DNA of 64,000 bases from an uncultured Clostridia bacterium (GTDB lineage Bacteria > Bacillota > Clostridia > Christensenellales > CAG-138), in contig CAMZFO010000001.1 of the NCBI GenBank assembly GCA_947306125.1, forward strand, positions 3,153 to 67,152, in the 5' to 3' direction. Shown in pieces: positions 1-64,000 of this stretch (within the stretch, counting starts at the first letter, position 1; every line of letters starts with the position of its first letter). Made by a program: the position numbers and the translations under genes. Below the pieces are notes generated by a model. That model worked only from the letters and a program-made list of their open reading frames with translations. It searched no databases and had not been told where the DNA came from.

Positions 1-1887
1 CCTGAACACGAAATGACAGCCCTCGATATCGCACACGGGCAGCGGGCAGTCGGCGCCGTGCTCGACGACCTCCTCGCCCGAGTAATAGCCGGAGAACGTG
101 ACGGTATAGTAATTCCTCGACCACGTGGCGTTAACGGCCATATCATCCGTAACGCAGGAGATATCGGTATCCCAGCCGATGAACGTCCAGCCCTCGCGCA
201 CGGGCGCTTCGGGCTCGGGACAGGGGCTGCCGTCGGGGACCTCGTATTCGGCTATGAGATGCCCCATGCCGTCGAAGAATCCGACGATGTGGTTCACGAT
301 CCACGTCGCGTTGACGGTCATATCCTCCGTCACGCAGGAGATATCGGCGTCCCAGCCGGCAAAAGTCCAGCCCTCGAGGACGGGCGTCTCGGGCTCGGGA
401 GAGGGGCTGCTCCAGCCTACGGAATAGGAGGCAAGCTCATTCCCCTGCCCGTCGGTGAAAATAACGGTGAACGTCTCCGCCTCGTATATGGCGGTGAACA
501 CGGTGTTGCCCGTGACGCATTCGGGATTGCCGTCCCAACCGATAAAGGTATAATGCTCATGCTCCGGCGCCTCGGGCGGGATCACGGCGCCGTTATACTC
601 GACCTCGAAGGATTCGATCACGGCGTCATCTATGGGATCGTAGAAAACGGCGGTGCAGCGGTCTATCTCGTAATCCACGGCAACGGTCACGTCGGAGGTG
701 ACGCACTTGCCGTCCCAGGGCTCGCCGTTCACGGTGAACGCATAGTGCAGGCCCTCGCCGTCCTCAAAGACGGGCAGCTCGGCGTCGCCGCCGAAGGGGA
801 CGCAGTCGACCCCCGTATACACGCCGACGTAATCGACCACGGCTCCCTCCTGCGCGTATACCTGCACGCAGTCGAGGCTGATCTCATACTGGTCAGTGCT
901 GTTGAAATGGCGGAAGGCGATGCGGATCGTTTCGTCGCGGTAATCGGTCAGATCCAGCCTGTACGTTGTGGCCTCGCCCGTGGAGAGCGTCTCGGGCATG
1001 ATCTCGTCCAGCGTTAAAGGATCGTCCTCAGGGCCCGCGAAGACGGCAAAGTGCTCGTCCGAATACTCAGAATCGACTGACTTGACGGTAAATTCGACCG
1101 ATGAAATGCCGTGGGGAAGCTTGAAGGCGGGCGAAACGGCCCAGTTATCGGGCTCGAGCGGACCAACGTCGGACATCCAGGAGCAGGAATAGATCGAGCC
1201 CCTGCCCTCGATGACTTCCTCTGTATCATACGCCCACTTCCAGCACTGGGCGTCCCCGTCCGCGTCAACGAAGGTCCAGCCCTCGGCTTCGGGATCGGTC
1301 TCGAAATACCAGCCGACGAAGCGGCCGTCGGGAGCAACGGTTGGCTCGGGAGTGGCGGTGGGCACGGGAGTTTCCGTGGGCTCGACGTAAACGTGGATGA
1401 AGTCGTTCGCGATATCATACTCTATCGGCTGCTCCTCGCCGCCAACGGGATAGAACACGAAGGTCTCGATCTCGAAGCAGACTTCGATATCGTTGGGAAT
1501 AGACCCATGGGAATCGAAGGTCGCCTTGAAAAGGTATCCCTCGCCCGATATGGGCTCCGTGGCGCAGATGAAGCCGACCGCGATCTCACCCGCGGCGCTC
1601 TCGTTCAACACGGTCACGGCGTCGTCGGGACAGTTTTTGAGCACGTCGAGCTTCGCAAGCTTTTTGACGCTGAGACAGCTCGAATCATACCGCAGGCGAG
1701 CCGTCATGGAATGCGCCTGATAGCTGCCGGAGACCTTTACGGAAACTTCCGCGAGCCGGGTATTCAGATCATACGAGGTCTCGACGGTGAACTGCACGGG
1801 GTCGCCCTTTTCCGCAGCGGCGGGAAAGACGCAGAGAAGCATTGCGGCGGCAAGCAGCAATGCCGAAAAGGATCTGAGTTTAGTCAT
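1..1887 (-). CDS. Secreted multidomain surface protein, C-terminal part beyond the window edge (signal peptide, cohesin-like module, choice-of-anchor-J/cleaved-adhesin-like module, Listeria-Bacteroides Flg_new repeats)
   Basis: Minus-strand frame is open from ATG 1887 (AAGGAGG SD about 10 nt upstream) to position 1. Hand translation at six spots found no stops: MTKLRSFSALLLAAAMLLCVFPAAAEKGDPVQFTVETSYDL..., ...FVGWYFETDPEAEGWTFVDADGDAQCWKW...LEPDNW, ...IGWDTDISCVTDDMAVNATW. It is absent from the ORF track because it has no stop in the window. The + ORFs 13..1017 and 1111..1929 are its antisense shadows. Confidence 0.8.
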   Translation of the reverse strand, partial: MTKLRSFSALLLAAAMLLCVFPAAAEKGDPVQFTVETSYDLNTRLAEVSVKVSGSYQAHSMTARLRYDSSCLSVKKLAKLDVLKNCPDDAVTVLNESAAGEIAVGFICATEPISGEGYLFKATFDSHGSIPNDIEVCFEIETFVFYPVGGEEQPIEYDIANDFIHVYVEPTETPVPTATPEPTVAPDGRFVGWYFETDPEAEGWTFVDADGDAQCWKWAYDTEEVIEGRGSIYSCSWMSDVGPLEPDNWAVSPAFKLPHGISSVEFTVKSVDSEYSDEHFAVFAGPEDDPLTLDEIMPETLSTGEATTYRLDLTDYRDETIRIAFRHFNSTDQYEISLDCVQVYAQEGAVVDYVGVYTGVDCVPFGGDAELPVFEDGEGLHYAFTVNGEPWDGKCVTSDVTVAVDYEIDRCTAVFYDPIDDAVIESFEVEYNGAVIPPEAPEHEHYTFIGWDGNPECVTGNTVFTAIYEAETFTVIFTDGQGNELASYSVGWSSPSPEPETPVLEGWTFAGWDADISCVTEDMTVNATWIVNHIVGFFDGMGHLIAEYEVPDGSPCPEPEAPVREGWTFIGWDTDISCVTDDMAVNATWSRNYYTVTFSGYYSGEEVVEHGADCPLPVCDIEGCHFVFR

Positions 1888-1944
1888 TTAGACCTGTCCT
1901 CCTTGGGTGATACGATGGGAAGCGGTTAAAAGGCCGCGATGATG

Positions 1945-1973
1945 ATTTTATCATAGTTGCATCTCCGGCGCAA
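1945..1973 (-). promoter_or_regulatory. Sigma-A-type promoter of the 1..1887 gene
   Basis: Minus strand reads TTGCGC-17 nt-TAAAAT with TGA immediately upstream of the -10 (extended -10). It lies about 55 nt upstream of ATG 1887. Confidence 0.5.
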
Positions 1974-1998
1974 GGTCGCAATGCCGGGTTTTGGTTAA

Positions 1999-2031
1999 GG
2001 AAATAAGGCAAAAAGAGGCTCCCGGAGCCTT
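1999..2031 (-). terminator. Rho-independent terminator after the 2058..5018 gene
   Basis: Minus strand: GCTCCCGG-GGAAGGCT-CCGGGAGC followed by CTCTTTTTG, 27 nt after the stop. Confidence 0.7.
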
Positions 2032-2057
2032 CCCCGGGAGCTGCGCAGGCTTACGCT

Positions 2058-5018
2058 TCAGCTGTTGGTTATTATCTTATAGATCGCGGCGATGTCGCGC
2101 ACGTCCACCTTCCACTCATCATTGGCGTCGGCGTTGAGCATTCCGAGCACGGATATCTGCGGGTTTTCGCCGTTCAGATACATTGCGAGTATGGTCACGT
2201 CCGCCATTGTGACGAGCCCGTCGCAGTCCACGTCGCCCGCGAGGTAATCGGGGCCCTTGGCGTAAACGGCCTTTATGGTCACGTCATGCGCTATAAACTC
2301 CACGTTCTTGCTCCAGCCCGTGAAAACGCAGCCCTCGCGGGTCGGTTCCTCGGGAGGAGTGGCGGGATTGCCGTAGCGCACGGTCTGGGTGGATAGCACG
2401 GTCCCGTCCCAATCGACGAAAATTACCGTGCAGTCTATGCTGTTGGCGGCGGCGCTGACTACTACCGTCACGTCGGAGGTGACGCACTCGCCGTCCCAAT
2501 ACTCGCCGTCGACCATGAAGGTGTAATGGAGATACTGCGAGGGGTAAACGGGCAGCTCGCAGGCCTCGCCGTAATTGACAACGACCGTGCCCGTGTAGGC
2601 GCCGGTAAAGGTGACGGTGCAGACCGTGACGTATTCCCAAAGCGCGTTGACCGTGAGATCCCCAGTTATGCAGGAGAAATCAGCGTCCCAGCCTATGAAT
2701 ATCTCGCCCGGCTCCGCGTACGGGGGCTCCGGCTCGACGGCGGCGGTGAGGTAGGTAACAAGCTGCGAGCTTATGATGTTCCCGTGACCGTCGGTGAAAT
2801 TAACGGCAAACTTCTTCGGCGCATATAGCGCGTTGACGGTCATATCCTCGGTGACGCAGGAAATATCCGCATCCCAGCCGGTGAAGCTGTAGCCGTAGTG
2901 GTCGGGAGGAGTCGGAGTTATTGCCGGTCCGCCTATCGGGGCGACAACATCCGCAATGAGCTCTCCTGTCATTGAATCATAGAACGATATCACACATTCA
3001 ACGCGGGTATATAGCGCGTTGACAGTAAGGTCATCCTTTATGCAGGAGAAATCCGCGTCCCAGCCGGTAAATGCATAAGTGAAATGCTCCGGAATCTCGG
3101 GTTCTTCCGCCGGTTCGCCATGCCTTATCTCCTGCTCGGAAATAAGCTCGCCGGTAAGCGAATCTATGAAAGTGACCGTGTAGGTGTTAATGTCCAGACC
3201 AACGAAAACCGTTACGTCCTCCGTTATGTTCGTTCCGTCCCAAGGCTCGCCGTTGACTGTGAATGTATAGTGAATCCCTTCTCCCTCAAATACGGGGAGT
3301 ACAGCGTCATATCCATACTGTACGGATTGAGTATTTGTATAAGCCCCGGTATAGGTCACGGTGACGAAAACCGGATCGTAAACGGCATTGATCTCCATAT
3401 CCGATTTGACGCAAGAGAAATCCTTATCCCATCCGGCAAAAACGTATCCGATATGCTCCGGAGCATCCGGCGCAGAAGCAGCTTCGCCGTGGGTTATCTG
3501 CTGTTCGGAAATAACAGTCCCTGAAACAGAATCAATGAAAGTTACACAGTAAACATTGACTTCGAGCCCAACCTCGACAGTTATATCCCCCGTTACGTTC
3601 GTACCATCCCAAGGCTCACCGTTAAGCGTAAAGGTATAGTGCAAGCCCTCGCCATCAAATACGGGGAGAATCGCGTCATCTCCCGGTACTACAGCCTGCG
3701 TCCCGTTGTAAACTCCGGTAAAAGTTACCGTGCAAGCGTTGCTTGGGATAAAGTATACTTTGCCGGGAACGCAGGTGATCTGCTCTTCGGGGATGACTAC
3801 CCAGTAGGGAGATTCCTGAACGAAGAGGTTGGAGTAGTTCATGATGATGTTTATGGGAAGGTAGTAACCGTTATCATCACGCAATACGCCTGTATCATAT
3901 GAAGCGGGGATATCGGTCCACCTATATGTGTAACGAGCGAACTCGCCGCCGAACTGCAGACCGTTGTTAGCCATAACGTTCAGGTTGCAGTTGATGCCGG
4001 CCCTGTCGTAGATGTTGCCCTCAATGGTGCCTGGGATGGAACCGGTGGCAACGTAGTTCATGGTGATGTTGAAGCCGGGTATAGCGGAACCGGTGGGATA
4101 CTCTTGCTGCTCTTCGTAATAAGCATTTATCCAGTTCATCATAAGCCTAAGGTCTGAATGTGGGTCTTCATCCTCACTCGCACAGGCAATGGTCTCCATG
4201 TACTCTGTGGGGAACTCGATAGCCATATCGGCGGAGTTCAGAGAAGCGTTCTCGCTGATGGCAAGATACCAGTTGAACTCGTCGCCAACAACCGCATCCT
4301 TTTGATCAACTGTTTCACCTGTATATGTGAGGTGATACTCATTGGGCTCTTCGGGAGCAGCGCCGAAGCCGGTAACGATGACCTTGGGGTTGGTGAGCTG
4401 AATGTTTTCGGGAGCATAATCCGTGGTGGAATCAACACAGGATGCGATGGGGCAGGTCATCTTCATCTCGAAGGTGGTGTCGTACTGAGGCAGAGCAGTG
4501 AATGTGTACCTGAGGCGCATCAGCGATCCGCCGAGAAGGATACCTCCGGTGCTTTCATAACCATCAGCATGCTTGGTGGAAAACTGGAACGATGTATACC
4601 ACTTGCCCTCTTCTCCGTACTGTTGAATGGGAGCAACGCTAGATTCGCCGCAATGCCCCATGGGATAAACAATGCAATTATCAATGACATCCGTTGAACC
4701 CGCAGTCGCAGCGTTCAGCACCCTATAGAGACTTCCAATGAAATTGTACTGTGCCTGAACAATGAAGTAATCGTGATCAAACTCGATCAGGAACGCGGAG
4801 GCAACCATGTGGGAATTCGCTTTGATTACGATGTCCATGAAGCCGGTGTTGTCACCAACAGAGGGAGAATTCAAGGTTACAGTGGGGCTCGTGAGGATGA
4901 GCTGATACTCATCATTAACTGCCCTTGACGGCTCATCATTCAGCGTACCCGCAAACACGTTTCCGAACGATGCGAAAACAAAGAGAATAGATAGCAATAT
5001 AGCGGCGTATCTTTTCAT
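2058..5018 (-). CDS. Secreted dockerin-bearing repeat protein (two cohesin-like N-terminal modules, multiple Flg_new repeats, C-terminal dockerin)
   Basis: 986-aa ORF with signal peptide MKRYAAILLSILFVFASFGNVFAG. It carries repeated ~70-aa units with the G(Y/F)xFxGWDxDFSC signature. The C-terminus GDVDCDGLVTMADVTILAMYLNGENPQ...ADANDEWKVDVRDIAAIYKII is a duplicated Ca-binding F-hand, the dockerin pattern. Confidence 0.9.
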   Translation of the reverse strand: MKRYAAILLSILFVFASFGNVFAGTLNDEPSRAVNDEYQLILTSPTVTLNSPSVGDNTGFMDIVIKANSHMVASAFLIEFDHDYFIVQAQYNFIGSLYRVLNAATAGSTDVIDNCIVYPMGHCGESSVAPIQQYGEEGKWYTSFQFSTKHADGYESTGGILLGGSLMRLRYTFTALPQYDTTFEMKMTCPIASCVDSTTDYAPENIQLTNPKVIVTGFGAAPEEPNEYHLTYTGETVDQKDAVVGDEFNWYLAISENASLNSADMAIEFPTEYMETIACASEDEDPHSDLRLMMNWINAYYEEQQEYPTGSAIPGFNITMNYVATGSIPGTIEGNIYDRAGINCNLNVMANNGLQFGGEFARYTYRWTDIPASYDTGVLRDDNGYYLPINIIMNYSNLFVQESPYWVVIPEEQITCVPGKVYFIPSNACTVTFTGVYNGTQAVVPGDDAILPVFDGEGLHYTFTLNGEPWDGTNVTGDITVEVGLEVNVYCVTFIDSVSGTVISEQQITHGEAASAPDAPEHIGYVFAGWDKDFSCVKSDMEINAVYDPVFVTVTYTGAYTNTQSVQYGYDAVLPVFEGEGIHYTFTVNGEPWDGTNITEDVTVFVGLDINTYTVTFIDSLTGELISEQEIRHGEPAEEPEIPEHFTYAFTGWDADFSCIKDDLTVNALYTRVECVISFYDSMTGELIADVVAPIGGPAITPTPPDHYGYSFTGWDADISCVTEDMTVNALYAPKKFAVNFTDGHGNIISSQLVTYLTAAVEPEPPYAEPGEIFIGWDADFSCITGDLTVNALWEYVTVCTVTFTGAYTGTVVVNYGEACELPVYPSQYLHYTFMVDGEYWDGECVTSDVTVVVSAAANSIDCTVIFVDWDGTVLSTQTVRYGNPATPPEEPTREGCVFTGWSKNVEFIAHDVTIKAVYAKGPDYLAGDVDCDGLVTMADVTILAMYLNGENPQISVLGMLNADANDEWKVDVRDIAAIYKIITNS

Positions 5019-5066
5019 GATATTTCCTTTCCGGACGTGCGTCCGACAGTATATTTTACAAATTTA

Positions 5067-5095
5067 ATTATAATTATTAAAGGTGGATATGTCAA
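5067..5095 (-). promoter_or_regulatory. Consensus sigma-A promoter of the 2058..5018 gene
   Basis: Minus strand: TTGACA-17 nt-TATAAT (tgtcaa at 5090-5095, attata at 5067-5072). The leader is only about 40 nt. Confidence 0.75.
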
Positions 5096-5261
5096 CGGCT
5101 TTTTTGAAATATCTCATGAGTTTTTTCACTGCTTTTCGCTGTTTTAGAAAGCTTACGGGGCGGTATGGGCATAAAATGCTTGATTTCTCATATGCATTTC
5201 ACCCCTCAGTCAACTTCGTTGACAGCATGCCGGGGCGGACTCCTGTTCCTGCGAAACAGAT

Positions 5262-5366
5262 TGCCGCCCGTTCTTCGTCTTGCAGACCATTCACCGGATG
5301 GTCTGCATTGCTTTGCAACCGACTCCGAACCCTTACACAATGGGAGCCGTTGGTCGGTCGGTCGCC
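5262..5366. repeat. Diverged partial copy of the intergenic hairpin repeat (contains CAGACCAT-N7-ATGGTCTG)
   Basis: gccgcccgttcttcgtcttgCAGACCATtcaccggATGGTCTGcattgctttgcaacc...ttggtcggtcggtcgcc aligns by eye with 5553-5656 at roughly 75% identity. Confidence 0.7.
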
Positions 5367-5454
5367 ATACTGCCTCCCTACTGTGCCGCGGAATTTCGCT
5401 GCGCGATATGCCGCCGGGGAGGTGGATTTTCGCCCATTAAGGGCGAAAAGACGA

Positions 5455-5656
5455 AAGGGTTGTCTTTCCCCGGCTTGGGAGGAGGTAAGTGCTTGGAAAG
5501 CTCCCTCATCCACCCCCGACCTGAAGGTCGGCGGTCCCCGGAGGGCGGGCCCGGCCGCCCGTTTTCGGACTTTCAGACCATTCACCGGATGGTCTGAATT
5601 GCTCCGCAACCGTCCTCAAACCCCGCAGGGGAAGGCTTTTTGTCGGTCGGTCGCCG
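5455..5656. repeat. Intergenic hairpin-rich repeat, copy A (about 200 bp, core about 146 bp)
   Basis: Core 5503-5648 differs from 12711-12856 by only 3 substitutions and 1 T indel (direct comparison). It contains stems CCGACC/GGTCGG, GGGCGG/CCGCCC and CAGACCAT/ATGGTCTG. Confidence 0.85.
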
Positions 5657-5704
5657 GACGAGCTGCCTCTCTCGGTAAAAACATTGTAAATTCTTCGCCG
5701 GAGG

Positions 5705-5734
5705 TTGAACAGGCGGCGGGAAAAGAGGTATAAT
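5705..5734 (+). promoter_or_regulatory. Candidate sigma-A promoter of the ABC transporter gene
   Basis: TTGAAC-18 nt-TATAAT, 30 nt upstream of ATG 5765. Confidence 0.5.
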
Positions 5735-5764
5735 AAGGGCAAACAACGATACGGGGAGATATTT

Positions 5765-8371
5765 ATGCTTGAATTAAGAGGAATAACAAAGGATTACTAT
5801 TCCGGCGGGGACGCGGTGCACGCGTTAAAGGGAGTCGATATGGAGTTCGGCCCCAATGAATTCGCGGCGATACTGGGCCCCTCCGGCTGCGGCAAGACGA
5901 CTCTTCTGAACATCATAGGCGGGCTCGACCGCTACACCGAGGGCGACCTCATAATCAACGGTAAATCGACCAAGACCTACACCGACCGCGACTGGGACTC
6001 CTACCGCAATCACAGCATCGGCTTCGTTTTCCAGAGCTACAACCTGATACCGCATCAGACCGTTTTGGGCAACGTGGAGCTTGCGCTGACGCTCTCCGGC
6101 GTATCCAAGGCGGAGCGGCGCGCGCGGGCGGAGGCGGTACTCGGGCGGGTCGGCCTCGCGGATCAGATACACAAGCTGCCCAATCAGCTTTCCGGAGGAC
6201 AGATGCAGAGGGTGGCGATAGCGCGCGCTCTCGTGAACGACCCGGAGATAATACTTGCCGACGAGCCGACGGGCGCTCTGGATTCCGGCACGAGCGTGCA
6301 GATAATGGAGCTTTTGAAGGAGATCGCCTCCGACAAGCTAATAATAATGGTCACTCACAACGCCGAGCTTGCCGCGGCCTACGCGACGCGCATAATACGC
6401 CTGCTCGACGGGCGCGTGGTCTCATCGGATCAGATCGCCCCCTCCCCCGTCCGCTCGGAGGAAAAGCCGGAGCCGGACAATAAAAAGCGGGTCTCGATGT
6501 CCTTCTTCACGGCGCTCTCGCTTAGCCTCAGGAACCTTATGACAAAAAAGGCGAGGACCATCCTCACGGCGTTCGCGGGCTCCATAGGCATTATCGGCAT
6601 AGCGCTCATACTCTCCATTTCCGACGGCTTCCAGAACTATATCGACCGTGTGCAGGAGGATACGCTCTCGAATTATCCGCTTACGATCGAAAGCCAGGTG
6701 ATGGATATGTCCGCGCTTTTCGACCGCGGCGACCGCGACGAGCGCCCCGAAAACGCTCCCGACGACGGCAGAGTCTATTCGAACGGGCGGCTTTCGGAGA
6801 GCCTTGAGCTGATGAACTCCAAGACGCAGACGAACGATCTTGCCTCCTTCAAGGCGTATCTCGAGGGCGAGGGAGCTTCCATACTCGAATCCACCAACGG
6901 CGTGCAGTACCTTTACGACACGGATATTTACGTCTACAACCGAGGCGCGGTCGGCGGCACGGCGCAGGCGAATCCGGGCGTAGTCTACGATAAGATGTTC
7001 GGCTCATCCTTCTCGAATATGATGACCTTCTCCCGCGGGGCGGAGGTATTCGGGGAGATGCCGGATAATCCGGAGCTCCTCGCCACGCAGTACGACGTGC
7101 TCGCGGGCAGATGGCCCGAGGCCTATGACGAGGTCGTGATAAGCGTCGACAAATACAATCAGCTCGGCGATTTCGAGCTCTACACGCTGGGCCTGCGCGA
7201 TCAGTCGAAGCTGCCCGGGCTCATGGAGCGCGTAATGGCGGGCGAATCGGTCGTGGAGGAACAGCTCTCGTTCACGTATGACGAGCTCATGGCGCTCGAT
7301 CTTGCCGTGCTTCCGCCCTCCGCCTTCTATGAAAAGGATGAAAACGGCGTGTTCATCGACCGCCGCATGACGGAAGGGCTCGACGCTCTGCTCGACTCCG
7401 AGGGCGAAAAGCTCAAGGTGGTCGGCATTATCCGCCCGAAGGAGGGAGCCTCCGCGACGGCGCTCTCCTCGACAGTCTGCTATACGAGGGCGCTTATGGA
7501 GCACGTAATAGGTCTCGTAAACGAGAGCGAGCCCGTTAAGGCGCAGAAGGCCGACCCGGAGACGGATATCTTCACGGGCTTCAAATTCGGCACGGACTCG
7601 GCGCCCGTCACTCGCGAGGACGTTATCGCCTTCATAGGCACTCTGCCCGAGGACGAGCAGGCGCAGATACTCCCCTATCTGGACATGATGAGCGACGCGG
7701 ACCTTATCGTGCGCTTCCGCGACAGAATGCCCGCGCGCGGCACGACGAACACGTACGAGGGGAACCTCAAGACGCTCGGCGTGAACGACCTTGACAAGCC
7801 CTCGTCGATAGTCCTCTACCCCGTCGATTTCGAGTCGAAGGACGCGCTCAAGGCCGCCATAGACGATTACAACGACGCTGTGCAGGCGCGCGGCGAGGAC
7901 TCGAAGGTCATCACCTATACCGATTACGTCGGGATCCTCATGAGCTCCGTCAGCACGATCATAAACGTCATAAGCTACGTGCTCATCGCTTTCGTGGCCG
8001 TCTCGCTCGTCGTTTCCTCGATAATGATAGGCGTCATAACGAATATTTCCGTGCTCGAGCGCACTAAGGAGATCGGCGTGCTGCGCTCCATAGGCGCCTC
8101 GAAGCGGGACATCTCGCGCGTGTTCAACGCGGAGACGCTCATTATCGGCTTCATCGCGGGAGTGCTCGGGCTGCTCATAACCCAGCTGCTCATATTCCCC
8201 ATAAACGCCCTCATTTTCAAGCTCGGCGGGATCAGGAACGTCGCCGCGCTCCCCTGGAAGGGCGCCCTCGCCCTGCTCGTCATAAGCATGCTCCTGACGC
8301 TCATCGCGGGCTTCATACCCTCCCGCGCCGCGGCGAAAAAGGACCCCGTCGTCGCGCTGAGGACGGAATAA
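5765..8371 (+). CDS. Fused ABC transporter ATP-binding protein/permease (MacB/FtsX type)
   Basis: Walker [10 protein letters not shown], signature LSGGQMQR and Walker B ILADEPT, followed by a TM helix, a large extracytoplasmic region and a C-terminal FtsX-type 4-TM domain. Start set at ATG 5765 ([19 protein letters not shown]) rather than the track start 5705. Confidence 0.9.
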
Positions 8372-8386
8372 ATCCCATAACTAAAA

Positions 8387-8418
8387 GCTGCCGCGGGAGC
8401 CCCACGGCAGCCTTTTTT
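8387..8418 (+). terminator. Rho-independent terminator (ABC gene; sits between convergent genes)
   Basis: GCTGCCG-11 nt loop-CGGCAGC followed by CTTTTTT. Confidence 0.7.
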
Positions 8419-8433
8419 CGTATCAGCGATGCG

Positions 8434-11400
8434 TCAGCTTGCGGCTATTATCGCGTATATCGCGGCGATATCTCTGATATCCACCGTGCCGTCCTCGTTG
8501 GCGTCGGCGTTTGCCATGCCGGGCTCTGTTATCTGCGGATTCTCGCCGTTCAGGTACATGGAAAGCAGCGTCACGTCCGCCATGGTGACGAGCCCGTCGC
8601 CGTCAAGATCGCCGGGGGTGAGCGTGGGCTCGGGAGCGTAGATCGGCTCTATCACTATATCCTCGGTTATGCAGGAAAGGTCGAGCTCCGGCCATGCGGC
8701 GGTATAGCCCTCGAGCTCCGGTATCTCGGGGAGCTCGTAATCGGTGAGGGCTTCGCCGTTGTAGACGTAGTAGATCGTATCGAAGCCGTCCTCGATGTGG
8801 AAGGTTACGGAATGGATGTAATCCTCGTCCTCCTCCCACTTGGCGTAGATGTAGGTATCCTCGGTCAAAGGAGTGTCGAAGCTCCACTCCGTGCCATCCT
8901 CGCAGCCGTAGGTCGTGTACCAGCCTCCGAAGAGCATTCCGGTGCGGGTGGGGTCGTAGGGAGCGGCAGCTGTCGTGCCGGGGACAATGCCCGTCTGAGT
9001 CTCTATCTCACTGCCGCCCATGGTGCAGAATATGAGGGAGCAGCCGAACACGCCGCTTGCCGCGACAGCCGAATTGGAGTTATAGGTGATGACAGCGTTC
9101 TTGTGCTCGTCCTCGGTGACGGTCACACCCAGAGCGCCGCCCGTGATACCCTCAAACACCGCGTCGTTATGGAAGGAGCTTACGGTGATATCGTATTCCG
9201 CATCGGGATCGGCGATTATGGCTGCGGAATCGCTCGTGGGAACAGCGGTGAGGGTTGCGGTTTCGGCCGAATCAACGGTCACGCAGCTCCAATCGGTCGT
9301 CATATCGTTGCGGCAGACGGTAGCGGACTGCGCGCAGGGCTCGGTGCATGTCGTGGAGACGCTTCCGTCGCTGCCGAAGACGAATTCAGCGCCGCTCCCT
9401 GCGGTCGAATCCGCCCAGAAGCCGTTTTCGCCACTGCATACCAGCGAGGCATGGTATTCCTCCAACGGTTCATCGGTAACTACACTGTTACACTCCTCGG
9501 GAGTGATCGTGTAGCTTGCGCCCTCAGAAAGGACCGGCACGTCGAACTCAAGCTGCAGCTCGGAGTTGATCTCGTTCATGCACTGACCTTCACCGATCTC
9601 CAGCTCGCCCTCGGTCTTTTCGCCGTATTCAATAACTGCATACGCGCCGTTCGACCCGTCGATCCTGAAGGAACTAAAGTTGGTTGTAAGGGTAGTGTAA
9701 ACATCGTCCTCAATCTCTCGCGCCGCTGCACCGGATGTGTATCCCTTACCGGTGAGGTAGTCTTGAATGTTTAGATGGTCGTATGCCAGGCTTTCGACGG
9801 TAAGCGCATATTTGATAAAGGTTATTCTTTGTGTTCCGTTATTATAATCAGTGACATCAAGCCCGAGGTTTTTGTAGGTTTCGCGTTCAATATCTAAATG
9901 GATGAAAGCGCCAATTCTATTAGGATCAGCAATATTGATTCTGTATGCACTGTCAGTAAGTGTATAACCACAAGCAACAACTGCGTGACCTCCTGAAATT
10001 TCATATTTTTCTCCAGCCCAATTGTAGATATTAAAGCCAACCACAACAGGATAGTTGCTTGAATCGATAGCGTCTATGACTCTTTTGCAATTGACTTCTT
10101 CGGTGTTGTCAGGAGTCCTTGCTATTCTTGTTGTTGGGGATGACTGCAAAATCTGGTAGTATTCTATTAAATTTCGCACTGCCTTATTATTCGCCGGCTT
10201 CTTAAGTGCAAAAGTGGTTGTACAATTACTCTGAAAAAAGGACGGCGTAATCCTATTGGCAAGAATTAATGAAGCAACTGCAGACATCCCAAAGCAGGAA
10301 GCGTTATACTTTGTGTCAAGTTCTCCATTTAATGTAGCTTTGTCACTTCCAAATGCTTTTTCCAAGGCATTTTTATACTCGCCTGTGATAAGCTTCCCGT
10401 ACGTAGGGGTATAAAACAAACCTTGGTCCAAGTAGTGATAAAAGTTATCACTGCTGTTATTGAAGCTATACCAATCCTCGTGAATGTCGAAACCGGGTTT
10501 CCACTTTGCATACAAACAAATATTGGAGTATACCGGGTATCCGTGAAAACTATTCGATGCATTAAACCAAGGCTGTCCTGTACATTCAGGATTTGAATAC
10601 CATCCTCGAAAAGTATAGCCTTCCCTTCTGGGATTGTTTGGCGCATAAGCAGGTTCTCCGGGATCAACTACCTGGGTCGTATACGTACTGCCGCTCCCTG
10701 TGTTCAGCATAAACTTAACGAGCAGTTTGCCGGATGAATTGCCAAGCTTCGCAATAGGATACCCATTCCATGTAGTTTCTCCATTGGGTGCCCATTCGGA
10801 AACGTGAGCGGATGTGTAGTAAATGCAGAAATTGGGAGCGCAGGAATCGAATACATAGGATCCGAACGAGGAGGGCGGCGCGCCGAGGAACGTCGCGCTT
10901 GTGAGCGACGTGCAGTGATAGAACGCATAACTGCCTATGCTCGTCACGCCGTCCGGGATGGTCACGGAGGTGAGCGAGTTGCAGTAATCGAACGCCCGAT
11001 AGCCTATGCTCGTCACGCTGTCCGGGATGGTCACGGAAGTGAGCGAGCGGCAGCTGGAGAACGCCCTACCGCCTATGCTCGTCACGCTATCCGGGATGGT
11101 AACGGTGGTGAGCGAGCTGCAGTCTTCGAACGCATAACTGCCTATGCTCGTCACACCGTTCCCGATAGTCACGGAGGTAAGCGAGTAGCAGTACTGGAAA
11201 GCATTATCGCCTATGCTCGTCACGCTGTCCGGGATGGTAACGGTGGTGAGCGAGCTGCAGCCACTGAACGCATATACGCCTATGCTTGTAACGCCGTTCC
11301 CAATGGTCACGGCGGTGAGTGAGTCGCAGTATCCGAACGCACTATCGCCAATGCTCGTCACGCTGTCCGGGATGGTCACGGAGGTGAGCGCGCTGCAGTC

Positions 11401-12312
11401 TTCGAACGCATAATCGCCAATGCTTGTAACGCCGTTCCCGATGGTCACGGAGGTGAGCGAGCTGCAGTAAGTGAATGCATATCCGCCTGTGCTCATCACG
11501 CCGTTCCCTATGGTCACGGAGGTGAGCGAGTAGCAGTAAGCGAACGCATAAGTGCCTATGCTCGTCACACTGTCAGGGATTGTCACGGAGGTGAGCGAGC
11601 TGCAGTGGTAGAACGTATATTCACCTATACTCGTTACGCTGTTGCCGATGGTCACGGAGGTGAGCGAGATGCAGTTAGAGAACGCATAATCGCATATGCT
11701 CGTCACGCTGCTTGGAATTATATAATCACCCGTTTTTCCTCCGGGACACCGAATCAATACGGTTACCGCTTTATTAAAAAGCACACCGTCAATACATGTA
11801 TAATACTGATTGTTAACATCAACATTAATAGAGGTGAGCGATTCGCAGTAAGCGAACGCATTATCGCCTATGCTCGTCACACCGCTGCCGATCGTCACGG
11901 CGGTGAGCTTGCTGCAGCCATAGAACGCATAATCGCCTATGCTCGTCACGCTGTTGCCGATAGTCACGGAGGTGAGATTTGTGCAGTAACAGAACGCATA
12001 ATTTCCTATGCTTGTCACGCTGTTTCCGATATCAACGGCTTTGACGCTCGTTCGATAAGAATACCACGGCACGGATGAATAGCTTGACCAATTGGTCATA
12101 TCCCCCGTACCGGTGATCTCGAGCACGCCGGTTTCGGTGTCAAGAGTCCACGTAAGGTCAGCCCCGCAGGTGCCGGAATACACCGCACGAGTCGGCTCGG
12201 TTATTTCGGTCTTCTTTGGCTCTTCGTGTTCCGTTACCGTTCCGGCGAAAATGCTGCCGAACGAGCCGAAAACAAACAGGACTGCGAGGATAAATGCTGT
12301 AAGCTTTCTCAT
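8434..12312 (-). CDS. Secreted BspA-type LRR protein with embedded Cys/His peptidase-like cassette, Flg_new repeats and C-terminal dockerin
   Basis: 1292-aa ORF with signal peptide MRKLTAFILAVLFVFGSFGSIFAG. It has about 17 units of a 23-aa repeat (VTIGNSVTSIGDYAFxxCSSLTS). Peptidase-like motifs are NASCFGMS ... SGGHAVVACGY. The C-terminus GDLDGDGLVTMADVTLLSMYLNGENPQ...ADANEDGTVDIRDIAAIYAII is dockerin-like. Confidence 0.9.
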   Translation of the reverse strand: MRKLTAFILAVLFVFGSFGSIFAGTVTEHEEPKKTEITEPTRAVYSGTCGADLTWTLDTETGVLEITGTGDMTNWSSYSSVPWYSYRTSVKAVDIGNSVTSIGNYAFCYCTNLTSVTIGNSVTSIGDYAFYGCSKLTAVTIGSGVTSIGDNAFAYCESLTSINVDVNNQYYTCIDGVLFNKAVTVLIRCPGGKTGDYIIPSSVTSICDYAFSNCISLTSVTIGNSVTSIGEYTFYHCSSLTSVTIPDSVTSIGTYAFAYCYSLTSVTIGNGVMSTGGYAFTYCSSLTSVTIGNGVTSIGDYAFEDCSALTSVTIPDSVTSIGDSAFGYCDSLTAVTIGNGVTSIGVYAFSGCSSLTTVTIPDSVTSIGDNAFQYCYSLTSVTIGNGVTSIGSYAFEDCSSLTTVTIPDSVTSIGGRAFSSCRSLTSVTIPDSVTSIGYRAFDYCNSLTSVTIPDGVTSIGSYAFYHCTSLTSATFLGAPPSSFGSYVFDSCAPNFCIYYTSAHVSEWAPNGETTWNGYPIAKLGNSSGKLLVKFMLNTGSGSTYTTQVVDPGEPAYAPNNPRREGYTFRGWYSNPECTGQPWFNASNSFHGYPVYSNICLYAKWKPGFDIHEDWYSFNNSSDNFYHYLDQGLFYTPTYGKLITGEYKNALEKAFGSDKATLNGELDTKYNASCFGMSAVASLILANRITPSFFQSNCTTTFALKKPANNKAVRNLIEYYQILQSSPTTRIARTPDNTEEVNCKRVIDAIDSSNYPVVVGFNIYNWAGEKYEISGGHAVVACGYTLTDSAYRINIADPNRIGAFIHLDIERETYKNLGLDVTDYNNGTQRITFIKYALTVESLAYDHLNIQDYLTGKGYTSGAAAREIEDDVYTTLTTNFSSFRIDGSNGAYAVIEYGEKTEGELEIGEGQCMNEINSELQLEFDVPVLSEGASYTITPEECNSVVTDEPLEEYHASLVCSGENGFWADSTAGSGAEFVFGSDGSVSTTCTEPCAQSATVCRNDMTTDWSCVTVDSAETATLTAVPTSDSAAIIADPDAEYDITVSSFHNDAVFEGITGGALGVTVTEDEHKNAVITYNSNSAVAASGVFGCSLIFCTMGGSEIETQTGIVPGTTAAAPYDPTRTGMLFGGWYTTYGCEDGTEWSFDTPLTEDTYIYAKWEEDEDYIHSVTFHIEDGFDTIYYVYNGEALTDYELPEIPELEGYTAAWPELDLSCITEDIVIEPIYAPEPTLTPGDLDGDGLVTMADVTLLSMYLNGENPQITEPGMANADANEDGTVDIRDIAAIYAIIAAS

Positions 12313-12362
12313 GGGAACTCCTTCTCCCGGGCGGGGCCGCGGGTAAAAATATTACTGATTTA

Positions 12363-12390
12363 ATTATAAATGCGTATATTGATTTGTCAA
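12363..12390 (-). promoter_or_regulatory. Consensus sigma-A promoter of the 8434..12312 gene
   Basis: Minus strand: TTGACA-16 nt-TATAAT, about 50 nt upstream of ATG 12312. Confidence 0.7.
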
Positions 12391-12661
12391 TGAATAATCG
12401 GGGATATGGGAAAAATCTTTTTACAACCCCCTCAGAAGAACAAAGGCGCTCCGCGTCACCCTCCGGTCATCCTCGCTCCGCTCGGCTGACAGCCTCCCTT
12501 TACAAGGGCGGCCTTTTGGTCAGTCGCCGCACACACCGGCCTTCCCCCCTTGTGGGGCGCGCAGCGTTAAGAAGAGGCAGCGGTGCTGCGTCTTTAGCGG
12601 AGCGCCGCGGAAGCTCTGTTTCAGGGTTACTGTCGGCGCGGCAAAAGGATCGATGACGGAT

Positions 12662-12862
12662 GAGGGTTTCCCTTCCCCTGATTGGGGAGAGAAAAGTGCT
12701 TGGGAAGCATCCCTCATCCACCCCCGACCTAAAGGTCGGCGGTCCCCGGAGGGCGGTCCCGGCCGCCCGTTTTCGGACTTTCAGACCATTCACCGGATGG
12801 TCTGAATTGCTCCGCAACCGTCCTCAAACCCCGCAAGGGAAGGCTTTTGTCGGGTTTCCGCG
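12662..12862. repeat. Intergenic hairpin-rich repeat, copy B
   Basis: Same orientation as copy A. Core 12711-12856 is about 97% identical to 5503-5648, and the left part (12662-12710) is about 75% similar to 5455-5502. Confidence 0.85.
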
Positions 12863-12948
12863 CCAGCGTCCAGCCTTCCCTTGGGGGAAGGCTTTGGTCG
12901 GCCGCCGCACGGGCTGCTTTCCATTGACAAGGGGAGCTTTGGGGTTTT

Positions 12949-12971
12949 AAAAAGGGGCTTATGAAAGCCCC
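12949..12971 (-). terminator. Rho-independent terminator of pncB
   Basis: Minus strand: GGGGCTT-TCAT-AAGCCCC followed by TTTTTAAAA, 16 nt after the pncB stop. Confidence 0.7.
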
Positions 12972-12986
12972 GGGTGCGTGCATGAT

Positions 12987-14192
12987 TCAGTTCTTCATCC
13001 CGCGCTGGCGCTCGAGGCGGAAGGCGACGGAGTTTTTGAGGTATTGGAGGTATTCCTCGTCGCGGCACATGGATTTGCCCTGCGAATCGGAGAGCTTGGC
13101 AACGGGGCGGCCGTTGACGTACTGGAGCTTTATGACGATATTGAGCGGCTCAACGCAGGTATCGTTGGAGCAGAAGGTGCCGATTCCGAAGGAGACCTTT
13201 GCGCGGTCCTTGAAGTGCTCGAAAAGCTTCTGCGCGCGGTCGAAATCGAGGCTGTCGGAGAAGAGGAGCAGCTTGGTCCTGGGATCGACGCCGTAGCTCT
13301 TATAGTGCGCTATTATCTTTTCGCCCCACTCGTAGGGATCGCCGCTGTCGTGGCGGACGCCGGTGTAGTTATTGACCATGGAGCGGTTGAAATCGAGCAG
13401 GAAGAGGTCGGTGGTGATGGTGTCGGTCAGCGCGGTACCGTTATCGCCCTTATACTCGTCGTACCAATCCTGCATGGCGTAGTGGTTGGTATAGGAGAGC
13501 GGTATCTCGTCGATGCCCTGATACATCTGCACGTATTCATGCGCGTAGGTGCCGATGGGCGTTAAATTATACTTCCACGCGAGATAGACGTTTGAGGTGC
13601 CGGCGCAGTTCTTCGTCTCCTGCGCGAAGCGGCGGACTACGACCTCCTGCCACTCGCGCGAGAGACGCCTGCGGCAGCCGAACTCCGCAAAGGAGAAGGT
13701 ATATGTGCCGTCGTTCATTGCGTTGATCTTGGCGGTGAGGCGCTCATCGGCGGACTTCACGAGCTCATCATAATCATAGGCCATGCGGAAATAGACCTCG
13801 TTGATTATCTCGAGAAGGTATATCTCGAACTGCATGGCGGAGAAGAGCGGGCCGTCCACGACGACCGAGAGCTCGCCCTTTTCATTCGTGCTGACCGTGA
13901 CGTAATCGCGGATGGGGTGCCAGAGCCTCAAAAACTCGACGTAGTCGTTCTTGATGAAGCGGATGGACCTCAAATAATCGAGCTCCTCCTTGGAGAAAGT
14001 GAGGGTGCAGAGGTGGTCGATCTGCTCCCTTATCTCCTCCACCATTTCGGGAGTGAACACGATATGCTCATTGCGGCACTTGAAATAATACTGCCCGCAA
14101 AGATCGGTGTGCTTGTGGAAGATGACCTGATCCATATTGAACTTATAAAGATCGGTGTCGAGCAGGGAGACGATTATGGGCTGCAGTTTCAT
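12987..14192 (-). CDS. pncB: Nicotinate phosphoribosyltransferase
   Basis: 401 aa. The N-terminus ...SLLDTDLYKFNMDQV..., ...AGTSNVYLA... and overall length match the PncB family from memory. Confidence 0.9.
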   Translation of the reverse strand: MKLQPIIVSLLDTDLYKFNMDQVIFHKHTDLCGQYYFKCRNEHIVFTPEMVEEIREQIDHLCTLTFSKEELDYLRSIRFIKNDYVEFLRLWHPIRDYVTVSTNEKGELSVVVDGPLFSAMQFEIYLLEIINEVYFRMAYDYDELVKSADERLTAKINAMNDGTYTFSFAEFGCRRRLSREWQEVVVRRFAQETKNCAGTSNVYLAWKYNLTPIGTYAHEYVQMYQGIDEIPLSYTNHYAMQDWYDEYKGDNGTALTDTITTDLFLLDFNRSMVNNYTGVRHDSGDPYEWGEKIIAHYKSYGVDPRTKLLLFSDSLDFDRAQKLFEHFKDRAKVSFGIGTFCSNDTCVEPLNIVIKLQYVNGRPVAKLSDSQGKSMCRDEEYLQYLKNSVAFRLERQRGMKN

Positions 14193-14227
14193 GATGATTT
14201 ATCCTTTCAGTGAAGTGATTCGGTTTT

Positions 14228-14635
14228 TCAGCCGCCGATGATCTCGGCGGGAGCGACGGCGCGGACGAGCGCGGAGAACGCGCCGGGGCGCTTGGGTATG
14301 GGCTGGATGACGCGGCCCTGTGCAGGCTCACCGGAACCAAAGGGGGCGAGCCCGATCGTATCGTCGATCTCCGGAAGCGCGCCTTCAAAGGGGACGGTCA
14401 CCTCATAAGTCCCGTCGCCGCGGTCCTTGAGCAGGCGTATCGCCATTTCGGGGCATATCGCCGCGCAGCCGCCGCAGCCGACGCATTTATCGGGATCGGA
14501 AAAGGGCCTGCCGTCCTCGCCTACAGCTATGGCGGTAAAACCGCAGGCGGAAACGCATTTGCGGCAGTCCGTTACCGGGCATTCGATCACAGCCGCGCGG
14601 CCCCTTTTGAGCCTTTCCGTATCGGGTAAAAGCAT
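14228..14635 (-). CDS. 4Fe-4S ferredoxin-domain protein
   Basis: 135 aa with CxxCxxCxxxCP-type motifs (CRKCVSACG..., CVGCGGCAAICPEMAI). It sits directly upstream of pncB on the same strand. Confidence 0.75.
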   Translation of the reverse strand: MLLPDTERLKRGRAAVIECPVTDCRKCVSACGFTAIAVGEDGRPFSDPDKCVGCGGCAAICPEMAIRLLKDRGDGTYEVTVPFEGALPEIDDTIGLAPFGSGEPAQGRVIQPIPKRPGAFSALVRAVAPAEIIGG

Positions 14636-14698
14636 GGGTTCAGCTTCCTTTCACGCATTTTTGTTATTATATCACAATAATGCAATAAAAGCCACAAT

Positions 14699-14731
14699 AA
14701 AAAACGCGCCGCAGGCGTTGACCGCAGCGCG
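14699..14731 (-). terminator. Rho-independent terminator after the anti-sigma-like gene
   Basis: Minus strand: ACGCGCTGCGG-loop-CTGCGGCGCGT followed by TTTTTTATT. Confidence 0.65.
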
Positions 14732-14753
14732 TGTGTCAATGCGTTTATCAGAC

Positions 14754-15890
14754 TCAGCAGGCCGGGGTATAGGAGAATTCCACGTAATCGCTCGATACGG
14801 CGCAGATGACGGTCTCGAAGCTGTCATCGAAAAGGCCCTCCTGCAGCCAGCTGCCGCTGAACACGTATACCGGAAGGAGCCAGCTTCCCATATAGGTATC
14901 CTCATAGGACTCGCCATCCTGCATGCTTTCACGGTATTCATGAACGAGAATATAGCCCAATTTCACTTCCGTGGCAACAAGGCCATTCTCCGGACAATCC
15001 TTAAACACTATAAGCTTATCACGATCCTTTTCATACAGGTTTATTACCTCGCCTACCGTCATAAGCGGGTATTCCAAAGGCTCGGTAAAATCAAACAGGC
15101 GCCCCCGAGCCTCCATGATCTCGCCTTCATTCGTCATTTCGATACAGAAGAAGCAGGCGTCGCCCCATTTATACTCTATGCCATCTATCTCTTTGGGCCG
15201 ATAGACCACGTCCACGCACTCAAAGGCCTCGTAATTTCCTTCGGCATCGCTGTTGACCAAGCCGTCTACCGCAACGTACGGCTCGGTTGGGATCGCATTT
15301 CCGAGGTTCAGGTTGGCTTTTTCAAGAAACTCACGGGCGATCCTAACGTATTCGGAATCATCATAGAGCTTCTCCTTTGCGGGAACCGGATTTACCGTTT
15401 TTGAGTACACCTGTATCCAGTTTTCATTGCAGGAGCCCTTAACGTTTCCATCGCTTGTTTTCAGCATCATTCGAGGATGCACGTTCTTATCGTTATATTC
15501 CACCTTGGGATCCTCCGCGCCCAAAAGCCTTGCCATGTTCAAAAGCACTTCCTCATTTTGATTCACGCGAACGACTTTATAAACGTTTGCGGTAGTTCTT
15601 TCAGGATAAGCATCCTCTGAGATATCGAAAACGGTATTGCCCTGACTCTGGCCTGCGACATCACCATAGGGGTTGGATATCGTGATCTTGGGAAGATCGG
15701 CATAACTGCCGGGCTTGCCGCCGATCTGTGTTTTGATGAAGAATGCGGCGCCCATTACCAGCGCAAGGCACGCAGCGGCGGCCCCGATCCATTTAAACCT
15801 TGCGGGCCTTTTGACTGCAGCGTTCTCCGCCTCTGTGATATAAGCTTCCTCGAGGCCGTTCAGCGCCTCGGAAACGTATTCCAAATTCAT
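14754..15890 (-). CDS. Anti-sigma-factor-like membrane protein (short cytoplasmic N-terminus, one TM, large extracytoplasmic domain of unknown family)
   Basis: 378 aa. Its ATG overlaps the sigma gene stop (ATGA). The N-terminus ...EAYITEAENAAVKRPARFKWIGAAAACLALVMGAAFF is a single TM. Its layout parallels 55828..56604. Confidence 0.7.
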   Translation of the reverse strand: MNLEYVSEALNGLEEAYITEAENAAVKRPARFKWIGAAAACLALVMGAAFFIKTQIGGKPGSYADLPKITISNPYGDVAGQSQGNTVFDISEDAYPERTTANVYKVVRVNQNEEVLLNMARLLGAEDPKVEYNDKNVHPRMMLKTSDGNVKGSCNENWIQVYSKTVNPVPAKEKLYDDSEYVRIAREFLEKANLNLGNAIPTEPYVAVDGLVNSDAEGNYEAFECVDVVYRPKEIDGIEYKWGDACFFCIEMTNEGEIMEARGRLFDFTEPLEYPLMTVGEVINLYEKDRDKLIVFKDCPENGLVATEVKLGYILVHEYRESMQDGESYEDTYMGSWLLPVYVFSGSWLQEGLFDDSFETVICAVSSDYVEFSYTPAC

Positions 15891-16444
15891 AATGAATAGC
15901 CCTCCTTTTCAAGGTATCTGCGCAGTTTTTCGCGCAGGCGGGAGAGGCGCACGTAAACGCCGTTTTCCGTCATGCCGAGGCGCTTGGCGATATCCGGCAC
16001 CTTGTCCGAAAACCAGTACCGCCGCGTGAAAAGCACCCGGTTCTCCCTGCTCTGCTCCGAAAGGAAGCGGTTTATGAGCCCCGCGAGCTCCGTTTTGAGC
16101 GCTTCGGCCTCCGGAGTGTTCTCATCGGGCAGCACCTCCGCGAGCTCGTCCAGGGCCGCGTCGTAAGCGCTGTTCCGCTTCTGCGCCGTGTTTCTGTGGT
16201 ATGCCTTAGTCGAAAGGTTCCGCGTGACCCTTGCGGCGTAGGCCATAAGGTTTTCGGGTTTTTGGGGCGGTATGCTGTTCCAGAGCGCGAGGCGGGCGTC
16301 GGAAACACACTCCTCCGCGTCCCGCTCGTCCCGGAGTATGTTTCGGGCCAGCTTTCGCATAAGCCCTCCGTATTTCTCTTCAAGCGCTTCAAGCGCTCTC
16401 TCGCTTCGGTCAAAGAACAGCTTGACAAGCTCGCCGTCCGTCAT
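15887..16444 (-). CDS. RNA polymerase sigma-70 family (ECF-type) sigma factor
   Basis: 185 aa with region 2/region 4 organisation (...DAEECVSDARLALWNSIP..., ...PDIAKRLGMTENGVYVRLSRLREKL). It is a paralog of 55271..55831. Confidence 0.85.
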   Translation of the reverse strand: MTDGELVKLFFDRSERALEALEEKYGGLMRKLARNILRDERDAEECVSDARLALWNSIPPQKPENLMAYAARVTRNLSTKAYHRNTAQKRNSAYDAALDELAEVLPDENTPEAEALKTELAGLINRFLSEQSRENRVLFTRRYWFSDKVPDIAKRLGMTENGVYVRLSRLREKLRRYLEKEGYSL

Positions 16445-16499
16445 CCGTCCCGCCTCCCTTCACCCTATAAGTACCTTTTAAGGAGGATATCTTACGTCG

Positions 16500-16528
16500 A
16501 TTATAAACCTTTTTTTCGCAGGCGGCAA
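16500..16528 (-). promoter_or_regulatory. Candidate sigma-A promoter of the sigma/anti-sigma operon
   Basis: Minus strand: TTGCCG-17 nt-TATAAT. It is divergent from the promoter at 16557-16585. Confidence 0.5.
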
Positions 16529-16556
16529 CAGCTTTACGATAAAGCGGAGCTTTGTG

Positions 16557-16585
16557 TTGACAACTCATCGGACTAATGATATATT
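16557..16585 (+). promoter_or_regulatory. Sigma-A promoter of the CHAP-dockerin gene
   Basis: TTGACA-17 nt-TATATT, 65 nt upstream of ATG 16650 (AAAGGAGG SD). Confidence 0.65.
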
Positions 16586-16649
16586 CGCACTGTGCCGGTA
16601 AAGGTTTATTCCTTCGCTTACGCATTCAAACGATCAAAGGAGGCCGGTT

Positions 16650-17807
16650 ATGAAAAAGCTGTTTACCGTTTTGCTTTCAATCGCGATCATCTTCGGTTTT
16701 CTTCCTTTCGGGACAAGGCCTGCAAAGGCGATGAATATGCCTTACGTTCCCACGTCCTTTTATATAGGAAGCGAGTATTATACACGGCTGCGGGAAGTGG
16801 TCCTGACCGGCGATCAGCGGACGGATATAGTTAACGTCGCGGTATCGCAGATGGGTTATCACGAGGGCGATTCATTGGAGGAGCTTGACGGAAGCGCGTT
16901 GGAGGGCAGCGCGGATTATACCGAATACGGCTATTGGTGGGGTACCGAGGTGCTCGGCGAACCGGAGGGGCACTACAGCGCATGGTGCGCGATCTTCGTA
17001 AGCTGGTGCGCAAGGCAGGCGCAGGTGCCCGTGACGATACTCAAGAATTCATCCGGAGCAAACTGCTCCCCCGCAAGGTTCGATCTTACCTATTATTCGG
17101 GGAGCGTCTACACCCCGCAGGTGGGCGACCTCTTTTTCAAATCCGATTGGAGCCACGTGGGTCTTGTGCGCTCGGTGGACGGCGATAAATTCACCACCAT
17201 AGAGGGCAACTGCACCAAGATGGTAAAGAGCAGGAGGCTCAATATCGCAGATTACAGATTCGGCGTGCCGGAATACAATACCTCCACGCTCAGTTATTCT
17301 ATCGGGTTCGACGCGAACGGCGGCGAGGGCTCCGTTCCCGGTTGCTCCGTCCTTTACGACGGCGATTTTACCCTTCCCGGCAGCGACAGCTTCAGCCGCG
17401 CAGGATACGTGCTTGCCGGATGGAGCGTCAGGCGCGCTTCGGACGATAAATGGTTCGCGGAAGGCGCAGTATGGGAAACCGAAGAGGCGATAGTATCGGA
17501 CGGATACGCGAAAAGCGTTTTCCCCGCAGGCTCGGCCCTGATACTGGACAGGCTGTGGCGGGAAGGCGGCGCGGTCAACGACACATTGGTGTTTTACGCT
17601 GTATGGAAAGGGATGGGAGTCATCCCCGGGGACGTTGACTGCGACGGTTCCGTTACCATGGCCGACGTCACCCTGCTGCAGATGTATCTTAACGGAGAAG
17701 CTCCCATAGTTTCGGCGGACGGTATGCAAAATGCGGAGGCAAATCTCGACGGCCTTCTGGATATCAGGGATATATCCGCCATTTACGGAATTATCGCGGC
17801 GGGCTGA
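16650..17807 (+). CDS. Secreted CHAP-domain peptidoglycan amidase/peptidase with Flg_new repeat and C-terminal dockerin
   Basis: 385 aa with a signal peptide. CHAP motifs are WCAIFVSWCARQ (Cys), WSHVGLV (His) and TIEGN. An ...AGYVLAGWS... repeat is present. The C-terminus GDVDCDGSVTMADVTLLQMYLNGE...AEANLDGLLDIRDISAIYGII is dockerin-like. Confidence 0.85.
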   Translation: MKKLFTVLLSIAIIFGFLPFGTRPAKAMNMPYVPTSFYIGSEYYTRLREVVLTGDQRTDIVNVAVSQMGYHEGDSLEELDGSALEGSADYTEYGYWWGTEVLGEPEGHYSAWCAIFVSWCARQAQVPVTILKNSSGANCSPARFDLTYYSGSVYTPQVGDLFFKSDWSHVGLVRSVDGDKFTTIEGNCTKMVKSRRLNIADYRFGVPEYNTSTLSYSIGFDANGGEGSVPGCSVLYDGDFTLPGSDSFSRAGYVLAGWSVRRASDDKWFAEGAVWETEEAIVSDGYAKSVFPAGSALILDRLWREGGAVNDTLVFYAVWKGMGVIPGDVDCDGSVTMADVTLLQMYLNGEAPIVSADGMQNAEANLDGLLDIRDISAIYGIIAAG

Positions 17808-17841
17808 CACGGGCGTCCCCCGTTCAGACGCTTCGTTTTGA

Positions 17842-17870
17842 TTGACTTTCCTGCGGCATTCAGATATAAT
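17842..17870 (+). promoter_or_regulatory. Consensus sigma-A promoter of the GT2 gene
   Basis: TTGACT-17 nt-TATAAT, 35 nt upstream of ATG 17906. Confidence 0.65.
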
Positions 17871-17905
17871 GTTACCTGATCAATAAGCCTTACGGAGGTT
17901 TTGAA

Positions 17906-18838
17906 ATGGAAAAGATGCTTTCGCTCATCGTCCCCGTTTACAACGAGGAGGAGGTGCTCCCCGAGTCCTTCCGTCAGATGGACGCGGAAATGAAGAAGAT
18001 AGGCTATCCCTATGAGATAATCTACGTGAACGACGGCAGCCGCGACGGCTCCATGAAGATTCTGCGCGGGATCGCCGCCGCCAATCCGCAGGTCAAGGTG
18101 CGCTCGTTCAGCCGCAACTTCGGTCATCAGACCGCCGTCACCTGCGGCATGGACGCCGCGAAGGGCGATGCGCTCATAATAATCGACGTCGACCTGCAGG
18201 ATCCGCCAGAGGTCATAGGCCGCATGGTGGAGGAATGGGAAAAGGGCGCGGACATCGCCTACGGCAAGCGCCTCAAGAGGAAGGGCGAGACCATTTTCAA
18301 GAAAGTCACGGCCTTCGCCTACTACCGCGTTTTGAAGGCTATGAGTGCCTCGGCGATCCCCCTCGACACCGGCGATTTCCGCCTGATAGACCGCAAGGTG
18401 GCGGACGTATTCCTCAGGATGCGCGAGCATAACCGTTTCCTGCGCGGCATGAGCGGCTGGATGGGCTTCGAGGCGGTGCCCGTGGAGTACGTGCGCAACG
18501 AGCGCTTCGCCGGCAAGACCAAGTACACCCTCAAAAAGATGCTGCGTCTGGCCTCCGACGGGATCGTGGGCTTCTCCGACAGGCCCCTGACCCTCTGCGG
18601 CGAGTTCGGCGGGCTGCTGCTGTTTTTGACCTTGCTGGGGCTTATAGCCCTCATAGTGCTCGCCTGCTGCAAGGTCCCCTTCCCCGCCTGGCTCTGGGCG
18701 GTATGCGGGCTGGTCGCGCTCAACGCGATAACGCTGCTCTTCATGAGTCTGCAGGGCATGTATATGAACCGCATGTACGACGAGCTCAAGGACAGGCCGC
18801 TCTATATCGTCGCCGAAGAACTGAATATGGACAAGTGA
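17906..18838 (+). CDS. Family 2 glycosyltransferase (polyprenyl-phosphate sugar transferase, GtrB/ArnC-like) with C-terminal TM helices
   Basis: 310 aa: LSLIVPVYNEEEVL..., ...YVNDGSRDGS..., ...IIIDVDLQDPPE..., with two C-terminal TM segments. Confidence 0.85.
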   Translation: MEKMLSLIVPVYNEEEVLPESFRQMDAEMKKIGYPYEIIYVNDGSRDGSMKILRGIAAANPQVKVRSFSRNFGHQTAVTCGMDAAKGDALIIIDVDLQDPPEVIGRMVEEWEKGADIAYGKRLKRKGETIFKKVTAFAYYRVLKAMSASAIPLDTGDFRLIDRKVADVFLRMREHNRFLRGMSGWMGFEAVPVEYVRNERFAGKTKYTLKKMLRLASDGIVGFSDRPLTLCGEFGGLLLFLTLLGLIALIVLACCKVPFPAWLWAVCGLVALNAITLLFMSLQGMYMNRMYDELKDRPLYIVAEELNMDK

Positions 18839-18848
18839 TAAAGGCCGT

Positions 18849-18878
18849 CAGCCCCCGCGATTGAGCGGGGGCTGTTTT
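18849..18878 (+). terminator. Rho-independent terminator of the GT2 gene
   Basis: CAGCCCCCGC-GATTGA-GCGGGGGCTG followed by TTTT. Confidence 0.8.
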
Positions 18879-18892
18879 GATACCTTATGCGC

Positions 18893-18921
18893 TTGACAAT
18901 TTTTGTATACAATAGTAGAAT
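18893..18921 (+). promoter_or_regulatory. Sigma-A promoter of the 18978..21638 gene
   Basis: TTGACA-17 nt-TAGAAT. Confidence 0.65.
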
Positions 18922-18977
18922 TACTTGTGTATCAATTACACGGATGGAGCAAAGCCGTCCGGGAAAGGGAGAATAAT

Positions 18978-21638
18978 ATGAAAAGATCCATTGCACTGTT
19001 GGTCGCAGCGCTGCTTGCGTTCGGAGCGTTTTCCGGCGTATTCGCCGGGAGCTACGAGCCCGCAGACACTCCCACTCAAGGCTACTGCGGCCCGAGTATA
19101 GCATGGGAGTACTCTAATGGCAGGCTCACTCTTACCGGCTCCGGCAACATGACGGAAAACACCTCGTACAGCAATACGTGGGCGCCGTGGTATGCCCTGC
19201 GTGAGCAGATAACCTCCGTTACCATGAGCGCGGATATAACCAGTATAAGCGCTTATGCCTTCAACGAGCTGAGCCACATAACATCGGTAACGATACCCTC
19301 ACACGCGGAGAGCATAGGCATAGGCGCCTTCAACTGGTGCTCGAGCCTGAGGAACATTTACGTCGGCACGGGCAGCAGCCATTTCGTTTCCGTTGACGGC
19401 GTTGTGTTCAGCAGCGACCTCAGGACTCTGGCGTTCTTCCCCACCGGAAGGAGCGGCGAATACACCGTTCCCGAAGGGACGGAAAAGATAGGAAATCACG
19501 CCTTCTTCTCCTGCATAATCAATAAGGTGACCGTGCCCGAGGGCGTTACGGCAATAGAAAGCGCCGGCTTCATGTCCTGCATGGAGATGACGGAGGTACT
19601 GCTTCCCGAATCGCTCGTTTCCATTGCGGACAAGGCCTTTTATAACTGCTGTGAGCTCACCTCGGTCGTACTGGGTGAAAACGTTGCGGTGCTCGATACC
19701 CTGTGCTTCGCGTACTGCAGACAGCTGACGGTTGCGGAGGCTTACGGCCCCGCTCCCACCTCATACGGCTACAGCATGTTCCTTGAAACCGGCGAGGGCT
19801 TCCGCATCCGCTATCCTTATGAGCTGCGCTCCTCGTGGGATACCAATTATAACGGCTACTGGACGGTTTCGAATCACGAAAGATACCGCCTTGAGCCCCG
19901 CTATCCCGCGGGAGGCACGGCGGGCGACAACATAACCTGGACCTGGGATCAGGATGCTCTTACGCTCACCGTGACCGGCACGGGCGCCATGCCCGATTTC
20001 ACAAACGACGGCGGCGCTCCCTGGAGCTGTATAAACGAGATGGCCCAAACCGTCGTGATAGGCGAGGGCATAACGGATATAGGCGATTACGCCTTCACCT
20101 CGTTCTATGCCCTGACCGACCTCACGATACCCTCTACCGTAAAGCGCATTGGCGTGCAGGCGTTTGAAAACTGCTCCGCGCTCCAGACCGTAACGCTCCC
20201 CGCCGGGATCACCTCAGTGGATTACGGCGCTTTCCAGTACTGCTATAACCTCACCTCCGCGGTATTCCTCGGCGAGCCGCCCGCAGTATTCGGCGAAGAC
20301 GTGTTCTATGAGTGCGGAGACGGCTTCTGCATTGGCTACTTTTCGGCATACGCCTCCGCCTGGGCGCCCAACGGCGAGATATTCTGGAACGGCTATTTCA
20401 TAAGGCCCGTGGACGCGGAGGTCAATTACGGCATATGTGGCCCTTCGCTCGCGTGGCAGTTTGACGAGGAGACGGGCGTGCTTACCATAACCGGCACGGG
20501 CTGGATGTACAGCTTCTATGATCTTGAGGAAGCGCAGCCCTGGGATGAGTATAAGGATAACATAACCTCAGTTGTGATCGAGGAAGGCGCGGAGAGCATA
20601 GGCCGGAACGCGTTTGCGCAGTATCCCGCGATCGAAACGGTCTATATCCCCACTACTGTCAGCAGCATCGAGGATTACTGCTTCACCGCCTGTCCGCAGC
20701 TTCAGAGCATATTCGTGGCCGAGGGCAGCGAGTACTATTATGATATCGACGGCGTGCTCTGTGGCTTCAATGTGGGCGGCGGAGATATCCCCATTTCGAA
20801 AGACGGCGACGACGATGAGCCCGTTACCGTTTACCTCATCCGCTATCCGGCAGGCAGGAGCGGCGCTTACACCGTTCCCGCAGAGGTGACGAATATCGGC
20901 AGCGGCGCGTTCATAATGTGCAGCGGGCTCACCGGTATCGCTCTCCATAACGGTATCACGGAGATCGGTTCGGAGGCGTTCATTTACTGCACCGCGCTCA
21001 CTTCTGTCACCATTCCCGGCAACGATATGAGCATAAACGGATATGCTTTCGCCGGCAGCGGGCTCATTTCGCTGGTGTTCGAGGAGGGAAGCCATTGGAC
21101 GGGCGATTACAGCTTTGCCGAGTGCGCCTCGCTCACAAGCATCACGTTCCCCTCCACTTTCGTTTACATAGGCTACCGCGCATTTGAGAACTGCACCGCG
21201 CTCGAGGAGATAATTCTGCCCGAATCCTTAGCGGATATCGAGTATTACGCCTTCGGCGGCTGCACGAGCCTCTCCCGCGCGGTATTCATGGGCCCCGTCC
21301 CCGAGTATTACAGCATCCCCATTTTCGACGACTGCGCGGAGGATTTCTGCATCTACTATGCCGAGGAATACGCCTCCTCCTGGGCGCCCGAAGGCGAGAC
21401 GGAGTGGGAGGAATATCCCATAGCGCCCTTGAGCGAAATGCCGCCGGCGATCGCTCCCGGCGATCTTGACGGCGACGGCGTCATTTCCATGTCGGACGTC
21501 ACGATGCTCTCAATGTTCCTGAACGGCGAGAACCCGCAGATCTCCTCCTCCGGCCTGCAGGCCGCCGACGCGAACGGCGACGGCACGGTGGATATCCGCG
21601 ATATCGCGGCGATATACCAGAAGATAGCACAGAGCTGA
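18978..21638 (+). CDS. Secreted LRR (BspA-like, divergent repeat type) protein with C-terminal dockerin
   Basis: Start set at ATG 18978 (MKRSIALLVAALLAFGAFSGVFAG, GGGAG SD) rather than the track start 18903. It has three LRR blocks, each introduced by a ...CGxxxxWxxD...LTxTGTG.M module. The C-terminus GDLDGDGVISMSDVTMLSMFLNGENPQ...ADANGDGTVDIRDIAAIYQKI is dockerin-like. Confidence 0.9.
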   Translation: MKRSIALLVAALLAFGAFSGVFAGSYEPADTPTQGYCGPSIAWEYSNGRLTLTGSGNMTENTSYSNTWAPWYALREQITSVTMSADITSISAYAFNELSHITSVTIPSHAESIGIGAFNWCSSLRNIYVGTGSSHFVSVDGVVFSSDLRTLAFFPTGRSGEYTVPEGTEKIGNHAFFSCIINKVTVPEGVTAIESAGFMSCMEMTEVLLPESLVSIADKAFYNCCELTSVVLGENVAVLDTLCFAYCRQLTVAEAYGPAPTSYGYSMFLETGEGFRIRYPYELRSSWDTNYNGYWTVSNHERYRLEPRYPAGGTAGDNITWTWDQDALTLTVTGTGAMPDFTNDGGAPWSCINEMAQTVVIGEGITDIGDYAFTSFYALTDLTIPSTVKRIGVQAFENCSALQTVTLPAGITSVDYGAFQYCYNLTSAVFLGEPPAVFGEDVFYECGDGFCIGYFSAYASAWAPNGEIFWNGYFIRPVDAEVNYGICGPSLAWQFDEETGVLTITGTGWMYSFYDLEEAQPWDEYKDNITSVVIEEGAESIGRNAFAQYPAIETVYIPTTVSSIEDYCFTACPQLQSIFVAEGSEYYYDIDGVLCGFNVGGGDIPISKDGDDDEPVTVYLIRYPAGRSGAYTVPAEVTNIGSGAFIMCSGLTGIALHNGITEIGSEAFIYCTALTSVTIPGNDMSINGYAFAGSGLISLVFEEGSHWTGDYSFAECASLTSITFPSTFVYIGYRAFENCTALEEIILPESLADIEYYAFGGCTSLSRAVFMGPVPEYYSIPIFDDCAEDFCIYYAEEYASSWAPEGETEWEEYPIAPLSEMPPAIAPGDLDGDGVISMSDVTMLSMFLNGENPQISSSGLQAADANGDGTVDIRDIAAIYQKIAQS

Positions 21639-21651
21639 CACAAGCATCATA

Positions 21652-21685
21652 CGGCGCGCTTCCTGCAGAGGCGCGCCGGCTTTTT
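21652..21685 (+). terminator. Rho-independent terminator
   Basis: CGGCGCGC-11 nt loop-GCGCGCCG followed by GCTTTTT. It is a near-copy of the terminator at 23791-23821. Confidence 0.75.
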
Positions 21686-21706
21686 CATCGTTCTTCGTTC
21701 GCAATA

Positions 21707-21734
21707 TTGACAAACCGAAGCGATGCGATAAAAT
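21707..21734 (+). promoter_or_regulatory. Sigma-A promoter of the 21774..23777 gene
   Basis: TTGACA-16 nt-TAAAAT, with AAAGGAGG SD before ATG 21774. Confidence 0.6.
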
Positions 21735-21773
21735 GGATCCATAACCATATATAATCAAAAAAAGGAGGCAGCC

Positions 21774-23777
21774 ATGAAAAAGACTTTAGCGATCCTTATT
21801 GCAGTCCTGCTCGTGTTCGGCTCGTTCTGCGGCGCTTTTGCCGGCAGCGTGAGCGGAACCGAAAGGAAAGAAAAGCCCGAGCCGCTTAAGGAGGTCTATT
21901 CCGGCACCTGCGGCGCAAACCTCAACTGGACTCTTGATACCGGAACCGGCGTGCTGGAGATCACCGGCACGGGGGATATGACCGATTGGGTGAGCGAGCT
22001 ATACGTTCCGTGGCGCGAGCATATTCCATATATAAAAACTGTTGTTGTCGGAGAAGACGTGACGAAAATAGGCAACTCTGCATTTAAAAAATGCACCGAG
22101 CTCACCGCCGTGACCATCCCGAACAGCGTGACGAGCATAGGCAAAGCTGCTTTTGAATACTGCACATCGCTCACCGCCGTGAGTATTCCAGCAGGCGTGA
22201 CGAATATAATCGGATCCCCGTTCCTTGACTGCTCCGCTCTTACGGTAATAACAGTCGATGGGAACAACCAATACTACTCCTCCGAGGGCGACGTGCTTTT
22301 CAATAAAGCGGGAACCGAATTGATCCGGTGTCCAGAAGGGAAAGCGGGAGATTACACGATCCCCGAAAGCGTTGTAATCATCAACGATTATGCGTTCAGC
22401 CACTGTTCCCTGCTCACTTCTGTGACCATTCCCGAAGGTGTTGAGAGTATTGGAGAGTATGCTTTCCAGAGCTGCAGCTCGCTCACCTCCGTGAATATCC
22501 CAGGCAGCGTGATGAGCATAAGCGAAGCCGCGTTCCTTAACTGCACCTCGCTTACCTCCGTAATCATCGGGAACGGCGTGACGAGCATAAGCTGGTTTGC
22601 TTTCAAGCTCTGCAGCTCACTCACATCCGTGACCATACCGGACAGCGTGACGAGCATAGGCAATTATGCGTTCTCGAATTGCAGCTCGCTCACATCCGTG
22701 ACCATACCGGACAGCGTGACGAGCATAGGCAATTATGCGTTCGATTACTGCAGCTCGCTCGCATCCGCGACCATCGGGAATAGCGTGACGAGCATAGGCT
22801 TTGGAGCGATCTGGTACTGCAGCTCGCTCACCTTTATAGATGTTGCTGTTGATAATCAAGCATATTCCTCCCTTGACGGAGTGCTGTTTAATAAGGATGG
22901 GAGTGAGCTGATCTGTTACCCGGGTGGAAAGGTCGGCGCTTATTCCATACCGGAAAGTGTGACTAGCATCGGCGACGGGGCGTTCGGCGGGTGTAGTTCG
23001 CTCATGTCCGTGATCATCCCGGACAGCGTAACGAGCATTGGTTATCTGGCGTTCATTGACTGCCGCTCGCTCACATCCGCGACCATACCGGACAGCGTTA
23101 CGAGCATGGGCCGTAGTGCGTTCTATAACTGCAGATCACTCACCTCCGCGACCATCGGTAACAGTGTGACGAGCATAGACACTAACGCGTTCTATGACTG
23201 CAGATCGCTCACATCCGTGACAATCGGTAACAGTGTTACGAGCATAGGTACTGACGCGTTCTCTAACTGCATCTCGCTCACCTCCGTGAATATCCCGGAC
23301 AGCGTGACGAGCATAAGCAATTATGCGTTCTATTGCTGCACCTCGCTTGCCTTTGTGACCATAGGAAACGGCGTGACGAGCATAGGCAAGTATGCGTTCT
23401 ATTACTGCAGATCGCTCACTTCCGCCGTTTTCCTCGGGGCGCCGCCCTCTTCATTTGGATCGTCCGTGTTCAGCAACTGTGCCGCTGACTTCTGCATTTA
23501 CTACACTGAGGGCTACGCCTCCTCCTGGGCGCCTAACGGCGAGACCGAATGGCACGGATACCCCATACACATGATCGGCGGGACGGTCGCCGAGCCCGGC
23601 GATCTTGACGGCGACGGCGTCATTTCCATGTCGGACGTCACGACGCTCTCTATGTTCCTGAACGGCGAGAACCCGCAGATCTCCTCCTCCGGCCTGCAGG
23701 CCGCCGACGCGAACGGCGACGGCACGGTAGATATAAGGGATATCGCGGCGATATACCTGAAGATAGCACTGAGCTGA
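21774..23777 (+). CDS. Secreted BspA-type LRR protein with C-terminal dockerin (paralog of 8434..12312)
   Basis: 667 aa with signal peptide MKKTLAILIAVLLVFGSFCGAFAG. The N-terminal module VYSGTCGANLNWTLDTGTGVLEITGTGDMTDW is shared with 8434..12312. It has about 20 units of the 23-aa LRR. The C-terminal dockerin is nearly identical to that of 18978..21638. Confidence 0.9.
   Translation: MKKTLAILIAVLLVFGSFCGAFAGSVSGTERKEKPEPLKEVYSGTCGANLNWTLDTGTGVLEITGTGDMTDWVSELYVPWREHIPYIKTVVVGEDVTKIGNSAFKKCTELTAVTIPNSVTSIGKAAFEYCTSLTAVSIPAGVTNIIGSPFLDCSALTVITVDGNNQYYSSEGDVLFNKAGTELIRCPEGKAGDYTIPESVVIINDYAFSHCSLLTSVTIPEGVESIGEYAFQSCSSLTSVNIPGSVMSISEAAFLNCTSLTSVIIGNGVTSISWFAFKLCSSLTSVTIPDSVTSIGNYAFSNCSSLTSVTIPDSVTSIGNYAFDYCSSLASATIGNSVTSIGFGAIWYCSSLTFIDVAVDNQAYSSLDGVLFNKDGSELICYPGGKVGAYSIPESVTSIGDGAFGGCSSLMSVIIPDSVTSIGYLAFIDCRSLTSATIPDSVTSMGRSAFYNCRSLTSATIGNSVTSIDTNAFYDCRSLTSVTIGNSVTSIGTDAFSNCISLTSVNIPDSVTSISNYAFYCCTSLAFVTIGNGVTSIGKYAFYYCRSLTSAVFLGAPPSSFGSSVFSNCAADFCIYYTEGYASSWAPNGETEWHGYPIHMIGGTVAEPGDLDGDGVISMSDVTTLSMFLNGENPQISSSGLQAADANGDGTVDIRDIAAIYLKIALS
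22620..22757 (+). repeat. Near-perfect 69-bp tandem duplication inside the LRR array
   Basis: Units 22620-22688 and 22689-22757 are identical (ctcacatccgtgaccataccggacagcgtgacgagcataggcaattatgcgttc...) except for a few bases near ttctcgaattgc versus ttcgattactgc. The repeat is in frame, one 23-aa LRR each. Confidence 0.85.
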
Positions 23778-23790
23778 CGCAAGCATCATA

Positions 23791-23821
23791 CGGCGCGCTT
23801 TTTCCGAGGCGCGCCGTTTTT
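23791..23821 (+). terminator. Rho-independent terminator (overlaps the stop of convergent spoIIP)
   Basis: CGGCGCGC-loop-GCGCGCCG followed by TTTTTATT. Confidence 0.75.
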
Positions 23822-24941
23822 ATTGCTCCGGGAGCCCGAGCGAGGCGATGGCTTTTGCGAGGAAGCGCATGGAGTTTTCGGCCTGTTCGAGCGTATTGCC
23901 GTTATGCCCCACCTCGACGAGCAGGCATTTATCCGATACCTGCTGATTGTACTTGCCCGACTTTACGCGGATATTGCGCATAAAATCGGGGTCGTATGAG
24001 AGCAGGGTCTCCGTCAGGCGCACAGCGAGGGCGTAATTCGACTCGAAATCGGGCATATCATGCTCGGTGTCCGGCGCCTCGGAGGGGGCGAATTGCGAGC
24101 TCTTGCCGCTCTTGCCCGTGCCTACAACGAACATCATACGCGCGCACTCGAGCCCGTCCACCGTGACGAAATCATCCTCCCAGCCCGTATCCGCCACGCC
24201 GTCCCGATGCAGATCGATGAACATTTCGAGCGAGGGATACTCCTCCTTATACCTGCGCATGGTCTCCAGCGAGCGCGAATAAGCGGAGGTGATGAGCGGC
24301 TTTTCGTGCTTTTCGGAGGCGTGCAGCGCGCGTATGCCGTACTCCTCCCAGAGCAGTCTTTTAAGCTCCTCCCCCACCGCGTACACGTTATGCCCGTCAT
24401 CCTCCGTGCGGCAGTTCCCGGAGGGCGCGTAGGTCGAATCCGGAGTCTGGCGGTATGCTTCCGTATCGTGCGTGTGGTAAATGAGCACCGTGGGCTCGTC
24501 CCCCTTCAGCTCGACGCCGCCGCTCTCGGGCTCTATGCCGACGAGCTTTATCACGACCTCCGGGCTGACGTCGCGGTCCACGTCCGCAAGCCTTATTACG
24601 AGCGTCGGATCGGCGGTGGGCCGGGGAGTCGCCTGCGGGGGCGACGCGGAGGGCTCCCGCCTCACGCCTCCGACCAAGACCGTGAGCCCGACAAGGCCCG
24701 GATCGAGCACGGTCGAAAAGAGCAGCGCAAGCATTATGGCTATAGCCGCGGCAAGCGCCGCCGCCCGCTCGCGCAGCAGCTTGAGCTCAGCCGGCTCGGG
24801 CTTCCTCGTTTGCCTTTCCCCCGCCTTTCCCCGTGCGGAAAAGGCGTCAGCGTTAAGCTGACGGATGAGGGTTATACGATCGCTCCGAGATACCTTTGGA
24901 GGGATTTCATCCTTATTTTCGCGCACAGGCCGCCTCCTCAT
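23820..24941 (-). CDS. spoIIP: Stage II sporulation protein P (SpoIIP-family cell-wall amidase)
   Basis: An N-terminal TM (AAAIAIMLALLFSTVL) is followed by VLIYHTHDTEAYRQTP..., ...IDLHRDGV..., ...LLVEVGHNGNTLEQAENS..., typical of SpoIIP. The start is uncertain: ATG 24941, GTG 24926 (best SD, GAGGAGG 6 nt upstream) or the track start 25022 (no SD). Confidence 0.8.
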   Translation of the reverse strand: MRRRPVRENKDEIPPKVSRSDRITLIRQLNADAFSARGKAGERQTRKPEPAELKLLRERAAALAAAIAIMLALLFSTVLDPGLVGLTVLVGGVRREPSASPPQATPRPTADPTLVIRLADVDRDVSPEVVIKLVGIEPESGGVELKGDEPTVLIYHTHDTEAYRQTPDSTYAPSGNCRTEDDGHNVYAVGEELKRLLWEEYGIRALHASEKHEKPLITSAYSRSLETMRRYKEEYPSLEMFIDLHRDGVADTGWEDDFVTVDGLECARMMFVVGTGKSGKSSQFAPSEAPDTEHDMPDFESNYALAVRLTETLLSYDPDFMRNIRVKSGKYNQQVSDKCLLVEVGHNGNTLEQAENSMRFLAKAIASLGLPEQ

Positions 24942-25040
24942 TCGTTCCGTATGTGTATCTAAATCTATTCGGCGCCGCGGCTCATTATGATTTTTTGCTC
25001 CGGAAAGGGGCGAAAACGGCATTTTTCACTAAAATAACTC

Positions 25041-25070
25041 TTGTTTATGCCCGACCACCTGTGCTATAAT
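25041..25070 (+). promoter_or_regulatory. Candidate sigma-A promoter of the pepP-efp operon
   Basis: TTGTTT-18 nt-TATAAT with TGC directly upstream of the -10 (extended -10). Confidence 0.5.
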
Positions 25071-25160
25071 ATTATTTTGTAAAAGGGGGCTCATATCGAC
25101 AAGGATGCGCCCGTCATCTCAAGCCGCCCGTTCCGGCGGCGGAAGGGAGTTGATCTGACT

Positions 25161-26231
25161 ATGCTAAAGGAAAGATGCGATAAGCTCATGGCTGCTCTGG
25201 AAGCAGAGGGCGTCGACGGCGCCATCATCACCTCCGGTACCAACATTCGCTATTTTTCCAACTTCACGAGCGATGAATCCGTGCTCGTCATCTCAAAGGA
25301 CAGGCGCGTGCTGCTCACCGATTTCCGCTATACCATTCAGGCGAGGGAATTGAGCGCTCCCGCATTCGAGGTCGTCGAGACCTCCCGTGCGATAGCCGCC
25401 GACGAGATCGCTCAGGTCATTAAGGAAATGGGCGTTTCCCGCTGTGCCTTCGAGGACGGATACCTCACCGTACGCGCTTTCAACAACTATAAGGATCTGC
25501 CAGTGGAGCTCGTGCCCATGACCCCGGTCATTGACGGGGTAAGGCTCGTGAAGAACGGGTATGAGATCGAGTGCCTCAAGAAGGCGCAGGCGATAGCGGA
25601 CGAGGCCTTCGCCGAGCTTATCACCAAGATCCATGCCGGGCAGACCGAAAAGGAAGTCGCGAACGAGCTGGATCATCTGCTGCGCATGCACGGCGCCGAT
25701 GAAAACTCCTTCGACACCATAGTGGGCTCCGGCCCCAACGGCGCTCTCTGCCACGCCACTCCCGGCGCAAGGAAGCTCAAGGAGGGCGATCTTGTGGTCA
25801 TCGACTTCGGCTGCAAGTACAAAGGCTACTGCTCCGATATGACGAGGACGGTCGCCATCGGCGAGCCCTGCGACGAGCTCAAAAAGATATATGGGATAGT
25901 GCTCAAGGCGCAGCTTAAAGCGCTCGAGGCATTGAAGCCCAACATGAGCGCGAAGGAGCTTGACGGGGTCGCCCGCGGCGTTATCACCGACGAGGGCTAC
26001 GGCGAGTGCTTCGGACATTCCCTGGGCCACGGCTTCGGCCTCGACATACACGAGGCGCCCTATGCGAGCACCCGCTCGAACGACGCTCTCGTTCCCGGCT
26101 GCACGATCACCGTCGAGCCCGGCATATACGTCGAGGGCCTCGGCGGCGTCCGCATCGAGGACGACTGCGTGCTCACGGAGGATGGGTTCATCAACCTCGC
26201 CTCCACGACTAAGGAAATGATAATAATTTGA
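25161..26231 (+). CDS. M24-family Xaa-Pro aminopeptidase/dipeptidase
   Basis: 356 aa with an N-terminal creatinase-like domain and the M24 metal ligands context (...[19 protein letters not shown]..., ...[14 protein letters not shown]..., ...TVEPGIY...RIED). It sits in the classic position upstream of efp. Confidence 0.85.
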
Positions 26232-26292
26232 CCTAATGCGGGGATCTCCGCTTCGGTATATCAAACAAAAAATATTACTTTGGAGGTATTTT

Positions 26293-26850
26293 ATGATTTT
26301 AGCAGGCGATTTTCGCAAGGGTATCACCGTCGAGATAGACGGTCAGGTCTGGTCCATTGCCGATTTCCAGCACGTTAAGCCCGGCAAGGGCGCGGCTTTC
26401 GTCAGGACCCGTCTTAAGAACGTCATGACCGGCGCCGTTCTCGAAAAGACCTTCTCCCCCACCGACAAGTATCCCACCGCTCACATCGAGACCCGTGAGA
26501 TGCAGTACCTTTACAACGACGGCGATCTCTACACCTTCATGGACGTAGAGAACTACGAGCAGCTCGAGCTCAACCACGATCAGGTCGAGGACGCCATCAA
26601 CTTCATCGTTGAGAACATGAACGTCACCATCCGCTTCTACAAGGGCAAGGCGTTCTCCGTCGCCGCTCCCAACTTCGTTGAGCTCACCATTACCGAGTGC
26701 GAGCCCGGCGTCCGCGGCGATACCGCCACCAACGTCACCAAGCAGGCGACCGTTGAGACCGGCTACGTTGTGAACGTTCCCCTCTTCGTGAACGAGGGCG
26801 ACCGCATCCGCATCGACACCCGCACCGGTGAATACATGGAGCGCTGCTGA
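26293..26850 (+). CDS. efp: Elongation factor P
   Basis: 185 aa from ATG 26293 (GGAGG SD 7 nt upstream): [22 protein letters not shown]...[18 protein letters not shown]... The track start 26236 is an upstream extension. Confidence 0.95.
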
Positions 26851-27233
26851 TGAAACAGAAGATAGCATATCTTAAGGGGCTCATGGACGGCATGAAGCTT
26901 GCGGAGGATGATAATTCCAAGCTTCTGCGCACCATTGCCGATTGCCTCGAGCGCATCGCGGAAGAGGTCGAGACCGAGTCCGCCCGCGTCGACAATATCG
27001 AGTCCGAGATCGAAGAGCTCAACAACGACGTTGACGACCTCGACGAGGTCCTCGGTTTCCTGCTTGAGGAAGAGGACGAAGAGGACGACGAAGACGATGA
27101 GGATTGGGAGGACGATTTCGACTATTTCACCTGCCCGAACTGCGGCGAGGTAGTCCCCGTAGACGAGGAGATGCTTCAGAAGGAAGCCGATCCCATCTGT
27201 CCCAACTGCAACTCAAAGCTTTTCGGAGAATAA
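26850..27233 (+). CDS. Acidic zinc-ribbon protein (CD1247 N-terminal-domain family, recalled as commonly following efp in Clostridia)
   Basis: 127 aa. Its ATG overlaps the efp stop by 1 nt. It has a poly-Asp/Glu tract and then CPNCG...CPNC. Confidence 0.7.
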   Translation: MKQKIAYLKGLMDGMKLAEDDNSKLLRTIADCLERIAEEVETESARVDNIESEIEELNNDVDDLDEVLGFLLEEEDEEDDEDDEDWEDDFDYFTCPNCGEVVPVDEEMLQKEADPICPNCNSKLFGE

Positions 27234-27247
27234 AAAGCGATCGAAAA

Positions 27248-27277
27248 GGGGCTGTTTCGTTTCGAAACAGCCCCTTT
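27248..27277 (+). terminator. Hairpin terminator after the efp operon (short U-tract)
   Basis: GGGGCTGTTTCG-TTT-CGAAACAGCCCC followed by only TTTG. Confidence 0.55.
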
Positions 27278-27295
27278 GTCAAGAGGAGACCCGTT

Positions 27296-28435
27296 ATGGA
27301 TATTACCAAAACGGGGTTCTGCGGAGTGGATTGCTCCGTATGCCCCGACCTTATTTCAAAAAAATGCCCCGGCTGCCGCGAGACGGCTTGGGGCACGGAT
27401 CCCTGCATGCCCGTCGCCTGCTGCAAAAAGAAGGGCGTTTCCTGCTGCGGCGAATGTGAAGATTTCCCCTGCGCCGAGATGAAGGAGTTTTACGAGGAGA
27501 CGGACGGGCACAGGCAAGCTTATTCGCTCATGGCGCGCCTCAACAAAAAGGGCCGGGAGACCATGCTCAATATCGCCTTCCTGCAGCTTCTCCCCGGGGG
27601 CTCGCTTTCGGAGCAGCTCTCGCGCGGGGTCGAGGCCTGCCGCGAGGCGAAGGAGAAGGGCGCGGATATCGCGCTCTTCCCTGAGATGTGGTCGACGGGC
27701 TATGAGCTGCCTCAGGAGCAGGAGGCTTTGGAGGCCGCCTCGCTTGGGCCGGACAGCATGTTCATAAAGTGCTTCCAGGGGCTCGCGCGGGAGCTTGAGA
27801 TGGCGATAGGCATAACCTATCTGGAGGCGTACGGCGCTTTCTCGCGCAATTCCCTTGCGCTCTTCGATATGCAGGGCCGCCGCGTGCTCGATTACGCCAA
27901 GGTGCATACCTGCGATTTCTCCGACGAGCGGGTGCTTGCCCGCGGGAACGACTTTTTCGTGCGGGAGCTCGAAACGGCCAAGGGTACCGTGAAGGTCGGC
28001 GCGATGATATGCTACGACCGTGAATTTCCCGAGAGCGCAAGGCTTTTGATGCTGCGCGGAGCCGAGCTCGTACTCTGCCCCAACGCCTGTCCCATGGAGA
28101 TAAACCGCCTTTCCCAGCTCCGCGGGAGGGCTTACGAGAACATGCTTGCCATAGCCACCTGCAACTACCCCGAGGGGCAGCCCGACTGCAACGGGCATTC
28201 CACCCTTTTCGACGGAGTGGCGTATCTGCCGGACGGGGACGCTTCGCGCGATACCTGCGTTTTCGAGGCCGGCGGGGAGCCCGGAGTCTATATCGGCGCT
28301 CTCGACCTTGACACGCTCCGCACATATAGGAAGACGGAGGTGCACGGCAACGCATACCGCAGGCCGGAGCTTTACGGTCAGCTCGTTAACGAGAGGGTCG
28401 AAGAGCCCTTTTTGCGCCGCGACCGCAGGCGGTAA
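27296..28435 (+). CDS. DUF3795 (Cys-rich)-carbon-nitrogen hydrolase (nitrilase superfamily) fusion protein
   Basis: Start at ATG 27296 (AGAGGAG SD). The first ~90 aa, MDITKTGFCGVDCSVCPD...CPGC...CCGECEDFPC, form a Cys-rich module. They are followed in frame, with no stop, by MLNIAFLQL...LFPEMW...VKVGAMICYDREFPE (nitrilase Glu-Lys-Cys triad context). The track start 27104 overlaps the previous gene. Confidence 0.75.
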   Translation: MDITKTGFCGVDCSVCPDLISKKCPGCRETAWGTDPCMPVACCKKKGVSCCGECEDFPCAEMKEFYEETDGHRQAYSLMARLNKKGRETMLNIAFLQLLPGGSLSEQLSRGVEACREAKEKGADIALFPEMWSTGYELPQEQEALEAASLGPDSMFIKCFQGLARELEMAIGITYLEAYGAFSRNSLALFDMQGRRVLDYAKVHTCDFSDERVLARGNDFFVRELETAKGTVKVGAMICYDREFPESARLLMLRGAELVLCPNACPMEINRLSQLRGRAYENMLAIATCNYPEGQPDCNGHSTLFDGVAYLPDGDASRDTCVFEAGGEPGVYIGALDLDTLRTYRKTEVHGNAYRRPELYGQLVNERVEEPFLRRDRRR

Positions 28436-28488
28436 AGCCGCGCATATGCGTTGACATGAGCTCGGATTCGTTATAGAATATCAGCATC

Positions 28489-29886
28489 ATGAAGCTATTC
28501 AAACGCACAGGCGAAATAAATATGCTCGAAGGCCCCCTGCTCGGCAAGGTGGTCATGTTCGCCGTGCCCCTTATAATCACCAACGCGCTGCAGGTATTCT
28601 ATAACGCCGCGGACATGATAATCGCCGGAATGTCGAACGTCGAAGGCGCGATAGGCTCCATAGGCACCACGACGGCGATGATAAACCTGATACTCAACAT
28701 ATTCATGGGCTTCTCGGTCGGCACGAACGTGGTCGTAGCGCGCAATATAGGCAAGAACGATCCCGAGGCGGTCAGCGCTTCGGTGCACTCGTCGCTCATC
28801 GTGGGTCTGCTGACGGGCCTCGTCTGCATGGCGGTCGGCCTTATTATAAGCCATCCCGTGCTCAGGATGCTGGGCGACGAGGGAAGCATACTGGAGCTTG
28901 CGACGCTCTACACCCGCATATACTTCACGGGCGTGCCGTTCATAGCGCTTTCGAATTACCTGATAGCCATTTTCCGCGCCAAGGGCGACACGGCGACCCC
29001 CCTCAAGGTGCTCTCGCTGACGGGGCTTCTGAACGTGGGCATGAACCTCTTCTTCGTGCTCGTATGCGGCATGAGCGTGGACGGCGTCGCCTGGGCGACC
29101 GTTATCGCAAACGTCGCCTCCACCCTGCTCCTCGGGCTCAAGCTGATGCGGGACAGGGGCGTGTGCCGTCTGGAGCTTAAAAAGCTCCGCCTTGAAAAGA
29201 ACGCCGTCAAGGAGATAATCCGCGACGGTCTGCCCGCGGGCGTGCAGGGAGCGCTTTTCTCGCTCTCGAATATGCTGATACAGTCCACCATAATAGGCTT
29301 CAACAACCGTCTCTGCCCCGGCGGGAGCGACATCATCGACGGCAATGCCGCGGCGTCCAACCTCGAGGGCTTCGCCTACGTTGCGACCAACTCCGTCTAT
29401 CAGGCCTCCGTCACTTTCACGAGCCAGAATTTCGGCGCGGGCAAATACAGGCGCATTGGCAAGGTCATGAAGAGCTGCTATTTCGTGACGGGCATGATCG
29501 CGGTCCTTGCGGCGGCGATACTGCTGATCTTCCACAAGCCGCTTTTGGGGCTTTACAGCCTCGCCCCGCTTGCCGAGCAGACGGCGATGATGCGTATGAA
29601 GCTGATGCTCATCCCCTATTTCACGCTCGCGTTCATGGAGGTCGGCTCAGGCGTATTGAGGGGCCTCGGAAGAAGCACCACCTCGACGCTCATTTCGCTC
29701 ATAGGCTCCTGCGTTTTCCGCCTCATATGGATATGGACGGTAGTGCCCATGGTGGGCGAGCTCTGGATAGTCTATCTCTCATACCCCATCAGCTGGACGC
29801 TCACCGCCATCACGCACTTCACCTTCTCCGAGACTATAAGGAGAAGATACGTTAAAAAGGCGGAGGCGCTGCAGTGCGGCTCTTAA
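28489..29886 (+). CDS. MATE family efflux transporter
   Basis: 465 aa, 12-TM type, with the typical N-terminus ...GPLLGKVVMFAVPLIITNALQVFYNAADMIIAG. Confidence 0.9.
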   Translation: MKLFKRTGEINMLEGPLLGKVVMFAVPLIITNALQVFYNAADMIIAGMSNVEGAIGSIGTTTAMINLILNIFMGFSVGTNVVVARNIGKNDPEAVSASVHSSLIVGLLTGLVCMAVGLIISHPVLRMLGDEGSILELATLYTRIYFTGVPFIALSNYLIAIFRAKGDTATPLKVLSLTGLLNVGMNLFFVLVCGMSVDGVAWATVIANVASTLLLGLKLMRDRGVCRLELKKLRLEKNAVKEIIRDGLPAGVQGALFSLSNMLIQSTIIGFNNRLCPGGSDIIDGNAAASNLEGFAYVATNSVYQASVTFTSQNFGAGKYRRIGKVMKSCYFVTGMIAVLAAAILLIFHKPLLGLYSLAPLAEQTAMMRMKLMLIPYFTLAFMEVGSGVLRGLGRSTTSTLISLIGSCVFRLIWIWTVVPMVGELWIVYLSYPISWTLTAITHFTFSETIRRRYVKKAEALQCGS

Positions 29887-29956
29887 TTCGGTTGATGCCG
29901 AACGGTGCGGCAAAAGCTTATTCAAAAAAAACGATCCCTCAGCCGCATACGCGTCA

Positions 29957-29983
29957 GCTCCCTTTACGCAAGGGAGCCTTTTT
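29957..29983 (+). terminator. Rho-independent terminator of the MATE gene
   Basis: GCTCCCTT-TACGC-AAGGGAGC followed by CTTTTTAT. Confidence 0.75.
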
Positions 29984-29986
29984 ATG

Positions 29987-30017
29987 CAAAAGCCCGAAGG
30001 TACTTACGCCTCCGGGC
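29987..30017 (-). terminator. Rho-independent terminator ending the purine/folD operon
   Basis: Minus strand: GCCCGGAGG-8 nt loop-CCTTCGGGC (one mismatch) followed by TTTTG. Confidence 0.65.
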
Positions 30018-30025
30018 TTACCGAT

Positions 30026-30559
30026 TTATTCTTCCTTCAGTTTAGGTATACACGTTTCAAATCTGATCTGCACGCGGTTTTCCGGAAAGCTCTCCGGAAC
30101 GAGAGCCAAGTGATTCGAAAATCGGACGGAAAAGTCCCCGCAGACCTTATATTCCCCGCTCATCCTTTCAAGCTCTGCAATGCGTTCAAGCTTGCACAGC
30201 TCATCATACAGCTTCTTATTGAACCGCTTTGCGAATGCTTTTCGTCTCCTGTATGCCGGAGGATGCCATACCTTTGACGGCTCGCCGCCACGGATCGAGC
30301 CGACGGCATAGAACCAGCCGTCTATCGGCATAGGATCCTCATCCTCGCCATAGCTTGACACCTCGACTACGGAAAGCATATCGTCAATGCCGCAGGAGGC
30401 AAAGAACTCCCTGACCTCCTCCGGAAAATCCGGAGCGTGCTTTATGTAAGCCCGGCAGATATCGCAACCGCAGTCGTATGGCTCGGGATGATTGCGGTAG
30501 TATTCCCGAGTGGCTTCGGCGTCGATATTCACCGTGCAATTCCTGATCTCAAGCCTCAT
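30026..30559 (-). CDS. Hypothetical protein (Cys-containing N-terminus CGCDIC), last gene of the purine/folD operon
   Basis: 177-aa ORF. Its ATG overlaps the folD stop (4-nt ATGA overlap). I recognise no family. Confidence 0.6.
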   Translation of the reverse strand: MRLEIRNCTVNIDAEATREYYRNHPEPYDCGCDICRAYIKHAPDFPEEVREFFASCGIDDMLSVVEVSSYGEDEDPMPIDGWFYAVGSIRGGEPSKVWHPPAYRRRKAFAKRFNKKLYDELCKLERIAELERMSGEYKVCGDFSVRFSNHLALVPESFPENRVQIRFETCIPKLKEE

Positions 30560-31398
30560 TTTGCCTTTCTTTCCGCGAGCGTCAGGGCGTTGACCAGCAG
30601 GCCCGCCCTCGTCATGGGGCCTACGCCGCCGGGAACGGGGGTGATCATGGAGGCCTTGGGCTCGACCTCGTCAAACGCGACGTCGCCGACGGGGCGGCCG
30701 TCGATATAGTTCATGCCTACGTCGATGACCACGGCGCCATCCTTGACCATATCGCCGGTGACGAAGCGGGGCCTGCCGACGGCGACTATGAGCACGTCAG
30801 CGCGCTTCGTATGCTCCGCGATATCGCGGGTCTTGCTGTGGCAGACGGTGACGGTCGCGTCGTTTAAGAGGAGCTGTATCGCCATGGGCTTGCCCACGAT
30901 ATTGCTCCTGCCCACGACCACGCAGTGCTTGCCCGCGACGTCCACGCCGCTTTCCCTGAGCATTCGCATGACTGCGGCGGGAGTGCAGGCGGCGACGTCG
31001 TAATCGTCGCTGTCTATGCGGGCGGAGAAGCCGTCGACGTCCTTATCGGGGGCTATCGCGGCCAATACCTTCTTGGTGGAGATATGCTCCGGCAGCGGGA
31101 GCTGACAGAGTATCGCGCGGACGTCCTCGTCCTCGTTGAGCCTTTCGATGAGACGCAGGAGCTTTTCCTCCGTGGTGGATTCGGAGAGCGTGATGACCGT
31201 GGGGATTATGCCCGCCGCTTCGCAGTCGGCGGCCTTCATCGAGACGAGCTTCCTCGATACCGCGTCGCTGCCCACCACGATGAGGGTCATATTGGGCCTC
31301 GCCGCCTCGCCGTATTCGCGGACGAGCGCCTCGGAGCCTGCCGCGACCTCCTCCTTGACCTTCTGAGCTATTGCTTTTCCGTCGATCAAAACTGCCAT
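30556..31398 (-). CDS. folD: Bifunctional methylenetetrahydrofolate dehydrogenase/methenyl-THF cyclohydrolase
   Basis: 280 aa: MAVLIDGKAIAQKVKEEV..., ...VVGRSNIVGKPMA..., ...ITPVPGGVGPMT. Confidence 0.95.
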   Translation of the reverse strand: MAVLIDGKAIAQKVKEEVAAGSEALVREYGEAARPNMTLIVVGSDAVSRKLVSMKAADCEAAGIIPTVITLSESTTEEKLLRLIERLNEDEDVRAILCQLPLPEHISTKKVLAAIAPDKDVDGFSARIDSDDYDVAACTPAAVMRMLRESGVDVAGKHCVVVGRSNIVGKPMAIQLLLNDATVTVCHSKTRDIAEHTKRADVLIVAVGRPRFVTGDMVKDGAVVIDVGMNYIDGRPVGDVAFDEVEPKASMITPVPGGVGPMTRAGLLVNALTLAERKAK

Positions 31399-31421
31399 AA
31401 TTATTCCTGCTTTCCTTTATA

Positions 31422-34400
31422 TTAGTTGAAGAATTCGTAAGCCGAGCGGAAGAGGCCCATATCGAATACGCCGGGGACGTTCCTGTAGAGCCCCGCGCCT
31501 ATCCTTTCCGCATGGCCCATCTTGCCGAACACGCGCCCATCGGGTGAGCAGACGCCCTCGACGGCTCCGTACGAGCCGTTGGGATTGTGATCGGAGAGCA
31601 TAGTTGGCTCGCCTTCGGGATCGACGTAGCGTGTGATGATCTGACCGGAGGCCGCGAGCTCCTTCAATACGGACTCGGGAGCCACGAAACGGCCCTCGCC
31701 GTGGGAGATGGGCACGCAGTAGATCTCGCCCGGACGAACGTTCCTGAGCCAAGGCGAGGCGTTGGTCTCGACCCTGACCCGGACTATGCGCGACATATGC
31801 CTGCCGATCACGTTATGGGTGAGCGCGGGCATATCCGCCGAGGGCTCGACGAATTTGCCGTAAGGCAGGAGCCCCGTGCGAAGGAGCGCCTGGAAGCCGT
31901 TGCAGATGCCGCCCGCAAGGCCGCCTCTGGAGAGCATTCCCTCGACCGCCCTGCGGCAATTCTCATTACGCAGGAAGGCGGCGATGAATTTGCCGGAGCC
32001 GTCGGGCTCGTCGCCGTTGGAGAAGCCGCCGGGGATGAAGAGAGTCTCGGCGGAATCGACCGCTTTAACAAAATCGCCTATGGAATCCGTGAGCGATGCC
32101 TCCGAGCCCGTGCGGATTATCACGGTATCGGCCTCGAAGCCCGCCTCGCGGAAGCGGCGCAGGGTCTCGTATTCGCAGTTGGTGCCGGGGAAAACGGGCA
32201 CGACCGCCTTGGGCCGCGCGGTCTTGACGCCGAAGGGCTTTACGTAAGCGCGGTCGGCGCAGTCAAGCTCCGTCATCGGGCCGTTATCGCATTTTACGGG
32301 GAACACGGGCTCGAGCACGGAATCATACGCCTCGAGTACGTCCGCGAGCGGAACGGGCTCGGTATCGGAGTGCTTGATCTCGAGCTCGGCGAGCCTTATC
32401 TCGGGCTTATCGAGCGTTATGCCCATGAGCTCGCATTCGGCCCATTCATCCTCCAGGCTCAGATCGTTCTTCACTTCGATTATTACGGAGCCGAATTCCG
32501 GGCGGAAGATATCGTCGGTGAAGAGCTTTACGCCAATACCGTTGCCAAGAGACATCTTGATGAGCGCCTCTGCCGCGCCGTTCCTTCCGGGAACGTAAGC
32601 GGCGGTGATCACGCCGAGCTTAATAAACTCGTTTACAGCATTACAGAGAGTGCGGTATTTTTTGCCGGATATCCTGCCGCGCTCGTCCTTTTTGACCGAG
32701 AGGCGGTAAACGCGGCTGCCCGCCTTTTTGAATTCGGGGGAGATCACGTTCTTCACGCTGCCGACCGCCGCCGCGAAGGATATGAGCGTGGGCGGGACGT
32801 GTATGGACTCGAAGCTGCCGCTCATGGAGTCCTTGCCGCCTATCGCCGCGGAGTTGAAATCTATCTGCGCGTCGAGCGCGCCGAGCAGCGCCGCCAGGGG
32901 CTTGCCCCACGCCGTGACGCTCTTGAGCTTTTCAAAATACTCCTGGAAGCTCATCCAGCACTCGTTCATGTCCGCTCCGGCAGCCGCGAGCTTCGCGTAG
33001 GACTGCGCGACGGCCATATAGGAGCCCCAATAGGGGGAAGCCTCGGAAATATAGGGATCGAAGCCGTAGCTCATGAACGAGCAGGTCTCGGTATTGCCGT
33101 CCGCAACGGGTATCTTCGCCGCCATTGCCTGAGTGGGAGTGAGCTGCTTCCTGCCGCCGAAGGGCATGAGCACGGTGTTCGCGCCGACGGTGGAATCGAA
33201 GGTCTCCGCCAAGCCCCTCTGCGAGCAGACGTTGAGATCGGAGGCGACGGCAAGGAGCTTTTCGCGGAAGGAGCCGGTGAGCGCCACGGGCTCGTACTCC
33301 CTCTGCTTTTCCACGCGGACGGAGGTATGCTTCGCCGCGCCGTTGGTGTCGATGAATTCCCTTGAGATATCGACCGCCTTCTGACCCTTGAAGTACATAG
33401 TGAGGCGCGCGTCGTCGGTGACGGAAGCGACCTTGGTCGCCTCTATGCCCTCTGCCGCACAGAGCGCGATGAAGGCTTCGGTATCCTTGGCCTCTACCAC
33501 GACCGCCATGCGCTCCTGAGATTCGGATATGGCAAGCTCGGTGGAATCAAGACCCATGTATTTTTTGGGGACCTTGTCAAGATCTATAAGGAGGCCGTCC
33601 GCCAGCTCGCCTATGGCTACGGAAACGCCGCCCGCGCCGAAATCGTTGCAGCGCTTTATCATGCGGGAGGCCTTGGGGTTCCTGAAGAGCCTCTGCAGCT
33701 TCCTTTCCTCGGGCGCGTTGCCCTTCTGCACCTCGGCTCCGCAGAGCTCGAGCGAGGACACGGTGTGCGCCTTGGAAGCGCCCGTCGCGCCGCCGCAGCC
33801 GTCGCGGCCCGTTCTGCCGCCCATAAGTATCACGGAATCACCCGCAGCGGGCTCCTCGCGCCGCACGTTCGCCTGAGGCGCGGCGGCAATGACCGCGCCG
33901 ACCTCCATGCGCTTTGCGGCGTAGCCTTCGTGATAGATCTCGTTCACGAGGCCGGTGGCGAGGCCAATCTGATTGCCGTAGGAGGAGAAGCCGGCAGCCG
34001 CCTCCTTGACTATGCGCCTCTGCGGGAGCTTGCCGGGGATGGTCTCGGAAACGGGACGGGTGGGATCCGCGGCGCCGGTGATGCGCATGGACTGATAAAC
34101 GTAACCCCTGCCGGAGAGCGGGTCGCGGATGGCTCCGCCGACACAGGTCGCGGCGCCGCCGAAGGGCTCTATCTCGGTCGGGTGATTGTGAGTTTCGTTC
34201 TTGAAGAGCAGGAGCCAGGGCTCCTCCTCGCCGTTGTGATCGACGCCGATCCTGACGGTGCAGGCGTTGATCTCCTTGGAATCGTCGAGGCTTCTGAGCC
34301 TGCGGGTGATCTTTTTATGATACTTCGCGCCAATAGTCGCAATATCCATGAGGCAGACGGGCTTATTATCCCCCACCTCCTCGCGCAGCTTCAGATACCG

Positions 34401-35150
34401 CTCGTAGGCCGCCCTGACGTCCTCGTCCTCGAACTCCACGCTGTCAAGATGAGTATTGAAGGTGGTGTGGCGGCAGTGATCCGACCAATAGGTATCGAGC
34501 ACCTTTATCTCGGTGACGGAGGGATCGCGCCCCTCGCCGCGGAAATAATCGCGGCAGCAGACGGCGTCGGCAAGGTCCATCGCAAGCCCCATATCGGCTA
34601 TGAGCTTTTCAAGGCCGCTCTCGTCGAGCCCCGTGAAGCCCTCGATGAACTCCACCCTGTCGGGCTCGTCATAGGTCTGCGCAAGGCTTTCGTATTCCTC
34701 GAGCCTGCCCTCGCGGCTGTCGACGGGGTTTATGAGGCGCGCCTTGACTGCGGCGGCGTCCCTTTCGGTAAGGCTGCCGTAGAGCAGATACACCCTCGCC
34801 GTGCGGACTACGGGAGGCTTGCCCTCTCCGCTGCCGAGGCTGATGAGCCTTATGCTCTGCTGCGCCGCGTCCGCGCACTGATCGTACTGACCGGGCAGAT
34901 ACTCCGCGGCAAAGGCGATATCGGCGTCCCCGGGAAGCTCATAGAGCACTTCCTCGGTGCGAACGTCCGAAAACACGCCCGGGACCGCCTTTTTGAAGGT
35001 CTCCTTCGATACGTTCTCAACGTCGTAGCGGCGGAGCACCCTGACTTTTTTAAGACCCTTTACGCCGAGCAGCGAAACAAAGTCCGCCTTTAACGCCTCG
35101 CCCTCGTGGGAGAATTCGCTTTTTCTTTCCGTATATACCCTGAATACCAT
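31422..35150 (-). CDS. purL: Phosphoribosylformylglycinamidine (FGAM) synthase, single-chain large form
   Basis: 1242 aa with an N-terminal PurS-like region, AIR-synthase-related repeats and a C-terminal glutamine amidotransferase (...GGICNGFQAL..., ...HGEGRF). Confidence 0.95.
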   Translation of the reverse strand: MVFRVYTERKSEFSHEGEALKADFVSLLGVKGLKKVRVLRRYDVENVSKETFKKAVPGVFSDVRTEEVLYELPGDADIAFAAEYLPGQYDQCADAAQQSIRLISLGSGEGKPPVVRTARVYLLYGSLTERDAAAVKARLINPVDSREGRLEEYESLAQTYDEPDRVEFIEGFTGLDESGLEKLIADMGLAMDLADAVCCRDYFRGEGRDPSVTEIKVLDTYWSDHCRHTTFNTHLDSVEFEDEDVRAAYERYLKLREEVGDNKPVCLMDIATIGAKYHKKITRRLRSLDDSKEINACTVRIGVDHNGEEEPWLLLFKNETHNHPTEIEPFGGAATCVGGAIRDPLSGRGYVYQSMRITGAADPTRPVSETIPGKLPQRRIVKEAAAGFSSYGNQIGLATGLVNEIYHEGYAAKRMEVGAVIAAAPQANVRREEPAAGDSVILMGGRTGRDGCGGATGASKAHTVSSLELCGAEVQKGNAPEERKLQRLFRNPKASRMIKRCNDFGAGGVSVAIGELADGLLIDLDKVPKKYMGLDSTELAISESQERMAVVVEAKDTEAFIALCAAEGIEATKVASVTDDARLTMYFKGQKAVDISREFIDTNGAAKHTSVRVEKQREYEPVALTGSFREKLLAVASDLNVCSQRGLAETFDSTVGANTVLMPFGGRKQLTPTQAMAAKIPVADGNTETCSFMSYGFDPYISEASPYWGSYMAVAQSYAKLAAAGADMNECWMSFQEYFEKLKSVTAWGKPLAALLGALDAQIDFNSAAIGGKDSMSGSFESIHVPPTLISFAAAVGSVKNVISPEFKKAGSRVYRLSVKKDERGRISGKKYRTLCNAVNEFIKLGVITAAYVPGRNGAAEALIKMSLGNGIGVKLFTDDIFRPEFGSVIIEVKNDLSLEDEWAECELMGITLDKPEIRLAELEIKHSDTEPVPLADVLEAYDSVLEPVFPVKCDNGPMTELDCADRAYVKPFGVKTARPKAVVPVFPGTNCEYETLRRFREAGFEADTVIIRTGSEASLTDSIGDFVKAVDSAETLFIPGGFSNGDEPDGSGKFIAAFLRNENCRRAVEGMLSRGGLAGGICNGFQALLRTGLLPYGKFVEPSADMPALTHNVIGRHMSRIVRVRVETNASPWLRNVRPGEIYCVPISHGEGRFVAPESVLKELAASGQIITRYVDPEGEPTMLSDHNPNGSYGAVEGVCSPDGRVFGKMGHAERIGAGLYRNVPGVFDMGLFRSAYEFFN

Positions 35151-35159
35151 AACCCCTCC

Positions 35160-36431
35160 TTACTCCGCCAAGGCGTCGAGCGCCGTCCTGCCGACGTCGC
35201 GGCGGTAGAACATATTTTCAAAGCTGACCTTGTTGACCTGCGAATAGGCTTCCGCGACCGCCTCTTCAAGCGTATCGGCCACCGAGACGACGTTTATCAC
35301 CCTGCCGCCCGCGGTGACGAAGCCCTCCTCCGTCCTTTTGGTGCCCGCGTGGACGATCTGCGTGCCTTCGTCGGGCGTATCGATCGAAATGGGCAGCCCC
35401 TTCTTATAGCTGCCGGGATAGCCGCCGGAAACGAGCACGACGTTCGCCGCCGCCTTGTTCGAGAAGCGCACGGGAGTTTCTTTGAGAGTGCCGTTTTCGC
35501 AGGCGAGCATGGCGTCCAAAAGGCTCGTTTCCATGAGCGGGAGCACCGTCTGCGCCTCCGGATCGCCGAAACGGCAGTTGTACTCGATCACCTTGGGGCC
35601 GTCCTTAGTCAGCATCAGGCCGAAATAGAGACAGCCGGAGAACGGGCAGCCCTCGGCCTCCATAGCGCGTATGGTGGGCAGGAATATGCGCTCCATGCAC
35701 TCCTCCGCCACAGCCTCGGTATAGAAGGGATTGGGCGCGATCACGCCCATGCCGCCTGTGTTCGGCCCGACGCCGCCTTCGAACGCGGTCTTGTGATCCA
35801 TCGAGGATACCATGGGGACTATCGTTTTGCCGTCGGTGAAGCTCAGCACGGATACCTCCGGGCCTTCGAGGAATTCCTCGACGAGCACGCGGTCGCCGCT
35901 CGCGCCGAAGAGCCTGTTTTCCATAAGCTCGCGGCACGCGTCCTCCGCCTCCTCACGGGTGCGGCAGATGAATACGCCCTTGCCCAAGGCCAGACCGTCC
36001 GCCTTTACGACCAGCGGGAGCTCCGCGTTTGAAACGAAGCCGAGCGCGGCTTCGAGCGAATCGAAGCGCTCCGCACGCGCCGTGGGTATCCCGTATTTCT
36101 TCATAAGCTCCTTGGAGAATATCTTGCTGGCCTCTATCCTTGCGGCCGCCGCAGAAGGCCCGAAGCAGGGCACGCCCATCGCGCGGAGCCTGTCGGCAAG
36201 CCCCATGGCAAGAGGATCGTCCGGAGTGACGACCGCAAAATCAACCGGATATTCGCCCGCGAACGCGCAGACGCCGTCAAGGTCAGTCGCCTTTATCGGG
36301 AAGCACTCGGCAAATTCCTCCATGCCTCCGTTGCCGGGCAGAGCGTAGAGCCTTTCGACCCTCGGATCGCCCGCCAAAAGCTTTGCAATGCCGTATTCGC
36401 GTCCGCCGCCGCCGATCACCATTATATTCAT
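35160..36431 (-). CDS. purD: Phosphoribosylamine-glycine ligase
   Basis: MNIMVIGGGGREYG... from ATG 36431 (GGAAAGG SD 6 nt upstream). The track start 36452 adds 7 aa. It has an ATP-grasp body. Confidence 0.95.
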   Translation of the reverse strand: MNIMVIGGGGREYGIAKLLAGDPRVERLYALPGNGGMEEFAECFPIKATDLDGVCAFAGEYPVDFAVVTPDDPLAMGLADRLRAMGVPCFGPSAAAARIEASKIFSKELMKKYGIPTARAERFDSLEAALGFVSNAELPLVVKADGLALGKGVFICRTREEAEDACRELMENRLFGASGDRVLVEEFLEGPEVSVLSFTDGKTIVPMVSSMDHKTAFEGGVGPNTGGMGVIAPNPFYTEAVAEECMERIFLPTIRAMEAEGCPFSGCLYFGLMLTKDGPKVIEYNCRFGDPEAQTVLPLMETSLLDAMLACENGTLKETPVRFSNKAAANVVLVSGGYPGSYKKGLPISIDTPDEGTQIVHAGTKRTEEGFVTAGGRVINVVSVADTLEEAVAEAYSQVNKVSFENMFYRRDVGRTALDALAE

Positions 36432-36537
36432 ATCGAGCCTTTCCGGAAGCATTTCTCTTCGCTTCCCCGTTCGTGTCTTTGGTCTGCCGTCGTGCCGCCC
36501 CCCGCGGGGGGCTTTTTGACTTCGTGAGGGTTTGGGA

Positions 36538-37731
36538 TCAATGGTGGAAGAGCCTTATGCCGTTCATCACCATAGTGATCCCCAGGCGGTCGCACTCGTC
36601 TATTACCTCTTGGTCGCGCTTGGAGCCGCCGGCCTGGACTATATAGCGAACGCCGCTCTTCGCCGCCCTCGTGATATTATCGGAGAAGGGGAAGAAGGCA
36701 TCAGAGGCAAGGGCTATCCCCTGCCTGCCCGCGAGGAACTCCCGCTTCTCTTCGCGGGTGAGCTCCTCGGGCTTCTCGGAGAAGAAGCGCTGCCATTCGC
36801 CCTCTGCCAACACGTCCTCCGAATGATCGGAGATATAGCAGTCGATGCAGTTGTCGCGGTCGGGGCGGCCTATGCCCTCGCGGAAGGGAAGGCCCAGAAC
36901 CTTCTCATGCTCGCGCAGGAGCCAGTTGTCCGCCTTGTCCCCCGCGAGCCTCGTGCAGTGTATCCTCGACTGCTGACCCGCGCCGACGCCTATAGCCTGC
37001 CCGTCGTACGCATAGCATACGGAGTTGGACTGGGTATACTTGAGGGTTATCATGGCGACTATGAGGTCGCGCACGGCGGATGCGGGCAGCTCCTTGTTCT
37101 CGGTGACTATATTCGTGAGCACGGAAGCGTCGAGCTTCGCGTCGTTGCGCTTCTGGGTGAAGCGGACGCCGAAAACCTCCTTGTTCTCGCTTTCGGAGGC
37201 CTCGTAACCGGGATCCATCTTTATCACGCAGTATTTGCCGCCCTTTTTGGTGCGCAGGAGCTCCAGCGCTTCCTCGTCGTAATCGGGGGCGATGACGCCG
37301 TCGGAGACCTCGGGCTTTATCACCCTCGCGGTGGTAAGATCGCATTTATCGGAGAGCGCTATAAAATCGCCGAAGCTCGACATGCGGTCGGCTCCCCTCG
37401 CCCTTGCATAAGCGCAGGCGAGCGGGGACTCGTTGATATCCTCTATATCGCCGACGAAGAGCTTCTTCTTCATCACGTCGGAAAGCGGAGTGCCGACGGC
37501 GGCGCCTGCCGGGCTGACGTGCTTGAAGGACGCCGCGGCGGGCATGCCGGCCGCCGCGCGCAGCTCACGGACGAGCTGCCAGGAATTGAAGGCGTCGAGG
37601 AAATTAATGTAGCCGGGATTGCCGTTGAGCACCTCAAAGGGGAGCTCGCTCCCGTCGGGCATGGAGAGGCTTGCCGGGTCCTGATTGGGATTGCAGCCGT
37701 ATTTTAACTTGAGCTCTTTCATTGCGTTCAC
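36538..37731 (-). CDS. purH: AICAR formyltransferase (PurH transformylase domain only, no MGS/IMPCH domain)
   Basis: 397 aa: ...LKYGCNPNQ..., ...QAGGSKRDQEVIDECD... There is no N-terminal IMP cyclohydrolase domain. Confidence 0.85.
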   Translation of the reverse strand: MNAMKELKLKYGCNPNQDPASLSMPDGSELPFEVLNGNPGYINFLDAFNSWQLVRELRAAAGMPAAASFKHVSPAGAAVGTPLSDVMKKKLFVGDIEDINESPLACAYARARGADRMSSFGDFIALSDKCDLTTARVIKPEVSDGVIAPDYDEEALELLRTKKGGKYCVIKMDPGYEASESENKEVFGVRFTQKRNDAKLDASVLTNIVTENKELPASAVRDLIVAMITLKYTQSNSVCYAYDGQAIGVGAGQQSRIHCTRLAGDKADNWLLREHEKVLGLPFREGIGRPDRDNCIDCYISDHSEDVLAEGEWQRFFSEKPEELTREEKREFLAGRQGIALASDAFFPFSDNITRAAKSGVRYIVQAGGSKRDQEVIDECDRLGITMVMNGIRLFHH

Positions 37732-37745
37732 CTTTCCTTTTTGCC

Positions 37746-38447
37746 TTATTCGTTCTTGTTTATGAGCCTGTCGGTGTATTCCATGGTGACGGGATCCACG
37801 AAACGGACGTAGAGCGCGACCTTGTTGTCCTCGTTGATGCCGTTCCAGACCTTATCGGTGAATTCGTCGATATCCTCGACAGCCTCCACCTCCCAGGGCT
37901 CGCCGGAGAAAGTCTTCAGGACCTCCGTGCCGCCCATGTAAGTATGGATATAGTGGGCCACGCCGGGCTGCGCCTCATAGCGGTAGAAATACCTGCTGCA
38001 AACGCTGCCTGCGCTGTCGCCCGCCTTGAGCACGGAAAGCTCGAACGAGGGGACGCCGTCCTCCACCGTTACGAGGCCGCTTATGCGCGCCGTGAAATGG
38101 GGAGGATCGGGCTCGAAGCAGCGGGTGGCGAGAGCGGACTCGAACGTGCCGCCCAGAACGAGCGCGTCGTAAACGGTCTCGGTCTGGTCGCCGTTGGTGA
38201 CTATTATCCTGTTCCCGAGCACCCTGAGCGGAGAATAGACGATGAGCTCCGCGTGCTCCGGATCCTTATCCGCCGTATATTTGATAGCCAGATCGTCGCC
38301 CATGCGGACGAACCTGCGGGCGCGGCTGGAGGCCGACCTGCCCATTATGAAATAGGCGATGGCGATCCTGCCGCCGGGGGTCATGCCCAGTATTATTCCG
38401 CGGCCGGAATACTGCTGTGTGCGAAGGAGGGGGTATAATTCGTTCAT
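37746..38447 (-). CDS. IMP cyclohydrolase, stand-alone PurO-like type
   Basis: MNELYPLLRTQQYSGRGIILGMTPGG... Start set at ATG 38447 (AAGGAGA SD 6 nt upstream); ATG 38453 overlaps the purN stop as ATGA. The track start 38528 is an extension into purN. Confidence 0.8.
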   Translation of the reverse strand: MNELYPLLRTQQYSGRGIILGMTPGGRIAIAYFIMGRSASSRARRFVRMGDDLAIKYTADKDPEHAELIVYSPLRVLGNRIIVTNGDQTETVYDALVLGGTFESALATRCFEPDPPHFTARISGLVTVEDGVPSFELSVLKAGDSAGSVCSRYFYRYEAQPGVAHYIHTYMGGTEVLKTFSGEPWEVEAVEDIDEFTDKVWNGINEDNKVALYVRFVDPVTMEYTDRLINKNE

Positions 38448-38449
38448 AT

Positions 38450-39061
38450 TCATTCTCCTTGTTCGGATATGTCCTTTATCGAGAGCCTTTGGGCAAGCAT
38501 TTCCGCGGCCTGAGGCAGGAGCTTCCATTCCGCCTGCTCCATCACGCGGCGCTGAAGTATTTCGGGAGTGTCGCCCTCCTCTATGCAGACGGCCTTCTGC
38601 AAAAGTATGGGGCCTGCGTCCGCCTCGGCGGTGACTATATGCACCGTCGCGCCCGTGACCTTGACGCCACGGGCAAGCGCCGCCTCGTGCACCCTGAGGC
38701 CGTAAAAGCCCTTGCCGCAGAAGGAGGGGATGAGCGAGGGATGCACGTTTATTATGCGGCCCTGCCAGCGGTCGATGAAGCCCGCCGAGAGTATCCGCAG
38801 AAAGCCCGCGAGGATTATCATTTCAATGCCGCGGGCGGTGAGCTCAGCTTCAAGCTCCGCCTCGAAATCCGGACCGTTGGGGATGAAAAGCCCCGGTATC
38901 CCGGCGTTTTCCGCCCTTGTGAGCGCGTAAGCGCCGGGGCGGTTGGACACGACGAGCTCAAGCCCGACGCTCGGCAGCTCGCCACGGGCGGAAGCGTCTA
39001 TGAGCGCCTGCAGATTCGTGCCGCCCCCGGAAACGAGAACGGCGGTATTCACGCTCAGCAT
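38450..39061 (-). CDS. purN: Phosphoribosylglycinamide formyltransferase
   Basis: 203 aa: ...[16 protein letters not shown]..., ...[14 protein letters not shown]..., ...GATVH.V....D.G.I. Confidence 0.95.
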
Positions 39062-40092
39062 ACGACGATACCCTCGTCGGAAGCGATGACCTCGCCGACG
39101 GCATAGGCGTCGACGCCCGCCGCCTTGAGGACCTCGACCGCCCTTTCCGCCTGATTGGCGGGAACGGTCGCGACCATGCCCACGCCCATATTGAAAGTGT
39201 TGAACATATCGCGCTCGGGGATATTGCCGCGCTCGGCGATGAGGCGGAAAATGGGCAGCACGCGCACCTTCGCCTTTTCGACCCTTGCGGTCAGCCCCTT
39301 GGGGATAGCCCTGGGGATGTTTTCAAAGAAGCCGCCGCCGGTGATATGCGCGAGGGAGTGCACCTCCACAGCGCTGCGCAGCGCCTGAACGGGCTTGACG
39401 TAGAGCCTTGTGGGAGTCAGGAGCGCCTCGCCCAGCTTCATGCCGAGCTCGGGAACGTACTCGAAAAGCTCCTCGCCCTCGACGTCGAATATCTTCCTTA
39501 CCAGAGAGAAGCCGTTGGAATGCACGCCGGAGGAGGGCATGGCAATTATGACGTCGCCCGCGCGGACGTTATCGTTGCTCATGAGCTCGGACTTTTCAAC
39601 CACGCCCACGGAGAAGCCGGCAAGATCGTATTCGTTTTCGGGATAGAAGCCGGGCATTTCCGCGGTCTCGCCGCCGATAAGCGCACAGCCGGACTCGCAG
39701 CAGCCGTCGGCGACGCCCTTGACGATCTGCTCTATCCTTTCGGGGACGAGCTTGCCCGTGGCGATGTAATCCAGGAAGAATATGGGCTTGGCGCCGCTGC
39801 ATACGACGTCGTTAACGCACATGGCGACACAGTCGATCCCGATGGTATCGTGCTTGTCCATGCGGAAGGCGAGCTTCAATTTTGTGCCGACTCCGTCCGT
39901 GCCGGATATGAGGACGGGCTCCTTATAGCCCATGAGCTCGAATGCGCCGCCGAAGCCTCCGAGCTCCGAGGCGGTGCCCGCGATGTTGGTCCTGGCGACG
40001 TGATCCTTTATCCTCCTGACCGCCTCGTAACCGGCGGTGATATCGACGCCCGCGTCCGCGTAGCTCTTGCTGCTGCTCTTCATGCTGTTCAC
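39055..40092 (-). CDS. purM: Phosphoribosylformylglycinamidine cyclo-ligase (AIR synthase)
   Basis: 345 aa: ...YADAGVDI..., ...[11 protein letters not shown]..., ...[11 protein letters not shown]... Confidence 0.95.
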
Positions 40093-40106
40093 TCCTTTAC
40101 CGTTCT

Positions 40107-40589
40107 TTATGAATTGAGTTTCCTGTCCTTTTCGGCCACCGCTTCCGCCATGAGCTCCTTCTCATGCGCAAGACGCCCGGCAAGCTCCGGCTCGCCCAGA
40201 GCCAGTATCCTTGCGGCGAGCCACGCGGCGTTTGCTCCGCCGTCGATGGCGACCGTGGCGACCGGTATGCCGGAGGGCATCTGCACCGTGGAAAGCAGCG
40301 CGTCCATGCCGCCCAGATCGGGGGACTTTATGGGCACGCCGATCACGGGAAGGCAGGTCTGCGCGGCTATGACGCCCGCAAGATGCGCCGCCTTGCCAGC
40401 GAAGGCGATGATGACGCCGAAGCCCTCGTCGCGGGCGGAGGAGGCGAACGCCGCGGTCCTTTCGGGAGTGCGGTGCGCGCTCATTATATGCGCCTCGTAA
40501 GGCATCTCGAGTTTTTTCAGTACCGATATGGCTTTTTCTGCAATGGGAAGATCGCTGTCGCTTCCCAGTATGAGAGCGGTTTTCTTCAT
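40107..40589 (-). CDS. purE: 5-(carboxyamino)imidazole ribonucleotide mutase
   Basis: 160 aa: ...[14 protein letters not shown]..., ...SAHRTPER..., ...[20 protein letters not shown]. Confidence 0.95.
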
Positions 40590-40706
40590 ATTTCTCCGTT
40601 TCCCCGCGATGCGGAAGTAATAGTTTTGTCAGTATTCCGGGAGCGGTCACAAACATTTGACCATGATATCACTAAGGCATACCCTATTGGTAATACCTTT
40701 GATGAA

Positions 40707-40735
40707 ATAATACCATAAAACCAAGCAAAAGTAAA
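40707..40735 (-). promoter_or_regulatory. Sigma-A promoter of the purine operon
   Basis: Minus strand: TTTACT-17 nt-TATTAT with TGG upstream of the -10 (extended -10). This leaves a leader of about 115 nt before purE. Confidence 0.55.
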
Positions 40736-40801
40736 GAGCGGGCGGGCGCTTTGCCGATGTATATTTGTTTCCGGCTGCAGCCGTTTTTTCCGCTTTTGCG
40801 G

Positions 40802-40831
40802 TTGCCCGGAGCGCCACCTCCATGATATAAT
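40802..40831 (+). promoter_or_regulatory. Candidate sigma-A promoter of the ygjP-like/GNAT genes
   Basis: TTGCCC-18 nt-TATAAT with TGA upstream of the -10. It is divergent from the pur promoter. Confidence 0.5.
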
Positions 40832-40866
40832 AAGGGGCGAGAACGATTTGGGAAAGGAAAGGCGAT

Positions 40867-41424
40867 ATGGCGCTTTACAAGCTTATAAGGAGCCGGAGAA
40901 AGACCATTGCGATCACCGTCGGACGCGACGGCACGGCGGCCGTCCGGGCGCCTCTGCATGCCTCGAAGGCCCAAATAGACAAGGCGATTCGCGACGCGGC
41001 GCCGTGGATAGAAAAGCAGCGCGCGAAGATGGAGGCGGAAGCCCGCCGCGCCGAGGCCGCGGGAGCGCTCGGCGAAGACGAATTGAAGGCGCTTTCGAAG
41101 GCTATGAAGACCGCGCTCGCGGTAAAGCTCCCCGTTTTCGCCGCCCGGGTCGGGGTCGCCTACGGGCGGGTCACGGTGCGCTGTCAGCGCTCGAAATGGG
41201 GAAGCTGCTCCGCAAAGGGGAACCTCAATTTCAACTGTCTTCTTATGCTCGCGCCCGAGGCCGTGCTCGACTACGTGATAGTGCACGAGCTCTGCCACAG
41301 GAAGCATATGGATCATTCAAAGGAGTTCTGGGCGGAAGTGGAGCGCGCCTGCCCGGGATACAAGGCGCAGAAGAAATGGCTGAAGGACAACGGCGGAACG
41401 CTCATGAGGAGGGCGAATGGATAA
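40867..41424 (+). CDS. YgjP-like (DUF45/M48-related) zinc metallopeptidase-fold protein
   Basis: 185 aa: ...QRSKWGSCSAKGNLNFNCLLMLAPEAVLDYVIVHELCHRKHMDHSKEFW (HExxH). Confidence 0.8.
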   Translation: MALYKLIRSRRKTIAITVGRDGTAAVRAPLHASKAQIDKAIRDAAPWIEKQRAKMEAEARRAEAAGALGEDELKALSKAMKTALAVKLPVFAARVGVAYGRVTVRCQRSKWGSCSAKGNLNFNCLLMLAPEAVLDYVIVHELCHRKHMDHSKEFWAEVERACPGYKAQKKWLKDNGGTLMRRANG

Positions 41425-42337
41425 CGGTATTGTATTCTATGATACGAGCGATCTTAAAGACGGAGAGATAATGCTCCGCCTCGTGCGGACGGCCGGGGCG
41501 CAGCCCGAAAAAAGGTGGCTGCCCGCCTATTATTTCGATATCTGCCTTGAGGACGGCGCCAGAATAGGCGCATGCGATCTGCGTATAGGGCATAACGACA
41601 AAACCTATATAGGCGGCAATATCGGCTACGGAGTGGACGAGGCTTACCGCGGGCACGGGTACGCCGCAAGGGCCTGCAGGCTGCTTTTCCGCCTTGCCCG
41701 AAAGCACGGCATGGATCGCCTTTATATCACCTGCGATCCGGATAACGCAGCCTCCGCCAAGACCTGCCTGAACGCGGGCGGGAGGTTCATAGAGACCGCC
41801 GATATACCCGAGGACAACGAGCTTTATGCCGAGGGCAAGCGCAAGGCCGCCGTTTACCTATTCGAGCTCGGGAAAAGGAGCGCGGAGGAGCTTGAGGCGC
41901 TCTTTGAAAAATACTGCAAAAAGCTGAGGATAAGCCCTCAGTGGGACGTCAAGCTCGAGCTCATCGACGATCCCGGCTGGCGCAAGACGGGCGATTTCAA
42001 GATTGACTGCGACGACCGCAAGGCGATACTGATGCTGAACGCGGCGAACCCCAAGCGGCAGAATCTCGAGGAGGTAATAGTCCACGAGCTGATGCACATA
42101 AAGCTTTACCCGCTTGATCAGGTGACGGAATCGCTGATCACGGCGAGCTTTGCGGAGGGCTCGAAGGAGAGCGAATTCGCATACACGCAGTTCTTTTCCG
42201 CCCTCGAGCAGACCGTGGAGGAGCTGACGAAATGCTTCCTCTTCGAGTTCGGCGAGGACAGGGAGCTCTCGTTCGGCCGGTGCGCGGCGGGAAAGTCCTT
42301 CGACGAGCTTTACAACGGGCTCAAAAATCTTGAATAA
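41417..42337 (+). CDS. GNAT N-acetyltransferase fused to a YgjP/SprT-like HExxH module
   Basis: 306 aa, overlapping the previous gene by 8 nt. The N-terminal half carries the GNAT core (...GNIGYGVDEAYRGHGYAARACRLLF...). The C-terminal half reads ...DCDDRKAILMLNAANPKRQNLEEVIVHELMHIKLYPLD. Confidence 0.7.
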   Translation: MDNGIVFYDTSDLKDGEIMLRLVRTAGAQPEKRWLPAYYFDICLEDGARIGACDLRIGHNDKTYIGGNIGYGVDEAYRGHGYAARACRLLFRLARKHGMDRLYITCDPDNAASAKTCLNAGGRFIETADIPEDNELYAEGKRKAAVYLFELGKRSAEELEALFEKYCKKLRISPQWDVKLELIDDPGWRKTGDFKIDCDDRKAILMLNAANPKRQNLEEVIVHELMHIKLYPLDQVTESLITASFAEGSKESEFAYTQFFSALEQTVEELTKCFLFEFGEDRELSFGRCAAGKSFDELYNGLKNLE

Positions 42338-42350
42338 GCGCCGGGATTTA

Positions 42351-42379
42351 TTGACAATCCCGCGATATGCTGATATAGT
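42351..42379 (+). promoter_or_regulatory. Consensus sigma-A promoter of the DUF853-NERD pair
   Basis: TTGACA-17 nt-TATAGT, 30 nt upstream of ATG 42410 (AAGGAG SD). Confidence 0.7.
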
Positions 42380-42409
42380 AATACCATTATAACATAAGGA
42401 GTTTTCATA

Positions 42410-43900
42410 ATGCTCAAGGACGGAAGGATACTGGTCGGTAAGGGCAGGACCGAATGCTTTATACTCCCCTCTATGGCTAACCGCCACGGGCTCATAGCCG
42501 GCGCGACAGGCACGGGCAAGACCATCACGCTCAAGGTGATGGCGGAGTCCTTCTCCGATCTGGGCGTGCCCGTTTTCCTGGCGGACGTCAAGGGCGACCT
42601 TGCGGGCTGTGTGAAGCCCGGCGATTTTTCCGCTATAGAAAAGCGCGTGATAAGCCTCGGCATGGATGCCGAGAGCTTCCCTATGAAGCGCTTCCCGGTC
42701 AGGTTCTGGGACGTTTTCGGCGAGGGCGGACACCCTGTGAGGACTACCGTTTCCGAGATGGGGCCGACTCTTCTCGCGCGGCTTTTGGGGCTCACGGAGG
42801 TGCAGACGGGCGTGCTCGCGATAGTCTTCCGCGTTGCGGACGACAAGGGCTGGCTGCTTGAGGATCTCAAGGATCTGCGGTCGATGGTCGCCTACTGCTC
42901 CGAGCATTCCGGCGAAATACTCAACGAATACGGGAATATCTCCAAGCAGTCCGCGGGAGCCGTGCAGCGCGCTCTGCTGCAGCTCGAGGACGCGGGCGGC
43001 GACATATTCTTCGGCGAGCCCGCGATTGAGCTCTCCGACTGGATGCAGCGCAACGAGGACGGGCGCGGATACATAAACGTTTTCCACTGCGCGAGGCTTT
43101 ACCGCTCTCCCCTGCTCTACTCGACCTTCATGCTCTGGCTCCTTGCGGAGCTCTTCGAGGAGCTGCCCGAGGTGGGCGACCTTGAAAAGCCCAAGCTCGT
43201 GTTCTTCTTCGACGAGGCGCATCTGCTCTTCAACGATTCCACGAAGGCCCTGCGCGACAATATCGAGCAGGTCGTGAAGCTCATCCGCTCCAAGGGCGTC
43301 GGCGTCTATTTCATCACTCAGCAGCCCTCCGACGTGCCCGATCCCGTTCTTGCTCAGCTCGGCAACCGCGTGCAGCACGCGCTCCGCGCCTACACCCCCT
43401 CCGAGCAGAGGGCGATAAGGGCCGCGGCGCAGACCTTCCGCACGAATCCCGAATTCGATACCGAGGAGGCGATAACCTCGCTTGGCACGGGCGAAGCGGT
43501 CGTGAGCTTTTTGGATGAGAAGGGCAGGCCCAATATCTGCGAGCGCGTGACGGTGCTCCCGCCGCAGTCCATGATGGGCGCCATCGACGACGAGCGCCGC
43601 AGGGCGGAGATAGAGGCGGACGAGCTCAACGGCAAATACGATACGACCGTGGACAACGAATCCGCCTATGAGATAATCAACGCCGACCGCGCCGAGCAGC
43701 AGAAGAAGGCCGAGGAGGAGGCCAAGGCCCTCGAGGAGCGTAAGGCCAGGGAAAAGGCCGAGAAGGAGAAGGCGAAAAAGAAGGCCGCGAGGAAGAAGAA
43801 CTCGACTCTCGGTAAGGTCGCCAACTCCACCATCAGCTCGATAGGCAGGGAGCTCGGAAGGTCCATTTTCCGCGGCATACTGAGCATTTTCAAGAAATAA
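42410..43900 (+). CDS. HerA-like P-loop ATPase (DUF853/YjgR family) with Lys/Glu-rich C-terminal tail
   Basis: 496 aa: ...ANRHGLIAGATGTGKTITLKV (Walker A), ...KLVFFFDEAHLLF (Walker B). The C-terminus AEQQKKAEEEAKALEERKAREKAEKEKAKKKAARKK is followed by an amphipathic end. Confidence 0.8.
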   Translation: MLKDGRILVGKGRTECFILPSMANRHGLIAGATGTGKTITLKVMAESFSDLGVPVFLADVKGDLAGCVKPGDFSAIEKRVISLGMDAESFPMKRFPVRFWDVFGEGGHPVRTTVSEMGPTLLARLLGLTEVQTGVLAIVFRVADDKGWLLEDLKDLRSMVAYCSEHSGEILNEYGNISKQSAGAVQRALLQLEDAGGDIFFGEPAIELSDWMQRNEDGRGYINVFHCARLYRSPLLYSTFMLWLLAELFEELPEVGDLEKPKLVFFFDEAHLLFNDSTKALRDNIEQVVKLIRSKGVGVYFITQQPSDVPDPVLAQLGNRVQHALRAYTPSEQRAIRAAAQTFRTNPEFDTEEAITSLGTGEAVVSFLDEKGRPNICERVTVLPPQSMMGAIDDERRRAEIEADELNGKYDTTVDNESAYEIINADRAEQQKKAEEEAKALEERKAREKAEKEKAKKKAARKKNSTLGKVANSTISSIGRELGRSIFRGILSIFKK

Positions 43901-43942
43901 GACAGGTTTTTCAAAAGGGAGGGATGCACGATCCCCAAGGCA

Positions 43943-44698
43943 TTGACGATCGTTTTAGCCGTGCTCGCGGGCTGCGGGCTGCTCGCCGCCGCAGGAGCCG
44001 CGCTTTACCGCGCTCTTAAGCACAGGCATTATAAGGATACGCAGTACCACAAGGTGACGGGCAACACCCGCCGCGACCTCATAAACGACGTATCCAAGCA
44101 GAGCGAATACCTCATATACTCGGCCCTGAGGAGCTATGAGGAAAGCGGCGCGAGGTTCCTTTTCAACACCTACATACCCAAGGCGAAAGGCGGCACGACG
44201 GAGATAGACGTGCTGATGATAACCAACAGGGGCATATTCGTGTTCGAGAGCAAGAGCCGCTACGGCTGGATAGAGGGCTCGGACACGGAGAAGGAGTGGT
44301 CGCAGTTCCTCTTCCGCAAGGACGGCACTCTTATACGGAACAGGATCTACAACCCCGTGCGCCAGAACCACGGGCATATCGCACATCTGAGGAAGCTCAT
44401 CGGCGGCGACGTGAAGATGTGGTCGGTCATCGTGTTCTCCGACAAGACCGACATAGACAGGATAAAGGTGAGCTACCCCGACACCTACGTCACGAAGGAA
44501 TGCGATCTTGCGAAGGTGGTCGGCAACATATTCTGGAACGCCAAGCGCAATATCACCGAGCGCGATATCACGAGCATCTATTTCAAGCTCTATCAGTACG
44601 CGAAGGTCTCCGACAGCGAAAAGGAAAAGCATATAGAGGACATAAAGCACAGATACCTTTCCGGAAAGAAGCTGAAAGGCAAGAAAAAGGTCAAATAA
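43943..44698 (+). CDS. NERD (nuclease-related domain) protein with N-terminal TM helix
   Basis: 251 aa: ...TTEIDVLMITNRGIFVFESKSRYGWIEGSDTEKEWSQ... The start is a TTG in the track with a weak SD, so the exact start is uncertain. It lies 42 nt after the DUF853 gene with no terminator between them. Confidence 0.75.
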   Translation: MTIVLAVLAGCGLLAAAGAALYRALKHRHYKDTQYHKVTGNTRRDLINDVSKQSEYLIYSALRSYEESGARFLFNTYIPKAKGGTTEIDVLMITNRGIFVFESKSRYGWIEGSDTEKEWSQFLFRKDGTLIRNRIYNPVRQNHGHIAHLRKLIGGDVKMWSVIVFSDKTDIDRIKVSYPDTYVTKECDLAKVVGNIFWNAKRNITERDITSIYFKLYQYAKVSDSEKEKHIEDIKHRYLSGKKLKGKKKVK

Positions 44699-44706
44699 CA
44701 GCATTC

Positions 44707-44742
44707 AAAAAGCTGCCCTGCATATCCGGGCAGCTTTTTTTT
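44707..44742. terminator. Bidirectional rho-independent terminator between convergent genes
   Basis: AAAAAGCTGCCC-loop-GGGCAGCTTTTTTTT, with an A-run on one side and a T-run on the other. Confidence 0.8.
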
Positions 44743-44809
44743 GCGACCTTGGGTCGGGCTTTGTCTTCAGCATTACAATGCTTTTGCGGGAACGCCTTCG
44801 GGCCCCGCG

Positions 44810-45331
44810 TCAATACGTTACATCGCTGACGGCGAGGAGCAGAACGGCGGCGGATATAAACAGCGCTTCGCAGACGAGCAGTACGACGCCCGTTACGCGG
44901 GGCGCTTTTTCCTTCAGTATCGCACGGAGCACGGCATAAAGCCCCACGCCCAGCGCCGTGCCGGCGGTATTGAGTAGGATATCGGTGATATCCGCGGCGC
45001 CTATGCGGAAAGCATACTGGAAAGCCTCGAAAAAGAGGCTGATGAGGAAGCCGACCGCAACAGCGCCCCACGCGCGGCGGGGCCTGCCGAGCGCGGATAG
45101 GAGCATGCCGAGGGGCACGAACGCGATAAGATTGAATACGAGCTCCTTTACGGCTTCACGCGGGTTGCCGAGCATCGCCCCGAAGGGCACGAGGTTTATC
45201 GGGCTCCTGTATCCGTTCAGATCAAATATCAGCTCACGCGGCGGCAGGAACTTAAAGAGTATCGCCCACGCGAGCAGTAAAAGATACAGCACGAGGGCGA
45301 TTATCACGACGGTATTGTTCTTTTTGTTCAT
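44810..45331 (-). CDS. VanZ family membrane protein
   Basis: Start at ATG 45331 (MNKKNNTVVIIALVLYLL, GGGAGG SD 8 nt upstream). VanZ-like core: ...NLVPFG..., ...SLFFEAFQ..., ...ADITDILLNTAGTALG. Confidence 0.8.
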   Translation of the reverse strand: MNKKNNTVVIIALVLYLLLLAWAILFKFLPPRELIFDLNGYRSPINLVPFGAMLGNPREAVKELVFNLIAFVPLGMLLSALGRPRRAWGAVAVGFLISLFFEAFQYAFRIGAADITDILLNTAGTALGVGLYAVLRAILKEKAPRVTGVVLLVCEALFISAAVLLLAVSDVTY

Positions 45332-45387
45332 CGGCATGACCTCCCGGGTATGTGTGTTAACTATATTAGCACACATAACGCCCGTTG

Positions 45388-46776
45388 TCAATCCCCGTTT
45401 TCGACCGTGAGGTTATTGACCCATTTCCTGCGCTTGATGAACGCATAGCCGACGAGGCATTTGAGTATATCGAGCGCGCGCACTATTATGAACATGGGCA
45501 CGATGGGTATCGAGGTAAAGCGCGATATGACGAAGGCGACCGGGACGCAGATGGTCCAGACGAAGCCGCTGTCGAACAGGAATGTGATGAAGGTCTTGCC
45601 TCCCGAGCGGAGCGTGAAATAGCTCGCGTTGGTATAGGCGTCGACGGGCATCATGCAGGCTCCGACGAGCAGCAGGTCCGTCGCCAGCTTTTTGACCTCC
45701 GGAATGGTATTGTAAAGGCGCGGGATATAGGGCGAAACGACCGCCATGACGACGCCGACGAGCGTGCAGAGCGCGACGGAAAAGCCTATGAGCTTGCGGT
45801 CCTCATCGACCGCCCTTTCAAAATCGCCTGCACCCAATAGCTGACCCACGATAATCGCGATGGTGGAGCCCATGGCGAAGAAGGCGCAGAAGAAGAGATT
45901 CGAGGCCGTGGAGGAGATGCTTATGGCGGGTATCACCTCCGGTCCCTTATACGAATAGCATTGATTCAGAGTCGTCATGCCGAGCGACCACAGAAGCTCG
46001 TTTATCATCAGCGGAAGACCGCGGATCGCCATGTTCCCCGCAAGGCGCTTCGGGATCCCGAACGAGGAGAAAAGACCCTTAAGATAAGTGAATCTGCTAA
46101 GCTTGAAATGAGGTATGAGGACCACTATGCCGCACTCGATGAACCTTGCCGTGACAGTGGCTATCGCGGCGCCGACGACGCCCAAAGCCGGGAGCCCGAG
46201 CTTGCCGAAAATGAGCACGTAATTGAGGCCGAGGTTTACGAATATGGCGATGATCCCGGCAGTCATGGGGAGCTTGGTCTCCCCCGTCTCACGCAGAGTG
46301 CCGGCGTATACCTGCATAATGGCGAAGGGAAGCATCTGAATGAGCATCACGGCAAGATACTTTTTGCCGTATGAGAGCGTGAGCGCGAGGTCGATATCCT
46401 CGGTGCTCTCATGCAGGAAAAGCATTATGAGCTGCTCGCCGAAGATCGTGAAAGCCGCCGTGAACAGCGCAAAAATGCCGAGCACGACGTAGTATTTCAT
46501 GCGCACGGTATGGCGCACGCCCTCGTCGTCCCCGCTGCCGTAGAACTGCGCGGTGAATATGCCTATGCCCGATATTCCGCCGAATATGGCGAGGTTATAG
46601 ACGAACATGAGCTGATTGACGATGGCGACGCCGCTCATCTGCTCCGTGCCGATGCGGCCCACCATGACGTTGTCCAGCAGACTGACGAAATTCGTTATTA
46701 CGTTTTGGATCAGGATGGGTATCATGACCGTAAAGAGCTTACGGTAAAACGCCTTATCCCCTATGTACTTTTTCAT
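45388..46776 (-). CDS. MATE family efflux transporter
   Basis: 462 aa, 12-TM type: ...LFTVMIPILIQNVITNFVSLLDNVMVGRIG... Confidence 0.9.
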   Translation of the reverse strand: MKKYIGDKAFYRKLFTVMIPILIQNVITNFVSLLDNVMVGRIGTEQMSGVAIVNQLMFVYNLAIFGGISGIGIFTAQFYGSGDDEGVRHTVRMKYYVVLGIFALFTAAFTIFGEQLIMLFLHESTEDIDLALTLSYGKKYLAVMLIQMLPFAIMQVYAGTLRETGETKLPMTAGIIAIFVNLGLNYVLIFGKLGLPALGVVGAAIATVTARFIECGIVVLIPHFKLSRFTYLKGLFSSFGIPKRLAGNMAIRGLPLMINELLWSLGMTTLNQCYSYKGPEVIPAISISSTASNLFFCAFFAMGSTIAIIVGQLLGAGDFERAVDEDRKLIGFSVALCTLVGVVMAVVSPYIPRLYNTIPEVKKLATDLLLVGACMMPVDAYTNASYFTLRSGGKTFITFLFDSGFVWTICVPVAFVISRFTSIPIVPMFIIVRALDILKCLVGYAFIKRRKWVNNLTVENGD

Positions 46777-46788
46777 GATCCTCCGGTA

Positions 46789-47355
46789 TTATCGTTTTTT
46801 ATTAAGGAAGCCGAGCCGCGGGCGTATCCTGCGCTCATAGATCGTCCATGCCGCACCGAGCGCGGCGTCGTAAAACAGAAGAGCGGCTATGAGCCCGGCA
46901 AAGAAGAGAGCTGTCATGAGCGCGCCCGTTTCCGAGAACTCCTCGAGCACAGCGTCGAGGCGGAAAACGAAGCAGATGAACGCATAGAGCAGCGCGACGG
47001 CCGCGGCAAAGAAGCCGAGCTTGAGCAGCACGCGCGGCAGCCTCCGGCGGATCCGCTCGAAAAACCCGCGGATCACCGGATAATAGCATATGAAAACGTA
47101 AAAGAACGCGCACTCCTTATCGGCGCAGAGCAACACGGACAGCACCGCCGTCACGAGCCATGTGAGCCACGCCCGCCCCCTGCCGAAATCGAAGAGCACG
47201 GGTATGAGGCAGCAGGACGCCATGAGCGGCGCGGCGTACGTGGCTATCCCCATCACTCCCCCGACGAGCATTATCACCGTGCCCAGCGCGGCAAGCACCG
47301 CGCAGAAGGTGAGCGCGAGGGTCATATTACCTATATTGTCCCTTTTCCGTTCCAA
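46789..47355 (-). CDS. Hypothetical polytopic membrane protein
   Basis: 188-aa ORF with about 5 hydrophobic helices. I recognise no family. Same strand as and closely packed with the MATE gene. Confidence 0.6.
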   Translation of the reverse strand: MERKRDNIGNMTLALTFCAVLAALGTVIMLVGGVMGIATYAAPLMASCCLIPVLFDFGRGRAWLTWLVTAVLSVLLCADKECAFFYVFICYYPVIRGFFERIRRRLPRVLLKLGFFAAAVALLYAFICFVFRLDAVLEEFSETGALMTALFFAGLIAALLFYDAALGAAWTIYERRIRPRLGFLNKKR

Positions 47356-47394
47356 ATCCGGCTCCGAGATCCCCTGTTTTTACCTGATTCTAAC

Positions 47395-47426
47395 AAAAAC
47401 GCGGCCGTATGTCAATCCCGGCCGCG
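47395..47426 (-). terminator. Rho-independent terminator of htpG
   Basis: Minus strand: CGCGGCCG-11 nt loop-CGGCCGCG followed by TTTTTG. Confidence 0.75.
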
Positions 47427-47440
47427 CTTTGCCTGAACCA

Positions 47441-49354
47441 TTATCGGTTATCGAGCATCAGCTTGGTTATGAGCTCGCCCACAGCCGCCGGATCCTCGAT
47501 GGGAAGGCCGCTTATGAGGCGCGCGTTGGCGTAGAGTATCCTGCCGTAATCGGCAAGCTTCTCCTTATCCTCGGCAAAGAGGGCCTTCAGGCGCTCCGCG
47601 ATGGGGTGCGCGGCGTTGATCTCGAGCACCTTCTCCGCCTTTATCGAGCTCTGCTCGGCTCCGGGCATACGGCCGAGGGTCTTCTCCATGGAGGCCGAGA
47701 CCGGGCCTTCCGAGGCGATGCAGACGGGGTGATCCTTGAGCTTGTTGGTGAAGCGCACCGCCGAGATATCGCCGCCGACGGACTCCTTGATAAAATCGAG
47801 CATATCCTTGGCCGCCTCGTTCTCGGCCTTGAGGCTCTCCTTCTCCTCGTCGGTGCCTATATCGGCGCCCTCCGTGCAGACGTTCACGAACTCCTTGCCA
47901 TCGTATTCATGCAGCATCATGAGCGCGAATTCGTCCACGTCCTCCGTGAGGAAAAGTACCTCGTAACCCTTGCCCGTGACCGCCTCGACCTGCGGCAGAC
48001 GCGAGACCTGCCCGCGCGAGTCGCCCGCGGCGTAATAGATCTTATCCTGCCCATCGCGCAGGCGGGAGACGTATTCCTTCAAGGTGGTCGGCTTATCGCT
48101 CATCGAGGTGCCGAAGAGCACGAGATCCTTGAGTACCGCCTTGTGCATACCGTAATCCGCGTAGAGACCGTACTTCAGCTGAGTGCCGAAGGCCTTGAAG
48201 AACTCCTCGTACTTATCGCGCTCGTTTTCGAGCATCTTTTCAAGCTCGTCCTTTATCTTGGTTTCGAGCGCCCTTGCGATGAGCTTCAGCTGCCTGTCGT
48301 GCTGCAGCATCTCCCTTGAAATATTGAGCGAGAGATCCGCGCTGTCCACGAGGCCCCTTACGAAGCTGAAATGATCGGGCAGGAGCTCCGCGCATTTATC
48401 CATTATCAGCACGCCGTTCGAGTAGAGCTGGAGGCCCTTTTCGTAATCGCGGCTGTAGTAATTATAGGGCGCGCGGGCGGGGATGAACAGCAGCGCGACG
48501 TATTCGGAAACGCCCTCCGTTTTCTGGCGGATGACCTTCAGGGGCGCTTCGAAATCGCGGAATTTATCCTGATAGAATACGGAATACTCCTCGTCCGTGA
48601 CCTCCGATTTTTCCTTCTTCCAAATGGGGATCATGCGGTTGAGAGTTTCGTCCTCACGGTATTCCTCGTATTCGGGGGCGTCGTCCGGAGAGCCCTCCCT
48701 GCGGCGGGACTTCGTGACCTCCATGCGGATGGGCCAGCGGATGTAATCGGAATACTTGGAAACGAGGCTCCTGAGCCTGTATTCCTCAAGGAATTCCGAG
48801 TATTTTTCGTCCTCAGTATCGGGCCTTAAGCGCAGGAGCACGCTCGTGCCGGGCTCGCCCGTCTCCGCCTGCTCGACGGTATAGCCGTCCACGCCGGAGG
48901 ACTGCCACTTCCACGTCTCGTCCGAGCCGTAGGCGCGGCTCGTGACGGTTATGTGATCGCTCACCATGAATGCGGAATAGAAGCCGACGCCGAACTGGCC
49001 GATTATATCGACCTTCTCGCCGTCCTCGCCCGAGGCGCCCGCCTTTTTGAACTCAAACGAGCCGCTCCTTGCTATGGTGCCGAGGTTCTGCTCCAGCTCA
49101 TCACGGGTCATGCCGCAGCCGTTATCGCGGATCTCGAGGGTGCGCGCCGCCTTATCGGGAATTAAGCGGATCTCGTAATCGCCCTTTTTGAGCGTAACGG
49201 AGCTGTCCGTCAGCGAACGGAAATAGAGCTTGTCGACAGCGTCGCTGGCGTTCGATATGAGCTCGCGCAGGAATATCTCCTTATGCGTATAGACGGAGTT
49301 GATCATCATATCGAGCAGCTTCTTTGATTCGGTTTTGAACTGTTTCTTTGCCAT
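47441..49354 (-). CDS. htpG: Molecular chaperone HtpG (Hsp90)
   Basis: MAKKQFKTESKKLLDMMINSVYTHKEIFLRELISNASDA... from ATG 49354 (AAGGTGA SD). GHKL ATPase motifs are present (...DNGCGMT..., ...GQFGVGFYS). Confidence 0.95.
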   Translation of the reverse strand: MAKKQFKTESKKLLDMMINSVYTHKEIFLRELISNASDAVDKLYFRSLTDSSVTLKKGDYEIRLIPDKAARTLEIRDNGCGMTRDELEQNLGTIARSGSFEFKKAGASGEDGEKVDIIGQFGVGFYSAFMVSDHITVTSRAYGSDETWKWQSSGVDGYTVEQAETGEPGTSVLLRLRPDTEDEKYSEFLEEYRLRSLVSKYSDYIRWPIRMEVTKSRRREGSPDDAPEYEEYREDETLNRMIPIWKKEKSEVTDEEYSVFYQDKFRDFEAPLKVIRQKTEGVSEYVALLFIPARAPYNYYSRDYEKGLQLYSNGVLIMDKCAELLPDHFSFVRGLVDSADLSLNISREMLQHDRQLKLIARALETKIKDELEKMLENERDKYEEFFKAFGTQLKYGLYADYGMHKAVLKDLVLFGTSMSDKPTTLKEYVSRLRDGQDKIYYAAGDSRGQVSRLPQVEAVTGKGYEVLFLTEDVDEFALMMLHEYDGKEFVNVCTEGADIGTDEEKESLKAENEAAKDMLDFIKESVGGDISAVRFTNKLKDHPVCIASEGPVSASMEKTLGRMPGAEQSSIKAEKVLEINAAHPIAERLKALFAEDKEKLADYGRILYANARLISGLPIEDPAAVGELITKLMLDNR

Positions 49355-49381
49355 TAGTATCACCTTGCTTTATATAGAGTT

Positions 49382-49402
49382 GGAATTCCCCACGGGAATT
49401 CC
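49382..49402. promoter_or_regulatory. Perfect 9-bp inverted repeat GGAATTCCC-N3-GGGAATTCC just upstream of htpG (candidate operator or 5' hairpin)
   Basis: Read directly: ggaattccc cac gggaattcc, 28 nt upstream of the htpG ATG and next to a TATATA box on the minus strand. Confidence 0.45.
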
Positions 49403-49569
49403 GTAACAATTGTATACCCCTCATCCGTCGCCTTAGGGCGACACCTTCCCCGCCCGGGGGAAGGCCGATACGCACACATATATTATCACTGTTTCCGTTT
49501 AATTCAACACGGGAGGCGGAAATATATTCCGTCCCCCCGCTGCAAAAGCTCTTCACGGCTGCCCGATCG

Positions 49570-50127
49570 TCATTTGAACGATTTGCCGCAATGTGTGCCG
49601 CAGAAAAGGAAGCTCACAGTATCCTTATTGGGGTCGGAGCAGACAAGGAAGGAAAAGCCCAACGAAGAATCATTTTCGGGCTCTTTCGAATAGACGAGAC
49701 CCCTTATATAATTTCGGCCGAATTCTTCGCTTTTCTCTTTGACCGTTCCGGAATCATAGTTCCCGCCGTGGAAATAGTTTACTCCGTGCGTAAGGAGCAG
49801 GAACAGCTCTTCTTCCTCCATGCCGCCGTGATAGCCCTCCAAGTCGGAAACGTTTACATCGAACGCAACTATAACCCTTGGATCAACTATATCGTTGTCA
49901 AAATATCCATCCACGAATTCGGCGTTTTCGGGAATGTATATGCCGTACCAATTCTCCATGTAATCACGCAGCTTTTCGGAGCATCTGCCGTTTTCGCCGG
50001 GCTGGATCCTTGTTTCCTTGTGGAAGTGGACAGTGGCACAGAAAAAACTGTTGGGAAGAACGACGAACATGATAAGGAAAACCGACAGCAATACGACCAG
50101 AACGTACAAAATCTGCTTAATGTTCAT
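49570..50127 (-). CDS. Hypothetical membrane-anchored protein, translationally coupled to the upstream DNRLRE gene
   Basis: 185-aa ORF with N-terminal TM MNIKQILYVLVVLLSVFLIMFVVL. Its start overlaps the 3' end of 50117..52885 by 11 nt. Confidence 0.65.
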   Translation of the reverse strand: MNIKQILYVLVVLLSVFLIMFVVLPNSFFCATVHFHKETRIQPGENGRCSEKLRDYMENWYGIYIPENAEFVDGYFDNDIVDPRVIVAFDVNVSDLEGYHGGMEEEELFLLLTHGVNYFHGGNYDSGTVKEKSEEFGRNYIRGLVYSKEPENDSSLGFSFLVCSDPNKDTVSFLFCGTHCGKSFK

Positions 50128-52885
50128 TGCTTATCACCACCCCGTTTCCAACGGTTTGCCCTTGAGTCCAAGTCATAGTAAATGTGTTGCTTCCAAAGAC
50201 CTCATAATGTCTTGCATATCCCCCATGATGTAATTCCCAAAGTTCTGCGGGAGTAATAACAAAACCTGATACTGGCAAATAGTTTGCATTTTTGTCCCAA
50301 TCATAAGCATCATGCAACTCGTAAATTACGGATGCAGTGAATGTTTGGCCGACTTTTCTGAAAGTGGCACTAATACTTGTATAGTAGTCTCCTATAGATA
50401 GTTTCCAATCATTTATCTCGCTTTCGTGATGAGGCGTTAATTCTATCAGATGAAGTGTTGTCTCAGTTCCTGTACCCAGAAGTTCAATAACGCCTATAAG
50501 GTTATTTAGATCTTCTGTTCTGTAGGCGTTTGCTGTAGCCCAACTCGAGATAGTATTTTTAAGGTTAATAGTGTACAATTCACCTGTGTTGCCCAAAAAA
50601 TGCAGCAAAAAAGCTTTTGCATTGACAAATGGACTTCCAAGAATGGCTATGTCATGTGCACTTTCATAAAACTGATCCAAATAATGGTGTCGAACTCCGT
50701 CAGCAACTCCATAAAACGATGAGTTTTCTCCAGCTGGCCATTCATTATAATCAATGCTTAAAGTATTTGTAATCTTGTCGGGAATAGGCGTGGAAGATAT
50801 TGTGGATGAATATCCTACCACTAATATAAATGACTTCACCCTGTTGGTAACCTTATAAGTGGCTGTAACTCGTGTCCCGCCTAATATATCGTTTGTTTTT
50901 ATTGTGCCTTTTGATTCAGCATATGCAAGAGCAGTATTCTCAAAAGCAAAAGTAAAATCTGCGAGAGAACACCAAATCTCGTTGCTGTAGTATTTATTGA
51001 CCATAAGGTTATAGATTGTTGTATTCTTTGCGGCCTCTATATTTGATATAGATGAATTTGCAGAAAATTCACGTTTGGTCGAAGAACTCGAATTGCTATA
51101 ATAATCGGTCGTTACCACCCTCCAAACATGTTTTGTATATAAGATTGTTCCGCTGGAACCCAAAGTATCAGTTGTTGAGACAGAAGCATTTTCCCCTTCA
51201 AAAAGATATTTTCCTGTCGTTACGTTTTTAATAATCTTTCCCGAGCTTGTAGCGCTGGTGATCTCCCAAATATAGTTATTAGACAAGTTTGCCGGATCAG
51301 AAGGAATCTTTAAACTCAAACCCGTTGAACTGCTGTCAAATAAGTATCTGGTCAAATCGCCTTCCGGCTGCAAAGTAAACCTGCTGTTTCCAAGGAAATT
51401 CGCTTTCCAGCGGATAGAACTCTGCAGTGAAGATAATAGACCGGACGCTGCATTTAAAGTTGTTCCTGAGCCCTTATGCAAATATTTTCCCCAATAAGTA
51501 TTATTAATATAATACGTAAACTGTTGATCGGTTACATATGTGATCCTCAATTCCGGCTTATTCGGCGATGCAGCGTCGGAAGAATAGAAAGTTGACCAAC
51601 TCGAAGTTCCGCTTTCATCCGAATCCCTTACCATAAAACCATAATTCTGGTAAGTGCCAGCGTACCACTGCCTGACTATATCGGTGACATAGAAACGATA
51701 CCAGTTGTTAGTCATTGCCTCAGCTGTATCGGAAGCGCTTATAGATGTGGACACCGGTTTATTGTTCCACGTTATTGTACTTGAAGTCCAGCTTTCGGTA
51801 ACGCGATATGCCTTGAGAGAAGGAGTACTGCCCGCTCCGTACTTTTTTAGGCTCATATATGCCTGAGTGATGGATTGGGATGGGATTGAAGAAGGCAAAT
51901 CGAAACGTATATACGTCCTTCTGATATTATACCCGCTGTTCCATCCCATTCTGATATGTTCATCAAGGTAATAATTGCTTGTGGGATTTTTGCTCGAGAC
52001 GAAAGAATCCTGAGTTTTGTCCGAGCCGCTGATCATCACCGACGGATCTATCATTATGGGATATTCCCTTTCGGGAGCTTGAGCAAATTCAGCGGAGAGC
52101 GATACGGTTATCTCCGTCCTTCCGTTCGCTGTTTCCCCGATGTGATACGAAAGCTCCTCGGTATAGGCTTCTGCCGAATCAACGGCAAAAAGGCTTCCGA
52201 GTTCGAATGCCGGTTCGCCTTCTGTATCAAAGAAACCTATCCCGCCGTTTTCCGTATATTCGGCGGTATAGCCTTCCGTATCGTAAACAAATGAAAACTC
52301 CGTGGGAGCGTCGGGATCGTTAAGCACCATGTATTCTTTAACGTATCCGTTGCCTATGCGGTAAACAAGATCGGTGTGCTCGAAAGCGTTCTCATAGGCA
52401 AAGAAGTTTTCACCGAAAAGGGAATGATTCGCAAGCTCTGTTCCTTTTCCCAATCCGCCGACGGAGTAAACAGCCTCAGCTCCGGAAAGAACCTCAAATG
52501 CAAGCGAAGCCTTACCGGATGCGATCATCACGGATGGGGCTTCCTCCGAAAAGTAAACCCGAGTGCTGTTTGCTTTGTTGGCAAATCCGTATTTCCTGCC
52601 GCCATACGAAAAGCTTGCGGAGACGACCGAATTGTCGATCAGCGCAAGACTTCCCGTTTCATCTTCATAATACTTGTCATCAGCGTAAACGACGCATTCG
52701 TAGGAACCATCCGGCATATGGAAGGTCTCGGAGTTCTTTTCTCTCAGCTTCAAAATCTCCTCGCTGCATTCGGTCTCTTCGGCCTGCGTCAACGAGAGCG
52801 TTTCCCCCGCTGTAGGCGGCGATCCGGCCTTGACCGGAGCTGCCGCCATCACGACCAACAGAAGCAATGAAAGCATTCTTTTCAT
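50117..52885 (-). CDS. Secreted DNRLRE-domain protein with putative beta-trefoil (ricin-like) module and uncharacterised ~330-aa C-terminal domain
   Basis: 922 aa with signal peptide MKRMLSLLLLVVMAAAPVKAG. The DNRLRE-type segment is ...RRTYIRFDLPSSIPSQSITQAYMSLKKYGAGSTPSLKAYRVTESWTSSTITWNNKP. Three spaced xxW repeats (IRWKA, YIWEI, HVWRV) suggest a trefoil. The gene is AT-rich relative to its neighbours. Confidence 0.8.
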   Translation of the reverse strand: MKRMLSLLLLVVMAAAPVKAGSPPTAGETLSLTQAEETECSEEILKLREKNSETFHMPDGSYECVVYADDKYYEDETGSLALIDNSVVSASFSYGGRKYGFANKANSTRVYFSEEAPSVMIASGKASLAFEVLSGAEAVYSVGGLGKGTELANHSLFGENFFAYENAFEHTDLVYRIGNGYVKEYMVLNDPDAPTEFSFVYDTEGYTAEYTENGGIGFFDTEGEPAFELGSLFAVDSAEAYTEELSYHIGETANGRTEITVSLSAEFAQAPEREYPIMIDPSVMISGSDKTQDSFVSSKNPTSNYYLDEHIRMGWNSGYNIRRTYIRFDLPSSIPSQSITQAYMSLKKYGAGSTPSLKAYRVTESWTSSTITWNNKPVSTSISASDTAEAMTNNWYRFYVTDIVRQWYAGTYQNYGFMVRDSDESGTSSWSTFYSSDAASPNKPELRITYVTDQQFTYYINNTYWGKYLHKGSGTTLNAASGLLSSLQSSIRWKANFLGNSRFTLQPEGDLTRYLFDSSSTGLSLKIPSDPANLSNNYIWEITSATSSGKIIKNVTTGKYLFEGENASVSTTDTLGSSGTILYTKHVWRVVTTDYYSNSSSSTKREFSANSSISNIEAAKNTTIYNLMVNKYYSNEIWCSLADFTFAFENTALAYAESKGTIKTNDILGGTRVTATYKVTNRVKSFILVVGYSSTISSTPIPDKITNTLSIDYNEWPAGENSSFYGVADGVRHHYLDQFYESAHDIAILGSPFVNAKAFLLHFLGNTGELYTINLKNTISSWATANAYRTEDLNNLIGVIELLGTGTETTLHLIELTPHHESEINDWKLSIGDYYTSISATFRKVGQTFTASVIYELHDAYDWDKNANYLPVSGFVITPAELWELHHGGYARHYEVFGSNTFTMTWTQGQTVGNGVVISNEH

Positions 52886-52937
52886 GTTCTTACCTCCTTA
52901 TTGATGTTTTTTGATGAGCGTTTGTAAGCTTATATAT

Positions 52938-52966
52938 ACTATAACAGTTTGTTTTGTATTTGTCAA
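52938..52966 (-). promoter_or_regulatory. Consensus sigma-A promoter of the low-GC two-gene island
   Basis: Minus strand: TTGACA-17 nt-TATAGT, with AAGGAGG SD before ATG 52885. Confidence 0.7.
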
Positions 52967-52984
52967 GCCATTTGTTTTGTAACT

Positions 52985-55048
52985 TTAATTTATTATTCCT
53001 TCGCGATCAAACGCCGGTGCGACTGAGACTATATCGTCGATATTGATGCTCGTGCCGTCCTCGAAGAGTATGGTGCGGGTGCTTTGGCTGATGGCGGCGA
53101 CCCTTGCGGAGACCTCCATGAATGCGCCGCCGCTCTTCCTTTCATCCGGCACGAAGACGGTGAAGCCCGCGGCGGGGTGAACCGCGATATTATCCCGCAG
53201 CCAGCGCAGATACAGGTCGATGAGCTGCTTTTCGCCCTCGTCGAGCTCGGGCCTTTTGTGAGTCAGGCGCGCCGTTTCCTCTATCTCCCCGTCGAAGCCC
53301 GTGAGCGCCGCGAAGGGTGCGAACTGCGCCGCCCTATCGTAATTGGACATATGCCTGCGGTCGGCCGAAACGTGGTGCGGAAGCTCCATTATCCCGTCAT
53401 ACGAATGCTCGTCGTGCCTCATAAACAGCTCCTCCTGCTCCCTATATGTAGACGTTGTGCCACTTGTTTCGTTTTTTTTTGCGTTTTCACCGCCGGGTTT
53501 TTCCGGATCGCCCTCGCCGGACCTGTGCCCGCCTATCTGCGCGTTGCGCTCGCGCGCGGTCGCGCCCTCCTCGAAATTCATGCCCTTCAATATCGCGTTT
53601 TTGCCGAATTTGGCGCGTATCTCGACGATCGCCGCCTGACGCGAGCGCTCCTTCTCACGCGCTTCCGTCTCCGCCTCGAAAGCCCTGCGCCGCTCCTCCG
53701 GATCGGTGAAAAGATCGAGCTGCTCGTATACGGGGCCCTTCGGGAGCGAGCTTTCGGGCACTATGTGATTGGCGACGACGAACATCCTGCGCACGAGGAG
53801 CGAGGGATCGACTATCCTTTCATACAGCTTTACCGCCGCCTCGGTTATGAGCAGAGTGGAGGAAGTGGGGCCCGCAAGATTCACCGAGCCGTGGACGGAT
53901 CTCGGCGCCCTGCGGCCGTAAAAATCCTCCTTCACCTCGCCCTTATAGCGCCTGCGCCGCTCGGGATCGGAAATGTTTTCCGCATCGTAGCAGACGGTGA
54001 GCACTATCTGATCGGTAACGAGCCCCTTTGCGAAAACGTCCATCGAGAGCCCGTCCGCCATCTCGCGCACTATGAGCCTGCCCTTTTCGAATTCATAGGG
54101 CTCGGCGAGCACCTGCCCGCAGCTCAGGCTGTGAGTCGAGGGACGGTAGCTCTTCACGTCCGCCATGGTGCAGGGCTCCCAGCCCCAGGCGTGGTCGATG
54201 AGGAGCTCCGCGTTTATGCCGAAGAGCTTATACAGGAACGCCTCGTTCAAGGGGCTCCTCTCCCCCGCGACCGAAACGAGCGCTATATCGCCCATGGTAT
54301 GTATGCCGTATTTTTCGAGCCTTGCCGCGATGCCGCGCCCTATGCGCCAGAAATCGGTGATGGGAGTGTGCGCCCAGAGCCTTTTGCGGTAGCTCATCTC
54401 GTCGAGCTCCGATATGCGCACGCCGTTTGAATCCGGCTGCATATGCTTGGCGTCGATATCCATGGCGATCTTGGCAAGATACATATTGGTCCCTATGCCC
54501 ACGGTCGCGGTGATGCCCGTCTCCTCGAGCACGGCGTTTATCATGCGCATGGCGAGCTCGCGCGGGGTGACCTTGAAGGATTTCAGATAATTCGTAACGT
54601 CTATGAACACCTCGTCCACGGAATAGACGTGGATATCCTCCGGCGCGATATAGCGCAGATAGATATCGTAGATCTTTGCGCTGACCTCCATATACCTTGC
54701 CATGCGCGGCGGAGCGACGATGTACTCTATCTTGAGCGATGGATCCTTCTTAAGCTCTGAGCCGAAATGCGAGGCGCCGGAAAATTCATGCCCCTTCGCA
54801 TGGAATTTGCGGTCGGCATTGAGCTCCCCGACCCTCTGCACGACCTCGAACAGGCGCGCCCTGCCGGAAACGCCAAGCGCCTTTAACGAGGGGGTGGCGG
54901 CCAGGCAGATGGTCTTTTCCGTGCGCGACTCATCCGCCACGACAAGGTTCGTGTCCAGAGGGTCCAAGCCTCTGTCCACGCACTCGACCGAGGCGTAGAA
55001 GGATTTGAGGTCTATGCAGACGTAGGATTTTCCGCTCATTTGTTCCAT
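52985..55048 (-). CDS. Y-family DNA polymerase (DinB/UmuC-like) fused to a C-terminal YolD-like domain
   Basis: 687 aa. N-terminus: ...YVCIDLKSFYASVECVDRGLDP..., ...SVDEVFIDVT... The C-terminal ~150 aa read ...NYDRAAQFAPFAALTGFDGEIEE..., which I recall as the pattern of small YolD-like proteins normally encoded next to such polymerases. Confidence 0.8.
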   Translation of the reverse strand: MEQMSGKSYVCIDLKSFYASVECVDRGLDPLDTNLVVADESRTEKTICLAATPSLKALGVSGRARLFEVVQRVGELNADRKFHAKGHEFSGASHFGSELKKDPSLKIEYIVAPPRMARYMEVSAKIYDIYLRYIAPEDIHVYSVDEVFIDVTNYLKSFKVTPRELAMRMINAVLEETGITATVGIGTNMYLAKIAMDIDAKHMQPDSNGVRISELDEMSYRKRLWAHTPITDFWRIGRGIAARLEKYGIHTMGDIALVSVAGERSPLNEAFLYKLFGINAELLIDHAWGWEPCTMADVKSYRPSTHSLSCGQVLAEPYEFEKGRLIVREMADGLSMDVFAKGLVTDQIVLTVCYDAENISDPERRRRYKGEVKEDFYGRRAPRSVHGSVNLAGPTSSTLLITEAAVKLYERIVDPSLLVRRMFVVANHIVPESSLPKGPVYEQLDLFTDPEERRRAFEAETEAREKERSRQAAIVEIRAKFGKNAILKGMNFEEGATARERNAQIGGHRSGEGDPEKPGGENAKKNETSGTTSTYREQEELFMRHDEHSYDGIMELPHHVSADRRHMSNYDRAAQFAPFAALTGFDGEIEETARLTHKRPELDEGEKQLIDLYLRWLRDNIAVHPAAGFTVFVPDERKSGGAFMEVSARVAAISQSTRTILFEDGTSINIDDIVSVAPAFDREGIIN

Positions 55049-55054
55049 GTCTGT

Positions 55055-55082
55055 ATTATAGCATATTTGTTCGGAAAGTCAA
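55055..55082 (-). promoter_or_regulatory. Sigma-A promoter of the polymerase gene, placed for a leaderless or near-leaderless mRNA
   Basis: Minus strand: TTGACT-16 nt-TATAAT-ACAGAC-ATG. The -10 ends only 6 nt before ATG 55048 and there is no SD. The spacer contains CGAACAAATATGC, a poor LexA-box-like string. Confidence 0.55.
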
Positions 55083-55140
55083 GAGGGAAATTTCGGAAAA
55101 ACGAAAAAATAATGAGGCGTGGGCCGCGCTCAAAACGGGC

Positions 55141-55170
55141 TTGCGCCCGCGAGGCGGGCGGTGATAAAAT
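55141..55170 (+). promoter_or_regulatory. Candidate sigma-A promoter of the second ECF sigma operon
   Basis: TTGCGC-18 nt-TAAAAT with TGA upstream of the -10, the same hexamers as the promoter at 1945-1973. Confidence 0.45.
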
Positions 55171-55270
55171 AGAGAGGAAGAAAAAATCCTCCCGAAAACG
55201 CGACCCGCCCGCCCCAAACGGCGCTTATATGGGTGAAGGCCTTCCATCATGAGGGAAAGGAGAAGAAGCT

Positions 55271-55831
55271 ATGGGCGACAATGAGATAGTCGAGCTGTTC
55301 CTGCGGCGGGATGAGGCCGCGATAGAGCGGACGGCGGAAAAATACGGCGGCCGCCTGCGCTCCCTGGCGTACGGCATAGTTACGGACAGGCAGACGGCCG
55401 AGGAATGCGAAAACGACGCCTATCTTGAGGCATGGGATTCGATACCGCCCCACGAGCCGAGAAGCTACCTTTACGCCTTTCTTGCGCGGATAGTGCGGCA
55501 CATCGGCCTGGACCGCTGCCGCGAGCGGACAAGGCTCAAGCGCAGCGCGTACATAGTGGAGCTCAGCCGGGAGCTGCAGGAGTGCATACCCGCACCGGAC
55601 GATACAGTGCGCCTCATTGACGATATGGCGCTTGCGGAGGCGATAAACGGCTTCCTCGGCGGGCTTTCCGCCGAAAAGCGCGGCGTGTTCATACGCAGGT
55701 ATTTCCACCTTGACTCCATAGCGGAGATCTCACATCGATTCGGCATTTCCGAAAGCAAGGTGAAATCAATGCTTTTCAGGTGCCGGAACAAGCTGCGGGA
55801 ACGCCTTGAAAAGGAGGGCTGTGAGATATGA
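55271..55831 (+). CDS. RNA polymerase sigma-70 family (ECF-type) sigma factor
   Basis: 186 aa: ...TAEECENDAYLEAWDSIP..., ...IAEISHRFGISESKVKSMLFRCRNKL. It is a paralog of 15887..16444. Confidence 0.85.
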   Translation: MGDNEIVELFLRRDEAAIERTAEKYGGRLRSLAYGIVTDRQTAEECENDAYLEAWDSIPPHEPRSYLYAFLARIVRHIGLDRCRERTRLKRSAYIVELSRELQECIPAPDDTVRLIDDMALAEAINGFLGGLSAEKRGVFIRRYFHLDSIAEISHRFGISESKVKSMLFRCRNKLRERLEKEGCEI

Positions 55832-56604
55832 ACGGCAATGAATTATTGGATAAAATGGAGCTTATCGCCCCCGCCTACATAGAGGCGGCGGAGGAAGCGC
55901 CCAAAAGAAAGCGCCCGTGGCTCAGATGGGCGGCTGCCGCGGCGGCGTGCATCGCGGCGGCGATAGGAGCGATCGCTATCATCCCCCATGGCGGCGAAAG
56001 CGAACACCATACCCAGCTTGCGCCGATAAAGCTTTCGGAAAAATCGACCGTCACCGTGGAGTACGGCTTCTGCGAGCCGGCCGCTTGGCGGGACACGGAG
56101 CTTACGCCTTACACCGAGAGGGAGATGTTTTCAAAGAGCAACACGGTCATCTTCATGGGCAGGGTGAGCGGGCTTGCGGACGTGAAGATCGACTTCAACG
56201 GCGAAAAGGATTGCCGCTGCATAGCGAGCCTTTACGTGGAGAAGGTCTATAAGCAGCCCTACGGCTGTGCTTTTGAACAGGGCGACGGGATAGACGTGCT
56301 GCTTCCCTGCGGGATAGAGATGGGCATGCCCGTTCCGGAGGGCGCCAGGACCATAGAATACATCGACAAGACGAGGCTCGGCATATTCATAGTCCAAAAG
56401 CTTGAGGATGGAGCTTGCGAGGAGCATAACGGCGCAGTGCTGATGCTGAAGGACCTTGCGCCCTACGTCATTGAGGACGGAGTCCGCTGGGCGTTCCTTT
56501 CCACCGACGATGGGCTCAAATTCTCGCGCAGCGACTACCCCGGCGCAAAGGACGCGATCGCCCTGGGCGATATCGAAAAGTACGTGCAGGAAATGCTGGG
56601 ATAA
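55828..56604 (+). CDS. Anti-sigma-factor-like membrane protein
   Basis: 258 aa with a 4-nt overlap on the sigma gene. ...APAYIEAAEEAPKRKRPWLRWAAAAAACIAAAIGAIAII is a single TM, followed by an extracytoplasmic domain. Confidence 0.7.
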   Translation: MNGNELLDKMELIAPAYIEAAEEAPKRKRPWLRWAAAAAACIAAAIGAIAIIPHGGESEHHTQLAPIKLSEKSTVTVEYGFCEPAAWRDTELTPYTEREMFSKSNTVIFMGRVSGLADVKIDFNGEKDCRCIASLYVEKVYKQPYGCAFEQGDGIDVLLPCGIEMGMPVPEGARTIEYIDKTRLGIFIVQKLEDGACEEHNGAVLMLKDLAPYVIEDGVRWAFLSTDDGLKFSRSDYPGAKDAIALGDIEKYVQEMLG

Positions 56605-56622
56605 TAAGCGTAACGCAAAGAG

Positions 56623-56657
56623 AAAAGACCTGTCGGTTCTTCCCGGCAGGTCTTTTT
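56623..56657. terminator. Bidirectional rho-independent terminator (ends the ECF operon and the lysine operon)
   Basis: AAAAGACCTGTCGG-TTCTTC-CCGGCAGGTCTTTTT. Confidence 0.8.
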
Positions 56658-56671
56658 CTGTATCAATACTG

Positions 56672-57460
56672 TTATTTCATCCCGCGCTTGACCATTTCGG
56701 TCACGGCGAAGGTGGCGACGTCGTCGGCGTACTTGCCGGCGCCGAAGCCCGCGTCATAGCCCAGCTCCTTGGCAAGCTCGTGCGTGATGCGCGCGCCGCC
56801 GCAGCAGACTATGAACCTGTCGCGCAGGCCCTCGGCCTCGAGATACTCGATGAGCTCGGTAAGGTTCTGGATGTGGATATCCTTCTGGGTGACGGTCTGC
56901 GAAACCAGGAGCACATCCGCGTTCACCTCGAGCGCCTTCTTCACGAACTCCTCGTTCGGGATCTGGGCGCCCCAGTTATAGGCCTCTATCATCTCGTAGC
57001 GCTCAAGGCCGTAATGTCCCGCAAAGCCCTTGCGGTTCATAATGGCGTCGATGCCGACGGTATGCGCGTCGGTGCCGGTGGAAGCGCCGACCATGACTAT
57101 CTTGCGGCCGAAATGCTCGCGGATGTACTCGTTCGTCTCCTCCATGCCCATCGTCTCCGCCTCGACGGTGACGACGTGGATATTCTCATAATCCACGGAA
57201 TGGACTACGGAGCCGTATACGACGAAGAAGGTGAATTCCTTATCAAGCGTTTTGGCGCAGGCGACGTTGGGCTCGTCAACGCCCATCTTGCGGACGAGCT
57301 GACGGGCGGCCTCGACGCCGCGCTCATCGTTCTTGACGGGCAGGGTGAAGGAGAACTGCACCTTGCCGTCGTTCATCGTGTCGCCGTAAGCCTTGACGCG
57401 GGTGGGATCGAAATGGGTATCGAAATCCGCTTTATGCGTATTGTAAAGTCCACTGCTCAT
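56672..57460 (-). CDS. kamE: D-lysine/beta-lysine 5,6-aminomutase beta subunit (B12-binding)
   Basis: 262 aa: ...VKAYGDTMNDGKVQFSFTLPV..., with a C-terminal B12-binding Rossmann module (...MVGASTGTDAHTVG...). Confidence 0.9.
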   Translation of the reverse strand: MSSGLYNTHKADFDTHFDPTRVKAYGDTMNDGKVQFSFTLPVKNDERGVEAARQLVRKMGVDEPNVACAKTLDKEFTFFVVYGSVVHSVDYENIHVVTVEAETMGMEETNEYIREHFGRKIVMVGASTGTDAHTVGIDAIMNRKGFAGHYGLERYEMIEAYNWGAQIPNEEFVKKALEVNADVLLVSQTVTQKDIHIQNLTELIEYLEAEGLRDRFIVCCGGARITHELAKELGYDAGFGAGKYADDVATFAVTEMVKRGMK

Positions 57461-57463
57461 AAC

Positions 57464-59017
57464 TTACAGGCTCCTTTTCATAAGCTCGATGAAGGGGTTG
57501 AAATAGACAGCGTCCTTGCGGGTGACGCCGGCCAAGCCCTTGCCGCCGTCGCGCGAGCGCTTGATGTCGGCGAAGATGCCCTTTTCCAGAGTGGCGAAGA
57601 GGCCCATCTTCTCGATCTCGCCGAGAAGGTCGGTCGCCTTCTGCAGCACCTCGTTCGCCCTGGTCTCCATTATGCCTCCCTCGCGGAAGGTGATATCGTC
57701 GCCCAGGTCGTGCATGGTGCGGAATATGTACTGCGCGTTCTCGATGGAAAGCGCGCGGTCGCTCATGAACGGCGTGTGGATAGCCTCGGTCAGCATGCCC
57801 AGAAGGTGCAGCTTCTGCCCGGTCAGAATGGTGACGATATTGAACAGGGCGTCCTGCACGTGGCCGCGGAAGATATTGCCCGTCATAAACTTGGTCGGGG
57901 GCATATACTTCAGCGGAGCCTTGGGGAATATCTGCCTTGCCATCTGCGCCTGCGCGAGCTCGTAAAGGAAGCCGTTCGGGACGTCGGGATCGATCTCGAA
58001 CGCATGGCCCAGGCCCTGCTGCTCCTCGGGCAGACCCGCTTCGAGCGCGAACTGCTCGTTCAGGAACTGGGAGGCAAGCACCGTATGCGCCTCCTCGACG
58101 GCGTCCGCGGTGGTCAGATAGTTATCCTCGCCGGTGTTTATGATAACGCCCGCGAAGGAGTTGATGACGCGGCTCATGAACTGGTCGATGATGGTGCGCT
58201 GGGGGTTAATATCGCGGAAGAGTATGCCGTAAAGCGCGTCGTTGAGCATAACGTCGAGCCTTTCCAGCGCGCCCATAGCCGCGATCTCCGGCATACAGAG
58301 GCCGGAGCAGTAGTTGCACAGCCTTATATAGCGGTGCTGCTCCTCGCCCACCTCGTCCAGCGCGGCGCGCATGAGGCGGAAATTCTCCTGAGTGGCGTAG
58401 GTGCCGCCGAAGCCCTCGGTGGTCGCGCCATAGGGAACGTAATCCAAAAGGCTCTGGCCCGTGGTGCGGATAACGGCGATGATATCCGCGCCCTGCTTCG
58501 CCGCCGCCTTCGCCTGGGTGATATCCTCATAGATATTACCGGTCGCGACGATGACGTAAAGGTAGGGATCGGTCTTATCGCCGAACTCGTTCAAATACTC
58601 GTTTCGCTTTGCAACGTTCTTTCTGATCCTTTCGACGGTCGCTTCGGCGACGGGCATAATGACCGAGCGTATCTCCCCGATCGAGTGGGGCGGCAGAGAG
58701 GAAAGATCTATGCTGCCGTCGTCTATGCCCTCGGCGATAGCCTGCGGATCCTTGCCCGTATCGAGCATCGCAAGGCCGATAAGATACGCCGCGCCGACGC
58801 CGAGCAGGCCCTTCTCGGACATATGGTCGACGACCACGTTGGGAAGGGGGACGTCCAGAGCGTTCACTCCGTCTATGCCCAGCAGGCGGCAGACGGTGCG
58901 CTCGACGGTGACGGTCGTATGAAGGTCGATAAAGCTCTGCGTATCGACCGCGATGCGGTGAGCGGATTCGCGGGCCTTATCGACATTCGCCTGATTCAGA
59001 TGAAGCTTCTCATTCAT
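57464..59017 (-). CDS. kamD: D-lysine/beta-lysine 5,6-aminomutase alpha subunit
   Basis: Start at ATG 59017 (MNEKLHLNQANVDKARE...), overlapping the kamA 3' end by 8 nt. About 517 aa, the expected size. The track start 59059 is an extension. Confidence 0.9.
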   Translation of the reverse strand: MNEKLHLNQANVDKARESAHRIAVDTQSFIDLHTTVTVERTVCRLLGIDGVNALDVPLPNVVVDHMSEKGLLGVGAAYLIGLAMLDTGKDPQAIAEGIDDGSIDLSSLPPHSIGEIRSVIMPVAEATVERIRKNVAKRNEYLNEFGDKTDPYLYVIVATGNIYEDITQAKAAAKQGADIIAVIRTTGQSLLDYVPYGATTEGFGGTYATQENFRLMRAALDEVGEEQHRYIRLCNYCSGLCMPEIAAMGALERLDVMLNDALYGILFRDINPQRTIIDQFMSRVINSFAGVIINTGEDNYLTTADAVEEAHTVLASQFLNEQFALEAGLPEEQQGLGHAFEIDPDVPNGFLYELAQAQMARQIFPKAPLKYMPPTKFMTGNIFRGHVQDALFNIVTILTGQKLHLLGMLTEAIHTPFMSDRALSIENAQYIFRTMHDLGDDITFREGGIMETRANEVLQKATDLLGEIEKMGLFATLEKGIFADIKRSRDGGKGLAGVTRKDAVYFNPFIELMKRSL

Positions 59018-60290
59018 GCTTTCTGCCCCTTTCGAGACGGGCAAGTCCTCTGGGCTCAAGGGAGATATTGCCGTCCTGACGGCCCTGCTCGAGACCCGCT
59101 ACGCCTACGAGATCGGGCTGCTCCTCACGCGCCTTGCGGCATACCTCGCAATGGCAGTCCTCAACGTAGTTCTCGGGCTCGGTATAGGTGGTGATAACGC
59201 CCTCGAAGTTGCGGAGTATGGTCTTCCTGGGGGTCTGGCTGATCACGTAATTGGGCATTACGGGAGTCTTGCCGCCGCCGCCGGGAGCATCCACGACGAA
59301 CGTGGGTACGGCATAGCCGGAGGTGTGACCGCGCAGGCCTTCGATGATCTCGATACCCTTGGAAACGGGGGTGCGGAAATGGGTGAGACCCATGGAGAGG
59401 TCGCAGACGTAGATATAATAGGGACGAACCCTGATATAGACGAGCGCCTGAACGAGCTTCTTCATGACGTGCACACAGTCGTTTACGCCGTGGAGGAGCA
59501 CGGTCTGGTTGCCGAGGGGGATACCGGCGTCGGCGAGCATGGCGCAGGCGCGGCGGGACTCCTCGGTGATCTCCTTGGGATGGTTGAAGTGAGTGTTCAG
59601 CCAGATGGGATGATACTTCTTGAGCATATTGCAGAGCTCGGGAGTGATCCTCTGGGGACATACGACGGGGGTGCGGGAGCCGAGACGGACGATCTCGACG
59701 TGGGGGATCTTCCTGAGCTCGGAGATGATGTACTCGAGCTTTTCATCGGAGATCATCAGCACGTCGCCGCCGGAGAGCAGAACGTCGCGCACTTCGGGAT
59801 GGTTCCTGATGTATTCGAGGCAGCCCTCGATCTGGCAGTCGGGAACGGCGGTGTCGGTCTGGCCTGCGAAACGCCTCCTCGTGCAGTGGCGGCAGTACAT
59901 GGAGCACTGGTCGGTGACGAGGAAGAGCACGCGGTCGGGATACCTGTGGGTGAGACCGGGAACGGGAGAATCGGTGTCCTCATGCAGAGGATCGAGCTGA
60001 TCTTCGGGAGCCTGATAGAGCTCCGCGGCCGTGGGGATCGCCTGACGCCTTACGGGATCGAAGGGATCGTCGGGATCGATGAGGGAGAGATAATAGGGCG
60101 TGATCGCCATGCGGAGGGTGCCGAGGCACTTCTTAACGCCGTCCTCCTCCTCGGGGGTAAGCTTGACGTATTTTTTGAGATCCTCAAGGGTCTCTACGCG
60201 GTTGGCGACCTGCCAATGCCAGTCGTTCCAAAGCTCATCGGGAATATCCTTGAAAAGTCCGTATGCACGGCTCTGATTGATGGTGACCAT
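59010..60290 (-). CDS. kamA: L-lysine 2,3-aminomutase (radical SAM)
   Basis: 426 aa with radical-SAM motif CSMYCRHCTRR: ...LTHRYPDRVLFLVTDQC..., ...VRDVLLSGGD... Confidence 0.95.
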   Translation of the reverse strand: MVTINQSRAYGLFKDIPDELWNDWHWQVANRVETLEDLKKYVKLTPEEEDGVKKCLGTLRMAITPYYLSLIDPDDPFDPVRRQAIPTAAELYQAPEDQLDPLHEDTDSPVPGLTHRYPDRVLFLVTDQCSMYCRHCTRRRFAGQTDTAVPDCQIEGCLEYIRNHPEVRDVLLSGGDVLMISDEKLEYIISELRKIPHVEIVRLGSRTPVVCPQRITPELCNMLKKYHPIWLNTHFNHPKEITEESRRACAMLADAGIPLGNQTVLLHGVNDCVHVMKKLVQALVYIRVRPYYIYVCDLSMGLTHFRTPVSKGIEIIEGLRGHTSGYAVPTFVVDAPGGGGKTPVMPNYVISQTPRKTILRNFEGVITTYTEPENYVEDCHCEVCRKAREEQPDLVGVAGLEQGRQDGNISLEPRGLARLERGRKHE

Positions 60291-60331
60291 AGTTTTTCCT
60301 TTCTTGATCTCGGATCGTTCTTATACTTGAA

Positions 60332-60979
60332 TCAGTTGACGCCTTGTGTCAGCGCGTTTTCGACGTCGAATGCAACGTCCTTGAATACAGGCCCGTACTT
60401 GGTCTCGCAGCTTAAGGGAGCGAAGCCCTGAACGGTGTATACCCTCTCGTTCTCGACGACGTACTTGACGAGCCATGTTTTCTCGATCTCGCCGGTCTTC
60501 TTATACTCGGCGGTGGACGAGATGCTCAGGCAGACGTAGTTGTCGAATTTCTCGAACTTGAAATCGTCCACGGTGTATTCCGCGTTCTGGGAATCGACCA
60601 TGCCGAGCGCGATCTTCAGGTATTCGAGCGCCTCTTCGTCGGTATACGCGGCTATCTCCGCATATTTGCGGGTCGGGACCTTGTAATACGCGGTGGAATT
60701 CTCGTAATCGATGAAGGAATCGTAAAACTCATAGGTGAGCACGCCCTTATCATCCGCGGTATTGGCGACGAAGGCCTCCTCCTCTTCGGACGACCTGACG
60801 AAGCAGTCAAGGTAGCTGAAGGTGACTGCCGTGCCGTCGTCATAGGGCACGTAGCTCACCTCGCCGTAATTGACGTCGGTGGGGCCTTCGGGAGCGTATT
60901 TCTTTTCCCCGCAGCCCGTCATGAACGGAACGGCGGCCAGTACAGCAAGGCACAGAATAAGGGAAATCAACTTTTTCAT
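60332..60979 (-). CDS. Hypothetical lipoprotein embedded in the lysine fermentation operon
   Basis: Start at ATG 60979 (GGAG SD 6 nt upstream): MKKLISLILCLAVLAAVPFMTGCGEKK (lipobox MTGC). 215 aa. I recognise no family. The track start 61084 overlaps kdd. Confidence 0.7.
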   Translation of the reverse strand: MKKLISLILCLAVLAAVPFMTGCGEKKYAPEGPTDVNYGEVSYVPYDDGTAVTFSYLDCFVRSSEEEEAFVANTADDKGVLTYEFYDSFIDYENSTAYYKVPTRKYAEIAAYTDEEALEYLKIALGMVDSQNAEYTVDDFKFEKFDNYVCLSISSTAEYKKTGEIEKTWLVKYVVENERVYTVQGFAPLSCETKYGPVFKDVAFDVENALTQGVN

Positions 60980-61043
60980 TGGGAACTCCATTCGGATAAA
61001 AGGCCGCTCCCGCTTTGATCGGCGGGGGCGGCGCGGCTTATTA

Positions 61044-62084
61044 TCAGCAGTATTTCTCGTCGAAGAGCTTGCGGAGCTTCGCATTCTCGCGCAGAACGTT
61101 CAGGGTGATTTCGGCGTGATCCTTGGTGTATCCGTTGCCGATGATCATGGTGACGTCCTTGCCGATGCCCTCGGCGCCCAGAGCCGCCTTGGTGAAGGAG
61201 GTGGCCATGGAGAAGAAGTAGACGATACCGTCGTCGCGGACGGGGAGGATCGCGCTCATCTCGCAGGACTCGACGTTGACGCAGCAGATGGAGATATCAT
61301 ACTCCTTGCCGTCGTTCGCCTCGAGAGCGGCGTTCAGAACGGCGATAGGCTCGGTCGCGGAGGCGACGACGACCTTGTTGTAAACGCCCAGCTCCATCAG
61401 AGCGGGGACCTGCTTCGGGTTCCTGACGACGCCGACGACGTTGCCCTTGGGGCCGACCTTCTTCATGGCCTCATAGCCGCAGAGAACGCCGGACTTGCCG
61501 TTTGCGCCGAGAATGAGGACGCTGTCGCCCTCCTTGGGGAGCTTGCGCGCCTGAGCGGGAGCGCCGGCGACGTCGAGGGCAGCGAGGGCGAGAGGCTCGC
61601 TCATGTCATCGGGCAGCTTGGCATAGATGCCGCTCTCGAACAGGACGGCCTGACCGATGATGTCGACGCGGTCGATCTCCTTATGGATGGCAAGTATCTT
61701 GTCGATCTTGAGAGGAGTGAGGGAAAGGGAAACGAGGGAAGCGATCTTATCGCCGACCTTGAGGTCGCGGTCCGCAAGATCCTCGCCGATATAGGCGACC
61801 TTGCCGATGAACATGCCGCCGGAACCGGTGACGGGGTTCTGCTGCTTGCCGCGCTCCGCCACGATGCCCATGATCATTTCGCCGATCTTCTGCTCGTCGC
61901 CGCCGCAGGCCTCCTCGATCTGAGTGAAGGAAGCGGAGTCGATGTTCAGGGAGATGACGTCGCAGATGATCTCGTTGGAATAGCGCTTGGTCATGTCGTT
62001 GTCGATCTTCCAAGCTGCCTGAGTGAGAACGCCCTGGGGCTCGATGACCCTGTGAGTACCGTACTTGTTGCCTTTGAGTGCCAT
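61044..62084 (-). CDS. kdd: L-erythro-3,5-diaminohexanoate dehydrogenase
   Basis: 346 aa: MALKGNKYGTHRVIEPQGVLTQAAWKIDNDM... and a Rossmann segment ...VLILGANGKSG..., consistent with Kdd and with the pathway context. Confidence 0.85.
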   Translation of the reverse strand: MALKGNKYGTHRVIEPQGVLTQAAWKIDNDMTKRYSNEIICDVISLNIDSASFTQIEEACGGDEQKIGEMIMGIVAERGKQQNPVTGSGGMFIGKVAYIGEDLADRDLKVGDKIASLVSLSLTPLKIDKILAIHKEIDRVDIIGQAVLFESGIYAKLPDDMSEPLALAALDVAGAPAQARKLPKEGDSVLILGANGKSGVLCGYEAMKKVGPKGNVVGVVRNPKQVPALMELGVYNKVVVASATEPIAVLNAALEANDGKEYDISICCVNVESCEMSAILPVRDDGIVYFFSMATSFTKAALGAEGIGKDVTMIIGNGYTKDHAEITLNVLRENAKLRKLFDEKYC

Positions 62085-62261
62085 AAATTAATATCTCCTT
62101 TTTGTTATTTTTGCCAATTCTTTTATGTTCTGAATATTTCACGACGCGATCCTGCTTAAACAAACAGATAAACTGTTCAATATGCTTTCGGCGCCTTACA
62201 CTGCGGGGATCATGATCCGCTTCGCGGATAACCCCCCTCTTGTTTTTCTCGCCTTCTGCTC

Positions 62262-62289
62262 GAAAAACATTCTCCCCCCGCTGGGAGAA
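62262..62289 (-). terminator. Terminator-like hairpin inside the kce-kdd intergenic gap (possible internal attenuator)
   Basis: Minus strand: TTCTCCC-AGCGG-GGGAGAA followed by TGTTTTTCG, within a 268-nt gap inside an otherwise tightly packed operon. Confidence 0.4.
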
Positions 62290-62352
62290 CGCGCTGACCC
62301 GCGCGGCTCCCGTTGGTCGCAGGATTTCTTTCTAAAAGCCTACTGTCAGGTC

Positions 62353-63180
62353 TTACTTTAAGGGTTTAAGAGAAAGTATGCGCCTTGCTTCCTCGGGAGA
62401 AGCGATCTCGCGGCCGAGCTCGCGGGAGAGGCGGACGACCTTTTCGACCAGCTCGCCGTTGGAGGCGGCCTTTACGCCGCGGGAGAGATAGATATTATCC
62501 TCGAAGCCCACGCGTACGTTGCCGCCCATAACGATGGTGGGAGCGGCAAGTGTGAAGGCGGAGCGGCCAACGCCGGTGGCGGTCCAGGTGGAGCCCGCGG
62601 GGATGGCGTCTACCATCCAGCAGAGGTTCTTGACCGTGGCGGGAGTGCAGCCCTTGACGCCGAGCACGAAGTTGAACTGCATCGGATCGCCGGGGACCTC
62701 GCCCTTGCGCGCCATATCGAGAATGGTGTCGATATGGCCCATCTCGAAGCACTCGTATTCGGGCTTGATGCCGTTCTCGATCATGCGCTTGCCGAACGCG
62801 CGCATGGTGGGCATGGTGTTATCGAATATCTCGTCGCCGAAATTGCAGGTGCCGCAATCGAGGGTCGCCATTTCGGGGAAGAGCTCGGTGGGCTGGAGCC
62901 TCTCCTCGGGGCTCATGCCGGTGGCGCCGCCCGTGGAGGGGATCATTATGACGTCGGGAAGCTCGCGGCGGATGGCATCCATTACGACGCGGAAGCGCTC
63001 GCGGCTCTGGGTGGGAGTGCCGTCGTCCTCGCGGACGTGGACGTGGATGATCGCGGCGCCCGCGTTATAGGCGGAACGGGCCTCGTTCACCATTTCCTCA
63101 ACGGTATAGGGCACGGCGGGATTATGCGCCTTGGTGACTTCCGCACCGCAGATAGCGGCGGTGATTATCAGCTTTTCCAT
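62353..63180 (-). CDS. kce: 3-keto-5-aminohexanoate cleavage enzyme (BKACE family)
   Basis: 275 aa: MEKLIITAAICGAEVTKAHNPAVPYTVEEMVNEA..., ...IIHVHVRED... Confidence 0.9.
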   Translation of the reverse strand: MEKLIITAAICGAEVTKAHNPAVPYTVEEMVNEARSAYNAGAAIIHVHVREDDGTPTQSRERFRVVMDAIRRELPDVIMIPSTGGATGMSPEERLQPTELFPEMATLDCGTCNFGDEIFDNTMPTMRAFGKRMIENGIKPEYECFEMGHIDTILDMARKGEVPGDPMQFNFVLGVKGCTPATVKNLCWMVDAIPAGSTWTATGVGRSAFTLAAPTIVMGGNVRVGFEDNIYLSRGVKAASNGELVEKVVRLSRELGREIASPEEARRILSLKPLK

Positions 63181-63198
63181 TGCGAATATCCTTCCTTA

Positions 63199-63606
63199 TC
63201 AGAGATTCTCGTAATTGCCGCGCTTCTTGTCCTTGGGGACCACGCAGGTGCCGGAAGCCCTGCAGACGACGATGGGCTCGGCCAGAACGTCGCACGCGGA
63301 ATCGTTGATATCGGGGCGGGGCATAATGACCTTCCTGGCCTCGAACACCATCTTGCGGGAGGTGTTGCCGATATGGGTGATCTCGCCGTAAGCTTCGATA
63401 TAATCGCCGGCGAACACGGGAGCGATGAACTCGACCATATCGTATGCCTTGAAGAGCCCCTCGTCGCCGTCGAGCTTGATCAGAAGCTCGGTCGCAACGT
63501 CGCCGAAGAGAGCGAGCATATGCGCGCCGTCAACGAGGTTTCCGCCGTAATGCGCGTCCTGCGCGCTCATGCGGAGACGAATCGTGGATGTGATCTTGTT
63601 TTCCAT
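63199..63606 (-). CDS. kal: 3-aminobutyryl-CoA ammonia-lyase (hot-dog fold)
   Basis: Start at ATG 63606 (GGAGG SD 9 nt upstream): [42 protein letters not shown]... 135 aa. Size and context fit Kal. The track start 63792 runs through the riboswitch. Confidence 0.8.
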
Positions 63607-63636
63607 AAGTATAGACCTCCGTGTGAAATGTTTTTG

Positions 63637-63687
63637 AAAAAAAGGCGCTCCTGCATGCGACCCCGAAGGATCGCTGCATAGCGCACC
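63637..63687 (-). terminator. Long intrinsic terminator that forms the expression platform of the L-box
   Basis: Minus strand: GGTGCGC-TA-TGCAGCGATCC-TTCG-GGGTCGC(A)TGCA-GGA-GCGCC followed by TTTTTTT. It lies 30 nt upstream of the kal ATG. Confidence 0.8.
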
Positions 63688-63849
63688 ATTGACATAATCA
63701 ATGACAGTCGCACGGCGCTTGGCCGTACGCCCAGATGCGCCCTCTGCGGATAAAAGCACACCTTCGGCAGGAGAGCCATTCACGCACCGCAAACGGGCTC
63801 CGCAGCCCAGCGCGGCGCGTTACCTGAACCCCTGCGCCTCTACTTCACC
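63688..63849 (-). promoter_or_regulatory. Lysine riboswitch (L-box/LYS element) aptamer
   Basis: Minus strand has, in canonical order: GGUGAAGUAGAGGCGC, ...CCUGCCGAAGG, P3 GGUGUGC/GCGCAUC, UCUGG, P4 CGUACGGC-CAAGC-GCCGUGCG, ACUGUCA, P5 CAUUGA-UUAUG-UCAAUG. The 5' end closely resembles the B. subtilis lysC leader (GGUGAAGAUAGAGGUGC) as I remember it. Confidence 0.75.
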
Positions 63850-63878
63850 ATTATATAGGAAAGCACACGCTCTGTCAA
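63850..63878 (-). promoter_or_regulatory. Consensus sigma-A promoter of the lysine fermentation operon
   Basis: Minus strand: TTGACA-17 nt-TATAAT, immediately upstream of the aptamer. Confidence 0.75.
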
Positions 63879-63879
63879 G

Positions 63880-63900
63880 AAAAAAATCCCCGTTTGGGGA
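63880..63900 (-). terminator. Rho-independent terminator of an upstream minus-strand unit (beyond the window)
   Basis: Minus strand: TCCCC-AAAC-GGGGA followed by TTTTTTT, abutting the -35 box. Confidence 0.6.
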
Positions 63901-63930
63901 GCGCGCACACAAATTGTTTTCCGGTCAAGC

Positions 63931-63959
63931 TTGTCAATCAACAGCCTCGGGTGTATTAT
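63931..63959 (+). promoter_or_regulatory. Candidate sigma-A promoter firing rightwards out of the window
   Basis: TTGTCA-17 nt-TATTAT on the plus strand. Its target gene is not in the window. Confidence 0.4.
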
Positions 63960-64000
63960 TCTCTTAAAAGAGTGACGTTTGCGTTCCCGAAAACGACATT

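Follow-up and report, generated by a model that had tools for sequence, protein, structure and literature searches.

The first 23,777 positions of the window, by which we mean the whole 64,000-nucleotide stretch of DNA that was analysed, probably specify some components of a surface display system in which an uncultured ruminant-gut Clostridia bacterium assembles proteins through cohesins and dockerins. Since true dockerins and non-CAZyme cargo are joined here by a cohesin in the locus itself, the "cellulosome-like display system" proposed by the first-pass annotation remains the best reading of this region; how unusual and how open it is was overstated, as ruminococci of the rumen and gut are already known to have cohesin-dockerin display of this kind. 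The host belongs to an uncultured lineage of Clostridia from the ruminant gut or rumen, and its PurL protein is 71-79% identical to those of rumen MAGs but only ~55% identical to those of Oscillospiraceae.

Dockerin genes and their cargo

All five complete genes are present as open reading frames, g2058 (2058..5018) and g8434 (8434..12312) on the minus strand, and g16650 (16650..17807), g18978 (18978..21638) and g21774 (21774..23777) on the plus strand. They had been described as a dense cluster of 24 kb; the gene set stands but its contiguity does not, because genes for an ABC/FtsX transporter, a NAPRTase, a ferredoxin, an ECF sigma factor with a one-TM protein, and a GT2 protein are interspersed. 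Neither an anchoring scaffoldin nor a sortase was found among the ORFs scanned.

Each of the five proteins ends, as annotated, in a duplicated F-hand module, with two repeats placed a few residues before the stop. All five modules match Pfam Dockerin_1 above its gathering score of 22.9 bits: those of g2058 (2061..2246, minus strand, 25.1 bits), g8434 (8437..8622, minus strand, 39.5 bits), g16650 (17619..17804, plus strand, 26.4 bits), g18978 (21450..21635, plus strand, 46.0 bits) and g21774 (23589..23774, plus strand, 42.5 bits). The dockerin profile also matches solved dockerins. When the 64-kb window was translated in all six frames and scanned with an HMM of the five modules, no extra copy emerged, and all dockerin copies consequently lie within 1-23777. 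The C-terminal dockerins of these proteins and of the edge-cut gene product discussed below are closely related and belong to a single subtype (64-77% identity to the g8434 dockerin), which was not found in 185,579 GTDB representative genomes, hardly occurs in collections of proteins and metagenomes, and is hence rare in public data. Three further proteins with this subtype are encoded at another locus, L002, whose lineage is the same or a close one: P0031 (Coh-X-Flg_new-Doc), a protein of 1422 aa (unknown-Doc) and a CHAP-PG_binding_1-SH3_3-Flg_new-Doc protein. Every subtype member with identifiable cargo, whether from the window, L002, L083 or P0083, carries non-CAZyme cargo.

The cargo named at first reading was recovered in the Pfam searches: BspA-type LRR arrays (LRR_5, E 1e-93 to 1e-139), Listeria-Bacteroides repeats (Flg_new) and a CHAP domain (38.7 bits, cut-off 26). 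The claim that glycoside hydrolases are missing likewise held, with no GH family at E<=0.01 and, within the unassigned regions, none even at E<=10. Between signal peptide and dockerin, g18978 (886 aa) carries three LRR_5 blocks, g21774 (667 aa) an LRR_5 array, and g16650 (385 aa) the CHAP domain and Flg_new; judged by its Cys113/His169 motifs, this CHAP domain is a putative peptidoglycan peptidase/amidase. The equally framed g8434 (1292 aa) combines an LRR_5 array, Flg_new, a C39/papain-like region, a beta-rich unassigned region and further Flg_new. Its "papain-like cassette" (aa ~600-860; 9733..10515, minus strand) is represented by a sub-threshold rather than an above-cut-off domain match (Peptidase_C39_2, E=0.0024, 18.9 bits, cut-off 24) and has no PDB sequence match; plausible Cys673, His776 and Asp796 motifs, spotted by eye, make it a probable papain-fold peptidase. 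In g2058 (986 aa), signal peptide, Flg_new repeats and dockerin are accompanied by two N-terminal modules of ~200 aa without assigned family (aa 24-430; 3729..4949, minus strand), which are weakly similar to each other (BLASTP E=4e-4). These modules found no homologs in our homology search and no PDB sequence match, and single-sequence AF2 modeling of the region gave a pLDDT of 31; the opening ~40 residues may have some resemblance to the beginning of a cohesin (hhalign with the cohesin profile, E=0.036, probability 1.4%).

Near-consensus sigma-A promoters had been assigned to all five genes, four of them with TTGACA; the promoters were confirmed, and TTGACA occupies the -35 position in all five. 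The promoter-like sites of g2058 (5067..5095, minus strand, TTGACA-17-TATAAT) and g8434 (12363..12390, minus strand, TTGACA-16-TATAAT) are the two perfect ones (12/12), and are joined by those of g16650 (16557..16585, plus strand, TTGACA-17-TATATT with an extended TG), g18978 (18893..18921, plus strand, TTGACA-17-TAGAAT) and g21774 (21707..21734, plus strand, TTGACA-16-TAAAAT). The "strong independent expression" deduced from these consensus promoters only was an overstatement. As for a terminator behind each gene, our scan detected hairpins after g2058 (2018..2041, minus strand), g18978 (21652..21678, plus strand) and g21774 (23790..23817, plus strand), and a clear hairpin followed by TTTT is visible by eye on the 3' side of g8434, but g16650 has no convincing one. 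The dockerin and terminator of g18978 (21456-21661) are 96% identical in DNA sequence to 23595-23800 at the 3' end of g21774 (family D5), and the 5' end of g8434 has 87% DNA identity to that of P0031. Diversification of the family apparently leaves a 5' cassette of promoter, leader and signal peptide and a 3' cassette of dockerin and terminator conserved while the cargo varies.

A divergent cohesin in the edge-cut gene

The sixth gene (1..1887, minus strand), correctly recognized as encoding a related secreted protein cut by the window edge, specifies a signal peptide, a cohesin (aa 27-173; 1369..1809, minus strand) that is closest to type I and had escaped the first-pass annotation, a Cleaved_Adhesin/choice-of-anchor J domain (859..1305, minus strand; Pfam 64 bits, NCBIfam NF038128 62 bits) and Flg_new repeats. 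Its ortholog P0001 (841 aa) from the same species, encoded on a contig (L001) with 98.65% DNA identity to window positions 1-2598, contains a 99% identical cohesin module and ends in the same dockerin (SP-Coh-Cleaved_Adhesin-Flg_new-MucBP-like-Doc). The locus thus possesses a cohesin besides its dockerins, and the absence of a cohesin partner from the genome, which would have spoken against the display reading, is thereby answered at least in part.

Homology searches, a family profile and an AlphaFold model together establish the divergent cohesin. By the Pfam Cohesin model alone it would have been missed (E=0.013, 16.1 bits, cut-off 24). An exhaustive phmmer search retrieved 79 relatives, the best E-value apart from the ortholog being 7.6e-87; each of the eight scanned relatives other than the ortholog matches Pfam Cohesin (E 1e-20 to 7e-90), and the top relatives among those scanned are multi-cohesin proteins. 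The family profile matches solved cohesins with a best E-value of 2.5e-17. The AF2 model has a pLDDT of 94.4, and the best 50 of its Foldseek matches in the PDB are all cohesins, headed by CaCohA2 (TM 0.77). Among the 79 relatives, 24 carry a PxTG motif, hydrophobic segment and basic tail by regular expression (and several more by eye), ~20 carry a dockerin, and one is an anchored scaffoldin with 10 cohesins from a ruminant MAG.

Proposed assembly and its alternatives

Across the six proteins, the cargo is partly of adhesin type (BspA/HupY-like LRR arrays, Cleaved_Adhesin/choice-of-anchor J, Flg_new, MucBP-like) and partly hydrolytic and aimed at peptide bonds (CHAP, the probable papain-fold peptidase). 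After Sec export, the Ca-loaded dockerins would plug into cohesins. The protein bearing both modules would act as a connector whose cohesin captures another dockerin protein while its own dockerin docks elsewhere; it may also self-associate, like R. bromii Amy4. Tethering of the assembly to the cell wall would fall to a multi-cohesin scaffoldin whose gene lies outside the window and which, like many relatives of the cohesin described here, would bear a [S/T/P]PxTG sortase-type signal. Such an assembly would likely let the cell attach to particles, to other microbes or to host material and cut peptidoglycan or protein locally, rather than break down polysaccharides.

These proteins might instead be the usual accessories, non-enzymes and peptidases, of a true fibre-degrading cellulosome in a fibrolytic host, whose GH-, CE- and PL-dockerin enzymes and large scaffoldin are encoded elsewhere, so that the window samples the non-CAZyme half, comparable to the group 4 dockerins of R. 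flavefaciens. The rumen origin indicated by PurL, the 10-cohesin scaffoldin within the cohesin family and a secreted CBM96/DNRLRE protein that is also encoded in the window all fit this view, as does the dockerin protein set of R. flavefaciens, about half of which is non-CAZyme and sorts by dockerin group (PMC2930009; PMC3573020). We regard it as possible but rather unlikely, since the subtype members with identifiable cargo include no CAZyme, and a lysine-fermentation gene set in the window and an acyl-CoA dehydrogenase in L002 give a weak, indirect hint of amino-acid rather than fibre metabolism. The same fermentation genes and the same lack of CAZymes would suit a contact-dependent bacteriolytic or scavenging complex, in which LRR and other adhesins hold prey, neighbouring cells or debris, and CHAP and papain-like peptidases, tethered through their dockerins, degrade peptidoglycan and protein as food for a host that ferments amino acids. 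The CHAP-dockerin proteins of the window and L002 and the fusion of an LRR array to the C39-like region in g8434 are in keeping with it. However, CHAP and NlpC/P60 enzymes are mostly autolysins that serve turnover of the producer's own wall, an immunity gene or secretion-system context is absent, and the entire basis of the proposal is domain content; we consider it improbable.

For many dockerin-like modules that occur outside cellulosomes, no partner is known. The dockerins could be Ca modules that bind no cohesin (stabilising tails, or tails binding cell wall or glycans), with the neighbouring cohesin unrelated to them. The window holds only one cohesin against six dockerins, and most LRR dockerins of R. 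flavefaciens FD-1 bound none of the cohesins tested (PMC5301203). The latter point also counts against the display reading, as do the degenerate second Ca loop of the g2058 dockerin (DANDEWKVD, with Glu at position 5 and Trp at position 6) and the failure to find an anchoring scaffoldin or sortase in the scanned ORFs. Nevertheless, cohesin and dockerin subtype occur twice on one polypeptide (edge-cut gene/P0001 and P0031), five of the six dockerins show good conservation of the Ca-ligand positions and of both helices, and in R. bromii one 2xLRR dockerin and one peptidase dockerin bind cohesins (PMC4611034, Table 4), which renders such tails decidedly improbable.

Comparison with known systems

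The cohesin-dockerin display that we favor has documented and binding-tested counterparts in R. flavefaciens and R. bromii, and the original characterization of its cargo as unusual and its docking as largely open therefore went too far, except in part for the partners of many LRR dockerins. There is experimental precedent for cohesin binding by LRR-, peptidase- and NlpC/P60-dockerins and for a self-binding protein with both modules (PMC4611034; PMC5301203; PMC3573020). Among the 222 dockerin proteins of FD-1 there are 28 LRR and 16 peptidase modules, and near-identical dockerins occur in clusters (PMC2930009). Its non-CAZyme representatives (SIGN-LRR-Doc, the transglutaminase-like-Doc cluster ORF01263-01267 and the NlpC/P60-XDoc protein RflaF_05439) share with ours a host among rumen Clostridia, the succession of signal peptide, LRR or cysteine-peptidase cargo and C-terminal dockerin, and adjacent genes with near-identical dockerins, conserved C-terminal and variable N-terminal parts (PMC2930009). 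Peptidoglycan-peptidase-fold cargo is likewise common to both, and that of FD-1 docks to the cell surface (PMC3573020; PMC5301203), RflaF_05439 binding the anchored ScaE (PMC3573020). In contrast to FD-1, the window derives from a separate, uncultured lineage, its dockerins lack an X module, its genes are separately promoted instead of forming a head-to-tail operon, and its dockerin subtype is so far without any linked CAZyme.

Cohesin and C-terminal dockerin also reside on one polypeptide in the self-binding R. bromii Amy4, in R. flavefaciens ScaC and in other adaptor scaffoldins, and proteins of this design can consequently bridge or multimerise dockerin proteins (PMC4611034; PMC4959524). 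Unlike Amy4 and ScaC, the edge-cut gene product and P0001 have Cleaved_Adhesin/choice-of-anchor J, Flg_new and MucBP-like domains in the middle, not an amylase or a bare linker, and the cohesin is N-terminal and below the Pfam threshold. Sequence-divergent ruminococcal cohesins detectable by structure prediction only have been described (bioRxiv 10.64898/2026.02.05.704116); ours resembles them in combining a score under the standard HMM threshold with a confident cohesin fold, but it lies near canonical type I and is recoverable by exhaustive sequence search. As far as testable, it does not belong to their new structural groups.

The secreted window proteins with LRR_5 arrays and Flg_new repeats resemble LRR adhesins of the BspA, HupY(LrrG) and internalin type. 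Their scores fall far under the equivalog cut-offs, and they are thus not orthologs of these adhesins; in contrast to them, the window proteins would be attached via a dockerin and not by an LPXTG, GW or lipoprotein anchor.

A cohesin at the start of the sixth gene

The gene at 1-1887 (-), which is cut by the window edge, encodes a signal peptide followed by a module of 147 residues (aa 27-173). This module misses the threshold of the Pfam Cohesin family (PF00963), with 16.1 bits (E=0.013) against a cut-off of 24.1; a word-indexed homolog search returned no match for it, and as a single sequence it retrieved nothing useful from a PDB sequence search. An exhaustive HMMER (phmmer) search recovered 79 relatives. 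The best of these is a same-species ortholog, P0001 (841 aa), with 99% identity across the module, and the next, P0002, contains ten matches within one protein (E=7.6e-87). Matches to proteins with Pfam Cohesin domains ranged from E=7.6e-87 to 1e-27, and each of the eight scanned relatives other than the ortholog matches Pfam Cohesin itself (E 1e-20 to 7e-90). A profile made from the module and 26 relatives matches 20 cohesin sequences of solved structure (E down to 2.5e-17), AlphaFold2 run on the 27-sequence alignment gave an all-beta model with a pLDDT of 94.4, and the top 50 matches listed by Foldseek against the PDB are all cohesins, the closest of those listed being type I (TM 0.77 to 6kgd_A, C. 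acetobutylicum CaCohA2). The exhaustive homology search, the family profile and the AlphaFold2/Foldseek comparison establish, at the level of sequence and predicted structure, that the module is a cohesin. It is the single cohesin in the 64-kb window.

The contig encoding P0001 matches window positions 1-2598 with 98.65% DNA identity. P0001 comprises, in this order, a signal peptide, the cohesin, a Cleaved_Adhesin/choice-of-anchor J domain, Flg_new repeats, a MucBP-like module and a dockerin that scores 41 bits against Pfam Dockerin_1 and belongs to the subtype of the window dockerins. Since the ortholog has both modules, we regard the sixth gene as coding for a cohesin-plus-dockerin protein, and the locus consequently holds a candidate socket together with six plugs. 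The first-pass annotation had recorded a sixth related secreted protein truncated at the edge; the relationship stands, with a dockerin present in the ortholog, and the cohesin at its start had gone unmentioned.

Dockerin genes and their cargo

The other five plugs are encoded at 2058-5018 (-), 8434-12312 (-), 16650-17807 (+), 18978-21638 (+) and 21774-23777 (+) (g2058, g8434, g16650, g18978 and g21774). All five of these previously proposed open reading frames exist at these coordinates, and each ends, a few residues before the stop codon, in a module of ~60 residues with two F-hand repeats. Their scores against Pfam Dockerin_1 (PF00404), 25.1, 39.5, 26.4, 46.0 and 42.5 bits in the same order, all exceed the curated cut-off of 22.9 bits, and a profile of the window modules also recovers dockerins of known structure from Acetivibrio, Clostridium and Ruminococcus. 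In the alignment, two F-hand repeats of ~22 residues carry Asp/Asn calcium ligands at loop positions 1, 3, 5, 9 and 12, with loop 1 reading D-x-D-x-D-G-x-x-(T/S)-x-x-D and loop 2 reading (D/E)-x-N-x-D-G-x-x-D-x-x-D. The exception to this pattern is the g2058 dockerin (2061-2246, -), whose second loop is degenerate, with DANDEWKVD in place of DxNxDGxxD; judged by its residues, the module may bind one calcium or be weakened. The recognition positions of the two aligned repeats are unlike (M-A/S-M versus I-R/Y-A); by analogy with published dockerins, there are hints of a single rather than a dual binding mode.

When the 64-kb window was translated in all six frames, an HMM of the five modules detected no further dockerin copies; hence, the enrichment in its first 24 kb is real. 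What had been described as a dense cluster at 1-23777 is nevertheless not one block, as genes for an ABC/FtsX transporter, a NAPRTase, a ferredoxin, an ECF sigma factor with a one-TM protein, and a GT2 glycosyltransferase are interspersed between the dockerin genes. A SpoIIP gene follows the last dockerin gene. The purine biosynthesis genes PurL and PurD lie at 31422-42337, with genes for a HerA-like ATPase and a NERD nuclease just beyond, an ordinary chromosomal context; no mobile-element signs around the dockerin genes were seen among the ORFs scanned in this stretch. A low-GC island at 50117-52885 (-) (0.40 versus ~0.57), which may have been acquired horizontally, encodes a 922-aa secreted CBM96/DNRLRE protein devoid of a dockerin.

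Pfam matches confirm that the cargo consists of LRR, Flg_new and CHAP domains and includes no glycoside hydrolase. Long BspA-type LRR_5 (PF13306) arrays are present above threshold in g8434, g18978 and g21774 (E 8e-138, 7e-93 and 2e-139); they are built from 23-residue units, mirrored by a DNA repeat period of 69 nt, and are loosely related to the HupY/LrrG adhesin (NCBIfam). Listeria-Bacteroides (Flg_new) repeats occur in g2058, g8434 and g16650. The CHAP domain (PF05257) of g16650 scores 38.7 bits against a cut-off of 26 and has its catalytic motifs, Cys113 in AWCAIFVSW and His169 in WSHVGLV, from which an active enzyme is predicted. The "papain-like cassette" attributed to g8434 fared less clearly: its resemblance to Peptidase_C39_2 is below threshold (18.9 bits against a cut-off of 24, E=0.0024) and a PDB sequence search with this region gave no match, but the Cys673/His776/Asp796 motifs, picked by eye, are plausible, and the region probably is a papain-fold peptidase. 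Searches of the window dockerin proteins gave no match to any glycoside hydrolase, esterase or lyase family, even when matches of E<=10 in the unassigned segments were included.

The N-terminus of g2058 (~400 residues) yielded no homologs in a word-indexed search and no PDB sequence match, and its single-sequence AlphaFold2 model has a pLDDT of 31. Within it are two modules, weakly related to each other, whose first ~40 residues are placed by hhalign, with very low confidence, in register with the start of a cohesin (hhalign probabilities of 0.2% and 1.4%; E=2.6 against the family HMM). Cohesins that have diverged strongly are one possible reading of the two modules. In g8434, the stretch that follows the C39-like region likewise has no assignment.

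Putative promoters and terminators, and possible diversification of the family

All five complete dockerin genes, and not four as first counted, have TTGACA at the -35 position, with a spacer of 16-17 nt and a good -10 box; in two of them the match to the consensus is perfect (12/12). By eye, a strong promoter is absent from the cut sixth gene. The earlier view that each gene possesses its own terminator holds for most of the family: terminator-like hairpins were flagged by a scan 3' of g2058, g18978 and g21774, and one is visible by eye at g8434, whereas neither scan nor eye finds a convincing one at g16650. These putative promoters and terminators are consensus matches and not evidence of expression. 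A regulatory element common to all six upstream regions was rejected, since they have only sigma-70-type hexamers in common; the upstream regions of g2058 and g8434 share more than that.

The window contains two ECF sigma genes, each followed by an unannotated protein, at 14754-16444 (-) and 55271-56604 (+). The protein partner in the former pair, of 378 aa, combines one TM helix with an extracytoplasmic domain of ~320 aa without a family match. Control of the dockerin genes by an ECF sigma factor was considered because the pair at 14754-16444 is divergent to the CHAP-dockerin gene g16650; as the dockerin promoters are of the sigma-A type, this idea is unsupported.

The ends of the genes are more alike than their centers. 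The dockerin-plus-terminator ends of g18978 (21456-21661) and g21774 (23595-23800) share 96% DNA identity (family D5), four signal peptides are near-identical, and the promoter-leader-signal-peptide start of g8434 (12257-12463) is 87% identical at the DNA level to that of P0031, one of the cohesin relatives (locus L002, 5105-5314). That the 5' and 3' cassettes are conserved while the cargo between them varies suggests that the family diversified by recombination between fixed ends, through either cargo shuffling or gene conversion. A GC-rich repeat of ~146-190 nt containing the hairpin CAGACCATCCGGTGAATGGTCTG is situated 400-600 nt upstream of g2058 and g8434 (5495-5640 versus 12703-12848, 96% identical; the core hairpin recurs at 5283-5305), and it likewise precedes P0031 (L002, 4871-4972). 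A structured RNA was rejected, as Rfam gave no match and the fold (z=-1.26) is no better than that of shuffled sequences; the repeat could represent the remnant of a 5' cassette that was duplicated, a mobile repeat of small size, or a regulatory site so far unrecognised.

A probable surface assembly and its relation to known systems

What is observed is a set of six secreted proteins with a common dockerin subtype, one cohesin, and adhesin and peptidase cargo. We consider it probable that cohesin-dockerin assembly displays this cargo on the host surface. Calcium-loaded dockerins would insert into cohesins, and the Coh-X-Doc protein would bridge other dockerin proteins, possibly also binding its own kind in the manner of R. 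bromii Amy4 (PMC4611034). The assembly could be tethered through a sortase-anchored scaffoldin encoded elsewhere, and would serve attachment and local cleavage of peptidoglycan or protein.

Anchored multi-cohesin relatives are found in other ruminant MAGs. A C-terminal PxTG motif with a hydrophobic segment and a basic tail (typically RKKED) was recognized by regular expression in 24 of the 79 cohesin relatives, and several more fit such a tail by eye. We take this layout to be that of a sortase sorting signal, with a motif resembling the (S/P)PxTG class. Members of the scaffoldin family from ruminant MAGs (P0002, at 10001-15583 of locus L087; P0003-P0017 and others) contain between 2 and 10 cohesins, often together with Cleaved_Adhesin domains and Pro/Thr/Glu linkers, and share a conserved C-terminal sorting signal, ...PP(V/T)TG...GAG..(I/L)FR(K/R)KED. 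A small dockerin protein of another subtype adjoins P0002.

That the dockerins do not bind cohesins at all is quite improbable, since a cohesin and the window dockerin subtype share one polypeptide twice. Dockerins occur in ~20 of the 79 cohesin relatives, several of them small SP-Coh-(Flg_new)-Doc proteins. It is somewhat unlikely that the window presents merely the non-CAZyme half of a fibre-degrading cellulosome. No dockerin-bearing CAZyme (GH, CE or PL) was found among the dockerin proteins of the window, L002 and L083, and no subtype member with identifiable cargo carries CAZyme cargo. P0031 shares both its signal peptide and its dockerin subtype with the window proteins; its two neighbors in L002 with the same subtype are an uncharacterised protein of 1422 aa and one with the architecture CHAP-PG_binding_1-SH3_3-Flg_new. 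L083, the only other close metagenome member, is Cleaved_Adhesin-Big_2-Flg_new-Doc, and the fragment P0083 is MucBP-Doc. A bacteriolytic or scavenging complex fits the cargo attractively, but domain content is its sole basis, and we judge it quite improbable. Doubtful, too, is the bolder proposition that amino-acid-fermenting rumen Clostridia use a private cohesin-dockerin code solely for adhesive, peptidoglycan- or protein-cutting surface assemblies, with no carbohydrate-active cargo and with daisy-chain polymers of Coh-X-Doc proteins; if true, such a system would serve cell-cell attachment and bacteriolysis or scavenging, not fibre digestion.

The subtype is rare. Scanned with its peptide patterns, 185,579 GTDB representative genomes gave no relative; its profile recovered four fragments from a 5.8-billion-protein index (word-indexed search), and JGI metagenomes yielded one close locus and three distant ones. 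The window PurL is 71-79% identical to its counterparts in "Clostridia bacterium" MAGs of rumen origin (buffalo, sheep and goat), compared with ~55% for Oscillospiraceae, and the P0001 contig and the P0002 scaffoldin derive from one common ruminant GI metagenome project. The P0001 contig and L002 both come from ruminant GI metagenomes (SAMN15829862; GCA_024712465.1). A lysine-fermentation set at 57464-63180 (D-lysine 5,6-aminomutase alpha subunit, lysine 2,3-aminomutase and the beta-keto acid cleavage enzyme BKACE) hints at some amino-acid fermentation at least. From the PurL relatives, the metagenome project, SpoIIP and the lysine-fermentation genes, the host is an uncultured, probably spore-forming ruminant-gut member of the Clostridia.

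The initial description of a cellulosome-like display is borne out in that the system is real and a cohesin lies in the locus; its "unusual cargo" is not unusual, as LRR and peptidase dockerins are documented in rumen systems (PMC2930009; PMC3573020; PMC5301203; PMC4611034), and non-CAZyme cargo on dockerins is an established concept. In R. flavefaciens FD-1, dockerins are found on LRR, peptidase, transglutaminase-like and serpin proteins, with 28 LRR modules and 16 peptidase modules in its set of 222 dockerin proteins, and a cluster of five dockerin genes combines conserved C-terminal with variable N-terminal parts, like the window gene family (PMC2930009). An NlpC/P60-fold protein of this strain docks to the anchored ScaE (PMC3573020). 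ScaE is also the partner of group 4 dockerins, a peptidase dockerin among them; most LRR dockerins that were tested bound nothing (PMC5301203). R. bromii has a 2xLRR dockerin and a peptidase dockerin that bind several cohesins, and its Amy4, which has both a cohesin and a dockerin, binds itself (PMC4611034). Given these precedents, the window locus belongs to an already known kind of system; its interest lies in a purely adhesin/peptidase version in a ruminant-gut Clostridia lineage without a cultured member. Standard HMM thresholds miss cohesins, the subject of a 2026 preprint (10.64898/2026.02.05.704116), so that cohesin-dockerin systems are under-counted, and the window cohesin is one more example. 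This cohesin directly beside LRR-dockerin genes, one cohesin with six closely related dockerins, offers a compact, testable and convenient case for finding the partner of LRR dockerins.

Follow-up and report, generated by a model that had tools for sequence, protein, structure and literature searches.

The window, by which we mean the whole stretch of 64,000 nucleotides analyzed here, carries on its minus strand a seven-gene operon for the fermentation of lysine. The operon begins with kal and runs as follows.

63199..63606, minus strand: kal, 3-aminobutyryl-CoA ammonia-lyase (NF052388, 196.8 bits against a cut-off of 160)
62353..63180, minus strand: kce, 3-keto-5-aminohexanoate cleavage enzyme (NF052387, 415.5 against 382 bits; Pfam BKACE)
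61044..62084, minus strand: kdd, L-erythro-3,5-diaminohexanoate dehydrogenase (NF052381, 261.9 bits against a cut-off of 200)
60332..60979, minus strand: open reading frame of 215 amino acids with a lipoprotein-like N-terminus, between kdd and kamA
59010..60290, minus strand: kamA, lysine 2,3-aminomutase (TIGR03820, 619.5 bits against a cut-off of 525)
57464..59017, minus strand: kamD, lysine 5,6-aminomutase alpha subunit (NF052384, 913.5 bits)
56672..57460, minus strand: kamE, lysine 5,6-aminomutase beta subunit, B12-binding (NF052385, 400.3 bits)

For kal, kce, kdd, kamA, kamD and kamE, the scores lie above the NCBIfam equivalog cut-offs, and the Pfam assignments are concordant, in agreement with the gene content kal-kce-kdd-kamADE that the original prediction had read from the DNA. 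The 215-amino-acid frame was not mentioned there. It has no family match in Pfam or NCBIfam, and L001-L003 and L005-L007 (labels of kal-linked loci from the comparative survey described below) are the only loci that keep it in this place, which marks it as an operon member specific to the clade of the window.

The region between the preceding transcription unit and kal is densely packed with regulatory features, all of them on the same strand as the operon.

63887..63900, minus strand: intrinsic terminator of the upstream unit, UCCCCAAACGGGGA followed by a U-tract (terminator scan)
63850..63878, minus strand: sigma-70-type promoter, with TTGACA at 63878-63873, a 17-nt spacer and TATAAT at 63855-63850
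63671..63850, minus strand: lysine riboswitch aptamer (RF00168), with a functional core that extends from the P1 5' strand (63843) to the P1 3' strand (63678)
63637..63687, minus strand: intrinsic terminator, with a stem of 16-18 bp at 63687-63644, a UUCG loop and then U7 at 63643-63637
63604..63620, minus strand: ribosome-binding site GGAGG at 63620-63616 and kal start codon ATG at 63606-63604 (sequence and folds)

Judged from its sequence, the terminator at 63900-63887 ends the preceding transcription unit and would insulate the kal promoter from read-through. The promoter, originally described as TTGACA-17-TATAAT, is indeed present at 63878-63850 and matches the consensus at 12 of 12 positions.

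Scanning the entire 64-kb window with Rfam returned a single match, the lysine riboswitch family RF00168, which aligns in full length (model positions 1-182) with 63850-63671 on the minus strand at 79.3 bits (E = 4.4e-19; the gathering score of the model is 30). The original prediction of an L-box had asked for exactly this covariance-model search, and the search bears it out. The L-box strings on which the prediction was built, AGAGGCGC, GCCGAAGG, CUGG and ACUGUCA, each lie where they had been placed, and the helices that had been drawn by hand agree with the covariance-model alignment, in which P3 is formed by GGUGUGC/GCGCAUC, P4 by GGCGUACGGC/GCCGUGCGAC and P5 by UCAUUGA/UCAAUGG. The L4 loop of the window reads CAAGC. 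We therefore regard the element as a genuine lysine riboswitch aptamer, with lysine as its presumptive ligand.

For comparison, we gathered 80 loci with relatives of Kal from contigs representing one genome per species, and scanned 60 of them with Rfam. The nearest Kal loci belong to rumen and gut Clostridia metagenome-assembled genomes and share 99% Kal identity. A full-length lysine aptamer lies directly upstream of kal in 42 of the 60 scanned loci; the Rfam scan found it lacking at the Bacteroidales loci among these 60 and at several others. Together with the window, the 42 loci make up the set of 43 leaders to which we refer throughout.

Tertiary architecture, too, can be followed across this group. 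Two loop segments of the window are complementary over 7 bp.

63799..63805, minus strand: L2 loop segment CUGCGGA, kissing-loop partner of L3
63744..63750, minus strand: L3 loop segment UCCGCAG, kissing-loop partner of L2

The L2-L3 kissing loop is essential in characterized lysine riboswitches (PMC3764141). Among 27 sequences, the complementarity is locus-specific: each L2 fits its own L3 better than the L3 of other loci, and the observed sum was reached by none of 5000 permutations. In line with this, RNAalifold applied to the window and 26 diverse relatives recovered P1 through P5, and 37 of the 48 pairs display compensatory changes; the consensus P1 in this alignment measures 5 bp.

We compared the window with the list of nucleotides with a conservation of over 95% that form the ligand pocket of lysine riboswitches (PMC3764141). 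At the positions checked, G9, A10, G11, G12, G14 and C15, the GCCGAAG motif with the GCCGAA listed under G77-A81, G163 and C166 are all present. In the Thermotoga maritima structure, as described in the same source, G11-G163 is part of the floor of the lysine pocket and stabilizes the top of P1. The joining segment J5/1, which reads GGUGCG and had been noted as atypical, differs from the usual form at two positions: A162 is replaced by U, and position 164, where the Rfam consensus is itself variable, is also changed. The nucleotides G163, G165 and C166 are retained. A162 is a member of the purine quartet in the pocket floor, and position 162 is absent from the list of nucleotides conserved above 95%. 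The same A162U variant occurs in L001-L003, L007, L008, L012, L024 and L028, and position 162 can be A, U or C among the kal-linked group. The P2 internal loop carries a further, group-specific difference, with GGUA/GAAUG instead of AGUA/GAAAGG.

These two deviations, one of them in the pocket floor, raise the question of whether the aptamer has an altered specificity and recognizes a related compound, such as β-lysine, D-lysine or some other diamino acid, in place of L-lysine, all the more as the regulated pathway handles several lysine isomers. We consider this very unlikely. Because position 162 varies inside the kal-linked group, it is unlikely to define specificity; moreover, the conserved and pocket nucleotides named above (G9, A10, G11, G12, G14, C15, GCCGAAG, G163 and C166) are retained, and a score of 79 bits was obtained against the standard RF00168 model. 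L-lysine remains the presumptive ligand in what follows.

The most conspicuous peculiarity of the aptamer is its closing helix, whose 5' strand coincides with the predicted beginning of the transcript.

63840..63843, minus strand: P1 5' strand GUAG, at or beside the 5' end of the transcript

P1 consists of 4 bp, formed by GUAG (63843-63840) and CUAU (63681-63678) and including one G-U pair, and the two outer pairs of the model are non-canonical in the window. The earlier estimate of about 4 bp thus stands. The position of the promoter, on which this estimate of the start depends entirely, suggests that transcription begins at about 63845-63843. Promoters matching at least 9 of the 12 consensus positions precede the aptamer in 34 of the 43 kal-linked leaders, many of them with 12 of 12. 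Across the clade of the window (the window, L001, L002 and L004-L006), AGAGG lies exactly 8 nt after the end of the -10 element, which would therefore place the start on or beside the first nucleotide of P1. Because this predicted start abuts P1, the helix is limited to about 4-6 bp in the clade. That the same spacing between promoter and P1 is found across the clade indicates that the 4-bp P1 is a clade-wide design feature rather than an artefact of alignment. The P1 duplex has a calculated ΔG of only about -0.7 kcal/mol.

Downstream of the aptamer, the predicted terminator of about 18 bp followed by U7 is found as a stem of 16-18 bp with a ΔG of -27.4 kcal/mol (z = -4.5), followed by U7 at 63643-63637; none of 200 dinucleotide shuffles folded as well. 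Since the stem contains a bulge and an internal loop, a simple consensus scanner missed this terminator, and we verified it by folding. Its GC-rich base pairs GGUGC.GCU with AGC.GCGCC and abuts the U-tract. The aptamer and the terminator share a stretch of ten nucleotides, which we call the switching sequence.

63678..63687, minus strand: switching sequence GGUGCGCUAU (alignment, constrained folds and residue roles from PMC3764141)

GGUGCGCUAU comprises the last two nucleotides of P5, the UGCG of J5/1 and the CUAU of the P1 3' strand, and it is common to the aptamer and the 5' arm of the terminator, which starts inside P5/J5-1 with a gap of 0 nt. It holds the equivalents of G163 and G165 in J5/1 and of C166 in the P1 3' strand. 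In the solved structure, according to PMC3764141, G163 belongs to the pocket floor and C166 to the top pair of P1. The leader sequence and the folds reveal no separate antiterminator between P5 and the terminator, nor any room for one. Two points of the original prediction are thereby borne out, namely that a separate antiterminator is missing, as the terminator begins within P5/J5-1 with zero spacer, and that P1 and terminator overlap, as the P1 3' strand at 63681-63678 lies inside the terminator stem.

The same arrangement recurs in every leader of the set. In 43 of 43, J5/1 and the P1 3' strand form the 5' arm of a hairpin that is followed by a U-tract, and the consensus of the nucleotides just after P5 is GAAGCGCUAUUGA. 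At least three of the four nucleotides of the P1 3' tetranucleotide (CUAU) are paired in the terminator hairpin in 40 of the 43 leaders, and the first hairpin has a median ΔG of -23 kcal/mol. The distal parts of the terminator stems bear no sequence relation to each other, even between the window and its nearest relatives. The shared part compensates: where its sequence differs, the opposing arm follows, as in GCACUG/CAGUGC (L013), GAGCUAU/AUAGCUC (L027) and GGGCUAUUGA/UCAAUAGCU (L029). Our heuristic for delimiting the terminators halted in its first version at U-rich hairpin loops in nine leaders and over-extended in its refined version in five; in all of these, the first hairpin is still built on J5/1 and the P1 3' strand. 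We interpret the conserved overlap, found before a catabolic operon throughout, as the likely signature of an ON platform, and a layout of the kind predicted to respond to lysine by switching on proves to be common in gut and rumen Clostridia.

Because J5/1 and the P1 3' strand are part of the terminator's base, binding of lysine and termination ought to be mutually exclusive, and this is what would make the element an ON switch. Probably, then, the window element is a transcriptional lysine riboswitch with ON logic. The lysine-ON wiring proposed in the original prediction is supported at the level of layout by the overlap and by compensatory changes in 43 of 43 leaders. In the mechanism that we propose, transcription from the strong and constitutive promoter would begin practically with the first P1 nucleotide, and the aptamer would fold while the RNA is being synthesized. 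GGUGCGCUAU (63687-63678) would then have two mutually exclusive partners, the aptamer or the terminator. With L-lysine bound, it would complete P5 at its closing pairs, supply the floor of the pocket and the junction (equivalents of G163 and G165), make the G9-C166 pair and close the P1 of 4 bp. This would block the GC-rich base of the terminator, and polymerase would continue into kal-kce-kdd-(lipoprotein)-kamA-kamD-kamE. If lysine is absent, P1, being weak, would give way, the full hairpin of 16-18 bp would form beside U7, and transcription would stop at about 63640. The ribosome-binding site at 63620-63616 is free of leader hairpins in the folds of both states, and control is therefore expected at the level of transcription.

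Constrained folds of the leader provide insight into the energetic balance between the two states. With the terminator formed, the leader reaches -103.4 kcal/mol, versus -95.7 kcal/mol with P1 closed. When GGUGCGCUAU is sequestered, only a distal hairpin of 10-11 bp is left, about 8-10 nt away from the U-tract; on this model, the distal hairpin alone should be incapable of terminating. In folds of truncated and growing transcripts, P1 is absent from every minimum-energy structure and its pair probability does not exceed 0.18, so termination is predicted to be the default state. Given a P1 of 4 bp and a terminator more stable than the closed aptamer by about 8 kcal/mol, the decision is probably kinetic. 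The weak P1 set against the strong terminator would, under kinetic control, impose a high lysine threshold; that read-through probably requires high lysine fits a catabolic operon. Nearest-neighbor energies omit the stabilization contributed by ligand and tertiary contacts, and thermodynamics alone therefore cannot show ON behavior; on the folding models, the ON state would depend entirely on ligand and tertiary energy, which lies outside them.

The same numbers can be read in another way, namely that the terminator always wins and the switch is non-responsive, acting as a constitutive attenuator or being relieved by some other factor, with the aptamer as a relic. A P1 duplex of about -0.7 kcal/mol, a terminator favored by about 8 kcal/mol and a P1 probability of at most 0.18 at every transcript length are what this reading would lead one to expect. 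A relic, however, would not account for the purifying and compensatory selection on the aptamer and its tertiary contacts across the 43 leaders, and the whole window clade keeps both the promoter-to-P1 spacing and the short P1, which points to a tuned design over decay. In addition, about 8 kcal/mol is, by our own estimate, similar in magnitude to what the binding of a micromolar ligand contributes. We consider loss of the response very unlikely.

The unconstrained minimum-energy fold of the whole leader contains a pairing of AGAGGC with GCCUUU, which bears on the opposite logic. In a conventional OFF switch, AGAGGCGC would pair with GCGCCUUU, which comprises the 3' base of the terminator and the U-tract, as a long-range antiterminator in the absence of lysine; lysine would lock AGAGGCGC into the aptamer and thereby lead to termination. 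Upon close examination, the AGAGGC:GCCUUU pairing stems from a palindromic GCGC together with A-U and G-U pairs to the U-tract, and the U-tract would still reside in the RNA-DNA hybrid, unable to pair, when the decision falls. The local partner in the hairpin is about 200 nt closer than AGAGGCGC, and P2 and most of the terminator stem persist even in the unconstrained fold. Across the set, the arm adjacent to the U-tract has the P1 3' strand as its direct pairing partner (43 of 43 leaders), and repression by lysine of a pathway that consumes lysine would be physiologically senseless. We hold the OFF logic to be scarcely credible. As a candidate regulatory element in its own right, the AGAGGC:GCCUUU helix was rejected as a by-product of the GCGC palindrome that involves the U-tract. 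Our preferred reading remains the ON switch, and resting on both the anatomy of the element and the 43-fold comparison, the proposed mechanism appears well founded.

Some of the relatives elaborate on this scheme. In 19 of the 43 leaders, all outside the window, 133-195 nt separate the aptamer from kal, and these leaders contain a second copy of the P5 3' strand, J5/1 and the P1 3' strand, located 58-92 nt after the first. In 18 of the 19, the second copy opens a second hairpin with a U-tract (median ΔG -23.5 kcal/mol). The 5' arm of this second hairpin mostly starts in J5/1, leaving the P5 3' segment outside, yet this segment is kept in nearly all 19. At variable positions, the fit of the P5 segment of copy 2 to the P5 5' strand of its own leader exceeds that of permuted combinations, with 27 observed versus 17.2 expected (p ~0.002, permutation test on 12 lineage representatives, to be read with the caveat that copy 2 shares descent with copy 1). 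In some leaders, copy 2 has the better pairing of the two or pairs through other bases, as in L070 (GCCGUGA) and L018 (UAGGUGG). The outer P1 part of copy 2 did not fit its own P1 5' strand better than permuted ones in the same kind of comparison (p = 0.18). Moreover, 6-16 pairs are possible between the 3' arm of terminator 1 and the 5' arm of terminator 2, with a median duplex energy of -12.3 kcal/mol. On a rough tree of Kal, leaders of the tandem and the single form intermingle, and the window clade is uniformly single: the window itself has no second copy, one terminator and a gap of 64 nt.

Two models may explain the doubled arrangement. The aptamer core may re-close on copy 2 and so check for lysine again, or the freed 3' arm of terminator 1 may serve as the antiterminator of terminator 2. 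Either one, if true, would make the switch less leaky or its response sharper, with no need for a second aptamer. A catalogue of tandem riboswitches from 2022 (PMC9481103) contains 14 double, complete lysine riboswitches and has no class that combines one aptamer with two expression platforms, and we found no description of a one-aptamer, two-terminator arrangement in the literature searched. These relatives may accordingly add a category to the known tandem arrangements. As a tentative reading, plausible to us if somewhat short of probable, the window would represent the minimal form of a large and unmapped lysine-ON subclass, whose sister lineages extend to one aptamer with two serial terminators; in the subclass so defined, the pocket-floor and P1 nucleotides would constitute the terminator base, and each serial terminator would open with its own copy of the 3' closing strand.

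Among the routes by which gut and rumen anaerobes catabolize amino acids, the fermentation of lysine to butyrate and acetate is a significant one, and the window element is the likely gate to this pathway in an uncultured lineage of Clostridia. From the 43 leaders a design rule emerges, in which J5/1 together with the P1 3' strand makes up the terminator base. With about 210 nt and a consensus promoter, the window offers a compact template suited to testing or reuse. Bioengineers have reportedly evolved a lysine-ON device from an OFF switch.

How does the element relate to known systems? The lysine riboswitches of Bacillus subtilis lysC and T. maritima asd (RF00168) have the same aptamer, with its five-helix junction and L2-L3 kissing loop, and share with the window the core strings AGAGGCGC, GCCGAAG, CUGG and CUGUCA as well as G163 and C166. 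Riboswitches of these types act as OFF switches and precede genes for biosynthesis or uptake, with a separate antiterminator and a longer P1, and Escherichia coli lysC is controlled through its ribosome-binding site and RNase E. By contrast, in the window the terminator overlaps P1 and J5/1 directly, P1 has 4 bp, and the genes consume lysine. Measured against the canonical OFF L-box, the spacing between P5 and terminator is 0 and the downstream genes are catabolic.

Closer in logic are the lysine riboswitches of lysine-fermentation operons for which an ON response has already been predicted, a known but little-characterized kind. Activating lysine riboswitches have been predicted since 2003 (Rodionov 2003, as cited in Barrick & Breaker 2007, PMC2258182). 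Mukherjee & Sengupta 2017 (PMC5584792) list lysine riboswitches upstream of kal/kce in Clostridium sticklandii, Fusobacterium nucleatum and Thermoanaerobacter and call kal/kce positively regulated; expression platforms were not analyzed there. The original prediction had pointed to such predicted activating variants, and correctly so. In the literature searched, we found no experimental demonstration of a natural lysine-ON riboswitch. The predicted ON switches upstream of kal, kce or kamA (Thermoanaerobacter tengcongensis, F. nucleatum, C. sticklandii) agree with the window in aptamer class, gene context and proposed logic. The window differs from them in its origin from uncultured rumen and gut Clostridia, in a 4-bp P1 that abuts the predicted transcript start and in a seven-gene operon that includes the clade-specific lipoprotein gene.

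An engineered lysine-ON riboswitch (Zhou & Zeng 2015, ACS Synth Biol) achieves lysine-induced expression through a lysine aptamer, as proposed here. Compared with that device, the window element would be a natural ON design, acting by transcription termination. The device itself is said to have been derived from a natural OFF switch. In mechanism, the best parallels are the validated ON switches of B. subtilis pbuE (ydhL), which binds adenine, and gcvT, which binds glycine, in which the P1 3' strand doubles as part of the terminator 5' arm (PMC2258182). There, ligand binding during transcription blocks the terminator, and the window element is predicted to work alike. Their aptamer folds and ligands are unrelated to those of the window, and the likeness is one of mechanism, not of family membership.

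In the leader of the window, an AGAGG begins exactly 8 nt past the end of the -10 hexamer (63850-63878, minus strand), and the same distance is found in the leaders of five of the related Kal loci collected for comparison (L001, L002 and L004-L006). Given this fixed spacing in the window's clade, transcription is expected to start right at P1, a position predicted from promoter geometry. The leaders of other lineages are longer by 10-37 nt. A promoter matching the consensus at 12/12 positions is present in many of the kal leaders, suggesting that initiation is strong and constitutive and that all control would lie at the terminator.

Upon examination of the window leader, we noticed that the aptamer 5′ segment AGAGGCGC (63839-63832, minus strand) is fully complementary to a segment at the end of the terminator:

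63649-63640, minus strand: GCGCCUUU, the 3′ base of the terminator and the U-tract

Unconstrained minimum-energy folds show the long-range helix that arises from this complementarity. Rather than a regulatory pairing, we judged it to be a by-product of a GCGC palindrome.

In 18 of the 60 Kal loci scanned, the Rfam search found no lysine aptamer within 3 kb on either side of kal (for example L009, L019, L023, L033-L035, L051, L065 and L072); every Bacteroidales MAG locus that was scanned (three, L033-L035) is among them, as is one Peptostreptococcaceae isolate (L065). In such loci, the lysine fermentation genes must be under different control, or be controlled from further upstream.

Within the operon, the kamD ORF, taken at its longest, begins with the TTG at 59059, inside the end of kamA (59010-59059, minus strand). 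The alignment to the kamD NCBIfam profile begins at the ATG at 59017, which gives kamD a short overlap of a few bases with the kamA stop, and this reading of the start suggests that kamA and kamD are translationally coupled. A further ORF lies upstream of this pair:

60332-60979, minus strand: 215-aa ORF with a lipoprotein-like signal (MKKLISLILCLAVLAAVPFMTGC...), between kdd and kamA

This ORF has no match in Pfam or NCBIfam, and its conservation at this place in the operon is confined to the window's clade (L001-L003 and L005-L007; 41-68% identity).

Among the related leaders, three (L008, L012 and L031) carry insertions of 25-30 nt in aptamer P5, which shows that additional structure can be accommodated in the P5 loop. 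Such tolerance bears on the question of whether an aptamer could close again with a terminator hairpin inserted in it. The leader of L069 (2743-3000), which has no counterpart elsewhere in the leader set, contains one ON-type terminator and then, before kal, a further ~200 nt that are GC-rich and structured.

In 19 related loci (L014, L015, L016, L018, L020, L021, L022, L025, L027, L028, L029, L030, L036, L043, L044, L046, L060, L067 and L070), the 3′ closing strand of the aptamer, that is the P5 3′ strand, J5/1 and the P1 3′ strand, is present twice, with 58-92 nt from copy 1 to copy 2:

L025:2828-3000, as an example: region between the aptamer end and kal (~3001), with copy 2 of the 3′ closing strand

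The P5 part of copy 2 tracks the P5 5′ strand of the same locus (p about 0.002), and in the two-terminator relatives there is also complementarity between terminator 1, in its 3′ arm, and the 5′ arm of terminator 2. Because copy 2 opens another terminator in 18 of the 19 loci (in the exception, L016, it lacks a U-tract), this arrangement, which was not found in the 2022 tandem-riboswitch catalogue (PMC9481103), places two terminators in series after a single aptamer.
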